The notes under the pieces are model-generated. The model was given only the letters and a program-made list of their open reading frames with translations. It searched no databases and was not told the origin of the DNA. Positions 1 through 64,000 of a DNA stretch of 64,000 nucleotides are shown here, in pieces. Within the stretch, counting starts at the first letter, position 1; each line of letters begins with the position of its first letter. The DNA comes from a virus (taxonomy: Duplodnaviria > Caudoviricetes). The stretch covers positions 1 through 64,000 of the IMG/VR virus record IMGVR_UViG_3300021399_003033; one strand, written 5' to 3'. The position numbers and the translations under genes are program-made.

Positions 1-186
1 ATTAATGGAAAATATATTGAAGGATGGCTTCAAGAGGCTAATAATAAATGGTGGTATGTAATGGAAAACTATACTTATCCATATAATATCATAAAAACAA
101 TAGAAAGTAAAGACTATATATTCGATAGAAATGGTTGGATGGTTACTTCTAATCGTATTAACCCTTCTGGAATTTTAACTTATTAA
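1..186 (+). CDS. 3' end of a protein with cell-wall (choline/glucan)-binding repeats; possibly an endolysin/amidase C-terminus (5'-truncated by the window)
   Basis: Frame 1 reads INGKYIEGWLQEANNKWWYVMENYTYPYNIIKTIESKDYIFDRNGWMVTSNRINPSGILTY-TAA. The GW-x5-KWWY and YxFDxNGWM motifs are typical CW-binding repeats. Followed by a terminator hairpin. Confidence 0.6.
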   Translation: MNGKYIEGWLQEANNKWWYVMENYTYPYNIIKTIESKDYIFDRNGWMVTSNRINPSGILTY

Positions 187-191
187 TTTTT

Positions 192-228
192 AATTGGGAG
201 AATACATAAAGTATTCTCCCAATTTTTT
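192..228 (+). terminator. Intrinsic terminator
   Basis: AATTGGGAGAATAC / GTATTCTCCCAATT inverted repeat followed by a T-run. Confidence 0.75.
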
Positions 229-246
229 ATTTTGGCATTTATTTAG

Positions 247-275
247 TTGATTTTTTAAAAAAAATATAATATAAT
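247..275 (+). promoter_or_regulatory. sigmaA/70-type promoter for the gyrB operon
   Basis: TTGATT-17 nt-TATAAT. Confidence 0.7.
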
Positions 276-281
276 ATATAT

Positions 282-512
282 ATGAGAAAAATAGATGATA
301 GAAAAATAGAAAAAATTATATGTGATGGAAGAGAATATAAAGGGAAAAAACTTTACCTTTTATATCCTTGGAGTAACAATGAATCTCATCCACTTTATTG
401 GTATGGATATACATTTATAGGAATGACAGATGGATGGATTATATTTAATCAAGAAAAATATAATGAAGCAATAAAAATGTTGGAGGAATATGAATGGATA
501 AAGTGGATTTAA
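282..512 (+). CDS. Hypothetical protein (76 aa)
   Basis: ORF immediately downstream of the promoter, overlapping the gyrB start. Confidence 0.55.
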   Translation: MRKIDDRKIEKIICDGREYKGKKLYLLYPWSNNESHPLYWYGYTFIGMTDGWIIFNQEKYNEAIKMLEEYEWIKWI

Positions 513-2407
513 ATTATGGCGTAAAAGACATAAAAACACTTGAAGGCATCGAAGCAATACGTCTTCGTCCAGGTATGTATATTGGTTCAACTGGACCCGA
601 AGGAGTAAAGCAAATTACTCTTGAAATTATATCAAACGCAGTAGACGAATATTTAAATGGATATTGTTCAAGTTGTAGTATTTATGTAGGTGAAGATGAT
701 GATATTACAATTATAGACAATGGAAGAGGAATTCCATTTGGAAAAGCCAAAGATGGCTCAGAAACATTGGAAAATATCTTTACCAAACTTCATACTGGAG
801 CTAAATTCGATAGTTCGGGAAAAACTGGATATAATACTTCGGGTGGTATGAATGGTGTTGGTGCTAAAGCAACTAATGCTCTTTCATATTATTTTAATGT
901 AAGTTCAGTTAGAAATGGTAAAGAAGCAATTATTACATTTAAGCAAGGTAAAAAACAATATTTTGAAGTGAGAAAATGGGATAATAAAGAACATACTCAT
1001 GGAACAAAAATTGATTTTATGCCAGATCCAGAAATTTTTAAGGAAGGAATTACTCTTGATTATAATGATTTAAGAAAACAACTTCAAGAGTTAGCTTATT
1101 TATCTCCTGGATTAGTTTTCCATTTTAAATACAAGAATAAGGATATGGAAGATATAACTTCTAATAGAGGTATTCTTGATTATATTGATGATTTAAATAA
1201 AAATAAAGAAGTTTTAACTTCAGTTTTTTATGCAGAAAATACAGAAGATAGAATTGGCGTTAAAGTTGCTATGAGTTATAATTCAACTTATAGCGATACT
1301 TATAAATTATATACAAATTCTATTCCAAATACAGGTGGTACTCATTTAACAGGATTTAGAACTGCTTTAACACAAACTGTTAATGAATATGCAAGAGATA
1401 ATAAATTTTTAAAAGAAAAAGATGCAAATATTACTGGAGATGAATTAAAAGAAGGATTAACTCTAGTATTAAGTTTTATTATGCCAGATCCAGTTTTCTC
1501 TGGACAGACAAAGGAAGTTTTATCCAGTAGTGAAGCAAGAACAGCAGTTCAAAGACTTGCATCTAAAGAATTAAAAAATTGGTTTGAAAGTCATCCAAAA
1601 GATATAAAGGCAATTATTGAAAAAGCATTACTTGCGCGCGCCGCTCGTGAGAAAGCAAAGAAAGCGAAAGAAACAGTGCGTAAGCAAGATACAAAGAAGA
1701 GAACTGTTTTACCAGGAACTCTTGCAGATGCTAGTTCAAAAAAGCGCTCTGAATGCGAAGTATTTATTGTTGAGGGAAAATCTGCGGCCGGTAGTACTAA
1801 GGAAGCCCGCAATCGAAATACTCAGGCAGTACTTCCCGTTAGAGGTAAGATTCTTAATGTTTTAAAAACAGATCTTCATAAAGCTATGCAGAACCAAGAA
1901 ATCAGTTCTATGATTGATGCTTTTGGATTAGAAGTAAAAGATGGTAAAATCATTGTAGATGAATCTAAACTTCGTTATGGCAAGATTATTATTACCGCAG
2001 ATGCTGATGTAGATGGAAGCCATATTCGCGTTCTTTTCCTTACTTTTATCTGGAAATTTGCACCAGAATTAATTACTAAAGGCTATATTTATGCGGCGGT
2101 TCCTCCACTTTATAAAGTAACAGTAGGTCAAAATATTACTTATTTAAAAGATGATGCTGCACTTGAGGCATATAGAAAAACAGCTAAGAAATCTTTTGAT
2201 CTGGGTCGTATGAAGGGATTAGGCGAAATGGATCCACACGAAATGGCTGAAACTGTTATGAATCCAGAAACAAGAACTCTTAAACAAATTACAATGGATG
2301 ATATAACTGAAGTCGCTAAAACTTTTATGGGACTAATGGGCGAAGCTGTTGCACCTAGACGTGATTTTATTAGTCAAAATGCATGGAGAGCAAATGTCGA
2401 TATCTAA
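494..2407 (+). CDS. gyrB: Type IIA topoisomerase (DNA gyrase) subunit B, 637 aa
   Basis: IRLRPGMYIG, EIISNAVDE, DNGRGIP, GGMNGVG (GHKL ATPase); EGKSA, PVRGKILN, DADVDG (TOPRIM); KGLGEM. No in-frame TAG. Confidence 0.95.
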   Translation: MDKVDLNYGVKDIKTLEGIEAIRLRPGMYIGSTGPEGVKQITLEIISNAVDEYLNGYCSSCSIYVGEDDDITIIDNGRGIPFGKAKDGSETLENIFTKLHTGAKFDSSGKTGYNTSGGMNGVGAKATNALSYYFNVSSVRNGKEAIITFKQGKKQYFEVRKWDNKEHTHGTKIDFMPDPEIFKEGITLDYNDLRKQLQELAYLSPGLVFHFKYKNKDMEDITSNRGILDYIDDLNKNKEVLTSVFYAENTEDRIGVKVAMSYNSTYSDTYKLYTNSIPNTGGTHLTGFRTALTQTVNEYARDNKFLKEKDANITGDELKEGLTLVLSFIMPDPVFSGQTKEVLSSSEARTAVQRLASKELKNWFESHPKDIKAIIEKALLARAAREKAKKAKETVRKQDTKKRTVLPGTLADASSKKRSECEVFIVEGKSAAGSTKEARNRNTQAVLPVRGKILNVLKTDLHKAMQNQEISSMIDAFGLEVKDGKIIVDESKLRYGKIIITADADVDGSHIRVLFLTFIWKFAPELITKGYIYAAVPPLYKVTVGQNITYLKDDAALEAYRKTAKKSFDLGRMKGLGEMDPHEMAETVMNPETRTLKQITMDDITEVAKTFMGLMGEAVAPRRDFISQNAWRANVDI

Positions 2408-2627
2408 AGAAGAAAATATTACTCAAATTATAGATGGAATTAAACTATCTACTTTTTCTCCAAAAGAAGGAGAAACAATATTTATAACAGTAGATTCAAA
2501 TGAACTTGATTTATATACAAGACAAAAAATTTTTGAAGCAATTAATCAATTATTTCCATCACATAATATATGCCTTAAAGAAAAAGGTATAACTTTAGAA
2601 TCTCAAATGGAGGATGATTTAAAGTGA
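2394..2627 (+). CDS. Hypothetical protein (77 aa)
   Basis: ATG at 2394 overlaps the gyrB end; its stop overlaps the GTG of the next gene. Confidence 0.55.
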   Translation: MSISKEENITQIIDGIKLSTFSPKEGETIFITVDSNELDLYTRQKIFEAINQLFPSHNICLKEKGITLESQMEDDLK

Positions 2628-3130
2628 TTATATATACAGATGGAAGTGCAAATCCAAATCCTGGACCTGGTGGATATGGTATTGTAATACTTGATAATGA
2701 TGAAAATTTATTATATAGTATATCAAGAAGATTTAAATATACAACAAATAATGAGATGGAATTAAAAGCAATATTAACAGCTTTTATTCTTTATGGAACA
2801 AAAAATAAAGAAGATATTTCTACAATTTATACCGATTCAGAATATTCAAGAAAAACATTTACAGAATGGATGTTTAATTGGGCAAAAAATGATTGGTTAA
2901 ATTCTAAAAAGAAGACTCCAGAAAATATTAATATTATAACAGATTTTTATTAGATGTGGAATGAAGGCTATCGAATTAATATTGAAAGAGTTCAAGGTCA
3001 TTCTAATCATAAATGGAATGATTTAGCAGATTCTCTTGCTGGAGGAACTGGAAAAATTATTATAGATAAAGGTTTTAGTGAATTATTAGAAAATCGAATT
3101 AATATATTACAAAAAGAAGGATTGTTATGA
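2624..3130 (+). CDS. rnhA: Ribonuclease HI, 168 aa (one TAG=Gln at 2951-2953)
   Basis: YTDGSA, TNNEMEL, IYTDS. The C-terminal motif ERVQGHSNHKWNDLADSLA (last catalytic Asp) lies downstream of the TAG, and the TGA at 3128-3130 overlaps the next ATG (ATGA). Confidence 0.9.
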
Positions 3131-3471
3131 ATAAAAACTGTCCTAATTGTGGTGCCCCATATGATGTTGGCTTAAATAAGTGTCCATATTGTGGAACATC
3201 ATATTTCGACATGAGTGCTATTGATTTTGAAAATGGAGAACCTTTCTATTTAAAAATTAAAATGAATAATATAATTATTACTCAACTTGTTAAACCTGTA
3301 TTAAATGATATGATAATAGAATATGAAAATACTTATATTACAGGAGGTTGTAGTAATACAACGATAGCAGCTTATAATACAGAACCACGAGCAATAACAA
3401 ATATAAATTTTGAAGCTATACCAGATAAAAAAAATAATAATACGTTAGTAATGATAAAAAAGGAAAAATAA
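3127..3471 (+). CDS. Zinc-ribbon protein (114 aa)
   Basis: CPNCG-x9-CPYCG at the N-terminus. Confidence 0.65.
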   Translation: MNKNCPNCGAPYDVGLNKCPYCGTSYFDMSAIDFENGEPFYLKIKMNNIIITQLVKPVLNDMIIEYENTYITGGCSNTTIAAYNTEPRAITNINFEAIPDKKNNNTLVMIKKEK

Positions 3472-5844
3472 ATGGAAAATATAATTCAAACACCGATTAT
3501 ACCAGAAGTTGAACAAAGCTTTCTTGATTATAGTCTAAGTGTTATTACTGATAGAGCATTACCTTCTGCGGAAGATGGGCTCAAGCCAGTAGCAAGACGA
3601 ATCCTTTATGATATGTTCGATAAAGGATATATGAATAATAAGAAATTTGTTAAGTGCGCGCAGCCTGTTGGTGATACAATGGGTAGATTTCATCCGCATG
3701 GTGATTCTAGTATTTACGGAGCATTGGTGTGGTTATCTCAACCTTGGAATATGAGATACCCACTTATTGATTTCCATGGAAATAATGGATCTCGCGATGG
3801 TGATGAGCCGGCCGCATATAGATATACAGAATGTAAACTTTCTAAAGCTGGTGAAGAAATGCTGGCTGATATAAAGAAAGATACAATAGATTGGATGAAT
3901 GCTTATACTGATGAAGAGCAAGAACCAGTTTATCTTCCAGGTAAAATTCCAAATCTTTTAGTCAATGGAACAACTGGTATTGCTGTTGGTATGGCTTGTT
4001 CTTTTGCACCTCATAATTTAAAAGAAATTATGGATGCAGCAATTCATGTTCTTTTATATCCTGAATGTGATATTAAAGAATTGCTTGAAATTGTAACTGG
4101 TCCTGACTTTCCTACTGGAGGTTTGCTTATTAATAAAGATGAATTAACTACAGCTTATCTCACAGGAAAAGGAAGAGCAAGAGTTAGAGGCGAATATCAT
4201 ATTGAATCTGATAAAAATGGAGATACAATAGTATTTGATAGTATTCCATATAAAGTATCAAAAGATAATTTAACTATTGAATTAGATAAGCTTTGTGAAG
4301 CAGGTGAGCTTAATGGCGTAACAACTATTAGAGATGAAACTAATGCTCAAGGTGTTAGATTTGTAATTGAGCTTGCTAAAGGTGTTTCAGCAGAACCAAT
4401 TATTAAAAAGATTTATGCTAAAACAAAATTAGAAGATACATATAGTTTTAATCAAGTCGCTCTTGTAGATAAAAAACCAAGACTACTTAATTTAAAGCAA
4501 CTTCTTGTAAATTATATTGAGCATCAAAGAGATGTTTTAATTCGTAAATCTAAATTTGAATATGCAAAAGCTGAAGCAAGAGCACATATTCTGCAAGGCT
4601 TATTAAAAGCACTTGAAGATATTGATAATATTATTCAATTAATTAAGAAATCAGAAAGTGCAGCAAAGGCAAAAGAAAACTTAATTTCTAAATATACTTT
4701 TACAGAACCACAAGCAAAAGCAATTTTGGATATGAAATTAAGTAAATTAGCAAATCTTGAAAAAATAGAAATTCAAAATGAATATAATGAAAAAATTGCT
4801 GAAATGGTAACTTTATCAGCAATTATTAAAGATCCTACTCCAGCTTTAACAAATCTTTTTGATGAAATTAAGCAAAAATTTGGAGATGAGAGAAGAACAA
4901 AAATTACTCAAGTTTCTGAATCTAAAGAAGAAAAAGAAATTGAATTTATTGAACCAGAAAAATGTGTTGTCGTGATGAGTGAAGATGGATTAATTAAAAG
5001 AATTCCTTCTTCTAGTTTTAGAACACAGCATAGAAATGGTAAAGGCGTTAAAACTCTTGGAGATATTACTTCTGCTGTAATAAAAACAAATACGATTGAT
5101 TCTTTAATGGTATTTACAAATAAAGGAAAAATGTATCGTATTTTAGTTAATGATATTCCAGTAGGAACAAATGCAACAAAAGGACAGAGTATTAAGTCTT
5201 TAATTGCAATGGATACGAATGAAGAAGCAACTTTAATTTATTCTATTTATAGAGATACAAATGCTAAATATATTTTATTTGTAACTAAAAATGGTGTTAT
5301 TAAAAAGACTTCTTTAGATGAATATACAAAGACTAAGAAAAAGACAGGAATTGCGGCGATTGGTCTCAAGGAAGGAGATACTCTAGCTTCAGTGGGACTT
5401 TGTTCTGATGAAGATTTGATTCTTCTTACTCATGAAGGTATGGGAATTAAAATTAGTTTAAAAGAAATTCCTACTTCTTCAAGAACTGCAATGGGTATTA
5501 AGGGTATTACTCTTAAAGAAGATGATTATGTGGTTGCGGCCTTGCCTGTGAGACACACAACAGACCAGCTTGCAATCTTCGCAGAGTCGGGTCTCGGCAA
5601 GAAAATTAAGTTAGAAGAACTTCCTGTACAGAAGCGCGCAGGAAAAGGATTAATGGTTTATAAACCAACATCTTCTTCTGGAAAAATTGTTTGTGGTACA
5701 TTAGTAGAAGATTCTGATATGATTCTTCTTATTGGCCCTCTTAATTCAATATGTATTTCCGCAAAAGATATTCCTCTTTTATCTAGACCTTCTCTTGGAA
5801 ATATCATGATGAAAGGTGTTATAAATTCTGTTACTAAAGTATAA
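3472..5844 (+). CDS. gyrA: DNA gyrase subunit A, 790 aa
   Basis: DGLKPVARR, FHPHGDS, AAYRYTE (catalytic Tyr), and C-terminal beta-pinwheel repeats with GyrA-box-like QHRNGKG and QKRAGKG. No TAG. Confidence 0.93.
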   Translation: MENIIQTPIIPEVEQSFLDYSLSVITDRALPSAEDGLKPVARRILYDMFDKGYMNNKKFVKCAQPVGDTMGRFHPHGDSSIYGALVWLSQPWNMRYPLIDFHGNNGSRDGDEPAAYRYTECKLSKAGEEMLADIKKDTIDWMNAYTDEEQEPVYLPGKIPNLLVNGTTGIAVGMACSFAPHNLKEIMDAAIHVLLYPECDIKELLEIVTGPDFPTGGLLINKDELTTAYLTGKGRARVRGEYHIESDKNGDTIVFDSIPYKVSKDNLTIELDKLCEAGELNGVTTIRDETNAQGVRFVIELAKGVSAEPIIKKIYAKTKLEDTYSFNQVALVDKKPRLLNLKQLLVNYIEHQRDVLIRKSKFEYAKAEARAHILQGLLKALEDIDNIIQLIKKSESAAKAKENLISKYTFTEPQAKAILDMKLSKLANLEKIEIQNEYNEKIAEMVTLSAIIKDPTPALTNLFDEIKQKFGDERRTKITQVSESKEEKEIEFIEPEKCVVVMSEDGLIKRIPSSSFRTQHRNGKGVKTLGDITSAVIKTNTIDSLMVFTNKGKMYRILVNDIPVGTNATKGQSIKSLIAMDTNEEATLIYSIYRDTNAKYILFVTKNGVIKKTSLDEYTKTKKKTGIAAIGLKEGDTLASVGLCSDEDLILLTHEGMGIKISLKEIPTSSRTAMGIKGITLKEDDYVVAALPVRHTTDQLAIFAESGLGKKIKLEELPVQKRAGKGLMVYKPTSSSGKIVCGTLVEDSDMILLIGPLNSICISAKDIPLLSRPSLGNIMMKGVINSVTKV

Positions 5845-5846
5845 TT

Positions 5847-5871
5847 ATAAGGAAGCTTAAAGCTTCCTTAT
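5847..5871 (+). terminator. Hairpin after gyrA
   Basis: ATAAGGAAGCT-TAA-AGCTTCCTTAT perfect inverted repeat. Confidence 0.55.
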
Positions 5872-5873
5872 GG

Positions 5874-5904
5874 TTGATTTTTTATAAAAAAAAATATATA
5901 TAAT
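5874..5904 (+). promoter_or_regulatory. sigmaA-type promoter for ligA
   Basis: TTGATT-17-TATATA (TATAAT at a 19-nt spacer). Confidence 0.6.
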
Positions 5905-5931
5905 TTAAGAAATAAAATTTGAGGAAATTTT

Positions 5932-7884
5932 ATGACAAAATCAGAAGAAAAAATTAGACAATTAATTGATTTGTTAAATTCTACTACTGCACTATATGAT
6001 AGTGGACATACTATTCTTACAGATGAAGAATGGGATGAAAAATATTTTGAATTACAAAAATTAGAAAAAGAAACTGGTATTATTTTTAAAGATTCTCCCA
6101 CGCAACAAATTAATTATAGTACAGTAACTGCTTTAAAAAAAATTGAACATAATCATCCAATGCTTTCATTAGATAAAACAAAAGATTTGGCCGAAATAAA
6201 AGCTTTTCTTAGTAAGAAAGATTTTATTGCAATGGCTAAAATGGATGGTTTAACTTGTTCTTTAACTTATGAAAATGGAAAATTAGTTCGAGCAGAAACA
6301 AGAGGTAATGGTACTATTGGTGAAGATATTCTTCACAATGCAGAAGTAATTCCTTCTATTCCAAAGCGTATTAATTATAAAGATCAGGTCATTATTGACG
6401 GAGAAATTATTTGTACATATTCTGATTTTGAAACATTCTCAACAGAATATAAAAATCCTCGTAATTTTGCTTCTGGTAGTATTAGATTACTTAATTCAAA
6501 AGAATGTGAAAAACGAAAATTAAAATTTATTGTTTGGGATATTATTAAGCCATTTAATAATATATCTAATGAAATTATTGTTCAATTAGCTAAAGCAAAA
6601 ACATTAGGTTTTACCATATGTCCCTTTGATTTTGATGATGAAATTGAAAATCTTGTTGAAAAGATAAAAAAAGAATGTCAAGAATTATCTTATCCAATAG
6701 ATGGAATTGTATTTAAATTTAGAGATTTATCTTTAAGAGAAAAATTAGGATATACATCCCATCATTTTAAAAATGCTATTGCTTATAAATTTTATGATGA
6801 AATTTATGAAACAAGATTAAAAAGAATTAGTTGGACGATGGGTAGAACAGGAGTTTTAACTCCAGTGGCAGTTTTTGATCCAATAGATATGGATGGTTCT
6901 ATTGTTGAAAGAGCTAGTTTACATAATGTTTCTGTAATGAGAGAAATTCTTGGCGATTGCGCATATGTGGGTGAACATTTGCAAGTATATAAAGCAAATA
7001 TGATTATTCCACAAATTGCTTCAGCTGGACCTCATTATGACTATGGATATGTTGTTTCTCATGGTGGTGTTTCTGCAAATGATTCTCCAGAGTATTGTCC
7101 CATATGTTGCGGAATAGTTAGTTATAAAGATAATAATGGTGTTGTGACGCTTGAATGCGACAACCCTTATTGCGAAGGTAAAATTCTCAATAGACTTGAA
7201 CATTTTGCCAGTAAAAAAGGATTGGATATAAAAGGGCTGTCTCTGGCGACATTTGAAAAATTACTTGATTGGAAATGGATTGAATCTTTAATAGATATTT
7301 TTAAATTAAAAGAACATCGAGAGGAATGGATATCTAAACCAGGATTTGGTGTTGCTTCTGTTGATAAAATTTTAAATTCTATTGAAGAAAGTAAAAATAC
7401 TACATTAGATGCTTTTATTGCATCTTTAGGAATCCCTCTTATTGGAAATACAGTATCAAAAGAATTAATTAAATATTTTAAAACATATGATGAATTTAAA
7501 GATGCTGTAAATGATGATACATATCATTTTTCCATAATAGATGGATTTGGTCCAGAAATGGATAACGAATTAAAATATTTTGATTATTCTGAAGCTGATG
7601 AAATATATCATTTATTAAATATAAAAATTCCAGAAGAAAAAGAAGAAAATTTAAAACTAAAAGATTTAACTTTTGTTATTACAGGAAAATTAAAAAAATA
7701 TAAAAATCGTGCGGAACTTATTGATGTGATCTCTCAAGCTGGAGGTAAAGTTGCTAGTTCTGTTAGCGGTAAAACTAATTATTTAATTAATAATGATATT
7801 ACCTCTAATTCTTCAAAGAATTTAACTGCTAAAAAGCTGGGTGTTAAGATTATAACAGAAGAAGATTTTGAAAAAATATTTTGA
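5932..7884 (+). CDS. ligA: NAD-dependent DNA ligase, 650 aa
   Basis: HPMLSLDK, KMDG adenylation motif, TRGNG, NPRNFASGS, DGIV, AIAYKF, GRTG, C4 zinc finger, HhH repeats and a C-terminal BRCT (FVITG...VSGKTNYLI). No TAG. Confidence 0.95.
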   Translation: MTKSEEKIRQLIDLLNSTTALYDSGHTILTDEEWDEKYFELQKLEKETGIIFKDSPTQQINYSTVTALKKIEHNHPMLSLDKTKDLAEIKAFLSKKDFIAMAKMDGLTCSLTYENGKLVRAETRGNGTIGEDILHNAEVIPSIPKRINYKDQVIIDGEIICTYSDFETFSTEYKNPRNFASGSIRLLNSKECEKRKLKFIVWDIIKPFNNISNEIIVQLAKAKTLGFTICPFDFDDEIENLVEKIKKECQELSYPIDGIVFKFRDLSLREKLGYTSHHFKNAIAYKFYDEIYETRLKRISWTMGRTGVLTPVAVFDPIDMDGSIVERASLHNVSVMREILGDCAYVGEHLQVYKANMIIPQIASAGPHYDYGYVVSHGGVSANDSPEYCPICCGIVSYKDNNGVVTLECDNPYCEGKILNRLEHFASKKGLDIKGLSLATFEKLLDWKWIESLIDIFKLKEHREEWISKPGFGVASVDKILNSIEESKNTTLDAFIASLGIPLIGNTVSKELIKYFKTYDEFKDAVNDDTYHFSIIDGFGPEMDNELKYFDYSEADEIYHLLNIKIPEEKEENLKLKDLTFVITGKLKKYKNRAELIDVISQAGGKVASSVSGKTNYLINNDITSNSSKNLTAKKLGVKIITEEDFEKIF

Positions 7885-7909
7885 CATTAAAAAAAATAAA
7901 TGATATATA
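7881..7909 (+). promoter_or_regulatory. sigmaA-type promoter (extended -10)
   Basis: TTGACA-17-TATATA with a TG extension; the -35 box contains the ligA TGA stop. Confidence 0.65.
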
Positions 7910-7922
7910 AAAAAGGAATTAA

Positions 7923-8126
7923 ATGAAAACTAAAGAAATCAAAGAACTTGCTAAAAAAATTGCAAAAGAAGAATTTATATTAAGACATAGTGAAGATGAA
8001 AATAAAATTGCTGAAGCAAAAGGTAACATTCTTTATTATTCTAATTTAATAACTTCAATAGAAGACATGGCTGCAATTGATGATAAAGTAGTAAAAATAT
8101 TAAATAAAATGGAAGCAAGTATTTGA
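7923..8126 (+). CDS. Hypothetical protein (67 aa)
   Basis: ORF preceded by AAGGA and a promoter. Confidence 0.6.
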   Translation: MKTKEIKELAKKIAKEEFILRHSEDENKIAEAKGNILYYSNLITSIEDMAAIDDKVVKILNKMEASI

Positions 8127-8151
8127 CAAAAAAACAAAATTTTTGTATATT
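8123..8151 (+). promoter_or_regulatory. sigmaA-type promoter
   Basis: TTGACA-17-TATATT. Confidence 0.65.
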
Positions 8152-8204
8152 AAAATTACAAAAAAACATTAAAAAAAAATTTATTTTTAAAGGAGATTAA
8201 AACA

Positions 8205-8477
8205 ATGGCAATGAAGGAAAATAGCCGTAAGGTTCTTGAGTATTTAAAGCAGATTAATGGAGCAAATGTTACTGCACAGGATGTAGCTGATGTATTAGGT
8301 CTTGAAAAGAGAAGCGTTGATGGTATTTTTACCTCTGCAATTCAGAGAAAGGGTCTTGGAGTTCGTACACCTGCAGAGGTTGAGCTTGAGGATGGATCTC
8401 ATAAGCAGGTTAAGTTCTTATCTCTTACCCCGGCAGGAATGGCCTTTGATCCAGATGCTGAAGAGGATGCTGAGTAA
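8205..8477 (+). CDS. Small winged-helix DNA-binding protein (90 aa)
   Basis: KVLEYLK...VTAQDVADVLGLEKRSVDGIF helix-turn-helix, wing LSLTPAG, acidic tail; strong AAGGAG RBS. Confidence 0.65.
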   Translation: MAMKENSRKVLEYLKQINGANVTAQDVADVLGLEKRSVDGIFTSAIQRKGLGVRTPAEVELEDGSHKQVKFLSLTPAGMAFDPDAEEDAE

Positions 8478-8503
8478 TTAATAATATAGTAAAACTGTTT
8501 TTG

Positions 8504-8536
8504 ATGGGGTAAGTAAAACTTACCCCTTATTTTTTA
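8504..8536 (+). terminator. Intrinsic terminator
   Basis: GGGGTAAG-TAAAA-CTTACCCC followed by TTATTTTTT. Confidence 0.75.
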
Positions 8537-8539
8537 AAT

Positions 8540-9544
8540 ATGGTTAATATTATTATAGGAATTGTATTTGGAATCTTAATTACATTAATTATTTTTTATC
8601 CTAAATATAAGAAAAAAGTTTAGTTAGATGAAGATAAAGTTAAATAGAATATAAAATTAATAAAAGAAATTGATATAAAACAAAATGAATTAAATACATT
8701 AGATCTTTTAAATTCAGAAAAAGAAAAACGTAATTAGGATTTATAGAAAAGAATTGTAGATGCTACATAGCAATTAACTTAGATTGATAATTAGGCAGCT
8801 GAAGCCGCTGAAAATTATAAGAAAATTCACATAGATAAAGCAGAAGCTGAAATTAAATTAAAAGAAAAAAATTTAGATTTAGAATTTTAGAATTATAAAA
8901 AATTTATTAATGAATCTAAAGATGAAGCAATAAAAGAATATTTAATTACTTTAAGTGATTTAGTAAAATATTATTAGGATAAAATTACTAAATATTCTGT
9001 TTCTACTGCGGAAGCCGCTAAAAAACTCACAGAGTTGCAATCAAAAGTAGATGCAGCGGTCGCCGCAAACAAACGTCAATTTGAAGAAGAAAATCAAAAA
9101 GATTTTTATCGTTTAATTATAGCTGAAGAAGATTTAAAAGAAATTTCTAAAATTAGAGAAATTATTCCTTATTTACGAAATCCAGAACCATTAAATAAAG
9201 TTATATATAAATATTATTATGAAAAACCTTATAATGATTTAATTGGTCGAGTATTAGGTTCAAAGATTCATACAGGCATTTATAAAATAACTAATTTAAA
9301 TAATGGTTTATGTTATGTTGGACAAGCAGTTAATGTCGCTGATAGATGGCGACAACATATTAAACGAGGTCTGGGCGCAGAAGCTCCTACGCAAAATAAA
9401 TTATATCCAGCAATGTTAAAAGAAGGAGTAGAAAATTTTTCTTTTGAATTAATTGAAGATTGTGATAGAATTAAGTTAAATGAACGAGAAGATTATTGGC
9501 AAGAATATTTTAAAGCAAAGGAGTTTGGTTATAGTATAAAATGA
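8540..9544 (+). CDS. Membrane-anchored coiled-coil protein with a C-terminal GIY-YIG nuclease, 334 aa (9 TAG=Gln)
   Basis: MVNIIIGIVFGILITLIIFYP transmembrane segment and a K/E-rich coiled coil, open in frame to the 9035-9544 ORF with only TAG interruptions; GIYKITNLNNGLCYVGQA...RWRQH...E-x-YW motifs. Confidence 0.8.
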
Positions 9545-9837
9545 AAATTAAAGTATTTACAACTGATAAAAATAATAAAATCCATCTTTCAAAAGATGAG
9601 CTTCAAGAAATTATTAATGAGGCTTATTGGGAAGGATATTATAATGGAATTAAAAGTGGAAAAACTTGGACTATAAATACACCATTTACAACAACACCAT
9701 ATTATACATGGTCTACTACAACAAATGATTCTTCTTCATTAACTATTGGAGCAGATACTCAAATAACATCTGATTCAATAACAATAAATGCTACAAACCC
9801 ATATGCAAATATTTGTTTAGGAGATGATTGTAAATAA
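9541..9837 (+). CDS. Hypothetical protein (98 aa)
   Basis: ATGA overlap with the upstream gene; Thr-rich C-terminus. Confidence 0.6.
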   Translation: MKIKVFTTDKNNKIHLSKDELQEIINEAYWEGYYNGIKSGKTWTINTPFTTTPYYTWSTTTNDSSSLTIGADTQITSDSITINATNPYANICLGDDCK

Positions 9838-9839
9838 TT

Positions 9840-10007
9840 ATGAAAAAAATTGAAATTACTTTTAAAGATGGTGGATTAAGAACTTGGGATTCTGAAGATT
9901 ATACAGATTATATTTTTCAAAAGCCAAATTTTTTTATTGTAATTAATGGTAGTTAGTGGGTTGGTATTTATAATCTTGATGAAATAAAGGAAATTATTGT
10001 AAAATGA
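9840..10007 (+). CDS. Hypothetical protein (55 aa, one TAG=Gln)
   Basis: MKKIEITFKDGGLRTWDSEDY...; its TGA overlaps the ATG at 10004 (ATGA). Confidence 0.6.
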
Positions 10008-10888
10008 AATTTGAAAATACAAGAGTATATAATTTTGAAAATTCTTTTCGAGGAATGAGAAATCCAAAAAATAGCTGGGATTTAAGTGATAGTTATTTTA
10101 ATATTACTGATAATGAAGATGGAGAAATTCTTAAAGTCGCTAATGCTTGGATTCAACAAGATCACCCTGATTGGAATGGACATAATGAAGAACATAAAAA
10201 ATTTGTTGAATTACAAGATGAATATCTTAATTGGCTAATTACAAATGGTATTTTAAAAGAATCTAAAGACAAAGAATCTAAAGACCATGATTATAAAGAA
10301 GTTGCTTATATTGGACCTAAAGATATGCATTTAGCTTAGCTTTTAATTCGTTCTGGTCCAGAACATCGCAAATTTCTTCGTCAAATTTTTGTTTCTGTGG
10401 ATATAACTGCTCCACTCTATTGGTGGAAAGAAGCTGACACCTACAAGGTCGGAACAGTCGCGAACAGTACTTCTACAATGCATAAGCTTGCATCATATCC
10501 TATTACAGAAGAATGTTTTGAAATGGGAGATTATAATGGTGATTTAAAACCATATGAAGGTAATCCTATATGCTTAGATACTACTGTTAAAACTATTTGG
10601 AATAATCTTATAATTGATTGTGAAAATCTTCGCAGATGTTATAATGAAACGAAAGATATTCGCTATTGGAAAGAATTAGTACGACTTCTTCCAGAAAGTT
10701 GGCTACAAACTCGTACTATAACAATGAATTATGAAAATCTTCTTGCAATATGTTCTAAAGGACAAAGAAGAAATCATAAATTAATTGAGTGGAGAGAAGA
10801 TTTTATTAATTGGGCAAGGACTTTACCGTATGCAAACCAGTTAATTTTTATAGATGAACAAACTTCCCAAGATTTTACATTAAGTTGA
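10004..10888 (+). CDS. Divergent ThyX/Thy1-like flavoprotein, 294 aa (one TAG=Gln at 10337-10339)
   Basis: RGMRNPKNSW; after the TAG, EHRKFLRQIFVSVDITAPLYWWKEADTYKVGTVANSTSTMHKL; later LLPESWLQTRTITMNYENL...RRNHKLIEW. The motif order matches the ThyX fold, but the canonical RHRx7SxR is absent. Confidence 0.6.
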
Positions 10889-10913
10889 TTTTTTAATAAA
10901 AAAATGATATAAT
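10885..10913 (+). promoter_or_regulatory. sigmaA-type promoter (extended -10)
   Basis: TTGATT-17-TATAAT with TG. Confidence 0.75.
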
Positions 10914-10950
10914 ATATTTATAAAGTTAAGAAATAAAAAAGGAAAAAATT

Positions 10951-11316
10951 ATGACTAAGAAAGAAAAATTTATTGAATTAGTAGAAACAGGATTTAAAGC
11001 GATTAATATTGATTTAAATGATCCAGATCAAGCAGATGCAATGGCTTATTGGGAAGCTTTTAAGGGGAAAAAAGAAATTGAAAAGCCCGAATTTACCGAT
11101 AATGGTAAGTTGATTCTGAAATATCTTCAGGATCATGCTACTGATATTCCAATGGCAAAAGCAAAGGACATTGGAGAAGGATTGTTTGTTTCTTCAAGAG
11201 TTGTATCTGGAGCAATTAGAAAACTTGTAACAGATGGTTATGTGGAGAAGATTGGACAGGATCCAGTAGTATATGCAATTACAGAAAAAGGTAAAGAAGT
11301 AAAATTTGAAAATTAA
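10951..11316 (+). CDS. Winged-helix DNA-binding protein (121 aa)
   Basis: LILKYLQ...KAKDIGEGLFVSSRVVSGAIRKLVTDGYVEKIGQDPVVYAITEKG is a MarR-like wHTH pattern. Confidence 0.7.
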   Translation: MTKKEKFIELVETGFKAINIDLNDPDQADAMAYWEAFKGKKEIEKPEFTDNGKLILKYLQDHATDIPMAKAKDIGEGLFVSSRVVSGAIRKLVTDGYVEKIGQDPVVYAITEKGKEVKFEN

Positions 11317-11330
11317 GGAGAAAAAATAAT

Positions 11331-12290
11331 ATGAAAAAGACAATTAATAGAACACATGTATCTGGTCTTCTTTATGAACATGATTTACAGTTAAGAACAA
11401 CAGGACCGAATTCAAAAAAGCCAGGAACTACTTTTATTATGGGTACAGTTAGTATTCTTACTGATCCAGAAGGAGCAGCAACAAATGTAGTTCCGGTTCA
11501 TTTTACATATGTAACTGAAACAACTGCAAGCGGCGCAGCTAATAATACTTTTAAGATTCTTAATGATATTATTGGTGGCAAGTATATGAGTGTAACTGAA
11601 AATGGTGTTGATAAGGCATCTAAGTTTAGAATTGATTCCGCAATTGGTCTGAATGAATTTTTCTCAAATCGTAATGGACAGGAAGAGCTTGTTAGTGCGA
11701 AAAGAAATGAAGGTGGATTTATTCACGCAAGTAATGATCTTGAAGAAGATGTTAATACAAGAAACACTTTTGAAGTAGATATGCTTATTACAAGTGTAAT
11801 TCGCCAGGAGGAGAATCTTGAGCGTAATATTCCTGAAAGAGTTGTAATTAAGGGAGCTATTTTTGATTTTAGAAATGCTCTTCTTCCGACAGAATTTATT
11901 GCAACAAATCCAAATGCAATGGATTATTTTGAGAATCTTGGAGCATCAACTAAGGAACCAGTATTTACTCGAATTAGAGGTCGTCAGATTTCTTCAACAA
12001 CTGTTAGAAAGATTGAAGAGGAATCTGCTTTTGGTGAGACTTATGTAAGAGAAGTCCAGAATACCAGAAGAGAGTGGGTAGTAACTTGGGCACAGGGTGA
12101 GCCTTATCTTTTTGATGATGAGAGTACAATTACTGTAAAGGAACTTACTGATGCAATGGCTCAGAGAGAGATTACTGTAGCTGGCATTAAGCAGAGACAG
12201 GATGAGTATAATGCATCCAGAGCTAATGCTGCTGCAAAGCCTGCGGCCGCAGCTAATACGATGGCAAAAGTTGGAGATTTTAATTTCTAA
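11331..12290 (+). CDS. Putative single-stranded DNA-binding protein (tandem OB-fold-like), 319 aa
   Basis: Beta-rich N-terminus (INRTHVSGLL), low-complexity tail ending DFNF, located next to a Sak4-like annealase. Assignment is from context and pattern only. Confidence 0.5.
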   Translation: MKKTINRTHVSGLLYEHDLQLRTTGPNSKKPGTTFIMGTVSILTDPEGAATNVVPVHFTYVTETTASGAANNTFKILNDIIGGKYMSVTENGVDKASKFRIDSAIGLNEFFSNRNGQEELVSAKRNEGGFIHASNDLEEDVNTRNTFEVDMLITSVIRQEENLERNIPERVVIKGAIFDFRNALLPTEFIATNPNAMDYFENLGASTKEPVFTRIRGRQISSTTVRKIEEESAFGETYVREVQNTRREWVVTWAQGEPYLFDDESTITVKELTDAMAQREITVAGIKQRQDEYNASRANAAAKPAAAANTMAKVGDFNF

Positions 12291-12311
12291 TTAAAAATAT
12301 AATATATAAAT

Positions 12312-12340
12312 AGAGTAGATAATTTATTATCTACTCTTTA
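12312..12340 (+). terminator. Hairpin terminator
   Basis: AGAGTAGATAA / TTATCTACTCT inverted repeat. Confidence 0.6.
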
Positions 12341-12415
12341 CCATAAATATTAAAAAATAAAAAAGACTCGTGAAAGTAAGGATAAGGGTCTGTAAAGAAA
12401 GTGAGAAAATAAGAT

Positions 12416-13414
12416 ATGGCTATTGATTTATTAGGTATTCAGCCACACAAAGTAAGTAGAGATTTAAGTGGATATATTACATATATTTATGGTGCGCCCA
12501 AGACTGGTAAAACAACTTTGGCGACATAGATGCCAAATGCATTGCTTCTTGCATTTGAGAGAGGATATAATGCATTACCTGGAGTAATGGCTTAGGATAT
12601 TACCACTTGGGGTGAAATGAAACAGGTTTATAGAGAACTTAAAAAGCCTGCAGTAAAAAATGTTTATAAGAGTATTATTGTTGATACTGTTGATGAAGCT
12701 TCTGAGATGTGTCAGAAATATATTTGTCAGCAGAAAGGCATTGAATCTCTTGGAGATCTTGGATATGGAAAAGGATGGGGTGCTTTTAATACTGAATTTG
12801 CAGAGGTATTTAGAGGACTAACCCAGATGGGATATGCTGTATTTTTTATCGGACATGATAAAGAAGTTAATATTACTAACAATGATGGTAATGTTGAAAG
12901 AGTTGTAATTAGACCTCGTCTTAGTGGTAAAGCAAGCGTTATTATTAGTGGTATGGCAGATATTTATGGATATGCTCATCAGAAGAATAAAGGAGAAATG
13001 TCTGTTCTTACTCTTCGTTGCGGAGATGATTCTATTGAATGCGGCGGTCGCTTTAAGTATATTAAGAGCGAGTTTCCAATGAGTTATGAAAATCTTGTTA
13101 ATGCAGTATCTGAAGCCATTGATAAAGAAGCAGCAGAGTATGGCAATGAATATGTAACAGATGAAAAAGAAACTATTACTCAGAAGCCAGTTTATGATTT
13201 TGATGAATTGATGTCTGAATTCCAGGGGCTTGCTGGAGATATTATGACAGCAGATGCATCTAATTCAACTAAGATCACTGCAATTATTGAAAAATATCTT
13301 GGTAAGAAAAAGAAGATTGCTGAAGCAACCCCAGAACAGGTTGAAATGGTTTATCTCATTGTACAAGATTTAAGAGATCTAAGGGACAAAACGATGGATA
13401 TTAATAATATTTAA
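12416..13414 (+). CDS. Sak4-like/AAA_24 P-loop ATPase (ssDNA annealing), 332 aa (TAG=Gln at 12527 and 12593)
   Basis: The Walker A motif YGAPKTGKTT lies upstream of the two TAGs and in frame with Walker B IIVDTVD of the 12617 ORF; later FIGHDKE. Confidence 0.8.
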
Positions 13415-13419
13415 TTATA

Positions 13420-13462
13420 TAAAAAGCATTTTTTAAAGAGTTTTCTTTAAAAAATGCTTTTA
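13420..13462 (+). terminator. Hairpin terminator
   Basis: AAAAAGCATTTTTTAAAG / CTTTAAAAAATGCTTTT inverted repeat. Confidence 0.6.
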
Positions 13463-13551
13463 TTGATTTTATACAAAAATTTTGATATAATATTAATATA
13501 AATTATAAAAAATTAACAAAATTTGACAAAAAAATAATTTTATGATATAAT
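13463..13551 (+). promoter_or_regulatory. Two tandem sigmaA-type promoters for the helicase/primase operon
   Basis: TTGATT-17-TATAAT (13463-13491) and TTGACA-17-TATAAT (13523-13551), both with a TG extension, exactly 60 nt apart. Confidence 0.75.
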
Positions 13552-13588
13552 AATAATGAAATATTAACCAAAAAGAGGTTAAATCATT

Positions 13589-14113
13589 ATGGCTCATAGA
13601 GTAAAATGTTATTATTGTCAACAATTTTTTGATAGAGATAAAGAACCTACTGTTCAAGTTATGAGTAGAAGATATGCTCATAAATTATGTGCAGAAAAGG
13701 CTAAAACTCATGTTGAAGAAGTGTTAGATGATAAAGGACAATTAGAACAATATATTATGAAATTGTTTGGGGATGATTATGTTACGCCCCGAATAAGAAA
13801 ACAAATAAATGAATATGTAGATACTTATAATTTTACATATTCGGGAATATTAAAAGCATTAAAATATTTTTATGAAATAAAAGGTAATAATACAGAAAAA
13901 TCTAATAATGGAATAGGTATTGTTCCATATATTTATAAAGATGCTTTTAATTATTATTATCAAATATGGTTAGCTCAACAAAAAAATCAAGATTTTAAAA
14001 TTGAAGAGTATCATCCAGAAGAGATAGTAATAAAAATTCCGCGGCCAGAAAGACCAATAAAAAAACGTCAATTATTTACTTTTTTGGATGAGGGGGATGA
14101 TACGATAGAATGA
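13589..14113 (+). CDS. Zn-finger protein preceding the helicase (possible loader/initiator), 174 aa
   Basis: CYYC-x18-HKLC; ATGA overlap with dnaB. Confidence 0.55.
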   Translation: MAHRVKCYYCQQFFDRDKEPTVQVMSRRYAHKLCAEKAKTHVEEVLDDKGQLEQYIMKLFGDDYVTPRIRKQINEYVDTYNFTYSGILKALKYFYEIKGNNTEKSNNGIGIVPYIYKDAFNYYYQIWLAQQKNQDFKIEEYHPEEIVIKIPRPERPIKKRQLFTFLDEGDDTIE

Positions 14114-15654
14114 GTTCAAAATATGTGGACAATACAGCTATCATACAAGTAATTGGCGCAATCTATAATAATCCGAAACTACTTGATTTAACAGATAAAT
14201 ATATTATTACAGACCAAGATTTTGACAATCAATTTCATAGAATAGTATTTGGAGCAATTTATAAAATTCACGAATTAGGTGCAGAGAAAATAACAATTGA
14301 AAATATTTCAGATTTTTTATCAGATCGCCCAAAGTATGAAGCTATTTATAAAAGTAATAAAGGAAATGAGTGGATTTTAAAAATTGCTGAAAATTGTACT
14401 CCATTATCTTTTGATTATTATTATGGAAGATTAAAGAAAATGTCTTTACTTCGAGCATATGATAATTATGGAGTTAATGTTTCTGATATTTATGATCCTG
14501 ATAATATTTTGGATGTAAAAAAGAAACAAAAGCAAGAAGAGTGGTTAGATAACGCAAATCTTGATGATATTGCAAATTTAGTAGATGCAAAAATAGATAA
14601 TATTAGAATGCAATATGTTGATGATTCTTTTGGAGAATCTATTCCGGCAGGCACTAATATTAAAGGGTTAATTGATAAATTTAAAGAACATCCAGAAGTT
14701 GGAGTTCCTATGTATGGGCCTCTAATTAATACTGTTACTCGTGGAGCAAGATTGAAAAAGTTTTATTTGCGGTCAGCGCCTACTGGTGTAGGTAAGACTC
14801 GTTCAATGATTGCAGATGCTTGTTATATTGGATGTAATAAAATTTATGATGAAACTTTTGGATGGATTAAAAATGGTGTTGCAGAACCAGTTTTATATAT
14901 TACAACAGAACAAGAACTTGAAGAAATTCAAACAATGATGCTTGCTTTTTTATCTGCTGTAAATGAGGAACATATTATTAATGGAAAATATGAAGGTGAT
15001 GAAGAAGAAAGAGTTTTAAAAGCTGCTGAAATTCTTGAACAAAGTCCTATTTATATTGAGGAATTACCAGATTTTTCATTAAAAGATGTTGAAGATAGAA
15101 TTAAGAAAAATGTCAGAGAAAAAAATGTAAAATACATATGTCATGATTATATTCATACAAGTTTAAAAATTCTTGAAGAAATTACAAGACGTTCTGGCGG
15201 AGTTAAACTTCGTGAAGATAATATTTTGTTTATGTTGTCAACAAAATTAAAAGACATATGTAATCAATATGGAGTATTTATTCTTTCTAGTACTCAGCTG
15301 AATGGAGACTGGAAGGACGCAAAAATTCCAGATCAAAATTTACTTCGTGGTGCTAAGGCTATTGCAGATAAAATTGATTTAGGCGGAATTTTATTACCTG
15401 TAACAACTGATGATATAAAAGCATTAGAACCAATTTTAAATTCTAATATTTTTGCAAAGCCAACAATTAAATTGTCTATTTATAAAAATAGACGAGGTAG
15501 ATATAAAGGTGTAATTTTATGGTGTAAAGCAGATTTAGGTTGTTGTAGAATTCAGCCTATGTTTGCAACAACATATGATTATGAAATGATAGAAATTAAT
15601 AATACTAAAATAATGGTTGAAGAAGGAGCATTTTATAATGGAGAATAGAAATAA
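14110..15654 (+). CDS. dnaB: Replicative DnaB-like helicase (514 aa under code 15; its only TAG is 2 codons before the TAA)
   Basis: RSAPTGVGKT Walker A, ICHDYIH, STQLNG, LRGAKAIADKID, KNRRG. Confidence 0.88.
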
Positions 15655-15949
15655 TTTTATTAAAAATAGTGTAAAAAAGAACCTTGAAAAGAAGAATCAG
15701 AAGAGAAAGAAATCTTTTGTAAAAAGTCTTGATTTTGTAAAAGTAGAAAATGCAAAGTATTGGTATCCAGATGATCCTTATCTTGGAAAAAGATTTATTG
15801 AATATAAAATGCCAAAAGAAATTATTTTAGATCTTTTAAATAATAGAAATGATCTTGATAAAAATGTTGATTTTCAGAAATTTTTATGTGATTATGTAAA
15901 TAATGAATATGGTCTTAATGGATATTGTATTAGAGTAATAGAGGGATAA
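15638..15949 (+). CDS. Hypothetical protein (103 aa)
   Basis: ORF filling the dnaB-primase gap. Confidence 0.55.
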   Translation: MENRNNFIKNSVKKNLEKKNQKRKKSFVKSLDFVKVENAKYWYPDDPYLGKRFIEYKMPKEIILDLLNNRNDLDKNVDFQKFLCDYVNNEYGLNGYCIRVIEG

Positions 15950-15950
15950 A

Positions 15951-17054
15951 ATGATTGATTATAATAAGGTAAAAATAAAAGAAGCGTTAAATCTTGAAGA
16001 TATTTTTACCTTATTGACAGAATTTGGTGGAGAGCCAGAATATACAAATTTTGGTATTATCTCCACCACAATTTGTCATAATCCTCCAGGAGTAGGAAGT
16101 AGAAAATTATATTATTATATAAATAGTACAATGTTTACTTGTTATACTGGATGTAATGGTAGTTTTGATATTTTTGAATTAGTTTGTAAAGTTGCGAAAA
16201 TTCAATGGCAAGAAGAGTATGATTTAAATGCGGCGGTCCGTTGGGTTGCTCGCAGATTCGGAATCTCAGGTGATTCTATAGATGGTACTGATGAAGATGC
16301 ATTGCCTGATTGGAAAATTTTTGCAAATTATGATAAATTAAAAGAAATAAATAAAAACTACAATTTACAAGAACTTCCAGAATATAATAGTAATATATTG
16401 TCTATTTTTAATTATAAGGTAAAAATTGAACCTTGGTTAAAAGAGGGTATTACTCAAGAGGTTATTGAAAAAGCTCAAATTGGATATTATCCTGGAAAAG
16501 ATTAGATTACGATTCCACATTTTGATCAGGCTGGAAGATTCATTGGACTGCGTGGCCGCACACTTATAAAAGAAGATGCTGAAATTTATGGTAAATATAG
16601 ACCTATAACAATTAATCATAAATTATATAATCATCCTCTTGGATTAAATTTATATAGTTTAAATTGGAGTAAAGAAAATATAAAAGCTATTAAAAAAGTA
16701 ATTATATTTGAAAGTGAAAAATCTTGTCTTAAATATGCTTCATATTTTGGATGGGAAAATAATTTAAGTGTAGCTGTTTGTGGTTCTAATTTATCAGTAC
16801 ATCAAATGCAACTTTTATTAAATGATAACGTAGAAGAAATTATAATTGCATTTGATAAACAATTTCAAGAATTAAATACAGATGAAAGTAAACTATGGGA
16901 AAAAAAATTAACAAATATTTATGATAAATATCATAATGATGTTTTAATTACTTTTATGTGGGATAAATGGAATCTATTAGGATACAAAGATTCTCCGATT
17001 GACTGTGGGATGGATAATTTTTTATATTTATTTAAAAATCGAATAATTATATAA
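15951..17054 (+). CDS. dnaG: DnaG-type primase, 367 aa (one TAG=Gln at 16503-16505)
   Basis: N-terminal Zn-binding CHN...CYTGC; after the TAG, ITIPHFD...GLRGR and the TOPRIM motifs IFESEKS and IIIAFDKQ, in frame with the 16806 ORF. Confidence 0.88.
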
Positions 17055-17089
17055 GGAGGCGATTATGATGAAAGGAGGTTGAATTCAAT

Positions 17090-18859
17090 ATGGAATATCA
17101 ACTTAGAAAATCATTGCTCCCGCTTGAGTTTAATAGAAATTATAGTGCGGTAGAGCAGATTTTTATGAATAGGGGCATGTCCCCAGAAGAAACTTAGCAT
17201 TATTTATCAGTATCATAGCAAGATTTATTAGATCCAGAATTACTTGATCATATGAAAGATGGAGCTAGGATGTTAATAAAACACATTCAAGCTAATGATA
17301 AGATTTTTGTTTTAATAGATGTTGATTGTGATGGTATGACAAGTAGTGCTGCTTTAATTAATTATCTTAATATGTTATTTCCAGCATATACCTAGTCTCA
17401 TATAATTTATTATATGAATGAGGGAAAAATTCATGGAATTAATGCAGATACTGTTCCAGAAGATGTGAAAATGGTTATTTGTCCTGATTCCAGTAGCAAT
17501 AGTTATGAAGATCATAAAAAATTGCGCGAGCGGGGATGTGATGTTCTTGTTCTGGATCATCACCTCGCTGAACGAGAATCCGCAGACGCAATAATTATTA
17601 ATAATCAAATGTGCGACTATCCAAATAAAACACTTTCTGGTGTTGGGATCGTATATAAATTTTGTTCATATTTAGATTCTTTATTAGGAACTGAATATGC
17701 TAAGGAAATTTTAGATCTTACTGCTGTTGGAATTATTGCTGATATGATGGATTTAAGAAATTTTGAAACTCATTATATCATTACTCAAGGACTTTAGCAT
17801 TTCCGCAATCCATTTTTAAAAGAGCTTGCAGAACATAATGATTATAGTATTAGTAAAGCTGGGGGATTGCAACCATTCTCGGTAAGCTGGTATATTGCTC
17901 CTCAGATTAATGCTATTGTAAGATCTGGAACTACAGAAGAGCGTATGATTGTTTTTAAATCAATGCTTGAATTTAATTCATATGATTAGGTACTTTCAAC
18001 AAAGAGAGGATGTAAAGGATAGTATGAAGCATTAGTTACCTAGGCAGTCAGAACCTGTGTCAACGTCAAAAATCGTTAGACTAAGATTAGAGATTCTGTT
18101 TATACGACGATTGATAAAATTATTAAAGACAAAAATTTATTAAATAATAAAATTATTGCGGTTAAATTAGATAAAAATCATGAAATTGATAGAAATCTTG
18201 CTGGATTAGTTGCAAATGAATTTGTTGCAGAATATAATCATCCTGTATTGATTCTTATGGAAAACGATACAGATGAAGGTATTAACTGGGAGGGTTCAGG
18301 ACGCGGAACTAATACTACTGATTTTGATGATTTTAAAGGATTCCTTGATAATAGCGGTTTTATAAACTGGGCAGAGGGACACTCAAATGCAATGGGTGTT
18401 TCTATCTCAGATATTAACTTTGATAAATTTATTGAATATTCAAATAAAGAACTTGATAAATGTGATTTTAAAAAAGTTTATTTAGTAGATTTAATTTGGG
18501 ATTTCTTTAAATTTAAATCTCAAGATGTTATATCTATTGCTGATTTAAATAAAATATGGGGACAAGGAATTGAAAAACCTCTAATTGCAATAGAAAATAT
18601 TTAGGTAACAGAAAATAGTTTAACATTAATGTCTCCAAATAAAACCCCTACTTTAAAAATTAAATTGCCAAATGGAGTAGAATTAATTAAATTTGGTTCT
18701 TCGCAAGAAGAATTTGAATCATTACTACCTAATCCAGGAGGAAGTACAACTATTAATATTATTGGTACTTGTGATTTAAACGTTTGGAATGGTAATGTAA
18801 CTGGACAAATTAAAATTACAGATTATGAAATTATTGGTAGTAAAAAATATTACTTTTGA
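17090..18859 (+). CDS. recJ: RecJ-like DHH ssDNA exonuclease, 589 aa (9 TAG=Gln)
   Basis: DVDCDGMTS (motif I), ICPDS, LDHH, VGIIADMM, PQINAIVR, GSGR and EGHSNAMG (DHHA1) all lie in one frame interrupted only by TAG; ends in TGA. Confidence 0.9.
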
Positions 18860-18861
18860 TT

Positions 18862-18892
18862 AAAAAGGAGGTAAAACTATGCCTCCTTTTTT
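18862..18892 (+). terminator. Terminator-like hairpin that also sequesters an SD sequence
   Basis: AAAAAGGAGG-taaaactatg-CCTCCTTTTTT. Confidence 0.55.
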
Positions 18893-18969
18893 AGTTCGCA
18901 CGCCGGTGATGGGTCATGAGGACCGCCTTCCAAATCAAAAATACTTTTAGAAATTTTTGAAGCAAATAG

Positions 18970-18998
18970 TTGATTTTTTATAAAAAATATAATATAAT
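18970..18998 (+). promoter_or_regulatory. sigmaA-type promoter
   Basis: TTGATT-17-TATAAT. Confidence 0.72.
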
Positions 18999-19033
18999 AT
19001 AAATAGAGATATAAATTATAAGGAAGAATAAAT

Positions 19034-20218
19034 ATGATTCTTACTACTAAACAAGAACAAGGATTAAAAATAGCTGTTGAAAGACATAAAAATGGGGAAA
19101 AATATACGGTAATTTCTGGTTATGCAGGAACGGGAAAATCAACATTAGTTAGATTTATTATTTCTGCTTTAGATGTTGATGAAGGACGAGTATGTTATAC
19201 TGCTTTTACTGGAAAAGCAGCTGAAGTTCTTCGTAAAAAAGGTAATAAAAATGTTAGTACATTACATCGGCTTCTTTATGAATCAATTCCAAGAGAAGCA
19301 GGTGGCTTTTTTCGTAGAATTAAACCATCTATCCCATATGATATTGTTATTGTTGATGAATGTTCAATGGCTCCAAAAGAATTAATAGATATATTATTAA
19401 AACATAAAGTATATATTATTTTTCTTGGTGATCCATTTCAGTTACCTCCAATAGATAAAGAGAATGATAATCATTTATTAGATAATCCTCATGTTTTTCT
19501 TGATGAAATTATGCGGCAGGCTCAAGAATCTGAAATTATTAGATTAACTATGAAAATTCGTAATCAAGAGCCACTTTCTTTTGAAAGCAATGATACTGTA
19601 AAAATTCTTCATCATAAAGAATTAACTCAAGGAATGTATAGTTGGGCAGATCAAATTTTAACTGGAACTAATGCTACTAGAGCCAAAATAAATACAGAAA
19701 TGCGAGCTATGCTAGGAAAAGGAGCTGAACCAGAAGCAGGAGATAAAGTTATTTGTACTCGTAATTATTGGGAAGATTGTAGTATTTGCGGCGACCCATT
19801 AATTAATGGAAGTATTGGGTATCTTGTAAAACCTAGTAAGTCTAAAATATATTTGCCTTGGTTTTTAAGAAAAGAAAAAGAATATTTTGATGTTATAAAA
19901 ACAGAAATAGAAATGCCTGATACTGGAGATATTTATCCTTTATTAAATATTGATTATAATATGCTACAAAAAGAAATTAAATCGGCAGATTGGCGATTAG
20001 AATATAAATTAGGAAAAATGAAAAAACAATATGGGGATTTACTTCCGAAAGATTTTCTATATGCATATGCAATTACAGTACATAAAGCTCAAGGTAGTGA
20101 ATGGGATAAAGTTTTAGTATATGAAGAAAATTTTCCTTTTAATCGCACAGAACATGCGCGCTGGCTTTATACTGCCGCAACTCGAGCCGCAGATAAATTA
20201 GTTATTTTAAGGGAGTAA
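19034..20218 (+). CDS. RecD2/Dda-like SF1B helicase, 394 aa
   Basis: GYAGTGKST, AFTGKAA, STLHRLLY, VDECSM, GDPFQLPP, YAITVHKAQGSEW, LYTAATRA. No TAG. Confidence 0.88.
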   Translation: MILTTKQEQGLKIAVERHKNGEKYTVISGYAGTGKSTLVRFIISALDVDEGRVCYTAFTGKAAEVLRKKGNKNVSTLHRLLYESIPREAGGFFRRIKPSIPYDIVIVDECSMAPKELIDILLKHKVYIIFLGDPFQLPPIDKENDNHLLDNPHVFLDEIMRQAQESEIIRLTMKIRNQEPLSFESNDTVKILHHKELTQGMYSWADQILTGTNATRAKINTEMRAMLGKGAEPEAGDKVICTRNYWEDCSICGDPLINGSIGYLVKPSKSKIYLPWFLRKEKEYFDVIKTEIEMPDTGDIYPLLNIDYNMLQKEIKSADWRLEYKLGKMKKQYGDLLPKDFLYAYAITVHKAQGSEWDKVLVYEENFPFNRTEHARWLYTAATRAADKLVILRE

Positions 20219-20219
20219 T

Positions 20220-20804
20220 ATGAATATTGTTACTATTGATTTTGATATAATTATGGAACCAAGTATTAATTTATATAATGATAAAATAAATGATCAAAGA
20301 ACTGTTCTAGATTTATATAATGAATTTAATTGGTTACCAAATAGCATACCAGCAAATTTATATTTATATGAATATTTAACAAATTATATATTATGTTGTA
20401 AAAAAGCAAATGTTCCTATTCATTTTATAGATAGCCATGAAGAAATTATTCAATATATAAAAAATTATAAATTAATAAATTTAATTAATATAGATCATCA
20501 TCATGATTTAGGATATATAGATGAAGATATTCATAATAAAATTAAAAATCTTGATTGTGGAAATTGGGCTAAATATGGATTAGAATAGAATATAATAAAA
20601 AATTATATTTGGGTTAAAGATAAAAATTCTATAAAAAATAAAGAAGATATTAAATATAAATTTGAAAGTTATGAAATAAAAAATTATAATTTGGTAAATT
20701 TACATAAAGAAACTGATGAATTAATTATATGTTCTTCTTTTGAATGGATTCCAGCAATGTATCATCCATTATTTTCTGTATGGCAAGATATTGGTGAAGG
20801 TTAA
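20220..20804 (+). CDS. UPF0489-like (arginase/deacetylase-fold) metal-binding protein, 194 aa (one TAG=Gln)
   Basis: TIDFD, DSHEE, INIDHHHD, DCGNW; read-through to the TAA at 20802 adds CSSFEWIP. Confidence 0.55.
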
Positions 20805-20822
20805 ATGATACCTTCACCTTAT

Positions 20823-20851
20823 TTGATTTTTATATAAAAATATGATATAAT
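20823..20851 (+). promoter_or_regulatory. sigmaA-type promoter for dnaE (extended -10)
   Basis: TTGATT-17-TATAAT with TG. Confidence 0.75.
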
Positions 20852-20881
20852 ATTTATATAAAGAAAAAATATGAGGTAAAT

Positions 20882-23800
20882 ATGAGAAAATATTTTAATA
20901 ATCATGCTCATACAATTTATTCTAATGTTCGTCTTTTGGATGCAATAAATCGTCCAAAAGATTTGATTAAAAAAGCTCATGAATTAGGTATGAGCGGTAT
21001 TGCGATTACAGATCATGAAATTCTTTCTGCACATGTAGAAGCTTTAAAAGTAGCAGAAGAAATTTATAAAGAAGATCCAGATTTTCTTGTTGCTTTAGGA
21101 AATGAAATTTATTTAACAGATACAAGAGATAATGGACAAAAATATTATCATTTTATTTTAATTGCAAAAGATGCTATTGGTCATAAAGCACTTCGTGAAT
21201 TAAGTTCTCATTCTTGGTTTTGTTCATATATGGACAGGGGACTTGAAAGAGTACCAACTTTAAAATCTGAATTAGATGAAATTGTTCATAAATATCCAGG
21301 TCATTTAATTGCAACTACAGCTTGTATTGGAGGAGAGTTAGGAACAAATCTTTTAATGCGAGCAAAAGCATTAGCGATAGATGATAATTATAATGCAGAT
21401 TTGTATTTTATACAAGCAAAAGTATTTTTAAATTATTGTAAGAATCTATTTGGTGATGATTTTTATATTGAATGTGCTCCATCATCAAATGAAGATCAAA
21501 TTGCAGTAAATAAGCAATTAAAAGAATTATCAGAATTATTTAATATTAAAATGTGTATTGGAACAGATGCACATTATTTAACAAAAGAAGATAGACCTGT
21601 TCATAAAGCATATTTAAATTCAAAAGGTGGAGAAAGAGAAGTTGATTCATTTTATGAATTTACATATTTAATGAATAGTGATGAAGTAGAAGAGTTATTG
21701 AGTTATTCTTTTGATAAAGATTTTATATCTGAAATTTTAGATAATAGTCTTGAAATTCAAAATAAAATTACAAAATATTCTCTTTTTCATAAACAAGATA
21801 TTCCTAGAGTAGAGGTTGAAGATTATCCTAAGAAAGCGATGGGAGAGGCTTCAGAAAAATATCCTATTCTTAATTCTATGCTTTCATCTGATGATAAATA
21901 TGAAAGATACTGGATAAATGGTTGCATTAATAAATTAAAAGATATTAATAAATTCAATCAAGAATATCTTAGTCGTCTTGAAGAGGAAGCTGATGTAAAA
22001 AGAGTTATAGGTGAAAAACTTGAAACTAATATGTTCTGTTATCCTGTAACTCTCCAGCATTATATTGATTTAATCTGGGATTGTGGTTCAATGGTTGGTG
22101 CAGGAAGAGGTTCTTCTTGTGCGGCATTAAATCACTATTTATTAGGTGTTACTCAGCTAGATCCAATTGAATGGGATTTACCTTTCTTTAGATATTTAAA
22201 TAGAGAACGTATTGAGCTTGGTGATATTGATATTGATATTTGTCCAAGTAAACGTCCATTAATTTTAAATAAAATTAAAGAAGAAAGAAAAGCATATTTT
22301 AATGAAGATGTTGCAGAATGGGCAAAAGAAAATCTTGGATGTACATTAGTTGCAACTTTTGGTACTGAGGGTACAAAAAGTGCAATTTTAACAGCTTGTC
22401 GTGGATATAGAAGTGAAGATTATCCAGACGGAATTGATGTTGATGAAGCACAGTTTATGTCTTCAATGATTCCACAAGAAAGAGGATTTTTATGGAGCAT
22501 TCATGATGTAGTTTATGGAAATCCAGAAAAAGGACGAAATCCAGTTCAATCTTTTATTAGAGAAGTAAATAATTACCCAGGTTTATTAGATATTATTGTA
22601 TCTATTGAAGGATTAATTAACCATAGAGGTAGTCATGCATCTGGAGTTATTTTATTTGATGGAGATCCATTTGAACATTGTGCATTTATGAAAACTCCAA
22701 AAGGAGAAATTACAACTCAGTTTGATCTTCATGATGATGAGTATTTAGGATTAACAAAATATGATTTTCTTGTAACTGAAGTTCAGGATAAATTAGTTCA
22801 AGCGATTCAACTTCTTCAAAAAGATGGTCAGATTGAAGCTGATTTATCTTTAAGAGAAGTATATGATAAATATTTTCATCCAAATGTTCTTCCGTTAAAG
22901 GATAAAAGAATTTGGGATGCATTAGGAAATGTATCTGTATTAAATACATTTCAGTTTGATTCTGCGGTTGGTTCTCAGGTTGCGAAAATGTTGAAACCGC
23001 AAAATGTTCTTGAAATGGCCGATGCAAATGGTCTTATGAGATTAAGTGGTGAAGATGGCGAAGAGAGACCGATGAATAAATATTATAGATTTAAAAATAA
23101 TATAAATCTATGGTATAAAGAAATGGATGATTTTGGTCTTACAAAAGAAGAACAAAAAGCTATTGAACCTTATTTTAAATCTTCATATGGAGTACCTCCG
23201 AGTCAAGAGCAGCTAATGAGAATGTTAATGGATGAAAACATTTGCGGCTTCAGCTTAGGAGAAGCGAATGCGGCCAGAAAAGTTGTTGGAAAGAAACAGA
23301 TGAATAAGATCCCAGAACTTAGAGAAAAAGTTCTGAAGAGTGCAAAATCTGAGAAATTGGGCCAGTATATATGGAAATATGGAGCAGGTCCGCAGATGGG
23401 TTATTCTTTTAGTGTAATTCATGCATTAGCTTATTCATTTATTGGTGTTCAGACTTTATATATAGCAACAAATTGGAATCCGATTTATTGGAATACAGCT
23501 TGTTTGATTGTTAATAGTGGAGCAACAGATCCAGATAATGGTGGTCAAACAGATTATTCAAAAATTGCGAAAGCAATGGGAGATATAATTAATGCTGGTA
23601 TTAATTTAAGTCTTGTAAATATTAATCAATCAGGTTATGGTTTTGAGCCTGATGCAAAAAATAATAGAATTTTATATGGAATGAAAGCAATGCTAAATGT
23701 TGGTGATGATGTAATTGATGCAACAATTAAAAATCGTCCATATATTTCTATTAAAGATTATTATAATAAAGTTCATCCAAATAAACAGGCTATGATTTCA

Positions 23801-24772
23801 TTAATCAAAGGTGGAGCTTTTGATGATATGATGGAAAGAAAAATGGCAATGGCTTGGTTTATTTGGGAAACATGTGATAAAAAGAAGCGTATTACTCTTC
23901 AAAATATGGGAGGATTAATTAAATATGGTTTACTTCCAGAAAAAAATGAAGAAGAAGTAATGGCAAGAAGAATCTATGAATTTAATAGATATTTAAAAGC
24001 TATTTGTAAAAATGGTGAAGGATATATATTAGATAATAGAGCATTAAATTTTATTCATGAAATTGAAGCAGATAGTTTGTTAGAGAATAAAAATAATGAA
24101 TGGTATATTTCAGCAAAAAATTGGGATAAAAAAGTTTATCAAAAATGGATGGATGTATTTAGAGCATGGATTGCTGAAAATAAAGATGAAATATTAAATA
24201 CATTAAATTCAAAGATTTTTTATGATGATTGGAGTAAATATGCTAAAGGAACAATCTCTGCTTGGGAGATGGAAGCTTTATGCTTTTATTACCACGAACA
24301 TGAACTCGCTCATGTGGATAGTTCAAGATATGGCTTTGTTAATTTTATGGATCTTCCAGAAACCCCAGTAATTGATAAAGTATATAAGAAAAATGGTAAA
24401 GAAATAAAAATATTTAAACTTAATTTAATTTGCGGAACTTGTATTGCAAAGAATAAAGTCAAGAGTACTGTAAGTCTTTTAACTACAACTGGAGTAGTTA
24501 CAGTTAAGTTCAGAAAAGAATATTTTAATCTCTTTGACAAACAGATTTCTGAAAAAAATCCAGATGGAACTAAGACAGTAAAAGAAAAATCTTGGTTTAA
24601 TCGTGGAAGTATGATTATCGTTCAGGGTATTCGTTCAGATGATAATTTCGTAACAAAAAAGTACGCAAACTCTGAAATGCATCAACTTTATAAGATAGAT
24701 GAAATTCTTCCAGATGGCAGTTTAAAAATTAGGAATGAAAGATACCAGGGAGAAGCAGAAGATGATGAATGA
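20882..24772 (+). CDS. dnaE: DNA polymerase III alpha subunit (family C), 1296 aa
   Basis: PHP domain (HAHT..S, AITDHE), GRGS, catalytic DIDID, HASGV, KYDFL, YSFSVIHALAY and a C-terminal OB fold. No TAG among about 35 Gln codons. Confidence 0.95.
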   Translation: MRKYFNNHAHTIYSNVRLLDAINRPKDLIKKAHELGMSGIAITDHEILSAHVEALKVAEEIYKEDPDFLVALGNEIYLTDTRDNGQKYYHFILIAKDAIGHKALRELSSHSWFCSYMDRGLERVPTLKSELDEIVHKYPGHLIATTACIGGELGTNLLMRAKALAIDDNYNADLYFIQAKVFLNYCKNLFGDDFYIECAPSSNEDQIAVNKQLKELSELFNIKMCIGTDAHYLTKEDRPVHKAYLNSKGGEREVDSFYEFTYLMNSDEVEELLSYSFDKDFISEILDNSLEIQNKITKYSLFHKQDIPRVEVEDYPKKAMGEASEKYPILNSMLSSDDKYERYWINGCINKLKDINKFNQEYLSRLEEEADVKRVIGEKLETNMFCYPVTLQHYIDLIWDCGSMVGAGRGSSCAALNHYLLGVTQLDPIEWDLPFFRYLNRERIELGDIDIDICPSKRPLILNKIKEERKAYFNEDVAEWAKENLGCTLVATFGTEGTKSAILTACRGYRSEDYPDGIDVDEAQFMSSMIPQERGFLWSIHDVVYGNPEKGRNPVQSFIREVNNYPGLLDIIVSIEGLINHRGSHASGVILFDGDPFEHCAFMKTPKGEITTQFDLHDDEYLGLTKYDFLVTEVQDKLVQAIQLLQKDGQIEADLSLREVYDKYFHPNVLPLKDKRIWDALGNVSVLNTFQFDSAVGSQVAKMLKPQNVLEMADANGLMRLSGEDGEERPMNKYYRFKNNINLWYKEMDDFGLTKEEQKAIEPYFKSSYGVPPSQEQLMRMLMDENICGFSLGEANAARKVVGKKQMNKIPELREKVLKSAKSEKLGQYIWKYGAGPQMGYSFSVIHALAYSFIGVQTLYIATNWNPIYWNTACLIVNSGATDPDNGGQTDYSKIAKAMGDIINAGINLSLVNINQSGYGFEPDAKNNRILYGMKAMLNVGDDVIDATIKNRPYISIKDYYNKVHPNKQAMISLIKGGAFDDMMERKMAMAWFIWETCDKKKRITLQNMGGLIKYGLLPEKNEEEVMARRIYEFNRYLKAICKNGEGYILDNRALNFIHEIEADSLLENKNNEWYISAKNWDKKVYQKWMDVFRAWIAENKDEILNTLNSKIFYDDWSKYAKGTISAWEMEALCFYYHEHELAHVDSSRYGFVNFMDLPETPVIDKVYKKNGKEIKIFKLNLICGTCIAKNKVKSTVSLLTTTGVVTVKFRKEYFNLFDKQISEKNPDGTKTVKEKSWFNRGSMIIVQGIRSDDNFVTKKYANSEMHQLYKIDEILPDGSLKIRNERYQGEAEDDE

Positions 24773-25115
24773 TAAACAAATATGTTCAGTTTGCGGGAGG
24801 GAACTTCCGCAAACTGATTTTTGGAAAATAAAAGAACCATTTATAGATTGGCATAAAATAAAATATCATAGATATAATATTTGTAAAGAATGTTGTTATG
24901 AAACTAAATTATTAGATGAATCTAACAATGATAATATAAAATTATATTGTGAATTTTTTAATATTCCTTTTATATTAAAAGAATGGGAAATATTAAAAAA
25001 AAGATATTATCCTAAAAGACATATTTTTGGAAGATATATGGCTAAAATGAACTTAGCAGGATATCGACCATATTAGTATAAAGATTCGGAGGAATTGAAT
25101 AAATTCTATGAATAA
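24762..25115 (+). CDS. Zn-finger hypothetical protein (117 aa, one TAG=Gln)
   Basis: CSVC...CKECC; overlaps the dnaE end and the gmk start. Confidence 0.55.
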
Positions 25116-25695
25116 TTATAAAATTCTTGCAATTATTGGAGAGGCCGGAACTGGTAAAGATACTATCATGAAAGAGGTTCTTAAAAAGAACCCCAATATT
25201 CATGAAATTATTTCTTGTACTACACGTCCTCCAAGAGAAAAGGAAAAAAATGGTATTAATTATCATTTTTTAACGCATGAAGAATTTACAAATAAAATTT
25301 TAAATAATGAAATGCTTGAAGCAACAGTTTTTAATGATTGGTGTTATGGAACAAGTTATGATTCATTAGATACAAATAAAGTTAATATTGGAGTTTTTAA
25401 TCCAGCAGGAATAGAAGCTTTAATGGAACATAAAAATATTTTTATTGTGTGTTATTATGTGCGGGCCGCAGACAAACAGCGTCTTTTACGCCAACTTAAT
25501 CGTGAGGAAAATCCTGATGTAAAAGAGATAATTAGACGCTTTTCCGCAGATAATTTAGATTTTTCAGAGCTTCAATTTCATTATAATGAAATTGAGAATA
25601 ACACACTACAAGATCTAGATAAAAATATTGAGATTATAAATAGCGCTTGTTTACGTCTTTAGAATCTATTGGACCAAGAAAGACAAAGTATTTAA
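25108..25695 (+). CDS. gmk: Guanylate kinase (195 aa under code 15; TAG 11 codons before the TAA)
   Basis: GEAGTGKDT, TTRPPREKE, GINYHF, YGTS. Confidence 0.88.
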
Positions 25696-25766
25696 TTTAA
25701 AATTTATATATAATAGATTTCTACATTAGAAATCCTTAAAATAATAATAATTAGGAGGAAATCTAT

Positions 25767-28004
25767 ATGATTTATGTAAAGAAGAGAGATGGACGTAGAG
25801 TTCCATTCGATGAGAAAAAAATTGAAAATGCTGTATTAGCAGCTTTTAAAGATGTGGATAAAGAAATTACTCCATATGCATAGGATAAAGCATATAATAT
25901 AGCAATGTATGTTCTTGGATATGCAGAAGAATAGTTAACAGAATTAGGAATTGAAGATATTCAAGATTTAGTCGAAAAAGGACTTATGGCGACAAAACGA
26001 AAAGATGTCGCTAAAGCGTATATTCTTTACAGAGATAAACGTAATAAAGAACGTGAAGGCAATATAGATTGGATGAAACTTATCTCTGAAAAACTTCAAG
26101 CAAAAAATGTTCAAAATCAAAATGCTAATGTTGATGAGCATTCTTTTGGAGGAAGAAAAGGGGAAGCTGATAATGTTTTAATGAGAGAAATTGCATTAAA
26201 TCATATTGGCATGTCTAAAAAAAGTAGAGATAATCATTTAAATAATCGTATCTATATTCATGATTTAGATGCATATGCAGTTGGTATGCATAACTGTTTG
26301 ACAATTCCTTTTGATGATTTGTTAGCTAATGGATTTAATACTCGTCAAACAGATATTCGTCCTGCAAACAGTGTAAATACAGCTTTTTAGCTTGTGGCAG
26401 TATTATTCCAGCTTCAAAGTTTACAACAGTTTGGAGGCGTTTCCGCAAGCCATTTAGATTGGACAATGGTTCCTTATGTAAGAAAAAGTTTTTATAAACA
26501 TTTTAAAGATGGAATAAAATATATAGATAAAAATGGTGAATCTAATAGCACTCGTTTTAATTCAGATTTACCAATTGATGCATATCAATATACATAGCAT
26601 CAAGGAGAAGCCTATAAATATGCTATGGATATGACTATTAAAGAAGTTAATCAAGCAGTAGAAGGTATGTATCATAACTTAAATACGTTACAATCAAGGT
26701 CTGGAAATTAGCTTCCATTTACTTCAATTAATTATGGAACATGCACTTTGCCAGAAGGAAGAATAGTGATAAAAGCTTTACTTGATGGTTCTATTAAAGG
26801 AGTTGGAAAACTTCATAAAACACCTATTTTCCCTTGTGGTATTTTTCAATGTATGAAAGGAGTCAACCGTGATCCAGGGGATCCCAATTACGATTTATTT
26901 AGGTTAGCCCTTAAATCCACAGCTAAAAGATTATATCCTAATTATGCTAATGTTGACTGGAGTGGCAATGCTGGATATGATCGCAACGATCCGAAGACAT
27001 ATTTCAGCACCATGGGATGCAGAACAGCCAACGGATGGGATATCAATGGTTTCGGTCAACTGAAAGATGGACGCGGTAATATCTGTCCAGTAACTATTAT
27101 TCTTCCTACTCTTGCAATGGAAGCTAAAGAAAAAGTAGACAATGGACATCATTCATACTCTTCATATGCTTATCAAGCGGAATTTTTAAAATTGCTTGAT
27201 GAAGCTATTCATGATGCGAAAGATACTCTAATTGAAAGATTTAATTGGATTTGTTCTCAAGATCCAGCTTCCGCAAAATTTATGTGGGAAAATAATACTA
27301 TGGCAGGGTATATTCCAGAAGAAGGTCCTTATAGTGCTTTGCGCCATGGTACTCTTGCATTAGGTCAATTAGGTCTCGCAGAAGCGCTTCAAATTCTTAT
27401 TGGTACAGACCATACTACAGAAGAAGGTATGGAATTTGCTAAGAGAATTGAGCAGTTGTTTAAAGACAGATGTGCTGAATTTAAACAGGAATATAAACTT
27501 AATTTCGGTGTGTACTATACTCCAGCCGAAAACCTTTGCTATACCGCTTTAAAGAAATTTAGAGAAAAATATGGTGTAATACATAATATTAGCGATAAAG
27601 AATTCTTTACTAATTCAATGCATGTTCCAGTTTGGAAACAAATCAGTCCTTTTGATAAAATTGATATTGAATCTCAATTAACAGGATATTCAAGCGCGGG
27701 CTGCATTACATATGTTGAACTTGAATCTACTGTTGGTAAAAATATAGATGCAATGGAAACATTAGTAAATTATGCTATGGATAAAGATATTCCATATTTT
27801 GCAATTAATGTTCCTTGCGATACTTGTCTTGAATGCGGATATACTGGTGAATTTAATAATACTTGTCCTGTTTGCGGCAGTGACCATATTCAGCAATTAA
27901 GACGTGTTACTGGTTATTTAACTGGCAATTATACAACTGCTTTTAATTATGGCAAGCAAGATGAAGTACATAATCGTGTAAAACATACAGGTTATATGGA
28001 ATAA
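25767..28004 (+). CDS. nrdD: Anaerobic (class III) ribonucleoside-triphosphate reductase with ATP-cone, 745 aa (5 TAG=Gln)
   Basis: VKKRDG ATP-cone; IYIHDLD; NTAF(TAG)LVAV; LNTLQSRSGN(TAG)LPFTSIN with TAG on the conserved Gln; MGCR; TPAE; CxxC...CxxC; RRVTGYL glycyl-radical loop. Confidence 0.95.
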
Positions 28005-28016
28005 GGAGGCGACCAC

Positions 28017-28496
28017 ATGAGATATGCAGGAATTATACCAAATGATTTCGCCGCAGCTCCTGGAGTATGTACTACATTTTTTGTTTAGGGTTGTCCAATA
28101 AAATGCCCTGGTTGTCATAACTCTGAAACTTGGGATTTTGAAGGCGGAAAAGAATTTAATGCAGAGGTTTTAAATAAATTAGAAGAAGATTTACTTGCTA
28201 ATGGAATTAATAGAACTCTTTGTATTATGGGAGGAGAACCTCTCTGTCAAGAAAATTTATTCTTAACAACTATGATTGTTACAGAAATGAAACATAGATT
28301 ACCAGATTTAAAAATTTGGATTTGGACTGGATATGAATATAAAGATATATTAGAAGAAGAATCTAATCCAAAAATTAAATATATTTTAGAAACTGTTAAT
28401 GGATTGGTTACTGGTCCTTTTATTCAATCTTTAAGAGATATTACTCTTCCAATGAGAGGTAGTAGTAATCAAGAGATTATTAATTTAAAAAATTGA
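28017..28496 (+). CDS. nrdG: Class III RNR activase (radical SAM), 159 aa (TAG=Gln at 28086)
   Basis: FFV(TAG)GCPIKCPGCHN matches the FxQGC-x3-C-x2-C motif; GGEP; GSSNQ. Confidence 0.92.
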
Positions 28497-28521
28497 CTTT
28501 TATTCTTTTATTTGATATAAT
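28493..28521 (+). promoter_or_regulatory. sigmaA-type promoter (extended -10)
   Basis: TTGACT-17-TATAAT with TG. Confidence 0.72.
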
Positions 28522-28555
28522 AAAATTATAAATAAAAAGAAATGTGAGGTATGTA

Positions 28556-29137
28556 ATGAAAAATAAATTTCTAATTTTACTAATGGCTTTATTCCTATTA
28601 ATTTTTAATTTTAATGCTTTTGCAAATGAGGGTGATATAAAAACTATAACAAAATATTCAAACAAAGATGGTAATCCTATTTATATCGCTCCAAGTGAAA
28701 GTTCTGAAATTATAGGAACAGCTTTTGAAAATACTTCTTTTGAAGTTGTTTATGGCGGAGAAAGTGATGGCTGGAGTCAAATTGTAGCAGAAAATGGAAA
28801 TGTCTTTATGAAGACAGAAGATTTATCTGATCAAAAAATTGAACATGGGCATTGGGTGTCTCTAGGAAAATATAAAACAACAGGATATTGTAATTGTAGA
28901 AAATGCTGCGGAAAGTGGTCTGGAGGCCCAACGGCAAGTGGGAGATATCCTATATCAAATCATACAGTAGCCTGTGGTTCTCTTCCTTTGGGAACCAAAA
29001 TTATGATGAATGGTCAGCAATATATTGTTGAAGATAGAGGAGTTACTGGAAGACATATAGACGTTTATTATGACTCTCATAAAGTAGCTTATGCTCATGG
29101 AGTAAAATATATAGAAGTATTTAGATGGGTGGAATAA
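28556..29137 (+). CDS. Secreted SH3b + 3D-domain peptidoglycan-modifying protein (YocH/MltA-like)
   Basis: Signal peptide (KFLILLMALFLLIFNFNAFA); SH3b-like IYIAPS..SEIIG...GWSQI; 3D domain TGYC..CC...TASG...LPLGTKI...VEDRG...HIDVY. No TAG. Confidence 0.8.
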   Translation: MKNKFLILLMALFLLIFNFNAFANEGDIKTITKYSNKDGNPIYIAPSESSEIIGTAFENTSFEVVYGGESDGWSQIVAENGNVFMKTEDLSDQKIEHGHWVSLGKYKTTGYCNCRKCCGKWSGGPTASGRYPISNHTVACGSLPLGTKIMMNGQQYIVEDRGVTGRHIDVYYDSHKVAYAHGVKYIEVFRWVE

Positions 29138-29144
29138 AAAATAT

Positions 29145-29702
29145 ATGCAGCCAATTGAAGTTGATAATATAAATATTTTAAAATCTTTACCAAATCATCA
29201 AAAAGGTGAAATAGCTATCGTCAAAGATGAACAGCAAAATTATGTTTATGTAGATGAAGAAAAGGGCTGGGTTCCTTTAAAAGCTAATATTGAATCTAAT
29301 GGTTTAAAAATGAATTTATATGAATTAAATAAATCTATTGTAAGTCAATTACCAGTTTTTGATGATAACGCTTGGAATGGAACAGAAAAAGTTATTAATG
29401 ATTGGTTTCAAGATCAATTAAATCAAACTAAAAAACCAAAATATTTTATGTTATATGGCAAAGATATTAGTTATTTTACTGTATTTAGAAGAGTAACTGC
29501 TGGTTTTGATTATGAAAATTTCTTTAGTGCGTTAAAAGATATTTTAATTAATATTGGCGATGTATATGCTATTGATCCAGTAGAAGATAAAAGTGCTATT
29601 GAAATTTGGATTCGATATATTGATGAAGATCAAAAAATTGATGAAATGACTTGCCTATATTTATTTAATTATGATGAAGGGGTTATAACTTTTCATGAAT
29701 AA
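29145..29702 (+). CDS. Hypothetical protein (185 aa)
   Basis: Intact ORF in the operon. Confidence 0.65.
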   Translation: MQPIEVDNINILKSLPNHQKGEIAIVKDEQQNYVYVDEEKGWVPLKANIESNGLKMNLYELNKSIVSQLPVFDDNAWNGTEKVINDWFQDQLNQTKKPKYFMLYGKDISYFTVFRRVTAGFDYENFFSALKDILINIGDVYAIDPVEDKSAIEIWIRYIDEDQKIDEMTCLYLFNYDEGVITFHE

Positions 29703-29931
29703 TGAAATTATTTGTTTTGTGGATATGTTTTCCCTAACTCAAAATCTTAAAATTGGAGATAAAATTATCACAATTCCAACAGATGAGTTAGGAAAAACAA
29801 TTCCTTCTTTATGTTATAGTAATTAGACTAATAAAGTACATTTATATGGTAATGAAATGTATATTGAAGGAATTGTAGTTGAAATAAATGAAAATGCTGA
29901 TTATGCAAATATTGAGATAAAGGTGAATTAA
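29695..29931 (+). CDS. Hypothetical protein (78 aa, one TAG=Gln)
   Basis: Fills the gap exactly, overlapping the upstream stop; ends in TAA. Confidence 0.55.
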
Positions 29932-29936
29932 AAATT

Positions 29937-30161
29937 ATGAGAATTTTACTTAATAATACTGAAACTTATAGAGTTGATACAGAAGAAGAAGCTAAGGCTC
30001 TTATCGAAGAAATGAAAGAAAATGCATCTGATTATATTGTTGATTCTTATTCATCTGTAAGAAAAGAAAAAAAGAAAAAGGGTGAAATTATTGCCGAGGG
30101 GTATCAAGTAAAGATTACAAAGAAATATTCTGATTTTTGGGTTATGGAGGAAGCTGAATAA
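29937..30161 (+). CDS. Hypothetical protein (74 aa)
   Basis: TAATG overlap with dut. Confidence 0.65.
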   Translation: MRILLNNTETYRVDTEEEAKALIEEMKENASDYIVDSYSSVRKEKKKKGEIIAEGYQVKITKKYSDFWVMEEAE

Positions 30162-30745
30162 TGAGTGCTTATTTCCAAAAGGTAAGTAATTGCGGCGATG
30201 CCGTTCTGCCAGTTCGCAAGACCCAGGCTTCAGCAGGATATGATTTTTTCGCAGCTGAAGATATTATAATTCCCCCATATGAAGATCTTTGTAATGAAAT
30301 GATTGGTGTTTTGCTTGACGAAAGCGAAAGTATTTTTGATGCAGTATCAGATGCTAAAGAAGCTATGACACTCGATCAAATCGCCGCTTTAACGAAGCGC
30401 GCGCAAGCAAAACCTACTTTGATTCCTACTGGAGTTAAATGTCATCTTGATCCAGACACTTTTCTTCAACTTTCAATTCGATCTTCTTCTCCTTTAAAAT
30501 ACTGGATTATCCTTGCTAATGGAGTTGGAATTATTGACGCAGATTATTACAATAATCCTGATAATGAAGGACATATATATTTTCAAGTAATTAATCTTTC
30601 TCCAATTCCCATTAAGATCAAGAAAGGTGATGCAATTGGTTAGGGAATTATTATGAACTATAATAAAGTTTATGATGATCATGCTGATCAATTAAGAGAA
30701 GGCGGTTTTGGTTCTACAGACTCCGCACCTGCATCTACAACATAA
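30161..30745 (+). CDS. dut: Trimeric dUTPase, 194 aa (TAG=Gln at 30641)
   Basis: SAGYDF, IPTG, RSS, GIIDADY; motif 4 GDAIG(TAG) has TAG on the conserved Gln and motif 5 REGGFGST lies downstream. Confidence 0.93.
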
Positions 30746-31242
30746 TGCGTAAATTGCTAGCCTTAGATTAGTCATCTAAAACTAGTGGATATGCAGTATT
30801 TTATGATAAAGAATTAAAATACTATGGTCATTTTACTTTTGAGGATGATGATTTAGGAGATCGGCTTTATAAAATTCGTAAAAAAGTAAATGAACTCATA
30901 GAAAAATATGAAATTAATGAAGTTGTTTTTGAAGATATTTAGTTACAAAATAATGTTGGCAATAATGTAAAAACATTTAAAGTTTTAGCAGAAGTATTTG
31001 GTGTTATTTATGAGTTAATAACAGAATTAAAATTACCTCATTAGGAAATTTTAGCTTCCACTTGGAAATCTGGTCTTGGGATAAAAGGACGAACTCGTCC
31101 AGATCAAAAAAGAAATGCTCAAAAATATGTGCTTAATACTTATAATATGAAAGCAACTCAAGATGAATGTGATGCTATTTGCATTGGAACTCATATTCTT
31201 TTAGGAAAAAAACAAATAGCAGATCATGACTGGTCAGATTAA
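30745..31242 (+). CDS. ruvC: RuvC-like Holliday junction resolvase, 165 aa (3 TAG=Gln; absent from the ORF track)
   Basis: LLALD(TAG)SSKTSGYAVF, VVFEDI and DECDAICIG supply the RuvC acidic tetrad; TAATG overlap with dut. Confidence 0.85.
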
Positions 31243-31250
31243 TATAATTA

Positions 31251-31293
31251 AAAGATCTCTCTTTTTATAATATTTGAAAAGAGAGATCTTTTT
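31251..31293 (+). terminator. Hairpin terminator
   Basis: AAAGATCTCTCTTTT / AAAAGAGAGATCTTT inverted repeat. Confidence 0.6.
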
Positions 31294-31322
31294 ATATATT
31301 TTTTAAAGGGGAAAGGAAAACT

Positions 31323-31835
31323 ATGATGATTACTTTTTTAAATACTGCTGCTGAATTAGGGGGATTAAATGCTTTAACCTTTCTAATTTTATTTTTCTTT
31401 GCTGTAAGAGAAAGTTATAATTTTTGTATTTGGGTAAAAACTGATATATTAGATAAATATCATAATAAAAAAAATCTTCATGAAAATACAGAAGAGTAGT
31501 TTGAAGCATTAAAAGAAATGAATCAAAAAGAAGATAAAGAAATTGAATATCTAAAAAAGCAAATAGAAGAATTAAAAGAATAGTATGCTCATTGTTCAAA
31601 TAATCAAGTTGAATATCATTTAGCTATAGTGCGTAATACATTATATCATATTTATAATAGATGCCGTAAACATGGTTATATTGATCAAGCTGAATATGAA
31701 TCTTTTGAAAGTTTAAAAATGTTTTATTTAAATAATGGTGGTAATTCTATTTTTAAACATAAAGTAATTCCATATATTGATAGTTTAACAGTTAAAGGTA
31801 TTGATTTTGAATCTGAATCTGCTGAAGAAGAATAA
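31323..31835 (+). CDS. Membrane protein of a type usually found in Firmicute phage lysis cassettes (holin-like), 170 aa (2 TAG=Gln)
   Basis: N-terminal transmembrane segment (GGLNALTFLILFFFAV), coiled coil, and C-terminal Y..C..HGYI...EYESFESLKMFYLNNGGNS. Family recognised from memory only. Confidence 0.5.
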
Positions 31836-31888
31836 AAAAAAATAAGGAAAGAATCTTATAAAAATAGATTCTTCCCTTATTTTTTTTG
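31835..31888. terminator. Bidirectional terminator at the convergence of the two arms
   Basis: A9-TAAGG.AAGAATCT / AGATTCTT.CCTTA-T8; A- and T-runs flank both sides. Confidence 0.75.
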
Positions 31889-32191
31889 TATTTTTTTAAA
31901 AATTTTATTTGTTATAAAAATTATTTCTTCTCCATAAGTAGCAATTAAATCAGCTAAAAGTTCTTCCTAATCTGAACTTAAATAAATTTTATAGCTGAAC
32001 ATTGCTGCATGAGTAATTTCATGACATAAAACTTTTTTAGTTTTTTGTAGAGATAAATTATTGGCTATATAAATAGTATGATTATCTACTACAGTTGCTC
32101 CTAATGTATATTCTCCATTAGGTCGCTATAATATATAATAACTGGGTGATACAAATTGTATCACCCAGGAAATTTCATTTATTTTAAACAT
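31877..32191 (-). CDS. Small HEXXH zinc metallopeptidase-like protein (ImmA/IrrE-like), 104 aa (2 TAG=Gln; absent from the ORF track)
   Basis: MFKINEISWVIQFVSP...TIYIANNL...KVLCHEITHAAMFSY...QEELLAD. Confidence 0.7.
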
Positions 32192-32780
32192 TTATTTTAG
32201 CTGCAATTCCTTGAATTTTTTTCTATAACATCTATTTTTCTTCTGGAGAAGCTTTTCTTACCATTTCAGTAATATCCGCACTTAAATCCTAAAGATATGA
32301 TTCAAGTTCTTTCATTTCTACTTCAGAACCTTTATGCATTTCTTTAGATTCCATATACATTCTACGTTGCATAGGACTGCGGCCTTCTCTATAATCTCTA
32401 AATTCTTGCGGCCAGTATTCTTCATGATAATAACTGGTTCCATTTCCGCCAGAAGAAGAATTAGAATTAGAAGAACTTCCACTATTATTAGATCCCATTC
32501 CAGAAGAAGAACTTCCTTCGCTATAATACATTTTTCCATTAGAATATTCCATTGGACGATTATAATTCGTAGTAGAATAATAATATGTATTTTGTTTATC
32601 TTTATCTTCAGAAGACTTTTCCATAGCTTCGGTAATGGTACAATAATAAATAGCTTCAGCTAAATCTTTTATCATATCTACTGCTTCACCAAGTTCTTTA
32701 GTATCAACAGTATCTAAATGACTCATTTGACCTTGTACAATTGCAGTTAAATTCTGTTTCATACTTTTTAATTCTTCCAT
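32184..32780 (-). CDS. Cassette protein, helical with a Ser/Asn-rich linker, 198 aa (3 TAG=Gln)
   Basis: The 32289-32780 ORF extends through TAG to ...ASPEEKQMLQKKIQGIAAKINV-TAA, overlapping the next ATG. Confidence 0.7.
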
Positions 32781-32782
32781 GA

Positions 32783-33205
32783 TTAAGCCGTCCTTTCTAC
32801 AATAAGATTTGCATTTTGAACAGCTATATCAGCAAGACTCACATTTTTTACACTAATACTATAGCAGCATCCAATAGGAATATCTACATATGTACTAGCA
32901 TAAACATTGTTTAAATCACCTGCGGCCGCCGGTGTAGAGATCATTCTACTGGTCTATAATCCTTCGCCATTAATAGCAATAGCTAAGGCAACAGGTGCGA
33001 CAGTACCGCCTTCTGGAACGCCAATATTAGCGCCAAAAGATACACGGAATCTTGCTCTACATTGTCCATTTGGAAGTGCGCGCAAGGTTACTATGCCACT
33101 ACCCTCTCTATGAATGATACTACAATTACCATTAACTGCGGTTTCAGTAAAAAGGACATCATTACTGGCCTCAACGGTTTGAAGAGCATTAGCTGTAATT
33201 TCCAT
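32783..33205 (-). CDS. Cassette protein, beta-rich, resembling the BclA C-terminal/C1q-TNF fold, 140 aa (1 TAG=Gln)
   Basis: MEITANALQTVEASNDVLF...FRVSFGANI...ALAIAINGEGLQTSRM...VDIPIGCCYSISVKN...ANLIVERTA. Confidence 0.55.
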
Positions 33206-33224
33206 ACTATTTTCCCCTCCTTAA

Positions 33225-33995
33225 TTACATTGTTCCACAACAACGTCCGCAAGAACTATTATATCCATAATAGTTTCCAGTGTATGGATTAGGAACAACA
33301 TAAGCCGGTGCGGGAGTTGGATTTAAAGCATTTACAAGATACTGATTCTGAGCAGCCTGAGACTGAGCAAATTTAAGAGCTTGATTTTCAGCAGTAAGTT
33401 CACTAATCTTACCCTGAGTTAAGAAATCAAAAATACTTCTTGTATTAGCATTTTGATTTTCAATAATAGCAGCTTTAGCATCTGCGACAGCCTGACGATC
33501 AGCGCAAGCTTCAGTAGCTAAGTTGTAATTTAACTGAGCAAGGCCCTGAGCTTCCTGATATTTAACATCACAGAATCCTGCAGCCTGGTCAGTAGCAAGT
33601 CCAGCAATCTGAGTTGCAAGAGTATTAGTATTAATTGCTCCAGAATAAATAGCGCTCTGAACAGCATTGTTAACACCGTTAAATCCATTGTTTAAATTAG
33701 TAAGTAATGCAGCATTATTATTGCAAATAGATGTCTGAATACCATTAATTCCATTCATGATAGAATTAGTATCAAAACTATCAGCAATATCACTACGGGT
33801 TAAATATCCCTGGAATCCTACATTATTTCCATTATTACCCCAGCCGTTGCCATTGCCCCAGCCGCCAAATAATGCAATAATGAAAAGAAGAATCCACCAA
33901 CCGCCATTGCCAAAATTATCGCCCCAGCCATTATTATTACCAGTTGCTGCAGCGATATCAGATAAAGAATAACCTTGATTACCGTTATTAAACAT
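33225..33995 (-). CDS. Cassette protein: Gly/Trp-rich transmembrane N-terminus, long coiled coil and Cys-rich tail, 256 aa
   Basis: GAGGAGG RBS before the ATG at 33995; GGWWILLFIIALFGGWG; ends SSCGRCCGTM. No TAG. Confidence 0.75.
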   Translation of the reverse strand: MFNNGNQGYSLSDIAAATGNNNGWGDNFGNGGWWILLFIIALFGGWGNGNGWGNNGNNVGFQGYLTRSDIADSFDTNSIMNGINGIQTSICNNNAALLTNLNNGFNGVNNAVQSAIYSGAINTNTLATQIAGLATDQAAGFCDVKYQEAQGLAQLNYNLATEACADRQAVADAKAAIIENQNANTRSIFDFLTQGKISELTAENQALKFAQSQAAQNQYLVNALNPTPAPAYVVPNPYTGNYYGYNSSCGRCCGTM

Positions 33996-34008
33996 CTTTT
34001 TTTCCTCC

Positions 34009-34251
34009 TCAACGAATGTTAAGCGACTACTTAAAGATTTTAGACTATTCATCAAAGTTTAATCCTTTTTGTTGACAAATATTTCTAGCAATTTGCTCTA
34101 AAGCATTAAAATCTCCTTTTTGAGCTAATTGAGCTAAATTTTGTCCCATAGGAGTATTACCTAATTGTGACTATTGTAAATAGTTTAAAATCATTTGTTG
34201 AGGATTCTTGCCTTGCATAATCTACATTAACATATTCATATCAAAATTCAT
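34009..34251 (-). CDS. Cassette protein, Gln/Met-rich, 80 aa (4 TAG=Gln; absent from the ORF track)
   Basis: AAGGAGG RBS; MNFDMNMLMQIMQGKNPQQMILNYLQQSQLGNTPMGQNLAQLAQKGD... Confidence 0.7.
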
Positions 34252-34654
34252 ATTTAGTTACCTCCTTAGTAGTAGTAGAAGAATTATTATTATTTAAAGA
34301 ATTTATTTTTGTAGATAAATCTTGTAAAGCATTATTAAATTCTTCCCGAGTAATAAAATTATTTACATTATTACTCTATTCTACTGGAAGCTAACTTAAT
34401 TCATAACATTGCATTGTTGCAGTGCCATCCATATTAATTTGTTTTGTGTAGATTCTTTTATTGGCTAGATCTGGAAAAAAGAAAATTGATCCATCAAAGT
34501 CAATAGAAGTAGCTCGTGCCTCTTCTAAAGATGATACAGGCTTGCCTTTTAATAGAGTATTATTATTTATCATATTCATATTTCCTGCATAAGAATTCGG
34601 TACGATGCTATTTCTATAGAACTATGACGGAACTGTGTTGTTGTTATAATTCAT
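34241..34654 (-). CDS. Cassette protein, 137 aa (3 TAG=Gln)
   Basis: GAGGA RBS; Asn-rich N-terminus, then LKGKPVSSLEEARATSIDFDGSIFFFPDLANKRIYTKQINMDG...FITREEF. Confidence 0.7.
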
Positions 34655-34832
34655 TTTCAGTTCCTCTTTTGTCACTTTTTTTTGCAATTATTATTAATCG
34701 CACATTTTTTTCAAACTTTTCTTTTTATAGATGACAAAATATAAGATTATAATACTAATTTTATATTTTGTTTTAAAAAAATTTTAAGCGCCTAAAATAT
34801 TTTTTCTGAAAGAATAAGACGTCTCTCACTCT

Positions 34833-34880
34833 CTCAATATATTATGAAAATTAGAATTCTGAAATTAATAACGTGTGCCC
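34833..34880 (-). promoter_or_regulatory. Putative late-promoter motif, copy 1 (upstream of the cassette)
   Basis: GGGCA-CACGTT-ATTAA...TATTGAG (36 nt after GGGCA). Confidence 0.5.
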
Positions 34881-34913
34881 AAAAATTTTCAAATAAAACA
34901 TTTAAAAATTTTT

Positions 34914-35324
34914 TTATTTATTTTCATTAACAGCAGCTTCTATTGATGAAGCAATATATGCGTTTAAATCACCATAGAACTCTGTAAGATAACGTCTAGC
35001 TTCAGAACTCAAATTTTTCTAAACAATTAATAAAGCTTTCTAAAAAGCAAGCTATTGTGCTTCTATATCAAAATGTCCTTGCTTTTTTAACTCTTCTACA
35101 TATGTTTGATTTGTTGCAATAACACTTTTTGTAATTGTGTCTTCTAACATTTGTATATATTTATTTAATTTATCTGTATATCTTAAATCTTCTCTTTCTT
35201 TATTTTTTAACTAAATTTCTTCACTTTTTATATGAATGTATTTAATTAAAAATGTAGTTAAAACACCAAGTAAAGGAATTAAACAAACTTGGAAAATTTC
35301 ATTAATTAAAATGCTCCATTCCAT
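34914..35324 (-). CDS. Phage holin (LL-H-like), 136 aa (4 TAG=Gln; absent from the ORF track)
   Basis: GAGG RBS; single N-terminal transmembrane segment (FQVCLIPLLGVLTTFLIKYI); TNQTYVEELKKQGHFD...YGDLNAYIASSIEAAV. Confidence 0.65.
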
Positions 35325-35329
35325 ATTTA

Positions 35330-37420
35330 TTACCTCACATATACCCAAATACGTCCATTTACTTTTATTTCTTCTGTGGGACCATCTTTGACAGACCCTC
35401 CTGCATGCCAGACTGTATAGGTTGGTATTTCTGAAACAGTTCCTATTATACGTTCTGGATATTCACGGATTTCTTCTCTAGTCATAATATCTACAGTACC
35501 ACCTGGCGCCGCACATACTGCAGCTCCAAGTTCATATTCATTTCTATCTTTAAAAGGATAAACTAAAACTCTACCACTTACTGCTATTGGAGTTTTAGCT
35601 TTTTTTGTTTCTCCCATTGCTTGTCCATAAGTATCAGATATAATTTTAGCACCAGGTGCTAATCTTTCTTGTGCCATTGTCATAATACCATTTTTCTATT
35701 CTATAACTACTCGTCCTGGTTCAATAGTATCTCCTTGACGAAATTCAGCATAATCATTCCAAACTGCTTGATATGCTCTTGTATGATAAGAATAACCATT
35801 ACTAAGATTAAAATAAAAAGGTCTTAATGAATTCCAGTTATTACCTGGAGTATTAGTTGTTCCTACTAAAAAATAAAAATTACTTCCATCAACTCTTAAT
35901 ATAACACTTTTTATTCTAAATCCATTATCTGCACCAGATATATATTCAGCACTATTATATATATGACCAGTAAAATCATATGAAATACTACCCTAAGCAC
36001 CATTTTCTTTTCTAAAACGCATTCGGTTAGCATCTGCTTGAACATATCCATATCTTGTTCCACCATTAAGAGCATTATAAAAACCAATCCAGTTACCTGT
36101 CGTTCTAACGCTCCCACCCCATGTACTTCCAGTTGCATAAATATTTGCAACAGTTGGATTTGTACCTGTATTTGCACTAGCTCCACATTGAACATTTGCC
36201 CAATATAAAGCACCAGGATTTTTAGTCGTTACAATAGCATATCCAACAGTATTTGTTCTAGCAACTGTTGTATCAGGTAAATAATAATCTTCGTAATATG
36301 ATGTTCGTGTACCATTACTGTTAGGTGAATACTATCTAAAAAACCATTTTGCTGGATACTAATATGTTGCAGTAACTGCACTAGAAGCATCTCCAGCTGT
36401 AGCATAAGTCTTTCTAACTCCAGGAATTTGATAAAACATATTAGCCCAATTTGTTTGAGCAATTGTTGTATATGTTGTTGTACCAGTGCCAATACCACTC
36501 GTACCAGCTCGACTATCAATTCTTAAATTTGGCCAAATACTTCCTGCAACACTTGAAATTAAATAAGTTCCACTATATGCAGCATAAGCACCATTAGTTA
36601 ATGTATTTCCATTAATATATAATCTATATTCAGTATCTTTTCCATTTACACCAAGATAAGTGTTTATTTGCCAATAATTATCTACACAAGATAATATTGC
36701 TGAACTTGATGAATTTGATCCATTCCGAGTAATATAAAATTTTCCATCGTTATTAAAAATTCCCCAAGTGTTAGCAGAAGTTCCAGAATCACCAGTTAAA
36801 TCATTTCCACATAAAATTATATCTGACCAATCTCCCTAAGTATGAATTCTGATTCCTTCTCTATAATTACCATTATTTGGATGTAAATGTAAGCATCCAT
36901 CTTGTAATCTTGCTCTATTATTTAAAAAATTTATAAAAGTAGTATTTTCATATCCTAGGTATAATCCGGAAGAACTAGCAGAAATAGAAATATTACCATT
37001 ATTATGATTACGAATTAAATTATACCAAGTAGAATTATAATAATTTTGTAAAATAGCTGCATCATTTTCATGATTATGTTTTATAGTATCTGATATTCCA
37101 GAGACTCCATTAACTTCAAATTTATATCCATCTGTAATAGAAGTTTTATTAATTGCAAGACTATCATTATTTATAAAAATATTTTCTGAAGAGGTTAAAA
37201 TCTAATTAGTATTAAAAAATAAACTTCTATTAGAAGTTAATCCTTCTCCAACAATATTTTCTAAATTATTTATTTTTAATTTACCATCATTTTCCTATAA
37301 ATAGGCTGATAATCTACTATTTCCAATAATAATCTAGTCTAAAGTAGTAAGAGGATAAAAATAGTTTTCGCTATTTAAATCCTTTAAAGGTATTTGTGGC
37401 TTCAAATACTCATTAGCCAT
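35330..37420 (-). CDS. Tail fibre/appendage protein with a C-terminal intramolecular-chaperone-like (peptidase G2-type) domain, 696 aa (7 TAG=Gln)
   Basis: AAGGAGG RBS; one frame open except for TAG; WNDYAEFR...EPGRVV...IISDT...IAVSGRV...IIGTVS. Confidence 0.7.
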
Positions 37421-37450
37421 TTCTATCCTCCTTTATTAAATTTCAAAATT

Positions 37451-37479
37451 TATATATTACAATTTTCCTGTTTTGTCAA
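37451..37479 (-). promoter_or_regulatory. sigmaA-type promoter within the structural arm
   Basis: Minus strand TTGACA-17-TATATA, upstream of the ATG at 37420. Confidence 0.55.
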
Positions 37480-37538
37480 AAATTTTTTAATAAAAACTAT
37501 TAAAATTTTTTGTTAATTTTAAACAAAAAATATACAAT

Positions 37539-40500
37539 TTAAGCAGTTCTTTTCCACATATATACTACTAAATATGGTGGTAATGTAGAAGCAGAACCAG
37601 AAGTTTCATTACTAGCTGCTGATGTTGTTGGAGTAGATTCTCCAGTGTTTGCATTACTTGCTCCACCTGAAGTAACTGCAGAACCAGTAAATCCATGATT
37701 ATGAGCTCCACCACCACCTTGCCTAGCAGGATTTCCAGATAGACCAGATGTATGAGGCCAAGTACCAGAACCACCATTTGCAGTATTTGTCATATTAATT
37801 TTCCAGTTTCCACCAACATTACCAGCTCCACTCCAAGTATAATACATAGGATGTTCATGAGCTGGCATTTCAGCAACAGTTAAAGTATGATTTCCAACAG
37901 TACCAGCTGCAGTAACACTATGAGTATGTGCCATAGTATGACTATGAGCAACAGTATGAGTATGAGTAATATTATGTGTATGTTCAGTACTACCACCAGT
38001 ACTACCCGCTGTATAAGTTCCATCTTTACCAATTAAAAATCTTCCACCTAAAGCTTCCCAAGTACCACCAAATAATGTTTCTGGATTAGTACCACTAACA
38101 CTTATATAAATAGATCCAATAGGATATATAGCATTTAACCACTATTGTTTCGTCATACCTGCAAATGTATCTGCATTTAAAGTAGAAATACTTCCAGCAG
38201 CTGTTCCTGTAAAATCCTATACAACAGAACCAACATTATAAGAAACATTCGCACTATTACTAAAACTAACTGGATTTTCAGAATTTCTTTCGAGTGTTAA
38301 TGAATATTTTAAACTACCAAAATAAGTAGTTGCATAAACATTTCTAAATTTTTTAGAAGAAGAACCAATATCTTTACTGGAATTAGCATTCGCTAAAATA
38401 TGACCAGTAAAAGTTTTATCTCCACTAAAAGTTTGAGCATCTGTAGTAACAATACCACTAATACTAGAACTTGCTTTTGGAATTTCTGCGCTAGTCTTAG
38501 TTATACCAGCAAAACTAATATTTATTTTAGGTCCAGCTGTTGTACCATTAGTCCAAGCAGAAAAATTTACATTATTTGTATCTGCTATTGTATATGAACT
38601 AGCACCAATCTAATGTTTTAATCCTAAAGCATCTGGTACTTGTAACCATATCTAATCAGCAGCATCATTACCAACGCCAATAATAAAACGTCCAACTTCT
38701 CCAGATGTAGCTTCTGTCGGTTCAGAACCTTCAGCAACAGCAGTAACACCTTTAGCATGATACTAAATAAAAGCACGATCAGAAGGAGAATTAATCCTTA
38801 AATTACCACTCTAAGAAAGAAAAGCAATTCCACTAACTCCTTCTAAACCACCATGTAAAACTAAATTATTATGTTCTAAATTATATCCACCGCCAGATTG
38901 TAAATAACTAGAATCTCCAGTCATTCCATATAAATGAACTGCATCTCCTGGATTTCGAGTCCAATCTGAAGGAATTCTACCTTTTTCTAATTTAGGTAAA
39001 ATTACTATTACATTTGTATTTACTTGAGTGCCTAATAACTATAAAATAGTAATATTTTTATATCCAGAAGTACTACTATTAGTTTTCCAACAAATCCAAT
39101 ATCTCTACCAAGTATTTGTTATATCATTAGCAATCTAACCATTATTTAAATTGTCAATAATATACATGCTACTATTATAACCTTCAGCTACCGCGGCAGA
39201 TTCAAAATAACTATATAATTTTATATTTTTATTAGCTTTCGCCCAGAAAGAAAGTGTATACCATGTATTTGGTTCTGGTTCAAAAGCATTATTATAACTA
39301 ATAGATATATTGTTCGATAAAGATGTACTTCCAATATTTAATCTTTTTCCACGACAATAATTTATTGGTAAATTTTCTGTATAATTATCTCCACTCCATC
39401 CATCCATATACTATGTATTTGGAAGAAGATTCATCCCAGAAAATTTTGTTTGTAAATTTGGTTCATTAAAAATAAAAGCAGTAGAAGTTAAAGGATTTGT
39501 ATTTGTAATAGATACTTGCCATCCATGTGCCCATTTTTCAACAGTAGCATTACTATGTCCTACAATAAGATTAGTAATAGCTATTTTAGGATAACTCCAT
39601 ATAGTAGTAGTTTCTCCAATAGTGACATAAACATTATTTGAATCATCTTTACCAAAACGAACTATTAAATTAGATAAATTTCCCGTACCTTCAGAATAAG
39701 CTTGCGCATGTTCCCAAATATTAGTTGATGTATAATCATATCCTCCAATATGATAGGTAGCTAATGTTTTTTTATCTCGCTCATAAGTATAAATCTAAAC
39801 ATCAAATCTTAACATTGTTGATGTTTTTGACTAAGGTAATTTTATAATTAACATACCAGCTTTATTATTATCTGAGTAAGTAGCAGTACCACCCTCTGGA
39901 AAAGCTATATATGTATTATCTGCGGCGACCGCTCGTGTGGTAAACACGCCCCTGTTGCTAAGAGACGCAGCCATCGTTGCTGCTGTATCTGCATTATCAC
40001 CACGCCAAATCCATCCTTTACGAACTTCTTTATTATCATTATCTAATGTTTTTGCAATAGTAAAATAAGTTGCCCAATGAGAATTAGAATTATCATTCGT
40101 AACGTCACCAAAAGAACCTCCATCAGCAACCTAAGCATAAGAAATGCCATAATCAGCAAAACCATTCGGATTAGGACCACCATATAATGAAATTCCTAAA
40201 CCGCTTCCACTAATAGAAGAAATACCTAATGTATTTACAGAAACATCTCTTAAATTTCCATCAGCAGAATTATTTATATAATAAGTAGTACCATTAGCAA
40301 AATAAACAATTCCATCATGAGTAACATTACCTTTAAATAAAGATGTTCCATTTACATATAATTTATGAGATGTATTAGAACCATTAATACCTAATCCATC
40401 TTTACCAATTTGAGTATAACCACCATCAGTCTATATATTTAATTTAGCTACAGTTGTACCATTACTTTTACTGATAATTTCATTGCCATCAAATTCAAGA

Positions 40501-41141
40501 TGCTAACCAGTCTAACTTCCAATTATAAGCGGTGCCGCATTAGCTGCAGTTCCAGAAATATCTGTTGTTGCAGTAATAACAACACTATTATTAAATAATG
40601 ATTTTCCATTTACTTCAAAATTATATCCAGAAGTAATAGAAGTTTTATTAATTGCTAATGCTGTATCATTAATATAATTAGTAGTAGAACCAATTATTTT
40701 TGTTCCATTAAAAAATAAAGGTCTATTAGAAGTAAAACTATCATTATTAGTGCCACCATATTGAATAGAAGTTATCTAGGTAGTACCCCCACCAGCAACT
40801 CGCCAATGGTCTTTTGCCTCATTATATACAAACCAATAATACTATTGAGCAGTTAAAAAACTTTTATTAATACCATTAGTATCATCTACAAAAATTGATT
40901 TTGCTCCAGTATTATTTACATTTAAGGTAGGACTATTGGCCGTATTTGTATTAGTAAAAAGGACTAAAATTTTTGAACCGTCAATTAATTCAAAACTACC
41001 TTTAGTAGTAACAGATTTTTCTTGTGTGCCTGCCGCAGTTGTACATGTTCCAAAATTTAAAACATTACCACTTAAATTGGCATATAAATCTCCAACAACT
41101 CTAGCAGACCCATTTACTAATAAATCTTTTAATTGAGCCAT
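37539..41141 (-). CDS. Long tail fibre protein with a C-terminal T4 gp10/gp12-like His-rich domain, 1200 aa (more than 12 TAG=Gln)
   Basis: The 40842-41141, 39135-39407 and 37539-37934 ORFs are one frame; C-terminal YPIGSIYISV...FGGTWE...HTH repeats...LPPYLVVYMWKRTA. Confidence 0.8.
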
Positions 41142-41180
41142 TCAGTTTTTGTCCTCCCTTCTTTTTTATTATTATTAAAA

Positions 41181-41417
41181 TTAAGCTTGATTATTACGTT
41201 TAACTATTGTTATAACTCTATCAATAAAATTATTAAAATCAGATTTAATACTATCTAAATCTGAATCCATATCATCTATATTAACTGCAAAATATAAACT
41301 ATTACCTCCAGAATATGAAGCATTCATAGAAGCAATTGTTGTTTGATTGCTGTCTTGAGACATTGCATTAAAATTCATATTTGTATCATTCATAATAAGC
41401 ATCCTTTTTTCCTCCAT
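41181..41417 (-). CDS. Hypothetical protein (up to 78 aa)
   Basis: Intact ORF between fibre genes. Confidence 0.55.
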   Translation of the reverse strand: MEEKRMLIMNDTNMNFNAMSQDSNQTTIASMNASYSGGNSLYFAVNIDDMDSDLDSIKSDFNNFIDRVITIVKRNNQA

Positions 41418-41459
41418 AGTTTTTTATTATATATAATAAAAATCGACTAAAGACAAAAT

Positions 41460-42062
41460 TTATATTTCATAAAATTCATTTGCATAAATACGACCAGTTT
41501 TTGTTATACTAGCCTTATTAAAAATATCTTCAGTAGTATTTATTATAGAACCTAATTGATATTTAGGATTTTGTATTTGCCATGATATAGCAGCACTATC
41601 TTCAGATGTTTTTAATCCAATACCATCATAAACAGTTAAATCCCAATAACCTGTATTAGAAGTAGATAAATTAGCACTACCCCATGTAATTGTAGTCCAA
41701 GTATTTGCAGGAATATTAAAAGTTGTTGCTGTCCTTTGTACATCATGATCATTTCCACTCCAAGAAACTCCATTTGGAACTTTATTATTTATATCAATAA
41801 CTAGAGTATGAGCAGAAGGAACTTTTACTTCTATCGTAACCCTATAATAAGTTCCATAAGGAAGGATGTGATCTTTTAAATGTACTCCACTACCCCAACT
41901 AGAAGAAACTACTGGACTATTTATTATATATATCCCATTAGATAAAGTATAAGAACCAGAATTATAATTATTAAACCCTTTAAAAGTTAAATTAGATAAT
42001 CCAAATTCTATTATCTAATCTTCAGCAGTCAAAACACCTTTTTTATTTATATTAACATTCAT
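41460..42062 (-). CDS. Beta-sandwich/carbohydrate-binding-like tail accessory protein, 200 aa (1 TAG=Gln)
   Basis: Open frame to TAA; Trp/Thr/Ser-rich; the C-terminal GRIYANEFYEI resembles the end of the upstream LamG protein (GNFHAYEFVEG). Confidence 0.55.
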
Positions 42063-42065
42063 ATC

Positions 42066-44135
42066 TTATCCCTCTACAAACTCATAAGCATGGAAGTTAC
42101 CATTTTTATCTACATATCCCGCATCAGTATATAAGGCTTTTATGTCATCTGCGGAAAGAGCAGTCGCATAGACGCGAAAATCTGAAAGACTGCCTAAAAA
42201 ACTTTCTGAACTTGCCATATATCCTGCAAGATGCCAATTGGTTGATGACATTGTGAGTGATGCTCCTGTAGATGAGTGATCTGTCGTTCCTACTTGAGCT
42301 CCATCTATATACATTGTCACGACTCCATTGCTAAATGTAAATACAACATGATGCCAAACATTATCTGTTAGTATCTTAGTTGTATATGTTCCATATACAT
42401 TAGTAGATGCTACTTTTATGTAGTACCATACACTAGTAGCAGATGCTATTCGTATTCTAGCAAATGAGTTTTCTCCTAAGCTCCATAAATTTGGAGCAGT
42501 ACTATTTAAAGTATTAGTCTTAAACCAAATACTAACACTCATTTGTGGTACTGTAACACCACTTTCCCAAACAGCTGTAAGAGTAATAGTATCTGTATTA
42601 GTTACAAATTTAGTAGAATAATTATACTTAGCAGAATCAGTACTAATAGTAATTCCCGAAGCTATTCCATTATACTTATATCCTGAAGTATCATATACTG
42701 TATTTCCACTATTATAATCATCTACTAATTTTACACCAGCTAAAGCTACATTACTATATGTAAAGAATCGAAGATATCTACAGCATTTTAATCTATTAAC
42801 ATTATTTGGAATAAATGTAGCGGTTTTAAAAGTCCAGTTTGCTATTGAATTTAAAGCAACTCCTCCAAATGGATAGTAGTATGTAGATCCTTCAGTAGCT
42901 TGACAAATTTTAGTTCCTGCAGGTCTAGGTTTTCCGGTAAAAGCAGAATTTAATGTTATAGTATTATTAGTCTTATTTATTTTACTCTTATCAGCTTTAG
43001 TTCCAAATGCAGGAGAATCTGCTGTATACTCCATATCTGGATATGTATAACCAGTACTATCCTAATAGCCAAATATAGCTACATGATAATAGTAGTTATC
43101 AGTTGCTGTAGTCCAAGCACTTAAATTCGTTGCATATATAACAGTATCGCCAGGATTTAAAGGCTGAGCTAAAGTAGTTACATATGAATTATTAAAACCT
43201 TCTGTACAATTGTATACCTGTATAAACTTTTTATCTACATCATATGGGAGTAGACTCGGATATGTTGTACCCGAGGTAGCTCCCGTAGACTTTAAATAAG
43301 CACTAAAGGTATATTGATGATATCTACCTATTGGAATATATTCATTAGTAGTATTATTCCAATATTTAGCTTTTATAGTAGATTGTCCAGATGGTAAATC
43401 TGATGTGGAATAGTTAGAATTTGCCCAGTTTTCTTGACCACTTTCTCCAAAACCATTAAGGATCAAATTACCAGAACTATATTTATCATTTAAAGGATAA
43501 TGTAAAATTAATCCTTTAGATAATTCTTTCGCCTCTTTTGCGGAAAGAGCATGATCATAAATACGTAAATCATTTAATAACATATTAGTCTAATAACCAG
43601 TTCCATTATTACCTACTCCAATAGTAATATGAGATATGTCTGCAAAATTAGGTATTATTGTAGTAGAAAAATCTTTTGTTAACTATCCATTTGTATATAT
43701 TTTACAATATCCTTCAGAATAAGTAAAAGTTAAATGATACCACTCATTCAAATTTAAAGAAGGTGTTAAACAACTTGCATTTGTAGCAGAAGAACCATTA
43801 CTTATAGTAAAACAAAAAGTCTAAGCATTATTATTTCTTAAAATACCAAAAATATAATTATCCCATGGGATAGAACCCAATCCTGCCTAAAATACAGTTG
43901 CATAATTAGTATTCCAAGTTAAAAATTTAACCCAAAAACTAACTGAACATTCATGAAAACTAGTCATACATTCTTTTGGTAAAGTTAAATAAGATCTTCC
44001 TGTGCCAAAACTATAACATTTACCAATTTTTCCAGCATTATTTATAGTTGCACCATTATTAGTGACTGTTATGGATCCATCTAATCCATAATTTTTTAAA
44101 TCTCCATCAAGAGGTAACCAAACCTACAAAGACAT
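42066..44135 (-). CDS. Tandem LamG/concanavalin-A-like tail protein, 689 aa (6 TAG=Gln)
   Basis: AGGAGG RBS; two copies of WLPL/HYPL...SVSFW...WYHL/WHHV...IYxNG/MYIDG...LNDLRIYDHALS/LSDFRVYATALS. Confidence 0.8.
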
Positions 44136-44151
44136 ATTAAATTACCTCCTT

Positions 44152-47100
44152 TTATACAAAACTAAATACAATACTCTCAGTAGTAGCATCATATTTAATT
44201 AATCCATGATCATTTATTCTATATTGATTAACATTTAATGTTTTAGTACCTGAATTATATATAAATTTATCATCTGAAACTCTTTTTGTTTCTATTGTAT
44301 TATCAGAAAACCAAACATGAGTAAATTCATCATCACCAGAAGCTGGAGTTGCATTTACACCATTACTTAAATCAGCTGTTCCTTTAAAGAAAGCATTTCC
44401 TGCAGTATTTATATAAGCAACCCACTTTGAATGTTTAGAAGACCACATTCCAGAATTTCCAGAATTTGCATTAATAAAACTAATTTTATTAGATCTAGAA
44501 CTATCTGTATTTTCTACTGCAATACCTGCATCTTGATTACCAGTATTAGTAAATATTTTTAACCCTGATAAAGTTTGCGTAGCGGTCGTAATAAGACCAG
44601 CTAATGTGGTAGATGCAGCAGGGACAGTAAGTTCATTTACATCTTGATTACTAGTATTTTTTACTTTAACAGCATCTCCATTTGGAGCAGTAATATTAAT
44701 TTTATAATTTGTTGTACTTGTAGTTTCTTTGAAGGTAAATGGATACTTAGAAATAAAATTATTACCTATGGAATCCGCATATGCTTTATCTGCACTAGAA
44801 GAAGTTGCAGTATAAACACTAAATTTACCATCCATAAAAGCAAAAATTGGATGTTCTGGTTGTAAATATAAATTAGTTGTAGAATACATTGTACCAAGTA
44901 AAATATAATGATAACCATCTGCTGATTTTGGAATTGTTTGAGTTAAAGGTGTTGTTGATATTGGAGTAAAAGTTGTTCCAGATAAAGTACCTTTAATATA
45001 TATTGGTTTATAAGCAGTATATGTTCCAGACTAAGTGGTTGTTATATTAAACTACTGTACAAAATAGTTATTATTACCTGTTGCATTTGCAGCAATATTT
45101 GAACCAGCATATAAAATTGGATAATTAATTTCAAAAGCTGTACCATTTTTTAAATGATGATATTTACTTGCAGAATTAGCTACAATAATATTGCCACCTG
45201 TAATAGCTTCTGCATCATTTAAAATAGCCGCCTAATATCTTAAAAGATAATAACTATCTGCATCGCCATTTTCCTACAATCCATTAGAATAACCATTAAG
45301 TTCAATAATACCATTATAATTAGTTGAACCTGTTCCTGGAATTGAAGCATATTTTGTTGCAGTATTAAAAAATTCAAAAGTACAATTTTCTGCTTCTAGT
45401 ACATCAACAGTCATTGTTCTTTCAAAATTTGCTGTTGTTGGATTATTAGAAGATCTTAATCCAACACCAAAGACATGTCCATAGGTAGAATAACCAGCTT
45501 CTTTTGCTGTATAAATTACATGATAATATAAAGATCTGTAACTTGTACTATAATGATTATTAAAAATCTTATATCCAAGATATGTACTTCTACTACCCCA
45601 AATTTCAACATCAAAATATCCAGAATAATTATGATAATTACTTGCTGATGTATTTGGAATAATAACTTTAACTCTATATCTTATTTTCCAAACATTATAA
45701 TAGTTTGTTGGTTTAATATTACCAAAATAAAAAGTTCCATTAGCCTAATTATTTTCACTAGCTAAAATTCCAGTAAATGTTTTACTACCTAAAATAACTT
45801 TACCCTAAAAAGAGGTAACTAATTGAACATCACCATTGCCATCTATATAAACTGGCTAAGATTCACTACCTCTAGCAGACTAAGCTTTTATAATATTATA
45901 AGTAGTACCATTTGCACCTGCTGTAGTATGCCCATAAGTATATTTTAAAAGATTTCCAGAAGTCCATAATGTATTCCAATTATTACCATTTACAAAATGT
46001 AAACCTTCTGTACAAGCATCTGTCTAATCTGCTAAATAAATACCATTAACTCCAATAAGATCAGAATTTTGAGCATCTAATCCAGAGACATGATTTTCAG
46101 CATAATACTAATTGCTCTTTAATTTTAATAATCCTGTCATTGTATCACCAGCTCTTTTAACAAAAGCTGGTTCAAGAGTTGCATAAGCATCATTATTAGC
46201 TTTTTTAATTACAAATTTAGTATTAGTTGAATCAAGAGTAATACTAAAAGGATATGTACTAATAAATTCATTACCAAAGCTATCTTTTTGTGCTTGAGTA
46301 GCTAATCCATTAAAATTAGTAGCATATATATTAGCCCATTTATTTCCAGAAGTTCCAATAGAGCCAGTATTATTAGAAGCAGGATAAAAACTCGGTGTGC
46401 TAGGATTCATCCATGCTTTAACTGTACCATTATAAGCATATCCAATCATTGCATTGGTATCATCACGCATATTAAAAATTAAACGCCCAGCATCAGAAGC
46501 ATCTAACTAATAATAAATATCTGCGGCGTCCGTAGAACCAGACCAGGTAATTTTCTTCGCTTTAACTGGATATGAATCTCCATTTGATATAGCCTAGAAA
46601 GTTATATCTCCAGTCATTGTTCCACCAGCAAGTGGAAGAAAAGCAGGAGAAAGAGTGGTGTGATCATCTCCATTAGACGATTTTATTACAATTTTTGTTT
46701 TTGTATTATCTAATGCAAAGCTAAAAGGATAAGTAGACACAAAACTATTTCCTAATTCATCTGCTATAGCATTAGTTGCAATACCATCAAAGCGAGTTGC
46801 AGTAATAGTTCCAGTAGAAGGAGTCATTGTAATTGGATTTGTTTCTGCAATAATACCATATACTACTGTAGAACCAGATGTTATACTTGCGGCCGCTGTT
46901 CTAGAACCAATAATAGGATAAGTTCCATCTTCATTTTTATATATACGAACCTATGTATTTGTATTACTATCATAGTCAGCTCTACGCCAACCATTATTAT
47001 AATAAGTTAAAATAATGGGTGTATTAACAGCAAAATGAGTTGTCAATTTAGATGTATTTGTATAATAACAAGTAACCGCGCCTAATCCATTAATATTTAA

Positions 47101-48627
47101 TGTTGTTGTACTAGCACCTGCTTTTTTAGGCACATATATAATAGTTAATCCTTCATAATAAGAAGTAATAGCTGAATTTGTACCAGTCCAAGTACCTGCT
47201 GCATCAGAATCAGAACCAACTACATAATATAAAGTTTCTCCAATATATATATCTGAAGCACCAGTAAATTGTTTGTTTTCTCCAATAAAAAGAGTACCTT
47301 CTAATAACATAGCAATAGAAGCTTTATCTGCTAATGTTGCTTCATCAGCCTTACCTTTTAAATTACCATAAAAATTAGAAGTTGCTTTTATGTTTGGCGC
47401 GATAAAATATTCTCCACCCTAATTGCCAATAAGAGTTAAAGAAGCTGGAGACTATATAGTATCATGATCAGAAAATAATAACTTAATATTTTGATTTGCC
47501 GCACTATTCTAAAAAACTATTTGCGGACCAGTACCATCATATGCATTACTATTTGTGGTTGTTTTTTTAATAATTAAATCTCCAGTTAAAGTTCCACCAG
47601 TAAGAGGCAAAAAATTAAAAGTATATGTTCCAAAATCACTTCCATCTGGAGTTTTTATTACTAAATTAGTTTTAGCACTATTCTAACTAAAAGCAAAAGG
47701 ATAAGTTGTAATAAAATTATGTCCTGCTCTATCAGTAACAGCCTAATCTGCAATACCAGTTAAATTACCAGTAACATTTCCTATTACATTACCAACAACA
47801 TTACCTGTTAAATTTGCATATAAATCTCCAATAATTCTAGCAGAACCATTAACTAAAAGCTCTCCTGCAGTTAAATCATCAACCAAAAGAGAACCAGTAA
47901 TATGTCCGCCATTTAATGGAAGAAAACGTGGTGATAAAGTAAATAAAGTGTCTGTATTTTGAGCTTTAACAATTATACTTGTTTTCTCATTATCTAATTC
48001 AAAAGTATATGGATATTTACTTATAAATTCATTTCCAACACTATCTGCTTTAGCTTTAGATGCTGTACCAGTAATATTCTCAGCAACAAGAGTTTTTGTT
48101 GATGGATTATAAGTAAAATTAGTATTATATACTGGTTTACCATTTGCACTAGTATGAGCAAACCAAATTGGTCTTGCAGAATTACTACCTGCAGATTCAA
48201 TTCCAGAATATAAAAATCCAGAACTTTTATCTATAGTAATGCCAGATTTAAAAGTTTTTAATCCAGTAATTTCTTGCGCGGCGTTCGTTATAAGGCCCGC
48301 ATGATCAGCGTCCGCATTTACTACGTCAATCGTACTAACATCATCTTTTGAAAAAGATGTTATTTTAATTTTAAAACTTGTACCAGTTGATTCAGTATCA
48401 AAATAAAAAGGATATTTATTTATAAATACATTTCCTGCGCTATCGCTTTCTGCTGAATCAAGTCCGCTCATTACTATTCTTTTAGTAATTGATGAACTAA
48501 TAGGCGCATCAAAAATAATCTATCCTTTTTCGCCATCTATTGCAAAATATACATCACCGCGACTTATTGGTTTATTTGTTAAATCACTTAATTTACCAGT
48601 CAGAAAATGTAATTTGTCAACAGCCAT
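44152..48627 (-). CDS. Large modular tail fibre protein, 1491 aa (about 18 TAG=Gln)
   Basis: AAGGAGG RBS; five ORF-track fragments share one frame; six DxxGNxF-x3-YP repeats and LPLxGGTxTG fibre motifs. Confidence 0.8.
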
Positions 48628-48655
48628 CAAATATCCTCCTTTTTATTATATTTTT

Positions 48656-48705
48656 CTCTATATAGAAAATTAAAAATATAAAAATATTATTAATATCTTT
48701 TGTCC
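48656..48705 (-). promoter_or_regulatory. Putative late-promoter motif, copy 2
   Basis: GGACA-AAAGAT-ATTAA...TATAGAG (38 nt after GGACA). Confidence 0.55.
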
Positions 48706-48716
48706 AAAAACAAAAA

Positions 48717-48753
48717 TAAGGGGAAATTTACTATAAAAGTAAATTTCCCCTTA
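48717..48753 (-). terminator. Intrinsic terminator
   Basis: TAAGGGGAAATTTACT / AGTAAATTTCCCCTTA followed by TTTTTG on the minus strand. Confidence 0.75.
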
Positions 48754-48757
48754 CAAA

Positions 48758-49498
48758 TTAATTATGTGTTATATCAGTCCAGTATAATTTAAAACCATCA
48801 TTTACTCTTTTAGCTGCCGCTAATATAGCAGAAAGAGTATCTGCACTATAATCATAACCCTCTGTTAAAGTATAATAAGTCTAATTTTCTTGATATACTA
48901 TTGGAGCTTTTGTATATCCTCCATCAGCAGTTCTGATATAATAAATAACTGGATTGGTACTATTTTTATTTTCATTAAACTAAGCTTCAGTAAGATCGAT
49001 TCTATTATATCCTAAAATATTAAGTCCATTTAATACTTTACTTGTTGTTGGAATAGTATTTAAATTATAAATTAAATATTTTCCACTTTCATCGACATTA
49101 AAGAAACGAATTGAATATATTACATCGCCAGCAGCTTTAGTTGCCTCACCTTCGATGCACCAAGGAATTAGCATTTTATCAACATCGTGAAAAGTCTCTA
49201 TGTCATAATAAGGGACGACATAAAGACGTCCCTCTTTTGCGGCATTTATATATTGAATTACACACGCTGTTGTTGACATATCCATGTTATTAAAAAATCT
49301 ATCAACTCTAAAATAAATAGTCTCAGATGCATGGTCGTCAAGTACACTTAAAAATTCTGGCGCTTCAACAGTTCGAGAGTTTAAATCTATATCATAGATC
49401 GGCTCATCATGTGGGAGTAAAGTTGCTAGCGTAGGAATATTATTTGTTTCTGCGATTTTAAACATATTCGCAAAATATTCTTCAGCACTAGTAATCAT
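48758..49498 (-). CDS. BppU-like baseplate protein, 246 aa (2 TAG=Gln)
   Basis: TIYFRVDRFF..MDM....CVIQYINA...LIPWCI...ATKAAGDVIYSIRF pattern. Confidence 0.6.
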
Positions 49499-49517
49499 AT
49501 ATTTACTCCTTTAAACA

Positions 49518-51620
49518 TTAGACTACGAAGAAAACATCGCTTATTGTAGAAGCATCTGTTCCATTCTTATAGTTAGTTACTACGCAGAAATATTTTCCAG
49601 CATGATTCGGAACAAAATTATAATTAGTTCCTGGATTACCATCTTCTTCAACATTACATTTTCTATCATCAGTAGAAACAATTACAGGCTTTCCTGTTTC
49701 AGGATCAATATCATATTTTTTCTTATCTGGATATTCATCATAAGTCTCATACCACTGATATTCAATTCTATCAGAAATATTCCATTGTGTTGACCAAGAT
49801 GGAGTAATAACAACTTTTATTAAATTTGGTAATTGATCAACATTATTAAAATTAACTTTTGTTTGATCTTCATTGATAGGATATCCAAGTTCTGGTGCTT
49901 CAGCAGGATAAGAAAGTCTTGCTTCTTTAGATTCTGTTTCAACACTCTTACCATTTTTAGTATTAATAACTTTTACTTTATAATATCCTTCAACTTCTTT
50001 TGCAGGTTTATCAGCATCAAAAGTAAGAGTTAAACTATTTGAATTTGGTGCATCTTGGATTTTAGCATATTCGACGCCATCTTCTCCACTACGATGATAC
50101 CATTCATAACTTAAAACACCTTTATGAGTATGATTATAAGTTTCAGTATTATCTGGTTTAACCTCTAAGGATACAGTATTTCCAGCAGTACCGCCTTTAT
50201 TAAGAATATAATTCTTTCCATCTGGATTTAAATTATTTGCATCTGTAATAACAGGTACGATTGGCTTTGGAACTATAAACATTTCAGAATCAAGGCTAGC
50301 AGTATTAGACTTAGCTTTTCTATTATAAGCAGTTGCATAGAATTTACCAACTTGATAAACTTTTAATTCACTAAATTTCTCATAAAGTCCTTTATCTGCT
50401 GGAGTTTCTGCTAATTCAGTATTTAATTGACTAAGATCAAATGGTGTGAAAGTATCAATCTCTCCAGATCCACTACTACTATGACCTTCATAATAAACTT
50501 TGCTAGGCACTATTTCAGTATCTTTAGTCTTAAAGAACTCAATAGAAATCTTAGATTTAGAAGGATCACTATCTGTTCCAGCTGCATTAATTTCTCCAAA
50601 ATCAGTATCAATATCTTTATAAGTCCACTTATAAGAAATAATACCAGCATCTGTAGAAACAGCAGAAACATGAAGAGCTTCATATTCTTTACCATCTTCA
50701 ATACCGGTTAAATCAATATAGGTAATCTTATTTTCAGCATCATACCAAGCATATTTAGCAGTAAGATCTGTCCCATCACCAACTTTAGCATCTGCAGCAT
50801 CTTGCTCTGCATTGTAAAGATATAATGGCTCTAATGCAACTTCCTGTCCAACAATCTTAGTTTCACTAGTAGCAATACGAGAAGAAATCTTATCATCAAT
50901 ACCATATTCAGTGATATAAGTTTGATCTCCAAGAGTGAAATTTAAAGAACTCATAATCTTTGCAGTCTGTGTTAAAGTTGCAAAGCTATAAAGTAATTTA
51001 CTAAGATCACCGCCTTCGCTTCTATAGAAACGAACTGCAAATTCAATATTTCCAGCATTACCAGTTATAGCAGAAGAAATAGCCCAACCAAAAATAATTT
51101 TATTAGGCTGACTTTCAATATCAATTACCCAAGGAGTAGATACTCCAGTAGAGCCATCTGCGGCCTTCCACTGAATATAAATATCAGCAGTATCTAAATC
51201 CATTGCATCATAGAATCTATCAATGCGGAAATAAAGAACTTCTGCTAATTCATCACCTTGAACAGAAATTCCATCTTTGAATTCAGCAGGAACTGTAATT
51301 ACACGGGTATTGGCATTAATATCAAAGATTCCTTCATCAATTGGAAGCATTGTATATCTACGTCCAGAAGAATGAAGTCTTGTATATTTATCAGATGCTT
51401 TAGAACCGCCTAATTCAAGTAAATTAGGAAGATATTTAAAATACTCTTCAATAGTGGTAATTGGCTCAAGAGGTTCGTCATTTTCATCATATGGAAAAGG
51501 TGGTTCATAATTAGATTCTGATTCAACCTTTTCTTTTTCATAGTCAATTAAATCACGAGCGGCCTGGGCAAAACGGACTGTATATTTCTCAGCATTTGCT
51601 TGCGTAATTTTTGTAATCAC
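49518..51620 (-). CDS. BppU-like baseplate protein with C-terminal Ig-like domains, 700 aa
   Basis: LYFRIDRFYDAMDL...IIFGWAI...GNIEFAVRF, then Ig-like YEWY...GYYKVKVIN and YQWY...GKYFCVVTN. GTG start; no TAG. Confidence 0.65.
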   Translation of the reverse strand: MITKITQANAEKYTVRFAQAARDLIDYEKEKVESESNYEPPFPYDENDEPLEPITTIEEYFKYLPNLLELGGSKASDKYTRLHSSGRRYTMLPIDEGIFDINANTRVITVPAEFKDGISVQGDELAEVLYFRIDRFYDAMDLDTADIYIQWKAADGSTGVSTPWVIDIESQPNKIIFGWAISSAITGNAGNIEFAVRFYRSEGGDLSKLLYSFATLTQTAKIMSSLNFTLGDQTYITEYGIDDKISSRIATSETKIVGQEVALEPLYLYNAEQDAADAKVGDGTDLTAKYAWYDAENKITYIDLTGIEDGKEYEALHVSAVSTDAGIISYKWTYKDIDTDFGEINAAGTDSDPSKSKISIEFFKTKDTEIVPSKVYYEGHSSSGSGEIDTFTPFDLSQLNTELAETPADKGLYEKFSELKVYQVGKFYATAYNRKAKSNTASLDSEMFIVPKPIVPVITDANNLNPDGKNYILNKGGTAGNTVSLEVKPDNTETYNHTHKGVLSYEWYHRSGEDGVEYAKIQDAPNSNSLTLTFDADKPAKEVEGYYKVKVINTKNGKSVETESKEARLSYPAEAPELGYPINEDQTKVNFNNVDQLPNLIKVVITPSWSTQWNISDRIEYQWYETYDEYPDKKKYDIDPETGKPVIVSTDDRKCNVEEDGNPGTNYNFVPNHAGKYFCVVTNYKNGTDASTISDVFFVV

Positions 51621-51652
51621 TATTAAATCCCAATCCTTTCTTTAAAATTTGC

Positions 51653-51692
51653 GCAAGCTCCCGTCCAAACATTCGTTTAAACGGGAACCCGC
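51653..51692 (-). other. 18-bp GC-rich RNA hairpin in the leader of the 700-aa gene
   Basis: Minus strand GCGGGUUCCCGUUUAAAC-GAAU-GUUUGGACGGGAGCUUGC pairs fully only with five G-U wobbles. Confidence 0.6.
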
Positions 51693-51729
51693 ACGATCTT
51701 TGTTTTTTATAAAAACATAAAATAATTTT

Positions 51730-51778
51730 TATCATAGTTATTTAAAAAAATAACTTAATATTATAATCTCTTTTGGCC
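51730..51778 (-). promoter_or_regulatory. Putative late-promoter motif, copy 3
   Basis: GGCCA-AAAGAG-ATTAT...TATGATA (37 nt after GGCCA). Confidence 0.45.
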
Positions 51779-51786
51779 TAAGTAAA

Positions 51787-51987
51787 TTATTTCTTTACTT
51801 CAATCCATTTTTTTACTTCTTCTTCTTTTACAGTTATAGTATCAACCCTCTGTTTTCCATCAGTAAGTTTTTTACCATACTCTGCAGTAAGACGAATGCG
51901 TTTAATGGCTGGCACACCTTCCAGCTCAATAGTTGTGGTAAGTGTGCCATTTGTGCCGAGATAAGTATATAAAGTTTCTTTAATCAT
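51787..51987 (-). CDS. Small hypothetical tail-region protein (66 aa)
   Basis: GAGG RBS; intact ORF. Confidence 0.65.
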   Translation of the reverse strand: MIKETLYTYLGTNGTLTTTIELEGVPAIKRIRLTAEYGKKLTDGKQRVDTITVKEEEVKKWIEVKK

Positions 51988-52006
51988 ATTTTCTTACCTC
52001 TCTATA

Positions 52007-55000
52007 TTAAACTTGTTCAAAAACAATATTTATTAAAGTAGAAGCGTCTGTTACGCCACTAATCTAAATACATTTTCCGCCATTTGGTCCACCAGTTTCA
52101 ATCATATTACGTAATGCAGTATAATCACTAGCAGAAGTCTTAAAGGTTATTGTTGAAGGATATACATTAGCAAAACGCATAATAGCTTTACCAGAATTTC
52201 CTCCTATTAATAATTGACAAGGATGATTATTATCTCCAATTACAATTTCTTTTGGACTATTTAAAATATTGGATACAACTCTTTCATCCATAAATTTAAT
52301 ATTACCACCGAAATATAATGTTTTATTTGTCATTTCTGAATTAAAGCAGTTTGATAAAGCATATGTTCCAATAGAAATTAAATTATTCCAGTTAAAATTC
52401 ATTGGTTTTAAACTACTATCTTCAAAGAAAACATACTCACCTATCTAAGTAATAGAATCTGGTAATTCGCAAACTTTTAATTTAGACATTCTTGCAAAAC
52501 AATATCTGTCTAAACTTAATAATCTAGATGTTACATTCTATTGGAAATAAATATGAGTTACATCTTTACCAAAGCCACTTAAATTATAACATTCAATTCT
52601 AACAACAGGTGTTCCATTAATTTCTAATGGTAAAGTAATTTTTCCAGATAAATTGTAAGCATTTCCATTTTCATCAGTTCCAAGAGATAAAGCATATCCA
52701 GAAACACTCTATTGTTCAGAACTTGGTAAGAAAGGATCTACTACAACAGAAGCTGTTCTCCAAGAGAAGTATTTTAAATCAGTAACAGAATCATAAACAG
52801 ATTCTTTTATAAAGCAAGCATAGAAAGTCATATCGGATGTTGAATAAACAAAATCAAGATTTACAGTTTTTGCAACACTTCTATTAGCTGCAATAACAGC
52901 TTTTTTATCTTGAGTCCATCCAATAAATCTATATCTTTCTTCATCTCCAAGAGAACTCTCGTCAATAATTGGAACTATGGCTGGAGTTATTAATTTATCT
53001 CCATAAGGAATATAATCAGTTTGAACCTCAGTAAATCCAGTAGATTCTGTTCCGGTTTTAAATTCAATCTTAAATTTATGTTTTACGAAAATAACATAAT
53101 ATGTATATTCAAATTGGCCAGATACTAAATGACTAATTGTAGAATTATTCCATTCATTAGATCCATCAGATGTTTCTGAAGATAAAGAAACTAATGTTTC
53201 ATCTTCTCGATTTACAATATTCCAACCTTTAAAGTCATAATTATCACGTTTGCCTTCATAAAGAGCAAAAGGATTACTAAAAGTATTTTTTGTAGAAGCT
53301 TCATTTACACCGATAACCTAAACACCTAAAGTCTTATAAGTTCCATCATCTTCCATAGAAATAAATCTTGCATGATATCCTTCATTAACATGCGCAAAAT
53401 GGAAATGTAATTTCGGGAATCCAGTGCTATCATTCATTAAAATATTTCTAATATCAGATTCATTAATGGCGGTTTCATTATTAACATAAATTTCACCAGT
53501 AATATTTGGTGTACTTGTTCCAGTAGAAGTTGTATTTTTGAAAATTATTTGAGTAATAAAATCTCTAAACATCTATACATCAGTAATTGTTAAAGCCTGT
53601 GCGGCCGCCACTTCAGTATCTAACTTATAAATTTCTTTATTCTTTAAAGCTAATGCCCAATCTTCATCATTAGTATAAACGTAAGGTTTAAAACCATAAT
53701 GGAAATCATCAACAAAATATTGAGTATTACTATCACGAACTTCTTCTTCATCAACAATTAAGTAAGGTGACCATTGGACATTTTCAAGATTAATCTTTAA
53801 ATCACTATCCCAATTTCTAGCTTTTTTAATTTGATAAAGTACATTTATCATCTTATAAGTATCATAACCTAAATTACCACCGACAATAGAGAAGCTCTCA
53901 ATATTTGTATTTGTATTAGCATTAATAGAATCAGAGTCAATTAAATTTGTTAATCCTTCAATATATAAACCAGGTCTTGCAATCCAAGAATCCATATCTC
54001 CATGGAAGTTTAATGCAATTGCGTCAGCTGCCCAAGATGGGTTATCAGAAGCATTAGCATCATAAGTTTCCATCCAGATAGAAGGTTCTTTTGTAGTTAA
54101 TACATTGGTCAAATTGGCTGCTTCAACTAATTCAACAGATTTAATTGTATTTGGTAAATATAATGTATTTAAAGCAACACCTTTAGCGAAAGTAACACCA
54201 TCAATATTAGAGCCTAAAGCTTTAAATATCTCAAGTTTTTCTGAACTTGTAAATACGAAGTTTACAGAGTTGCTATCTTTAATTGTGCAGTTTGTTAAGT
54301 TAACTTCTTTAAGAAGAGGCTTACCAACACCTCTTTCAATATCCGCATCAAAGTCTGGATATTTTAAATTCTTATTAAAGAATTCTGGATCATCACAACC
54401 AAGTAAAATTCTTGATAAGTGAGTGGCTCCAGGAGCGTAGAATTCAGCATAGTAAAGTCTACTAATATCTCCAATATCTTTCAAACTCTTACCACCGAAA
54501 ATATATACTAATTGCTCTGCATAATTAGGGCTTGTTAACATACCATTTACGATAGTTGTAGAGAATGGATAATCAACAACCTGACCATTAAATGCTCTAG
54601 ATGGAAAAGCTTCATTATCTGTTCCAAGAGTAACATAAGAGTTCTGATATGGAGTAAGACCGATAAATGTATCAGCATCAAGATAATTAGTCTTTTTCTT
54701 TCTACCTGTTTTATAAGTAGTAATACCATCAAGATAATATGGTGTATCAGGAATTAAGTTTGTATTGCTTCCAGCTGTACCAGTTACCCACTTATCTGAG
54801 TTATTATCTGGATAGCTGTTTGCGGACATACGTCCACGAATTGATGTACCCTCTGCTCTAGAATAGTCTCCTAATCCAAGCCAAGAATCAATGAAGTTAA
54901 TACGTCTAGCAAGGAACTGCTGACGAGATAAGCTTCTATCTCCTTGTAAAGCATAGAAATAAGTACCACCATCAGTAGCAAGTGAGCCATCTCTACTCTG

Positions 55001-58000
55001 ATATTGTACTTTTGGATTCGTAATAGAAATATATTTATAAAACTCATCCATGTTTATAATAGCTAAAGGTCTAGAACCACGCATTTCAATTTCACCAGAA
55101 ACATCTGGATTAGCACGATACCAACCTTCAATAGTATCAATATCATAGAAAGGTCCCTTCTTAGTTATATTACCTCTTTGAATTTGACCTTTAAGAGTTG
55201 AATATGTACTCTTAATATTATCAAAGAAGCAAGCGAATAGATTATTCCATAATACACTATCAGAAGTTGAGAAACAATCTTCTTTAGTTGCATTTACAAA
55301 ATAATCGAAAGAAGGAATACCAGTATTATTAATACCTAATTGAGTATCCATATCATAGAAAATTGGATACCAAATATAATCACCATTTGCGGTCTGAGGA
55401 CCCCAAGTAGCCATCATACAGTTCTTACCACGAGAATCGTAGCACATTAATACTTCTGTGACTACGAAGTAAATTAAACAATAATCAAGATTAAAATGAG
55501 AACCTAATTCAGCTGTAAACTTAGCTTTTCTATATTCTTTACTATCCCAAGTATAAGTAGTTGCACCATATGTAACAGTCTTTGGAACAGCAACGAAATA
55601 ATTCTCACTAGCTCCATCTACTAAACTAGCAGCAAATACTTCTGGAGTAGGAGTTTGAATTTCATCTTCATTTACATCATAATATTGTATATTAGCGTCA
55701 TATTCTGTTGCAGGAACATAATCAGCAATTAATCTTGCTTTTCTAAGACCATTTATATAAGAATTAGTACCCTCGATAACAAGACCTGTTTCTAAATCAA
55801 ATTCAGAAGCAGTAGTTGCATCACCTTGAGAAGGAACGGAATCTGTACAAGTAGACCATACCCACTGACAAGCAGCTTCCCAATTCTTCATCTTATCAAA
55901 TAATGTTTCTGACTTCCAATCTATATCCTATAATTGAGAAGCTTCATAACCATCTTCAATTAATGATGAATATAAATCACCATTCTTAACAGGATCATAG
56001 AAGTAATCAAGTAAATCATCATCTGGATTATAACGATACTCATAAGAGTCTGCTACAATTGGACATGAACTTAATGAATTAAGTCCTCTATCAATCTTAC
56101 CTACTAATCCAGCAGTAACCTGTTCTTCAGTCGCGGTTTCTGCAGAAATTGTTTTATGCTTACCTGTTAAAGGATCAACTGTATAATAATCGAAATTTAA
56201 CTTATGTCTTCCAAGAGGATCTCTAAAAGAACAATAACCACGGTTATTATCAGAATATTCCCAACACTCAACTACCTTACTTACTGCCTTCTTCTTCTTA
56301 TCAAAAGCAGCAACAATCTTTTTATTTGGCTTAAAACCATAGCATTCATCAGATCCCTTATCAAGAAGCATATTGTAACGACCAATATAAGTGTACTTAC
56401 CATTAGCATCTTTCCAGAAAGTCATAACAGGGAATCCTTGAATGTTAGTTCTATAAGAATCAGTGTTATCAAATTGATAAGGTTGATAAGTCTCAGTATA
56501 AATAGCACCCTTTTCCGCAATTAAAGCATCTAATTCTTCTTGAGTTTTTGGCTTAACTTTAGTTTTTCCTTTACTATCTTCATAATAAGTTCTATTCTTA
56601 TCAAATGTAGTAGCTGGCTCATATCCAGAAATCTTCAAGAAAGCTCCAGCTGCATTAAGGTCATCTAGAGGATGTCTAGAATAAGCGTTATTAACTAAAT
56701 TACCAAGACCCATATTATAAGTTCCAGAAGACTCCATATAGTCAATCTTCATTGTGAACTTAGTAGTTCCTACAACGTAGTTATTCATGTAGAAGAAATC
56801 AAGTCTTGTAGACTCTGGATCTTCATTATACATTTCAAGGAACGGACCCTTGTTCATAATCATGTTAATAACATCTTCTTCTTCTGTACCAACTGTTCTA
56901 GTTCCTTTTGTCTTAGCTTTATAGTTACGGCGAGGATAGAACTCAGAAGAAGTACCCTGAACAGATAACTTAACATTAAATTTAGCATTATTATCATTAC
57001 CATATACACTAGTAAATGATGGACAATGATGCTTATAATAATATTGTACATTTGTTAAACCTTCTGCAGCCGCCGCTTCTTTCTGCGCAGGACCCATAGC
57101 ATTAGCTAATTCCTCTAACTCTCCAGTAGCATAAGCTCTTTCAAGTGGAGTGTTAACAAATGTAAATGCAATTGTTTTAGCCTGTGCCTTACTAAATGGT
57201 AAAGCATCGCCTGTATTTGTTTCAAATATTACATATGGCATTAAGTATTCATTTGGATCATTGGCATATGCATCACTTGTATAGTTCATTGCAGCCGCTG
57301 GATCAATCTGATACTCACCAATATCAGTATTAGAAACAAGTAAGAATCTAGTATGGTCATAATCTCTAACACTCTTATGGTCTACAGCATAATTCATAAG
57401 AATATCTCTGATAGATAATGCGCCATTATAAACTCTAAATTTATATAAATCAACATCACAATATTCAGAATTAAACTTTAAGTTCTGAGTATTGATAGTA
57501 ACTGCCTGTGTATCTCTAATATTTGTAACAGATGTAAGAACACCATTTAAATACATGTAGATACGTTTATCAGTATAATTGAATACAATAGTTAAATTAA
57601 TTAATTTATCTTCAACATACTTAACGTTAACTGTAGAACTTCCAGAAGAGAAGAATCCATCTTGAGGTCCTAAACAGAAACCATGATTACCAGAATCATA
57701 GTATGAACAGAAAGCTGCTGAAGTATTAGTTTGCTTATAGACATGAGAGAAACTTGCGGTTAACTCATCATATGTCTTATGATCTGGATTCAATGGGGAA
57801 CCATTAAATTCATAAGTATAACCTTCTTCAGTAGCAACGAAATTTTGAAGATAATCGTCATAGTTAGTGAAGTGAGACTGTGCTAAATAAGCATCCCAAT
57901 ATCTATCATCACCAGAATAACGTGTAATTTCTTTTACTAAGTTACTATAATCTTGAACATTACGAACCTTAAACTCTAATTCAAAAGTACGAGACTGATT

Positions 58001-59587
58001 AGCTACAGTAGTAGCATCATTAATAATCATACTTCCAATAGGAATACTAAATTCAGCACCATTACTGATACGAAGCATAGTGTCTTTATTTTCATCTAGC
58101 ATCCAACCATTATTATACCAGTTAAAATCTTTAAAAGTTGCTTTTTTATCTCCATATGTCCAAGTTGCACGCTTAGTTGCAGATTCATTATTGCTGCGGC
58201 CAGCCGCATCAAAAGAAATTAAAAGATTTTCTTTTGAAACAAGAGTCATATCTCTATTAGGATCTTGAATAACTTCAAATTTAACATCACGAGAAATTGA
58301 AACACCAGTATCAGTATTTTTACAAGTGATAGTATAAGTATTTAACATACCAACTTCTGTATCTGTTAATTCTAAGATTTCAAAATCTTTACTTGTATTA
58401 GATACTTCTCTTGGAGAAGAATCTAATTCAGTAATACCTTTAAAGAACTGAACTGTTGTATTCGCAGTTTTTGGATTATAAACTTTGAATGGAATTTTTA
58501 CAGAATCATAATTATAATATAAAGAACCATAATCTCCTAACCAAATAATAGGATCCATTGAAACACCATCACTAACAGCAATTTCAAATTGTAATGGCTC
58601 TTTTACTCCAACGCCCTCTTCTCCATTAATAGATTGTAATAAATCAATAGTAACTGTATGATAACCGTGGGTAATTCCACTTACTTCACATTTTTGTTCT
58701 CCAGCAGCACCTTTTCCAAGGACTTGTCTAGATTTCACTTCGCCATCAATAGACCATTTTAAAATTTTATCAATAGCGCCACTAATATTACAATACATAG
58801 TAAAAGAAGATCCAAATGCACTTGCGTTTGTAAATTTCTCACTAGGCGTTAATGTTAATTCAACTGTAGTAACTTTAAAGTTAATAGTTCTAGTAGATCC
58901 ACTATTAACACCAGCAGCAGTAATATATAAAGTAGAACTAGCAGAATTTCTTAATTGATTACCAAATTCAAAAGTGTATGGTTTTCCACTAGGAACAATA
59001 AAACTACCTTGTGCATAAGTTATTTTAGTTTCATCTAATTCAATTCGCCATGAAATTGTCATCTCTTCATCCATGGCTTCTCCATCTTGATCAAGGGCTG
59101 ATGTTGCGGTAAAAGTCGCTGCAATATTTTGACCATTTACAATAGTTGAGGTTACTAAAGTAGAGCCTTTAATAGTAGCTGCGCGAGCTTGAGAGCCACC
59201 GCCGCCTCCTCCGCCACCAGATCCACTGACAGCAAGTCTTGTACATATGGCTTGTCTTTCTTCATCATAAACTTCGGTAACTCTAAAAAAAGAACCATCA
59301 GAGTTTAAAATTAAGTCATTTGCAAAAACTTTTTTATCAGGTTCATCGAGCTAATCAAGATCATAAACATAGCTAAAATTTCCATCTGCATCTGCAACTT
59401 CTTGCGGATTTGCATCATGACCATAAATTAAAGAAGCACCACCGCCACCTAATGGAATTCTCTATTCATGCGCATCCATCCACATTTTTCCAGTGTCTTC
59501 AGCGAATAAAATAGCACCATCAGTAACGGCTTGATTCATTAAATCTTCTTCAATGCCTCTAATTGGCTTAAAAGTTATATCGCTCAA
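52007..59587 (-). CDS. Giant multidomain protein, 2526 aa (9 TAG=Gln): Ig-like, LamG-like, CotH-like kinase, leucine-rich and B-repeat-like regions
   Basis: TTG start with an AAGGAG RBS; four ORF-track pieces are one frame; CotH-type motifs QGTSS..YPRRNYK, KIDYMES, YIGRYN, DSRGKN, PIFYDMDTQLG; BspA-like LPDSITQIGEYVF. Confidence 0.8.
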
Positions 59588-59622
59588 TGAATTAAACTCC
59601 TTTCTATCTTAATAAAAATAAA

Positions 59623-59652
59623 ATGGGAAAAGAGGATTTCCTCTTTTCCCAT
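59623..59652 (-). terminator. Perfect 13-bp terminator hairpin upstream of the giant gene
   Basis: ATGGGAAAAGAGG-AAAT-CCTCTTTTCCCAT followed by TTTATTTTT on the minus strand. Confidence 0.7.
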
Positions 59653-59661
59653 GAATAAATC

Positions 59662-59710
59662 CTCTATAATAGAGTAAAAAAACTTATTTTATATTTAATA
59701 ATAATTGTCC
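59662..59710 (-). promoter_or_regulatory. Putative late-promoter motif, copy 4
   Basis: GGACA-ATTATT-ATTAA...TATAGAG (37 nt after GGACA). Confidence 0.55.
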
Positions 59711-59717
59711 TAAGAAA

Positions 59718-61520
59718 TTAAAATGTTCCCCATACAATATCAGCCACAATAACAGTAGATTTATCTTCTGTTCCAGTACCTGTATTCGTATTAGTTAACT
59801 ATAAAGTTGAAGATTCGATAGCAAAACTACCAGCTTTAGTAGTTACAGTATCACTATTAATTGGATTCTTACCAATGATAGTATTTGTAACTGTTGCTGT
59901 TGAAGTGTTATTAACAGTTGTGACAGAAGATTCATAATCATTTTTATTGATATTTGTGAAAGTATCAACAACAGTAATATCTTTTGTTTTAACTCCAATA
60001 ACATGCCCTTTAGTATCTCTTGTTACCGCAGTAACTGCAGTAAATGATAAAGATTCTCCAGCAGCTTGATCAAAATTAGTTCCACCACCAGTTTTCTATT
60101 CTTTTGTCGCTGGAGCTGCGGTACCGCCTTCTGTTGCAACATTACTGTGAGAAATTAATACTTTATTACCGATGATATTAGAACCACTAACAAAAGAATC
60201 TCCATCAATAGTGATATTATCGCCAGCATAAATATCTAATTCTGCGCAAGCCTCATTTTCAATAGTATCTTGAATTTTAATACCTTGATATGGCTTAGAA
60301 GCAAAAACGCCATCTCCAGAAGCGCCTTCGCCTTCAGTTGGTTTACCAATATAAGTAGTATCATTATATCTATCATTTCCAGAAGGAACAATATCCCAAA
60401 CTAGACCAGAAGTAATTAATCCAGTTGTAGGATCTTCTGTTCCTCTAGCAATAATCATATCTCCAGTTTTAGCTTGCTTATTACCATCATCTGTTGGTAT
60501 ACTTAATATATCAGCATCTAATAATAAAGTATCTCCAACTCTTACTCCAGCATTACTAACATCTACTAAAGTCCTAGAGTTTCCAACAGTTCCTCTATAA
60601 GACATAGCATCTAATCCAGTTAATTTTTTATCTAATTCATCTTTAGTATAAACTGGAAGAGTTGCTAAACCATTTTGGAATTTTACTGTTTGCTAAGTAG
60701 CTGTATCTGCGCCAACTTTAATTTGAGGATTAATAGTTGCTTTTTCACTATTTCCCTTAGTATCAGAAACAGTTACAGAAAAACCTTCTGCTTCATTGGC
60801 TCCAACAGCAGTATTTAACTGAGTATCATTACCACTAATTAAAATATCATCGCCATCTTTAGAAATGGTGATATTTCCACCACTTTTTAAAGTTACGCTA
60901 CTATCATGACCAGAGTCTGAAGATAAAGAAAGATCAACTGTCTTTAATACTGAATTTTCTGTCCCAGCACTAAGACTATATTGATCTCCAGAAATTGTTA
61001 AAATATCTCCAGTTCCATCAACGTTATTATCTGTTACTCCAACAGTAATACCATTATTACCTTGAACCTTAAAATCTTTAACAATACTATCACCAGCATC
61101 TTCACTAGTTGGCATTGTTTCAGTAATACTAGTACTTACTGTTGCTACTCCATTAGTAACAGTAATATTTATTTTTAAATCTTTTAAATGAGTATTTGTA
61201 TTAGGATTTATCTAAACCCATCCATGTTCGCTACCAGTCTAACTAGATGCAGAATAAACACATAAAATATTCTATGCTGTCACATAATAGAACTAACCTA
61301 CATAAGCTGATTCATTACCAGCAGTAACTCTAGGTAAATCTCCTAATGAGGTTACAGTGTTTACACCTTCATTAACAGGAACTGCATCACCATTTGCGCG
61401 ACCGATATATAATCTATGAGTATCATTTGTTAAATAAAATGAACCTTCTATAGCTGTTTTATTACTTCTTATTTCATTAAGAGCTGATTGAGTTCCTTGT
61501 TTAAAAAGAACATTAGCCAT
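59718..61520 (-). CDS. Tail fibre/appendage-like protein, 600 aa (7 TAG=Gln)
   Basis: GGAGAGGAG RBS; N-terminal MANVLFKQGTQ...GSFYLTNDTHRLYIG module; three ORF pieces in one frame. Confidence 0.7.
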
Positions 61521-61542
61521 AAATTATATCTCTCCTCTCCTA

Positions 61543-62379
61543 TTAAAGTTCACTGCCATCAGCCTCATTCATATCATGCCATCTTAATTTATCATATAAT
61601 ATTCCTACATCATATTGTAAATCAGTAATATTCTATGGATCTAATGCATCGATTTGAGTTTGCATATTACTAACGACAGTAATAAGTCCCTCTAAATTAT
61701 TTGTCCAATCGGGATTTTTAGTATCATAAAGAGTATTTTCAATTTTTAATATACGAGTATTAAAATTACTTGCATCATCTGGGTGATCCTAAATCCAATC
61801 TGCAATCTCTTTTAATGTATCTAAAGATTCTTTTGCATCAACAGGAATTAATTGTTTTGTTAATTCTTCATTTGCAATATCTCTAATTGATTTAGTAACA
61901 GATCCATTTTGATCAACATCTTCTCCAATTAAAGTCATTACAGTAGAATGAAGATTATCAAATTCTCCTTTTGTTGCAGCTTGTGCCCAAGTACCATCTC
62001 CACGAAGAAATTTTACCTAGTCACCCTTTTTAGGCTATGGAACTAATCCTGCTTTACCATCTGTTTCAGCAGTAGCACCAGTCATTTCTTTGACAACAGA
62101 TTCTAATACTTCTTTTGGATTTTTTGCTTCCCAATGTCCAGCGTCATCACTAACAAGTATTTGACCTTCAGAACCATCCCAAATTACATTGGAAAGATTT
62201 TCAAGAGCAATATTAACATTACTAGCATCTAAACCAGTAATTAATTTATCTCCTAAATATAGAACGCCTTTTGTAGCATTGACTTCTGAAATAAAATAGA
62301 GAGTATCTTGATTTTTAACGCTTAAATTTTTATAAGCATTAGGAGTACCACGCAGAAATCTTACATAATTAACTGCCAT
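61543..62379 (-). CDS. Tail fibre-like protein, 278 aa (4 TAG=Gln)
   Basis: AAGGAGG RBS; MAVNYVRFLRGT...LYLGDKLI; AGLVP-x7-FLRGDGTW; LDTLKEIADWI fibre motifs. Confidence 0.7.
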
Positions 62380-62410
62380 TTTATTAGCCTCCTTGTTTTT
62401 ATTTCATTTA

Positions 62411-62458
62411 CTCTATAATTTTTATAAAATATTAAAAATAAATTAATTTAAAATGTCC
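62411..62458 (-). promoter_or_regulatory. Putative late-promoter motif, copy 5
   Basis: GGACA-TTTTAA-ATTAA...TATAGAG (36 nt after GGACA). Confidence 0.55.
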
Positions 62459-62460
62459 TT

Positions 62461-62766
62461 TTAATTCCCCTCTTCTTCTTCTTCTTCAGTTGGAGCTGGA
62501 GTTGGAGAAATTATATTTTGTAATTCTGTTATCAAATCATCTAATTCTGTAGAATTAACCCCAGAATTTTTTACAATATTTGATAAAATATAAATTTTAT
62601 TATATAAATCATCTATTTTAAACTCTATTTTTCCTACATGCTATGATAAATTATCTGTATTATTAAAAGTTACTTCTCCTGTAGTATCAGGAGAAGTAAC
62701 TTCAAAAGCATGGGTTTTTAGAGTATTATAAAATCTCTATAATTTTTCTGTATTAATTAAACCCAT
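62461..62766 (-). CDS. Hypothetical protein, 101 aa (2 TAG=Gln)
   Basis: GGAGG RBS and TAATG overlap with the upstream gene; acidic tail. Confidence 0.6.
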
Positions 62767-64000
62767 TAAGGTGTACCTCCATTAGAAAAGATAGCATCTA
62801 TTTCTTCATCAGTTGCAATTTCAATTGCTTCTGCAACTTTCTAGAAAGCACTATTAATAGAATCTGTTTCAGCTATTAATTCACTTGTAGATTGATAATC
62901 TGTTAATAGTAAAGATCCTACTTTCTTTGTTTCAAAAGATAAAGCTCCAGTAGTATCAGAAATTAAAACTGAATTTAAAACTAAATCATTTGAACTATTA
63001 ACTGCTGATACAGTTGGCAAAGTAATAGTATGTTCTTCAAGAGATACTACATGCCCCATTTGGTCAATACTTGCGGACAGTGCCTTAAAAGTGGATCCAA
63101 AGCCAGGTGTTTGTGCTGCTGTATCTCCTTTACTCACGGCCGCAGAACCAGCTGCCGCATGTCCTATAGCAATTTGATCATTAGTATTATCACCATTAAT
63201 TTCAATCCATCTATTTCCAGATTTAAATGTTATAGAATCTGCTGATGAAGTAGCATTTATACTAGCATTATTACCAGTTATAGAAGTTGTACTTGCGCTT
63301 GTTCCAGTAATATTAAAGGTTTTGAAATTATTCGGTAAAACATATTTATGGCTCTAATTTGCAATAACATGTCCAGCTGCATCAAACTCTAAATCTTGGA
63401 CAGTAAAATCTGAAACAGTTTCTAAATCAGTATCAGCTTTAGCAGTATTAGTAATAGTATGAATTTCATGTGCAATACCAACTAAAGTATTAGTATTATC
63501 AGCAACTAATTTAATCCATTTGTTTTGAGCTTCAAAAGCTAAAGTCTCTAAAATATCCTATGCAATAACATTTCCATCTGTTCCAGAAATTGTTGTTGTA
63601 TTAGTTGTATTACTTACACCAATTGTCTTATAGCTATAAGGAAGCGTAAATACATGTGGTTTATTTTCTATTACATGTCCAGCTAAATCAAATACTAAAT
63701 CTTGAATTGTTAATGTATTTCCAGAACTAACTGCATTGAAATCAGTAGTGCTAGAAGTTGTAATAATATTATGCGTTTCATGAGCAAGAACTAATTTATC
63801 ATTAGTTGCATCACTTTGTAATCTGATCCATTTATTTCCTGCTGAAAAAGTTAAAATATCTTTTGTATTATCAGCTACAATATCATCAGTACTTTCACCA
63901 GTTGAATGGGTTGCTCCGGCGGCTTGCGACCATAAGTTCTCGTCATCAGAACTATTTTCACTCTTCAAAATTTTGAAAGTAAATGGTAGGGTTACTGTTT
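62766..64000 (-). CDS. 3' part of a repeat-containing tail fibre-like protein (5'-truncated by the window; at least 3 TAG=Gln)
   Basis: Three repeats of about 95 aa (F.A.NKWI...AHE...QDL.FD.AGHV...H...LP); ends ATDEEIDAIFSNGGTP-TAA. Confidence 0.7.

Follow-up and report, generated by a model that had tools for sequence, protein, structure and literature searches.

Stop-codon recoding that delays late genes has already been described in phages (Borges et al., 10.1101/2021.08.26.457843; Yutin et al. 2021, PMC7886860). The phages of Borges et al. have a phage suppressor tRNA and a standard-code host, which probably also applies to those analysed here. Both sets have in common stop-rich structural and lysis genes beside early genes that are compatible with the standard code, codes 11, 15 and 4 within one clade, and 'variably' recoded replication genes. 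Three families are preferentially recoded in TGA-recoded Agate phages, among them a gene annotated as 'group I intron endonuclease' (10.1101/2021.08.26.457843). With the crAss-like phages (PMC7886860) they share reassignment mostly in late genes and code switches over short distances. Also comparable is phAss-1 or 'Phassvirus' (PMC10607447; ~135 kb), which has a DnaE-type polymerase and tRNA arrays including tRNA-Sup(CUA). It carries TAG in virion genes and in 'several DNA-processing enzymes', and its NrdG and dUTPase orthologues differ in recoding between close relatives.

The DNA analysed here (the window) covers the initial 64 kb of a fragment of 73.6 kb from a TAG=Gln phage of ruminant guts, which was present in bovine and sheep gut runs. 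Its replication genes resemble genes of Bacillus phage SPbeta: YorL, the DnaE-type polymerase of SPbeta, is 38–39% identical to the window DnaE, and the YorF family is common to both. The yorL gene has no in-frame stop (one gene aligned, as a single tblastn piece covering 99% of DnaE). The window DnaE is 40% identical to that of Enterococcus phage EF1, which is part of the comparison in PMC10607447. Contigs of relatives reach up to 127–190 kb, and the Agate-type profile (~127–154 kb, animal gut, codes 11, 15 and 4 among close relatives) fits them. No terminase was found on the 73.6-kb fragment. The window phage probably belongs to the Agate clade of Borges et al.

Distribution of TAG in the window

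In-frame TAG codons in conserved genes of the window phage lie opposite Gln in homologues, as code 15 predicts. Alignments of relatives placed TAG opposite Q in 218 of 623 cases, next opposite E and K, and TGA opposite W and Y; as a control, TAA was found in frame only 18 times. These alignments indicate that TAG is read as Gln and TGA as Trp in the relatives. A recount under TAG=Q reproduced the per-gene TAG counts of the first-pass annotation, and most gene names were backed by Pfam, PHROGs and NCBIfam.

On the + strand, gyrB (494–2407, 637 aa) has no TAG in 15 Gln-type codons. The gyrA gene (3472–5844, 790 aa), ligA for an NAD-dependent DNA ligase (5932–7884), the RecD-like SF1 helicase gene (19034–20218) and the DnaE-type polymerase gene (20882–24772, 1296 aa; 20 CAA and 17 CAG among 37 Gln codons) are likewise devoid of TAG. 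So are a small gene (8205–8477), a winged-helix-like gene (10951–11316), the YorF-family gene (11331–12290; 0 CAA, 9 CAG) and the window's phrog_4680 gene, which is followed by the DnaB-like helicase gene (13589–15654 for the pair). The sole TAG of the helicase is codon 513 of 514.

All four nuclease genes contain TAG. RNase H (2624–3130) has one, at codon 110. In the GIY-YIG gene (8540–9544), which directly follows a terminator-like hairpin (8506–8526), TAG accounts for 9 of 18 Gln-type codons, the first being codon 28; in the RecJ-like exonuclease gene (17090–18859) it accounts for 9 of 21, the first being codon 36. RuvC, which follows the dUTPase gene (30161–31242 for both), has TAG at codons 9, 66 and 100, the first of which adjoins the catalytic Asp8. 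Single TAG codons were found for the dUTPase (codon 161), a ThyX-like-fold protein (10004–10888; codon 112) and the primase (15951–17054; codon 185, ahead of Toprim at 249–302), and two for a Sak4-like annealase (AAA_24; 12416–13414; codons 38 and 60). In the gmk, nrdD and nrdG genes (25108–28496), TAG occurs once in gmk (25108–25695), at codon 185 of 195 and past the kinase domain (residues 5–174), five times in nrdD and once in nrdG, at codon 24 immediately before the Cys cluster.

The late arm on the − strand (31877–64000, continuing to 73586) encodes holin, tail and virion proteins. TAG makes up 37% of its Gln-type codons (163/436), compared with a share of 0.13 in the + arm with the replication genes (41/310). 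In the window phage, structural and lysis genes thus use the recoded stop more than early genes do.

TAG was also heterogeneously distributed within the + arm (permutation p=1.5×10−4; p=0.07 when the GIY-YIG gene and recJ are left out). The probability that gyrB, gyrA, ligA, recD-like and dnaE, a five-gene core picked post hoc in the window and then tested independently on relatives, have no TAG in their 92 Gln-type codons was 1.5×10−7, and 4×10−5 after dropping the two TAG-richest genes; these p-values assume independent codons, and the lineages compared below are related by ancestry. The first-pass annotation had called for a control for GC3, with which TAG in the + arm was not correlated (rho 0.12, p 0.62). 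From four-fold-site composition, a neutral TAG share of 0.45–0.47 is predicted. The observed shares were 0.43 for RecJ, 0.50 for the GIY-YIG gene, 0.38 for ruvC and 0.37 for the late arm.

Protein identities and promoters

The GIY-YIG protein has an N-terminal transmembrane helix and a coiled coil, with the GIY-YIG catalytic domain (PF01541, residues 246–326) at its C-terminus, and is predicted to be membrane-anchored; it scored 65.9 bits against TIGR01453 (cut-off 56). We rejected the possibility of an intron-borne group I homing endonuclease, as the gene is free-standing, full-length and syntenic in standard-code, TAG-recoded and TGA-recoded relatives. No Rfam intron was found in the 64-kb window.

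The label 'ThyX-like' for 10004–10888 held at the level of the fold: the top Foldseek matches of the model (pLDDT 76) were all ThyX (E=4×10−5, TM 0.40–0.56). It did not hold for the family profile, with no match in Pfam or NCBIfam, nor for the signature: ThyX proteins carry RHR...S, and the family consensus has EHR-x8-S in place of RHR. The annotation of an 'SSB-like gene' was not supported. The gene at 11331–12290 belongs to the YorF family, 10951–11316 gave weak winged-helix matches, and no SSB OB-fold profile was matched.

The promoter-like motif TTGATT-17-TATAAT had 12 matches against 5.0 expected. It is exact at 247, 10885, 13463, 18970 and 20823, and has one mismatch at 28493; the early-type site at 247–275 (+) precedes a small ORF and gyrB. 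Further consensus-like sites lie at 8123 (8123–8151, ahead of the small gene at 8205–8477) and 13523. That the first gene after each promoter is TAG-free was correct for the window (7/7) but does not extend to relatives, where TAG was present in such first genes at 9/22 (p4680), 4/10 (recD-like) and 6/17 (u8205) loci. The late-promoter motif was confined to the − strand, and none lies ahead of the nuclease genes.

Conservation in relatives

We compared the TAG-free and TAG-dependent gene classes in relatives that share less than 85% identity with the window, after dereplication. At 23 of the 24 TAG-recoded loci, TAG was more frequent in the TAG-dependent than in the TAG-free class (Mantel–Haenszel OR 5.65), and at all 10 TGA-recoded loci the same was true of TGA (OR 35.7). 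The same gene classes are thus split in relatives, a check that the first-pass annotation had proposed. On the GyrA tree, TAG, TGA and stop-free lineages were interleaved, with at least 8 TAG and 5 TGA changes; the 'standard-code' status of relatives was judged from replication-module loci only.

For single genes, we calculated observed/expected (O/E) ratios of recoded stops across lineages dereplicated at 90%, of which 28 recode TAG and 10 recode TGA. The ratio was 0 for gyrA with both codons: none of 328 Gln-type codons was TAG in 16 TAG-recoded lineages, and no TGA was present in 9 TGA lineages. Low TAG ratios were also obtained for gyrB (0.2; TGA: 0), ligA (0.36; TGA: 0), dnaE (0.24) and the DnaB-like helicase (0.56). 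Only the nucleases were strongly enriched (2.1–3.4), namely RNase H (2.1; TGA: 3.3), recJ (2.3), ruvC (2.3) and the GIY-YIG gene (3.4; TGA: 4.2). Primase, Sak4 (0.67) and RecD-like were near 1, gmk and nrdG reached 1.6 and 1.9, and the ThyX-like-fold protein 2.7. The first-pass annotation had described every nuclease and dNTP enzyme as TAG-dependent; this applies to the four nucleases but not to NrdD (0.88) or the dUTPase (0.25).

At conserved-Gln columns, TAG was found in 0/117 (gyrA) and 1/77 (gyrB) cases compared with 12/33 in ruvC and 18/70 in the GIY-YIG gene. Because the bias is equal at these columns, it reflects synonymous codon choice rather than protein conservation. Identities between the window and relative G001 were 48% (gyrA), 39% (gyrB) and 51% (ligA) versus 50% (recJ) and 51% (ruvC). 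TAG columns were mostly lineage-specific, which indicates independent gains. In lightly recoded lineages (L003, L004, L026), recJ, ruvC, nrdG and gmk were the first genes of the replication module with stops. In two others (L010, L023), recJ is TAG-rich and its neighbouring genes are TAG-free, and in the TGA-recoded L014, ruvC is the sole aligned gene with TGA (4 codons).

The view of the core replisome as TAG-free was accurate for the window, but in a few relatives DnaE, DnaB or RecD-like genes are heavily recoded, as are primase genes. DnaE has 8–9 TAG in L028 and some, at short distance, in L001 and L002; RecD-like has 10 in L020 and 3 in L001, and DnaB 7 in L039. In these few lineages, replication itself would have to wait for the code switch, unless the switch is very early. 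Primase genes of relatives have either 0 or 6–8 TAG (6–8 in four lineages), and the window's RNase H TAG is missing in its two closest relatives (L048, L041).

The load thus forms a gradient across genes and does not divide them sharply. Stops are nearly absent from gyrase, ligase and DnaE and somewhat more frequent in DnaB, RecD-like and YorF; the dNTP enzymes, primase and Sak4 stand above these, and the heaviest load is that of the four nucleases (RNase H, GIY-YIG, RecJ and RuvC). Since gene order is conserved, gene identity and operon-distal position are inseparable here. The codon pattern, its conservation and its parallel in TGA lineages are direct observations. They support a gene-specific, conserved partition that appears to be maintained by selection.

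Possible role of the recoded stops

The 73.6-kb fragment has no tRNA gene and hence no CUA suppressor. Relative G001 encodes a tRNA-Sup(CUA) within an array of 23 tRNAs, with an exact early-type TTGATT-17-TATAAT site ~455 nt upstream of the suppressor and a second one upstream of the array as a whole; from this relative, 48–69% identical, we infer the suppressor and its promoter. Relative G004, which is 92% complete, has no CUA suppressor tRNA.

We hypothesize that a phage suppressor tRNA reading TAG as glutamine builds up once a host with the standard code has been infected. Purifying selection would keep gyrase, ligase and DnaE TAG-free so that their products are complete before the tRNA builds up, and would act to a lesser degree on DnaB, RecD-like and YorF. 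Genes needed, or tolerated, only later would drift to mutational equilibrium, with TAG about as frequent as CAA. The GIY-YIG protein, RecJ, RuvC and RNase H would then behave like late genes, though located in the same operons, and before the switch their mRNAs would yield truncated, inactive products. Such a translational delay would be layered onto shared early-type promoters and would be graded rather than all-or-none, with dNTP enzymes, primase and annealase intermediate and varying by lineage. We consider it somewhat probable that suppressor build-up in this way separates a stop-free core kept by selection from delayed nucleases. When the delay acts, and what the phage gains by it, are deductions from the codon pattern.

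It is rather unlikely that the recoded stops mainly prevent leaky transcripts from yielding dangerous proteins (nucleases, comparable to the products of lysis genes) when no suppressor is present, for example during lysogeny, in a carrier state or in a non-permissive cell, with lytic timing secondary. This would fit with the enriched genes being exactly the four nucleases, with the SPbeta-like replication module, SPbeta being temperate, and with the contig of relative G002, which IMG/VR classes as a provirus. Borges et al. propose such logic for lysis genes and prophages. However, no integrase or repressor was identified within the 73.6-kb fragment, and in many lineages the load extends to NrdG, the ThyX-like protein and primase, which are not toxic. 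This protective role would, moreover, be compatible with a timer.

Tuning of dosage seems improbable. If read-through were incomplete and each TAG lowered the yield, low-copy nucleases could tolerate or profit from many TAG codons and the large, abundant replisome proteins could not; the load is indeed graded, and the longest proteins (dnaE, gyrA, gyrB, ligA) have the smallest. Yet the highest-copy late structural genes hold 18–33 TAG each, which implies that read-through is efficient once switched.

We likewise doubt that gyrase–ligase and polymerase genes were often exchanged between relatives with different codes or with hosts, so that stop-free alleles spread, and that resident nuclease genes drifted. 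Despite its place beside ligA in the same syntenic block, the GIY-YIG gene is the most loaded everywhere, the complete lack of TAG in gyrA across 16 lineages requires continuing selection, and the TAG codons in dnaE of L001 and L002 arose at short distance. These findings outweigh a mosaic of identities, in which the window's gyrA and gyrB are nearer to those of G004 (70 and 74%) and its dnaE and nrdD to those of G001 (64 and 69%), and the interleaved code states on the GyrA tree.

An artefact of chance or composition, due to Gln content, GC3 or a small number of outlier genes, is very improbable. The heterogeneity in the window does weaken without the GIY-YIG gene and recJ, but all tests were normalised to Gln-type codons, GC3 was not correlated, and the pattern repeats in independent lineages and with another stop codon.

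Comparison with known systems

A delay of nucleases behind a stop-free replication core would refine the known delay idea by resolving the split inside the replication module, in parallel in TAG and TGA lineages. Recoding in crAss-like phages (PMC7886860), a different group of podovirus-like phages with Bacteroidetes hosts, is blockwise, whereas here it is interleaved in early operons. 'Phassvirus' (PMC10607447) is from the human gut and only distantly related to the window phage, and a gene-class analysis is absent from that paper. Compared with Borges et al., the split of the window phage is resolved per gene. Stop avoidance, which their study showed for integrases only, extends to gyrase, ligase and DnaE, and preferential recoding is seen not only in the endonuclease gene but also in RecJ, RuvC and RNase H. 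Unlike theirs, the endonuclease gene of the window is free-standing, membrane-anchored by prediction, syntenic and located outside introns.

Source and gene content of the phage fragment

The window covers the first 64 kb of one virus contig of 73,618 bp; it has a G+C content of 30% and is arranged in two divergent arms. Profile searches placed the replication and nucleotide-metabolism genes on the + strand (282-31835), where this arm encodes gyrB, RNase H, gyrA, ligA, a GIY-YIG gene, a Sak4-like annealase, a DnaB-like helicase and a primase, and further RecJ, a RecD-like helicase, a DnaE-type polymerase, gmk, NrdD, NrdG, dUTPase and RuvC. The − arm carries holin, tail and virion genes. DnaE shared 38-40% identity with polymerases from SPbeta, a Bacillus phage, and from large Enterococcus phages, and the gene at 11331-12290 belongs to the YorF family. 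Near-identical DNA was present in bovine and sheep gut metagenomes (12 studies), and six metatranscriptome runs contained small shares of the window.

No tRNA gene was found in the window or in the whole 73,618-bp contig, which carries little weight for a fragment, and terminase, portal and capsid genes were not found on the 73.6-kb contig. Since relatives' contigs reach 127-190 kb, we conclude that the contig is a fragment; the record stops within the late arm and thus covers roughly half of a 130-190 kb genome. Identity to the two large relatives G001 (139.6 kb) and G004 (176.6 kb) was a mosaic by module, with the gyrase nearer to G004 and the polymerase and NrdD nearer to G001.

Distribution of TAG within the window

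The first-pass annotation had described the core replisome genes as TAG-free and the genes for nucleases and dNTP enzymes as dependent on read-through. With TAG translated as glutamine, its per-gene TAG counts were right in every number that could be checked. Among Gln-type codons (TAG+CAA+CAG), the TAG share was 41/310 on the + arm versus 163/436 on the − arm. The share was heterogeneous between the genes of the + arm (permutation p = 1.5e-4), and all 92 Gln-type codons of the five large core genes were CAA or CAG (P = 1.5e-7). GC3 was ruled out as the cause of this uneven load, as the TAG share did not track GC3 on the + arm (rho 0.12).

Two of the gene names fared less well. Neither candidate for the 'SSB-like' gene had an SSB signature. 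The 'ThyX-like' assignment (10004-10888) was borne out at fold level (model pLDDT 76; top Foldseek hits all ThyX, E = 4e-5, TM 0.40-0.56) and had no profile match; PDB sequence searches with this protein and the YorF-family protein gave no match.

Distribution of reassigned stops in relatives

Two IMG/VR scans with DnaE and GyrA as queries yielded 118 loci. We aligned the window proteins with these loci by tblastn and read the codon beneath each in-frame stop. In-frame TAG occurred in 49 loci and in-frame TGA in 16, with neither in the other lineages. The residue opposite TAG was mainly Gln (218/623), and that opposite TGA was Trp or Tyr; TAA in frame, which served as a control, was nearly absent (18). 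Code states were interleaved in the GyrA tree, with at least eight TAG changes and at least five TGA changes, 'standard' denoting no more than a replication-module locus without in-frame stops. Once dereplicated at 90% protein identity, the set comprised 28 representatives of TAG-recoded loci and 10 of TGA-recoded loci, and the observed/expected ratio (O/E) of recoded stops was calculated for each gene against its own locus's mean TAG share.

Taking the two classes of the first-pass annotation a priori and using only relatives that were <85% identical, we found the TAG-dependent class to be richer in reassigned stops than the TAG-free one in 23 of 24 TAG-recoded loci (Mantel-Haenszel OR 5.65) and in 10/10 TGA-recoded loci (OR 35.7). 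Relative to the TAG-free class, the OR was 11 for nucleases (TGA: 57), 3.3 for dNTP enzymes and 2.6 for primase and Sak4. In the TAG lineages, depletion affected gyrA (0 of 27.8 expected), gyrB (O/E 0.2), dnaE (0.24), ligA (0.36) and dnaB (0.56); enriched were the GIY-YIG gene (3.4), the ThyX-like gene (2.7), recJ (2.3), ruvC (2.3), RNase H (2.1) and nrdG (1.9). Values near 1 were obtained for nrdD (0.88), primase (1.3), recD-like (0.74) and Sak4 (0.67), and a low value, based on few codons, for dUTPase (0.25). The TGA lineages had the same pattern (gyrA, gyrB and ligA 0; RNase H 3.3; GIY-YIG gene 4.2), and in L014, a TGA-recoded locus, ruvC was the only aligned gene with TGA.

The bias was kept at columns of conserved Gln, where TAG was found in 0/117 (gyrA), 1/77 (gyrB) and 10/241 (dnaE) cases, and in 12/33 (ruvC), 5/18 (nrdG), 18/70 (GIY-YIG gene) and 13/78 (recJ). 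It therefore reflects a choice between synonymous codons. TAG columns occurred mostly in a single representative (in the GIY-YIG gene, 85 TAGs over 60 distinct columns), so that the load arose repeatedly. TAG and TGA lineages, with their parallel patterns, form a natural replicate that argues for selection. Transfer history seems improbable as the source of the pattern. Both large relatives, read end to end, had TAG in the GIY-YIG gene (G001 16/32; G004 12/25) and none in gyrA, gyrB and ligA; recJ of G001 had 13/32. When genes were ranked by TAG share, the window, G001 and G004 correlated positively but weakly with one another (rho 0.43, 0.40 and 0.23; n = 18-19), the pooled tests being more powerful. 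We conclude that the TAG partition is real and conserved.

It takes the form of a gradient, and exceptions occur. DnaE has 8-9 TAG in L028, the RecD-like gene 10 in L020 and DnaB 7 in L039; the primase has 6-8 in L005, L020, L033 and L039 and none in other lineages, and the RNase H TAG of the window is missing in its closest relatives. The proposed split between replisome and nucleases thus stands as graded, selection-maintained and conserved, not as strict. The claim that the first gene after each promoter is TAG-free held in 7/7 cases in the window and failed in relatives for the phrog_4680 gene (13589 onwards), the recD-like gene and the small gene at 8205-8477. The loaded genes recJ, ruvC, nrdD-nrdG and Sak4 lie at operon ends and gene order is conserved, so position and gene identity are inseparable.

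The GIY-YIG gene

The GIY-YIG gene (8540-9544, + arm) matches TIGR01453 and probably belongs to the group I intron endonuclease family of Borges et al. (10.1101/2021.08.26.457843), one of three families that they report as preferentially recoded in TGA-recoded Agate phages. It differs from that family in being free-standing and syntenic across relatives, in a predicted N-terminal transmembrane helix (residues 2-20) and in a long coiled coil, rich in Lys, Glu and Gln, that precedes the nuclease domain; no group I intron was detected around it, Rfam at gathering thresholds giving no match. A shorter gene starting past the TAG cluster was rejected, as relatives of all three codes conserve the protein sequence of the N-terminal part. 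Judged from these features, the product could be a membrane-tethered nuclease, conserved across the phage family, that acts on incoming or host DNA. In L051 and L092, about 1.2 kb separates two pieces of the gene.

Codon preference and insertions in stop-free genes

On the − strand, 33225-34055 and 49518-51620 are TAG-free (0/17 and 0/16) despite the TAG-rich late arm. The former lies close to the holin and is depleted in relatives too (O/E 0.26); the counterpart of the latter in G001 is not depleted (9/28). From four-fold sites, CAG is expected at only about 5%, yet some genes with little or no TAG favour it over CAA. CAA/CAG counts were 0/9 in the YorF-family gene, 1/10 in Sak4 (to 13414), 0/4 at 8205-8477, 3/14 at 33225-34055 and 20/17 in DnaE (20882-24772). 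At DnaE codon 838 (23393-23395), 27/37 relatives have CAG and only seven CAA, with AT-rich third positions; L001, L002 and L028 have TAG.

Many TAG-free genes with CAG well over CAA surround the tRNA array of G001 and G004. Adjoining it (L145, L146, L156) are genes for Major Vault Protein-like proteins (816-826 aa), an RNA-ligase-like protein and a DUF2828/DUF7788 protein; each of these genes is TAG-free and CAG-rich. The CAG preference may mark genes adapted to the host tRNA pool. In G004 (L148-L156; 129693-132773 and 114361-116993), gyrB and dnaB are each in two pieces, which flank a TAG-free GIY-YIG ORF of 250 aa and an ORF of 226 aa, respectively; both cases resemble the insertion of an intron or mobile element into an early gene.

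Promoters and a possible delay by suppressor tRNA

A generic sigma-70 scan gave no enrichment over shuffles (97 vs 96; 110 vs 123), and TTGATT-17-TATAAT was the one promoter motif enriched. The late-promoter motif GGNCA-N6-ATTAW, of a type found before structural operons, was absent from the + strand and thus did not precede the nuclease genes. In G001, exact copies of the early-type motif found at the head of the replication operons stand upstream of a suppressor tRNA(CUA) and of the tRNA array. Together, these findings suggest a delay by tRNA accumulation. From this one relative and the motifs only, we infer that such a delay would be set by the tRNA and not by a separate late transcription programme.

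Four-fold-site composition, with sites assumed independent, gives a neutral expectation for Gln-type codons of about 0.5 CAA, 0.05 CAG and 0.45 TAG. The TAG share was near neutral in late genes (0.37 overall), recJ (0.43), the GIY-YIG gene (0.50) and ruvC (0.38), and far below it in the remaining replication arm. On the simplest reading, selection would act against TAG in genes whose full-length product is required before suppression works well, and codon choice would be unconstrained elsewhere.

We tentatively propose that reassigned stops serve as a fine translational timer within early operons. One promoter class would yield gyrase, ligase and polymerase at once, and the membrane-anchored GIY-YIG protein, RecJ, RuvC and RNase H would be held until the co-transcribed suppressor tRNA accumulates; TAG and TGA lineages would have recruited the gene set independently. 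A safety lock on toxic proteins, which would be compatible with the timer, seems unlikely as the explanation, and dosage tuning seems improbable. The checkpoint suggested in the first-pass annotation is partly supported by the sequence comparisons, as a graded, selection-maintained partition whose temporal part is proposed.

Implications and comparison with known recoded phages

If the pattern reflects timing, a phage could stagger proteins encoded on shared transcripts with no need for additional promoters or regulators, and DNA-cutting enzymes would be a class that is consistently held back. The stop-free genes point to the earliest needs of the phage. Annotation pipelines that fix a single code for a whole genome or block will cut short precisely these nuclease genes.

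The usual picture of recoding is a block-wise division of early from late genes. Recoded stops are known to cluster in late and lysis genes, where they may delay translation (Borges et al. 10.1101/2021.08.26.457843; Yutin et al. PMC7886860), and recoding of replication genes was termed 'variable' (Borges et al. 10.1101/2021.08.26.457843). The window phage is a likely, putative member of the Agate clade. New are the avoidance of the reassigned stop by gyrase, ligase and DnaE, the loading of a nuclease class (RecJ, RuvC and RNase H) alongside the endonuclease gene, and the recurrence of both avoidance and loading in TAG and TGA lineages.

What the first reader, a model, noticed from the sequence alone, without database searches (positions are those of the whole stretch)
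2624..62843. TAG is reassigned to glutamine (translation table 15) on both arms
About 30 genes are broken only by in-frame TAG and become full length when it is read through. TAG falls on conserved Gln positions: NrdD SRSGN-Q-LPFTSIN (26709), NrdG FFV-Q-GC (28086) and dUTPase motif 4 GDAIG-Q (30641). Read-through restores ATGA/TAATG couplings (3127, 10004, 30745, 62766), and all rebuilt genes end in TAA or TGA. Several genes (RuvC, the holin, the HEXXH peptidase) are invisible in the standard-code track. TAG-to-Gln recoding is established in Lak megaphages and some crAss-like and other gut phages; here it appears in a phage with Firmicute-type signals and a bacterial-style DnaE/gyrase replisome.
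Basis: partly seen in the sequence, partly recalled or inferred. Interest (0 to 1): 0.85.

Follow-up and report, generated by a model that had tools for sequence, protein, structure and literature searches.

The report
Phage that reads TAG as glutamine
This is about 44% of the genome of a large phage, probably from a ruminant gut, that reads the stop codon TAG as glutamine; the trick is already well documented in gut phages, so this is a solid new example rather than a new phenomenon.

Summary
Confirmed. The window is the first 64 kb of a 73.6-kb fragment, 44% complete by CheckV; complete relatives are 146-188 kb.

- **Coding density:** reading TAG as sense raises ORF cover of the window from 75% to 94%. 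It gives 58 tightly packed genes (96.7% coding) carrying 203 in-frame TAGs. In the window, 136 TAGs lie in 33 of 55 genes.
- **Full-length genes:** Pfam domains (NrdD, NrdG, RecJ, RuvC, RNase H, dUTPase) run unbroken across the TAGs.
- **The residue is Gln:** in relatives where TAG is not sense, TAG columns hold Gln 55% of the time. True CAA/CAG columns score 57%; background is 3%. Gln beats the next residue, Lys, by 41 log-likelihood units. Two NrdD TAGs fall on columns that are Gln in 120/120 homologues.
- **Suppressor tRNA:** the record has no tRNA, but a 99.9%-identical contig extends it upstream and carries a tRNA-CUA about 26 kb before the window. Both complete TAG-recoded relatives also have one, and one of them encodes an RF2-type release factor.
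- **Distribution:** TAG supplies 13% of Gln codons on the replication arm and 37% on the structural/lysis arm.

All of this matches the published picture (Borges et al.; Peters et al.), including Firmicutes-infecting 130-200 kb clades that mix codes 11, 15 and 4.

One thing seems unreported: the suppressor tRNA has an extra arm whose loop looks like a tRNA-Gln anticodon loop.

Another first-stage reader of this scan noted the same recoding on an overlapping window.

The parts
494..7884 (+). TAG-free replication genes GyrB (494-2407), GyrA/topo IV-like (3472-5844) and NAD-dependent DNA ligase (5932-7884). The stretch also holds RNase H (2624-3130), with one TAG at 2954 inside its domain.
   Evidence: Precomputed Pfam on the 99.9%-identical contig L106; RNase_H E 4e-28 across the TAG; TAG counts.
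8540..9544 (+). GIY-YIG nuclease-domain protein, 9 in-frame TAGs.
9840..10888 (+). 55-aa gene (1 TAG) coupled by ATGA at 10004 to a 294-aa gene (1 TAG).
14110..15654 (+). DnaB-type helicase. Its only TAG is the penultimate codon, so sense versus stop cannot be told apart.
17090..18859 (+). RecJ-like DHH exonuclease, 9 TAGs. Codons 318 and 330 are Gln in 21/21 and 20/20 informative relatives.
20882..24772 (+). DnaE-type DNA polymerase III alpha, 1296 aa, no TAG.
   Evidence: Pfam PHP, DNA_pol3_alpha, finger and HHH_6.
25767..28004 (+). NrdD anaerobic ribonucleotide reductase. TAGs at 25881, 25932, 26388, 26595 and 26709.
   Evidence: Pfam NRDD 2-562/562 in one stretch, E 2e-143. Codons 208 and 315 are Gln in 120/120 homologues. 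Gln at codon 315 in three solved NrdD structures.
28017..28496 (+). NrdG activase. The TAG at 28086 (codon 24) is Gln in 11/11 informative relatives and TAG in 9 others.
30161..31242 (+). dUTPase, whose TAG at 30641 is Gln in 9/9 informative relatives, coupled by TAATG to RuvC (3 TAGs).
31877..35348 (-). Small late genes including the HExxH protein (31877-32191, 2 TAG) and the holin (34914-35348, 4 TAG). 33225-34055 is TAG-free.
   Evidence: PHROGs.
35330..48630 (-). Tail and structural genes: 696 aa (8 TAG), 1200 aa with Gp10_C baseplate domain (18 TAG), 689 aa lectin-like (6 TAG), 1492 aa (19 TAG).
49518..51620 (-). 700-aa protein of unknown function, TAG-free although it lies within the late arm.
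52007..59587 (-). 2526-aa structural protein with BspA-type LRRs, 9 TAGs.
59718..64000 (-). 600-aa (7 TAG), 278-aa (4 TAG) and 101-aa (2 TAG) genes, then the C-terminal part of a 1643-aa gene (25 TAGs) that runs past the window end to 67697. TAATG coupling at 62766.

Best explanation
The window belongs to a large (about 150-190 kb) tailed phage that uses genetic code 15: TAG is translated as glutamine, and TAA and TGA are its terminators.

Shown: the genes are whole only when TAG is read through, and TAG behaves evolutionarily as a Gln codon.

Shown for the lineage, not for this record: the phage carries its own tRNA with anticodon CUA. It sits in a tRNA array about 26 kb upstream of the window, on the same strand as the replication arm.

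Inferred:
- A host enzyme charges this tRNA with Gln. No GlnRS or GluRS gene is found in the fragment or in four relatives. The tRNA has an unpaired 1-72 position and G73, the acceptor-end features of tRNA-Gln.
- The code is switched during infection. Genes needed first (gyrase, ligase, DnaE and the tRNA-repair genes next to the array) contain no TAG and can be made under the host's standard code. Structural, tail and lysis genes are dense in TAG (37% of their Gln codons) and can only be completed once the suppressor tRNA has accumulated. This is the timing model of Borges et al.
- A release factor may help. One TAG-recoded relative encodes an RF2-type factor. Whether this phage does is unknown.
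For: (1) Coding density rises from 75% to 94%, giving 58 genes at 96.7% coding with 203 in-frame TAGs.

(2) Pfam models match end to end across TAGs: NrdD, NrdG, RecJ, RuvC, RNase H, dUTPase, AAA_24.

(3) I ran tblastn with X at each TAG against G002 (TGA-recoded) and G003 (standard code). With at least 8 of 16 flanking residues identical, 21 of 38 TAG columns are Gln (55%). True CAA/CAG columns score 57% and background Gln is 3.1%. The log-likelihood puts Gln ahead of Lys by 41 and of Glu by 51.

(4) NrdD codons 208 and 315 are Gln in 120/120 homologues. RecJ 318 and 330, NrdG 24 and dUTPase 161 are Gln in all informative relatives.

(5) In 36 related loci, the 310 aligned TAG columns hold TAG 88 times, CAA 77 and CAG 33. 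The next most common are GAA (25) and AAA (21).

(6) TAG+CAA+CAG per 1000 codons is 30.5 on the plus arm and 32.2 on the minus arm. TAG alone is 4.0 against 12.0 (Fisher p = 5e-14).

(7) ENA scaffold_1197 matches G000 1-12407 at 99.887% identity. It runs 26.9 kb upstream and carries a tRNA-CUA (RF00005, 56.8 bits).

(8) The complete TAG-recoded relatives G001 and G004 each have a tRNA-CUA. The TGA-recoded G002 and the standard-code G003 have none.

(9) G001 has a release factor with SPF and GGQ motifs.

(10) All known bacterial stop reassignments concern UGA (PMC8629427), so a host that itself reads TAG as Gln is not expected.
Against: - There is no protein-level evidence for this phage.
- The 73.6-kb record itself has no tRNA, release factor or synthetase gene. 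The tRNA-CUA is assigned to it through a 12.4-kb overlap with another assembly.
- The tRNA's amino-acid identity is inferred, not measured. Its 5' half does not resemble any one isoacceptor family among 475 phage tRNAs, and its long extra arm is unlike any known tRNA-Gln.
- A few conserved TAG columns hold Glu or Lys in relatives.
- Three plus-arm TAGs near C-termini could still act as stops.
- The timing model rests on gene content and TAG distribution only.
Confidence: 0.93

Rival explanations
1. TAG is sense but encodes another amino acid, such as Tyr, Ser or Leu (suggested by the class-II-like long arm of the tRNA-CUA), Lys, Glu, Trp or pyrrolysine.
For: - The tRNA-CUA is 91 nt with a long extra arm, as in bacterial Ser, Leu and Tyr tRNAs, and ARAGORN labels it 'Pyl'.
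- The anticodon arm of G001's copy resembles that phage's tRNA-Tyr.
- Some variable NrdD TAG columns hold Tyr, Lys or Asp in distant homologues.
- A few columns are conserved as Glu or Lys.
Against: - Gln beats every other residue by at least 41 log-likelihood units, and Tyr, Ser and Leu are not among the six best.
- Invariant Gln columns in NrdD, RecJ, NrdG and dUTPase carry TAG.
- TAG exchanges mainly with CAA and CAG in close relatives.
- The tRNA has G73 and an unpaired 1-72, not the A73 of Tyr and Leu tRNAs.
- Tyr tRNAs are the least similar to its 5' half.
Confidence: 0.03
2. TAG remains mainly a stop and is read through only at low efficiency by host near-cognate tRNAs. The in-frame TAGs would then act as attenuators rather than as a reassigned codon.
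For: - No tRNA lies in the record itself.
- Early genes avoid TAG.
- Three TAGs lie close to C-termini.
Against: - Genes with 18-33 TAGs could not yield useful amounts of full-length structural protein by leaky read-through.
- The lineage carries a dedicated tRNA-CUA.
- No gene needs TAG as its terminator.
Confidence: 0.03
3. The TAGs are true stops in a decaying or mis-assembled phage. On this reading the genes are pseudogenes or are genuinely split.
For: Under table 11 many genes appear fragmented.
Against: - Only TAG interrupts the frames, never TAA or TGA.
- Frames stay open for up to 2526 codons.
- Domains and homology continue past the TAGs.
- Independent assemblies at 99-99.9% identity keep the same TAGs: 16-18 of 20-22 columns in L006 and L017.
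Confidence: 0.005
4. The host bacterium itself uses code 15, and the phage simply matches it.
For: The host is unknown.
Against: - All known bacterial stop reassignments concern UGA (PMC8629427).
- Uneven TAG use, with the gyrase, ligase and DnaE genes TAG-free, is what is expected for a phage infecting a standard-code host. Borges et al. report about 90% of genes recoded when host and phage share a code.
- The phage carries its own tRNA-CUA.
- Close relatives use code 4 or 11.
Confidence: 0.01

Closest known systems
Alternatively coded gut phages of Borges et al. (Jade, Sapphire and Agate clades; bioRxiv 10.1101/2021.08.26.457843, later Nat Microbiol 2022)
   Same: - Animal-gut origin, including cattle.
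- Clade mean genome lengths of about 150-210 kb, and a roughly 127-kb Agate lineage.
- Low GC.
- Codes 11, 15 and 4 mixed among close relatives.
- Recoding concentrated in structural and lysis genes and variable in replication genes.
- Suppressor tRNA in part of the genomes, and RF2 in some TAG-recoded members.
[quoted passage not shown]
   Different: Clade membership could not be tested. The fragment has no terminase, and the published genomes are not in the collections I could search. The suppressor tRNA's extra arm is not mentioned in that paper as far as I read it.
TAG-recoded crAss-like phages (code 15 shown by metaproteomics, Peters et al. 2022, PMC9523058)
   Same: TAG read as Gln, late genes recoded, and a phage tRNA-CUA.
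   Different: The replication module here has DnaE, DnaB, gyrase and an NAD-dependent ligase. From my own knowledge, crAss-like phages replicate with family A or B polymerases and infect Bacteroidota. Here the endolysin with SH3 domains, XkdX and SD-like motifs hint at a Gram-positive host. No proteomics exists for this phage.
Lak megaphages
   Same: TAG recoding, a suppressor tRNA, RF2 in some members, and animal or human gut origin.
   Different: Lak genomes are about 560 kb and infect Prevotella. Complete relatives of this phage are 146-188 kb.
Classical amber suppressors charged with Gln (supE; mischarging mutants of su+3 tRNA-Tyr with altered 1-72 or position 73). This entry rests on my own knowledge.
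   Same: CUA anticodon with U35, an unpaired or weak 1-72 pair, and G73.
   Different: Those are single mutants of cellular tRNAs. This is a conserved phage gene with an added hairpin, and its charging has not been tested.

Membership tests
Genetic code 15 phage (TAG = Gln) | In-frame TAGs in otherwise intact, conserved genes; coding density is restored only by reading TAG as sense | tested here: met
   Cover rises from 75% to 94%, with 203 TAGs in 37 of 58 genes, and Pfam matches run across the TAGs.
Genetic code 15 phage (TAG = Gln) | TAG columns correspond to Gln in homologues | tested here: met
   55% Gln against 57% for true Gln columns and 3% background; the log-likelihood favours Gln by 41; invariant-Gln columns carry TAG.
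Genetic code 15 phage (TAG = Gln) | TAG is not used as a terminator | tested here: inconclusive
   All 58 genes can end in TAA (45) or TGA (13). Three genes have a TAG 1-12 codons before the end that could serve as a stop.
Genetic code 15 phage (TAG = Gln) | Suppressor tRNA with anticodon CUA | tested here: met
   Absent from the 73.6-kb record, but present on a 99.887%-identical contig that extends it and in both complete TAG-recoded relatives.
Genetic code 15 phage (TAG = Gln) | Peptides with Gln at TAG positions | not testable with these tools
   No proteomic data are available here.
Agate / Jade / Sapphire clades (Borges et al.) | Placement in the large-terminase phylogeny or by ANI to clade members | not testable with these tools
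   No terminase in the fragment.
Lak megaphage | Genome above 500 kb | tested here: not met
   Complete relatives with terminal repeats are 146-188 kb. CheckV rates the 73.6-kb record as 44% complete.
Crassvirales | crAss-type hallmark genes and polymerase | not tested
   Only indirect evidence: the replicase here is DnaE-type. No hallmark search was run.

The most novel reading that the evidence does not exclude
The suppressor tRNA of this lineage belongs to a widespread, apparently undescribed class of phage tRNA-CUA. These keep Gln identity through an added hairpin in the variable region. The hairpin has a 3-4 bp covarying stem and a 7-nt loop Y-U-[CUG or UUG]-A/C-R, a copy of the tRNA-Gln anticodon loop. 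It may serve as a decoy 'second anticodon' for the Gln-charging or Gln-tRNA-modifying machinery, while the true anticodon reads UAG. An unpaired 1-72 position and G73 complete the Gln-like identity set.
Probability: 0.2. Interest if true: 0.8.

Novelty: new member of a known kind. Interest (0 to 1): 0.35.

Why it matters
**Annotation.** Under table 11 more than half of the genes in this window are truncated or invisible, so any annotation, protein clustering or host prediction on this record and its many rumen relatives must use code 15.

**Biology.** It adds a well-supported case, with a DnaE/gyrase replication module, to the picture of phages that switch the host's code in mid-infection. Within the set of phages that share its polymerase, TAG-recoded, TGA-recoded and standard-code genomes coexist, which makes the group useful for studying how codes change.

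**Open question.** How a host enzyme is made to charge an amber suppressor with Gln is unresolved. The extra arm on this tRNA family gives a concrete, testable handle on that.

Tried and rejected
- **Megablast against GenBank phages:** 24 kb of the window gave no match.
- **tRNA search:** none found in the window, the whole record, or 40 polymerase-centred loci. The arrays lie elsewhere in these genomes.
- **GlnRS/GluRS (PF00749):** absent from the record and four relatives.
- **Release factor (PF00472):** found only in G001. A search with that RF2 in IMG/VR returned only G001, a near-identical genome and two distant fragments, so I could not tell whether this phage has one.
- **Walking off the right end of the record:** failed, because the 700-aa TAG-free protein is not on record by exact sequence.
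- **Origin of the tRNA-CUA:** comparing its 5' half with 475 phage tRNAs gave no clear nearest isoacceptor. My first idea that it derives from tRNA-Tyr is not supported.
- **Local code calls:** calls on 10-25 kb loci around DnaE or around tRNA arrays are unreliable because these regions are poor in recoded codons. I use only the whole-genome calls for G001-G004.
- **Host from NrdD homologues:** only suggestive. The best hits are mostly Bacillota MAGs (Erysipelotrichaceae, Clostridia, Bacilli), but many sit on 130-165 kb contigs that may be mis-binned phages, and some are labelled Bacteroidales.
Full report
**What the sequence is.** The window is bases 1-64000 of a 73,618-bp linear virus record (G000). 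Its GC content is 30%, it has no terminal repeats, and CheckV rates it 44% complete. Its DnaE-type polymerase finds 40 related IMG/VR loci. Among them are complete genomes of 146-188 kb with direct terminal repeats. G000 is collinear with positions 32.7-98 kb of the 188-kb relative G001. So the record is the middle of a larger genome.

**Checking the observation.**
- Under table 11, ORFs of at least 100 aa cover 74.6% of the window. With TAG as sense they cover 94.0%, in fewer and longer frames. TGA as sense gives no such gain, at 76.8%.
- A greedy non-overlapping gene set with TAG as sense has 58 genes, is 96.7% coding and holds 203 in-frame TAGs. It includes frames of 1200, 1492, 1510, 1643 and 2526 codons.
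- Within the window, 33 of 55 genes carry 136 TAGs.
- In the wrong frames of these genes TAA plus TGA occur at 49-131 per 1000 triplets, so such open frames cannot arise by chance.
- Pfam models match end to end across TAGs. NrdD matches profile positions 2-562 of 562 in one stretch with five TAGs inside. NrdG, RecJ (9 TAGs), RuvC (3), RNase H, dUTPase and AAA_24 behave the same way.
- The holin and the HExxH protein appear only with read-through.

**Which amino acid.** I translated TAG as X so that the query could not bias the alignments.
- For NrdD, codons 208 and 315 are Gln in 120 of 120 homologues, which include many bacterial ones. The other three TAGs fall on variable columns, which are Gln in most of the nearest relatives. 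Three solved NrdD structures have Gln at the position of codon 315.
- Genome-wide, I ran tblastn of all 58 proteins against four complete relatives. G002 is TGA-recoded and G003 uses the standard code, so neither reads TAG as sense. In these two, where at least 8 of 16 flanking residues are identical, 21 of 38 TAG columns are Gln (55%). Columns that are CAA or CAG in G000 keep Gln in 57% of cases, and Gln makes up 3.1% of all columns. Using substitution frequencies measured on the same alignments, Gln is favoured over Lys by 41 and over Glu by 51 natural-log units.
- In 36 further related loci, the 310 aligned TAG columns hold TAG 88 times, CAA 77 and CAG 33, with GAA (25) and AAA (21) next.
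- RecJ codons 318 and 330, NrdG codon 24 and dUTPase codon 161 are Gln in every informative relative.
- The summed frequency of TAG+CAA+CAG is the same on both arms, at 30.5 and 32.2 per 1000 codons. TAG alone differs threefold, as expected if TAG simply replaces CAR.

**How it is read.**
- The record has no tRNA gene. Complete relatives carry arrays of 14-30 tRNAs by the Rfam tRNA model (11-28 by ARAGORN), outside the part collinear with G000.
- The GyrB protein of the window occurs, residue for residue, on ENA scaffold_1197 (47 kb). This scaffold matches G000 1-12407 at 99.887% identity. Two further look-ups followed it 26.9 kb upstream.
- That upstream stretch holds eight tRNA genes on the strand of the replication arm. 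One of them is a 91-nt tRNA with anticodon CUA, scoring 56.8 bits on RF00005.
- Near the array lie mostly TAG-free small ORFs, and downstream of it a TAG-free tRNA-repair module (Thg1-like, RNA ligase, kinase and phosphatases). The endolysin and a minus-strand tail-fibre-like block in the same stretch contain TAGs.
- Both complete TAG-recoded relatives have a tRNA-CUA. In G004, ARAGORN's 'intron' is better read as the extra arm. The TGA-recoded and standard-code relatives have none.
- G001 also encodes a 350-aa release factor with SPF and GGQ motifs, which makes it RF2-like. This matches the RF2 that Borges et al. found in TAG-recoded Agate and Lak phages.
- No GlnRS or GluRS gene is present in any of the five genomes, so charging by a host enzyme is inferred.

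**Distribution of TAG.** GyrB, GyrA, the ligase, DnaE, an SF1 helicase and several small genes have no TAG. NrdD, NrdG, RecJ, RuvC, the GIY-YIG protein and dUTPase have some. The tail, structural and lysis genes have 9-34 per 1000 codons. TAG supplies 13% of Gln codons on the plus arm and 37% on the minus arm (p = 5e-14). This is the pattern that led Borges et al. to propose that recoding delays late and lytic gene expression until the phage has changed the cell's code. I adopt that as the likeliest function, but nothing here tests timing.

**Comparison with what is known.**
- TAG-to-Gln recoding in phages is established bioinformatically and by metaproteomics (PMC9523058).
- Borges et al. describe large clades from animal guts, including cattle. 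In these, codes 11, 15 and 4 occur among close relatives, the hosts are standard-code Firmicutes or Bacteroidetes, and suppressor tRNAs are found in 35-40% of genomes.
- The group found here looks the same: G001 and G004 use TAG, G002 uses TGA and G003 uses the standard code.
- A Gram-positive host is only hinted at. An endolysin with SH3_3 domains and an XkdX homologue lie upstream. SD-like motifs precede 40 of 58 genes. The NrdD neighbours are mostly Bacillota MAGs.
- All known bacterial stop reassignments concern UGA (PMC8629427), so a code-15 host is unlikely.

**An unexpected detail.**
- The tRNA-CUA has a U1·U72 mismatch, G73, a normal 5-bp anticodon stem with loop CUCUAAA, and a roughly 20-nt extra arm. 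An RNAalifold consensus of 14 related sequences gives a 6-bp acceptor stem with position 1-72 open, and a 3-bp extra stem with a 7-nt loop.
- The stem covaries (GCC/GGC, UCC/GGA, CCA/UGG, UCA/UGA; UAGU/GCUA in G004).
- The loop reads Y-U-CUG-M-R, or C-U-UUG-A-A/C. CUG and UUG are the two Gln anticodons. G004's loop CUUUGAC is identical to the anticodon loop of its own tRNA-Gln.
- I then scanned IMG/VR for long-arm tRNA-CUA without constraining the arm sequence, and obtained 60 unique sequences. Of these, 45 contain YUGA in the arm; 9.4 are expected by shuffling. A G-C pair at 1-72 occurs in only 5, and 42 have G73. Among 65 Ser, Leu and Tyr tRNAs from the same loci, only 4 have YUGA in the arm.
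- These sequences are related to one another, so the counts are not independent events. The trait is nevertheless clearly conserved.
- From established knowledge of E. coli GlnRS, identity rests on a weak 1-72 pair, G73, U35 and G36. That suggests the arm may compensate for the loss of G36 in the CUA anticodon. Geometrically it is hard to see how one enzyme could read it, so I rate this at about 0.2.
- A full-text search for such a tRNA found nothing relevant.

**Verdict.** The observation and the interpretation are both confirmed with high confidence. The phenomenon is already known, so this is a new member of a known kind. The suppressor tRNA's extra arm is the one part worth following up.

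Noticed in passing
L112:19359-19449 (minus strand), on the contig that extends the window about 26 kb upstream; also G001:11061-11151 and G004:45449-45546: The amber-suppressor tRNA has a conserved extra arm whose loop reads like a tRNA-Gln anticodon loop (U-YUG-A), with an unpaired 1-72 position and G73. Of 60 unique long-arm tRNA-CUA in IMG/VR, 45 share the YUGA motif, against 4 of 65 Ser/Leu/Tyr tRNAs.
   Followed up: partly
L196, L226 and L230 (IMG/VR contigs of 12-111 kb): A different tRNA-CUA type: 87-89 nt, G1-C72, G73, a Leu/Ser-like D arm and a 5-bp variable stem with a 4-nt loop. SerRS ignores the anticodon, so these could insert Ser rather than Gln at TAG in their phages.
   Followed up: no
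G001-G004 (relatives found through DnaE): Phages sharing a 59-68% identical DnaE use three codes: G001 and G004 TAG-sense, G002 TGA-sense, G003 standard. ARAGORN found no tRNA-UCA in the TGA-recoded G002.
   Followed up: partly
Upstream contig, L109:4859-12396 (about 7-14.5 kb before window position 1): TAG-free tRNA-repair-like module downstream of the tRNA array: Thg1-like protein, RNA ligase, two metallophosphatases and an AAA_33 kinase. It suggests defence against host anticodon nucleases.
   Followed up: no
L196-L247: Twelve of 40 loci that carry the same tRNA-CUA anticodon arm gain ORF cover with TGA as sense rather than TAG. This may be an artefact of short, tRNA-rich loci, or it may point to phages that hold an amber suppressor while using code 4.
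   Followed up: no
window 49518-51620 (-) and 33225-34055 (-): Two genes on the late arm are completely TAG-free (700 aa and 276 aa, both of unknown function) among neighbours with 8-30 TAG per 1000 codons. They may need to be made before the code switch.
   Followed up: no
G001:133322-134392: RF2-type release factor gene (SPF and GGQ motifs) without TAG in a TAG-recoded relative. A pattern search found it only in G001, a near-identical genome and two distant fragments.
   Followed up: partly
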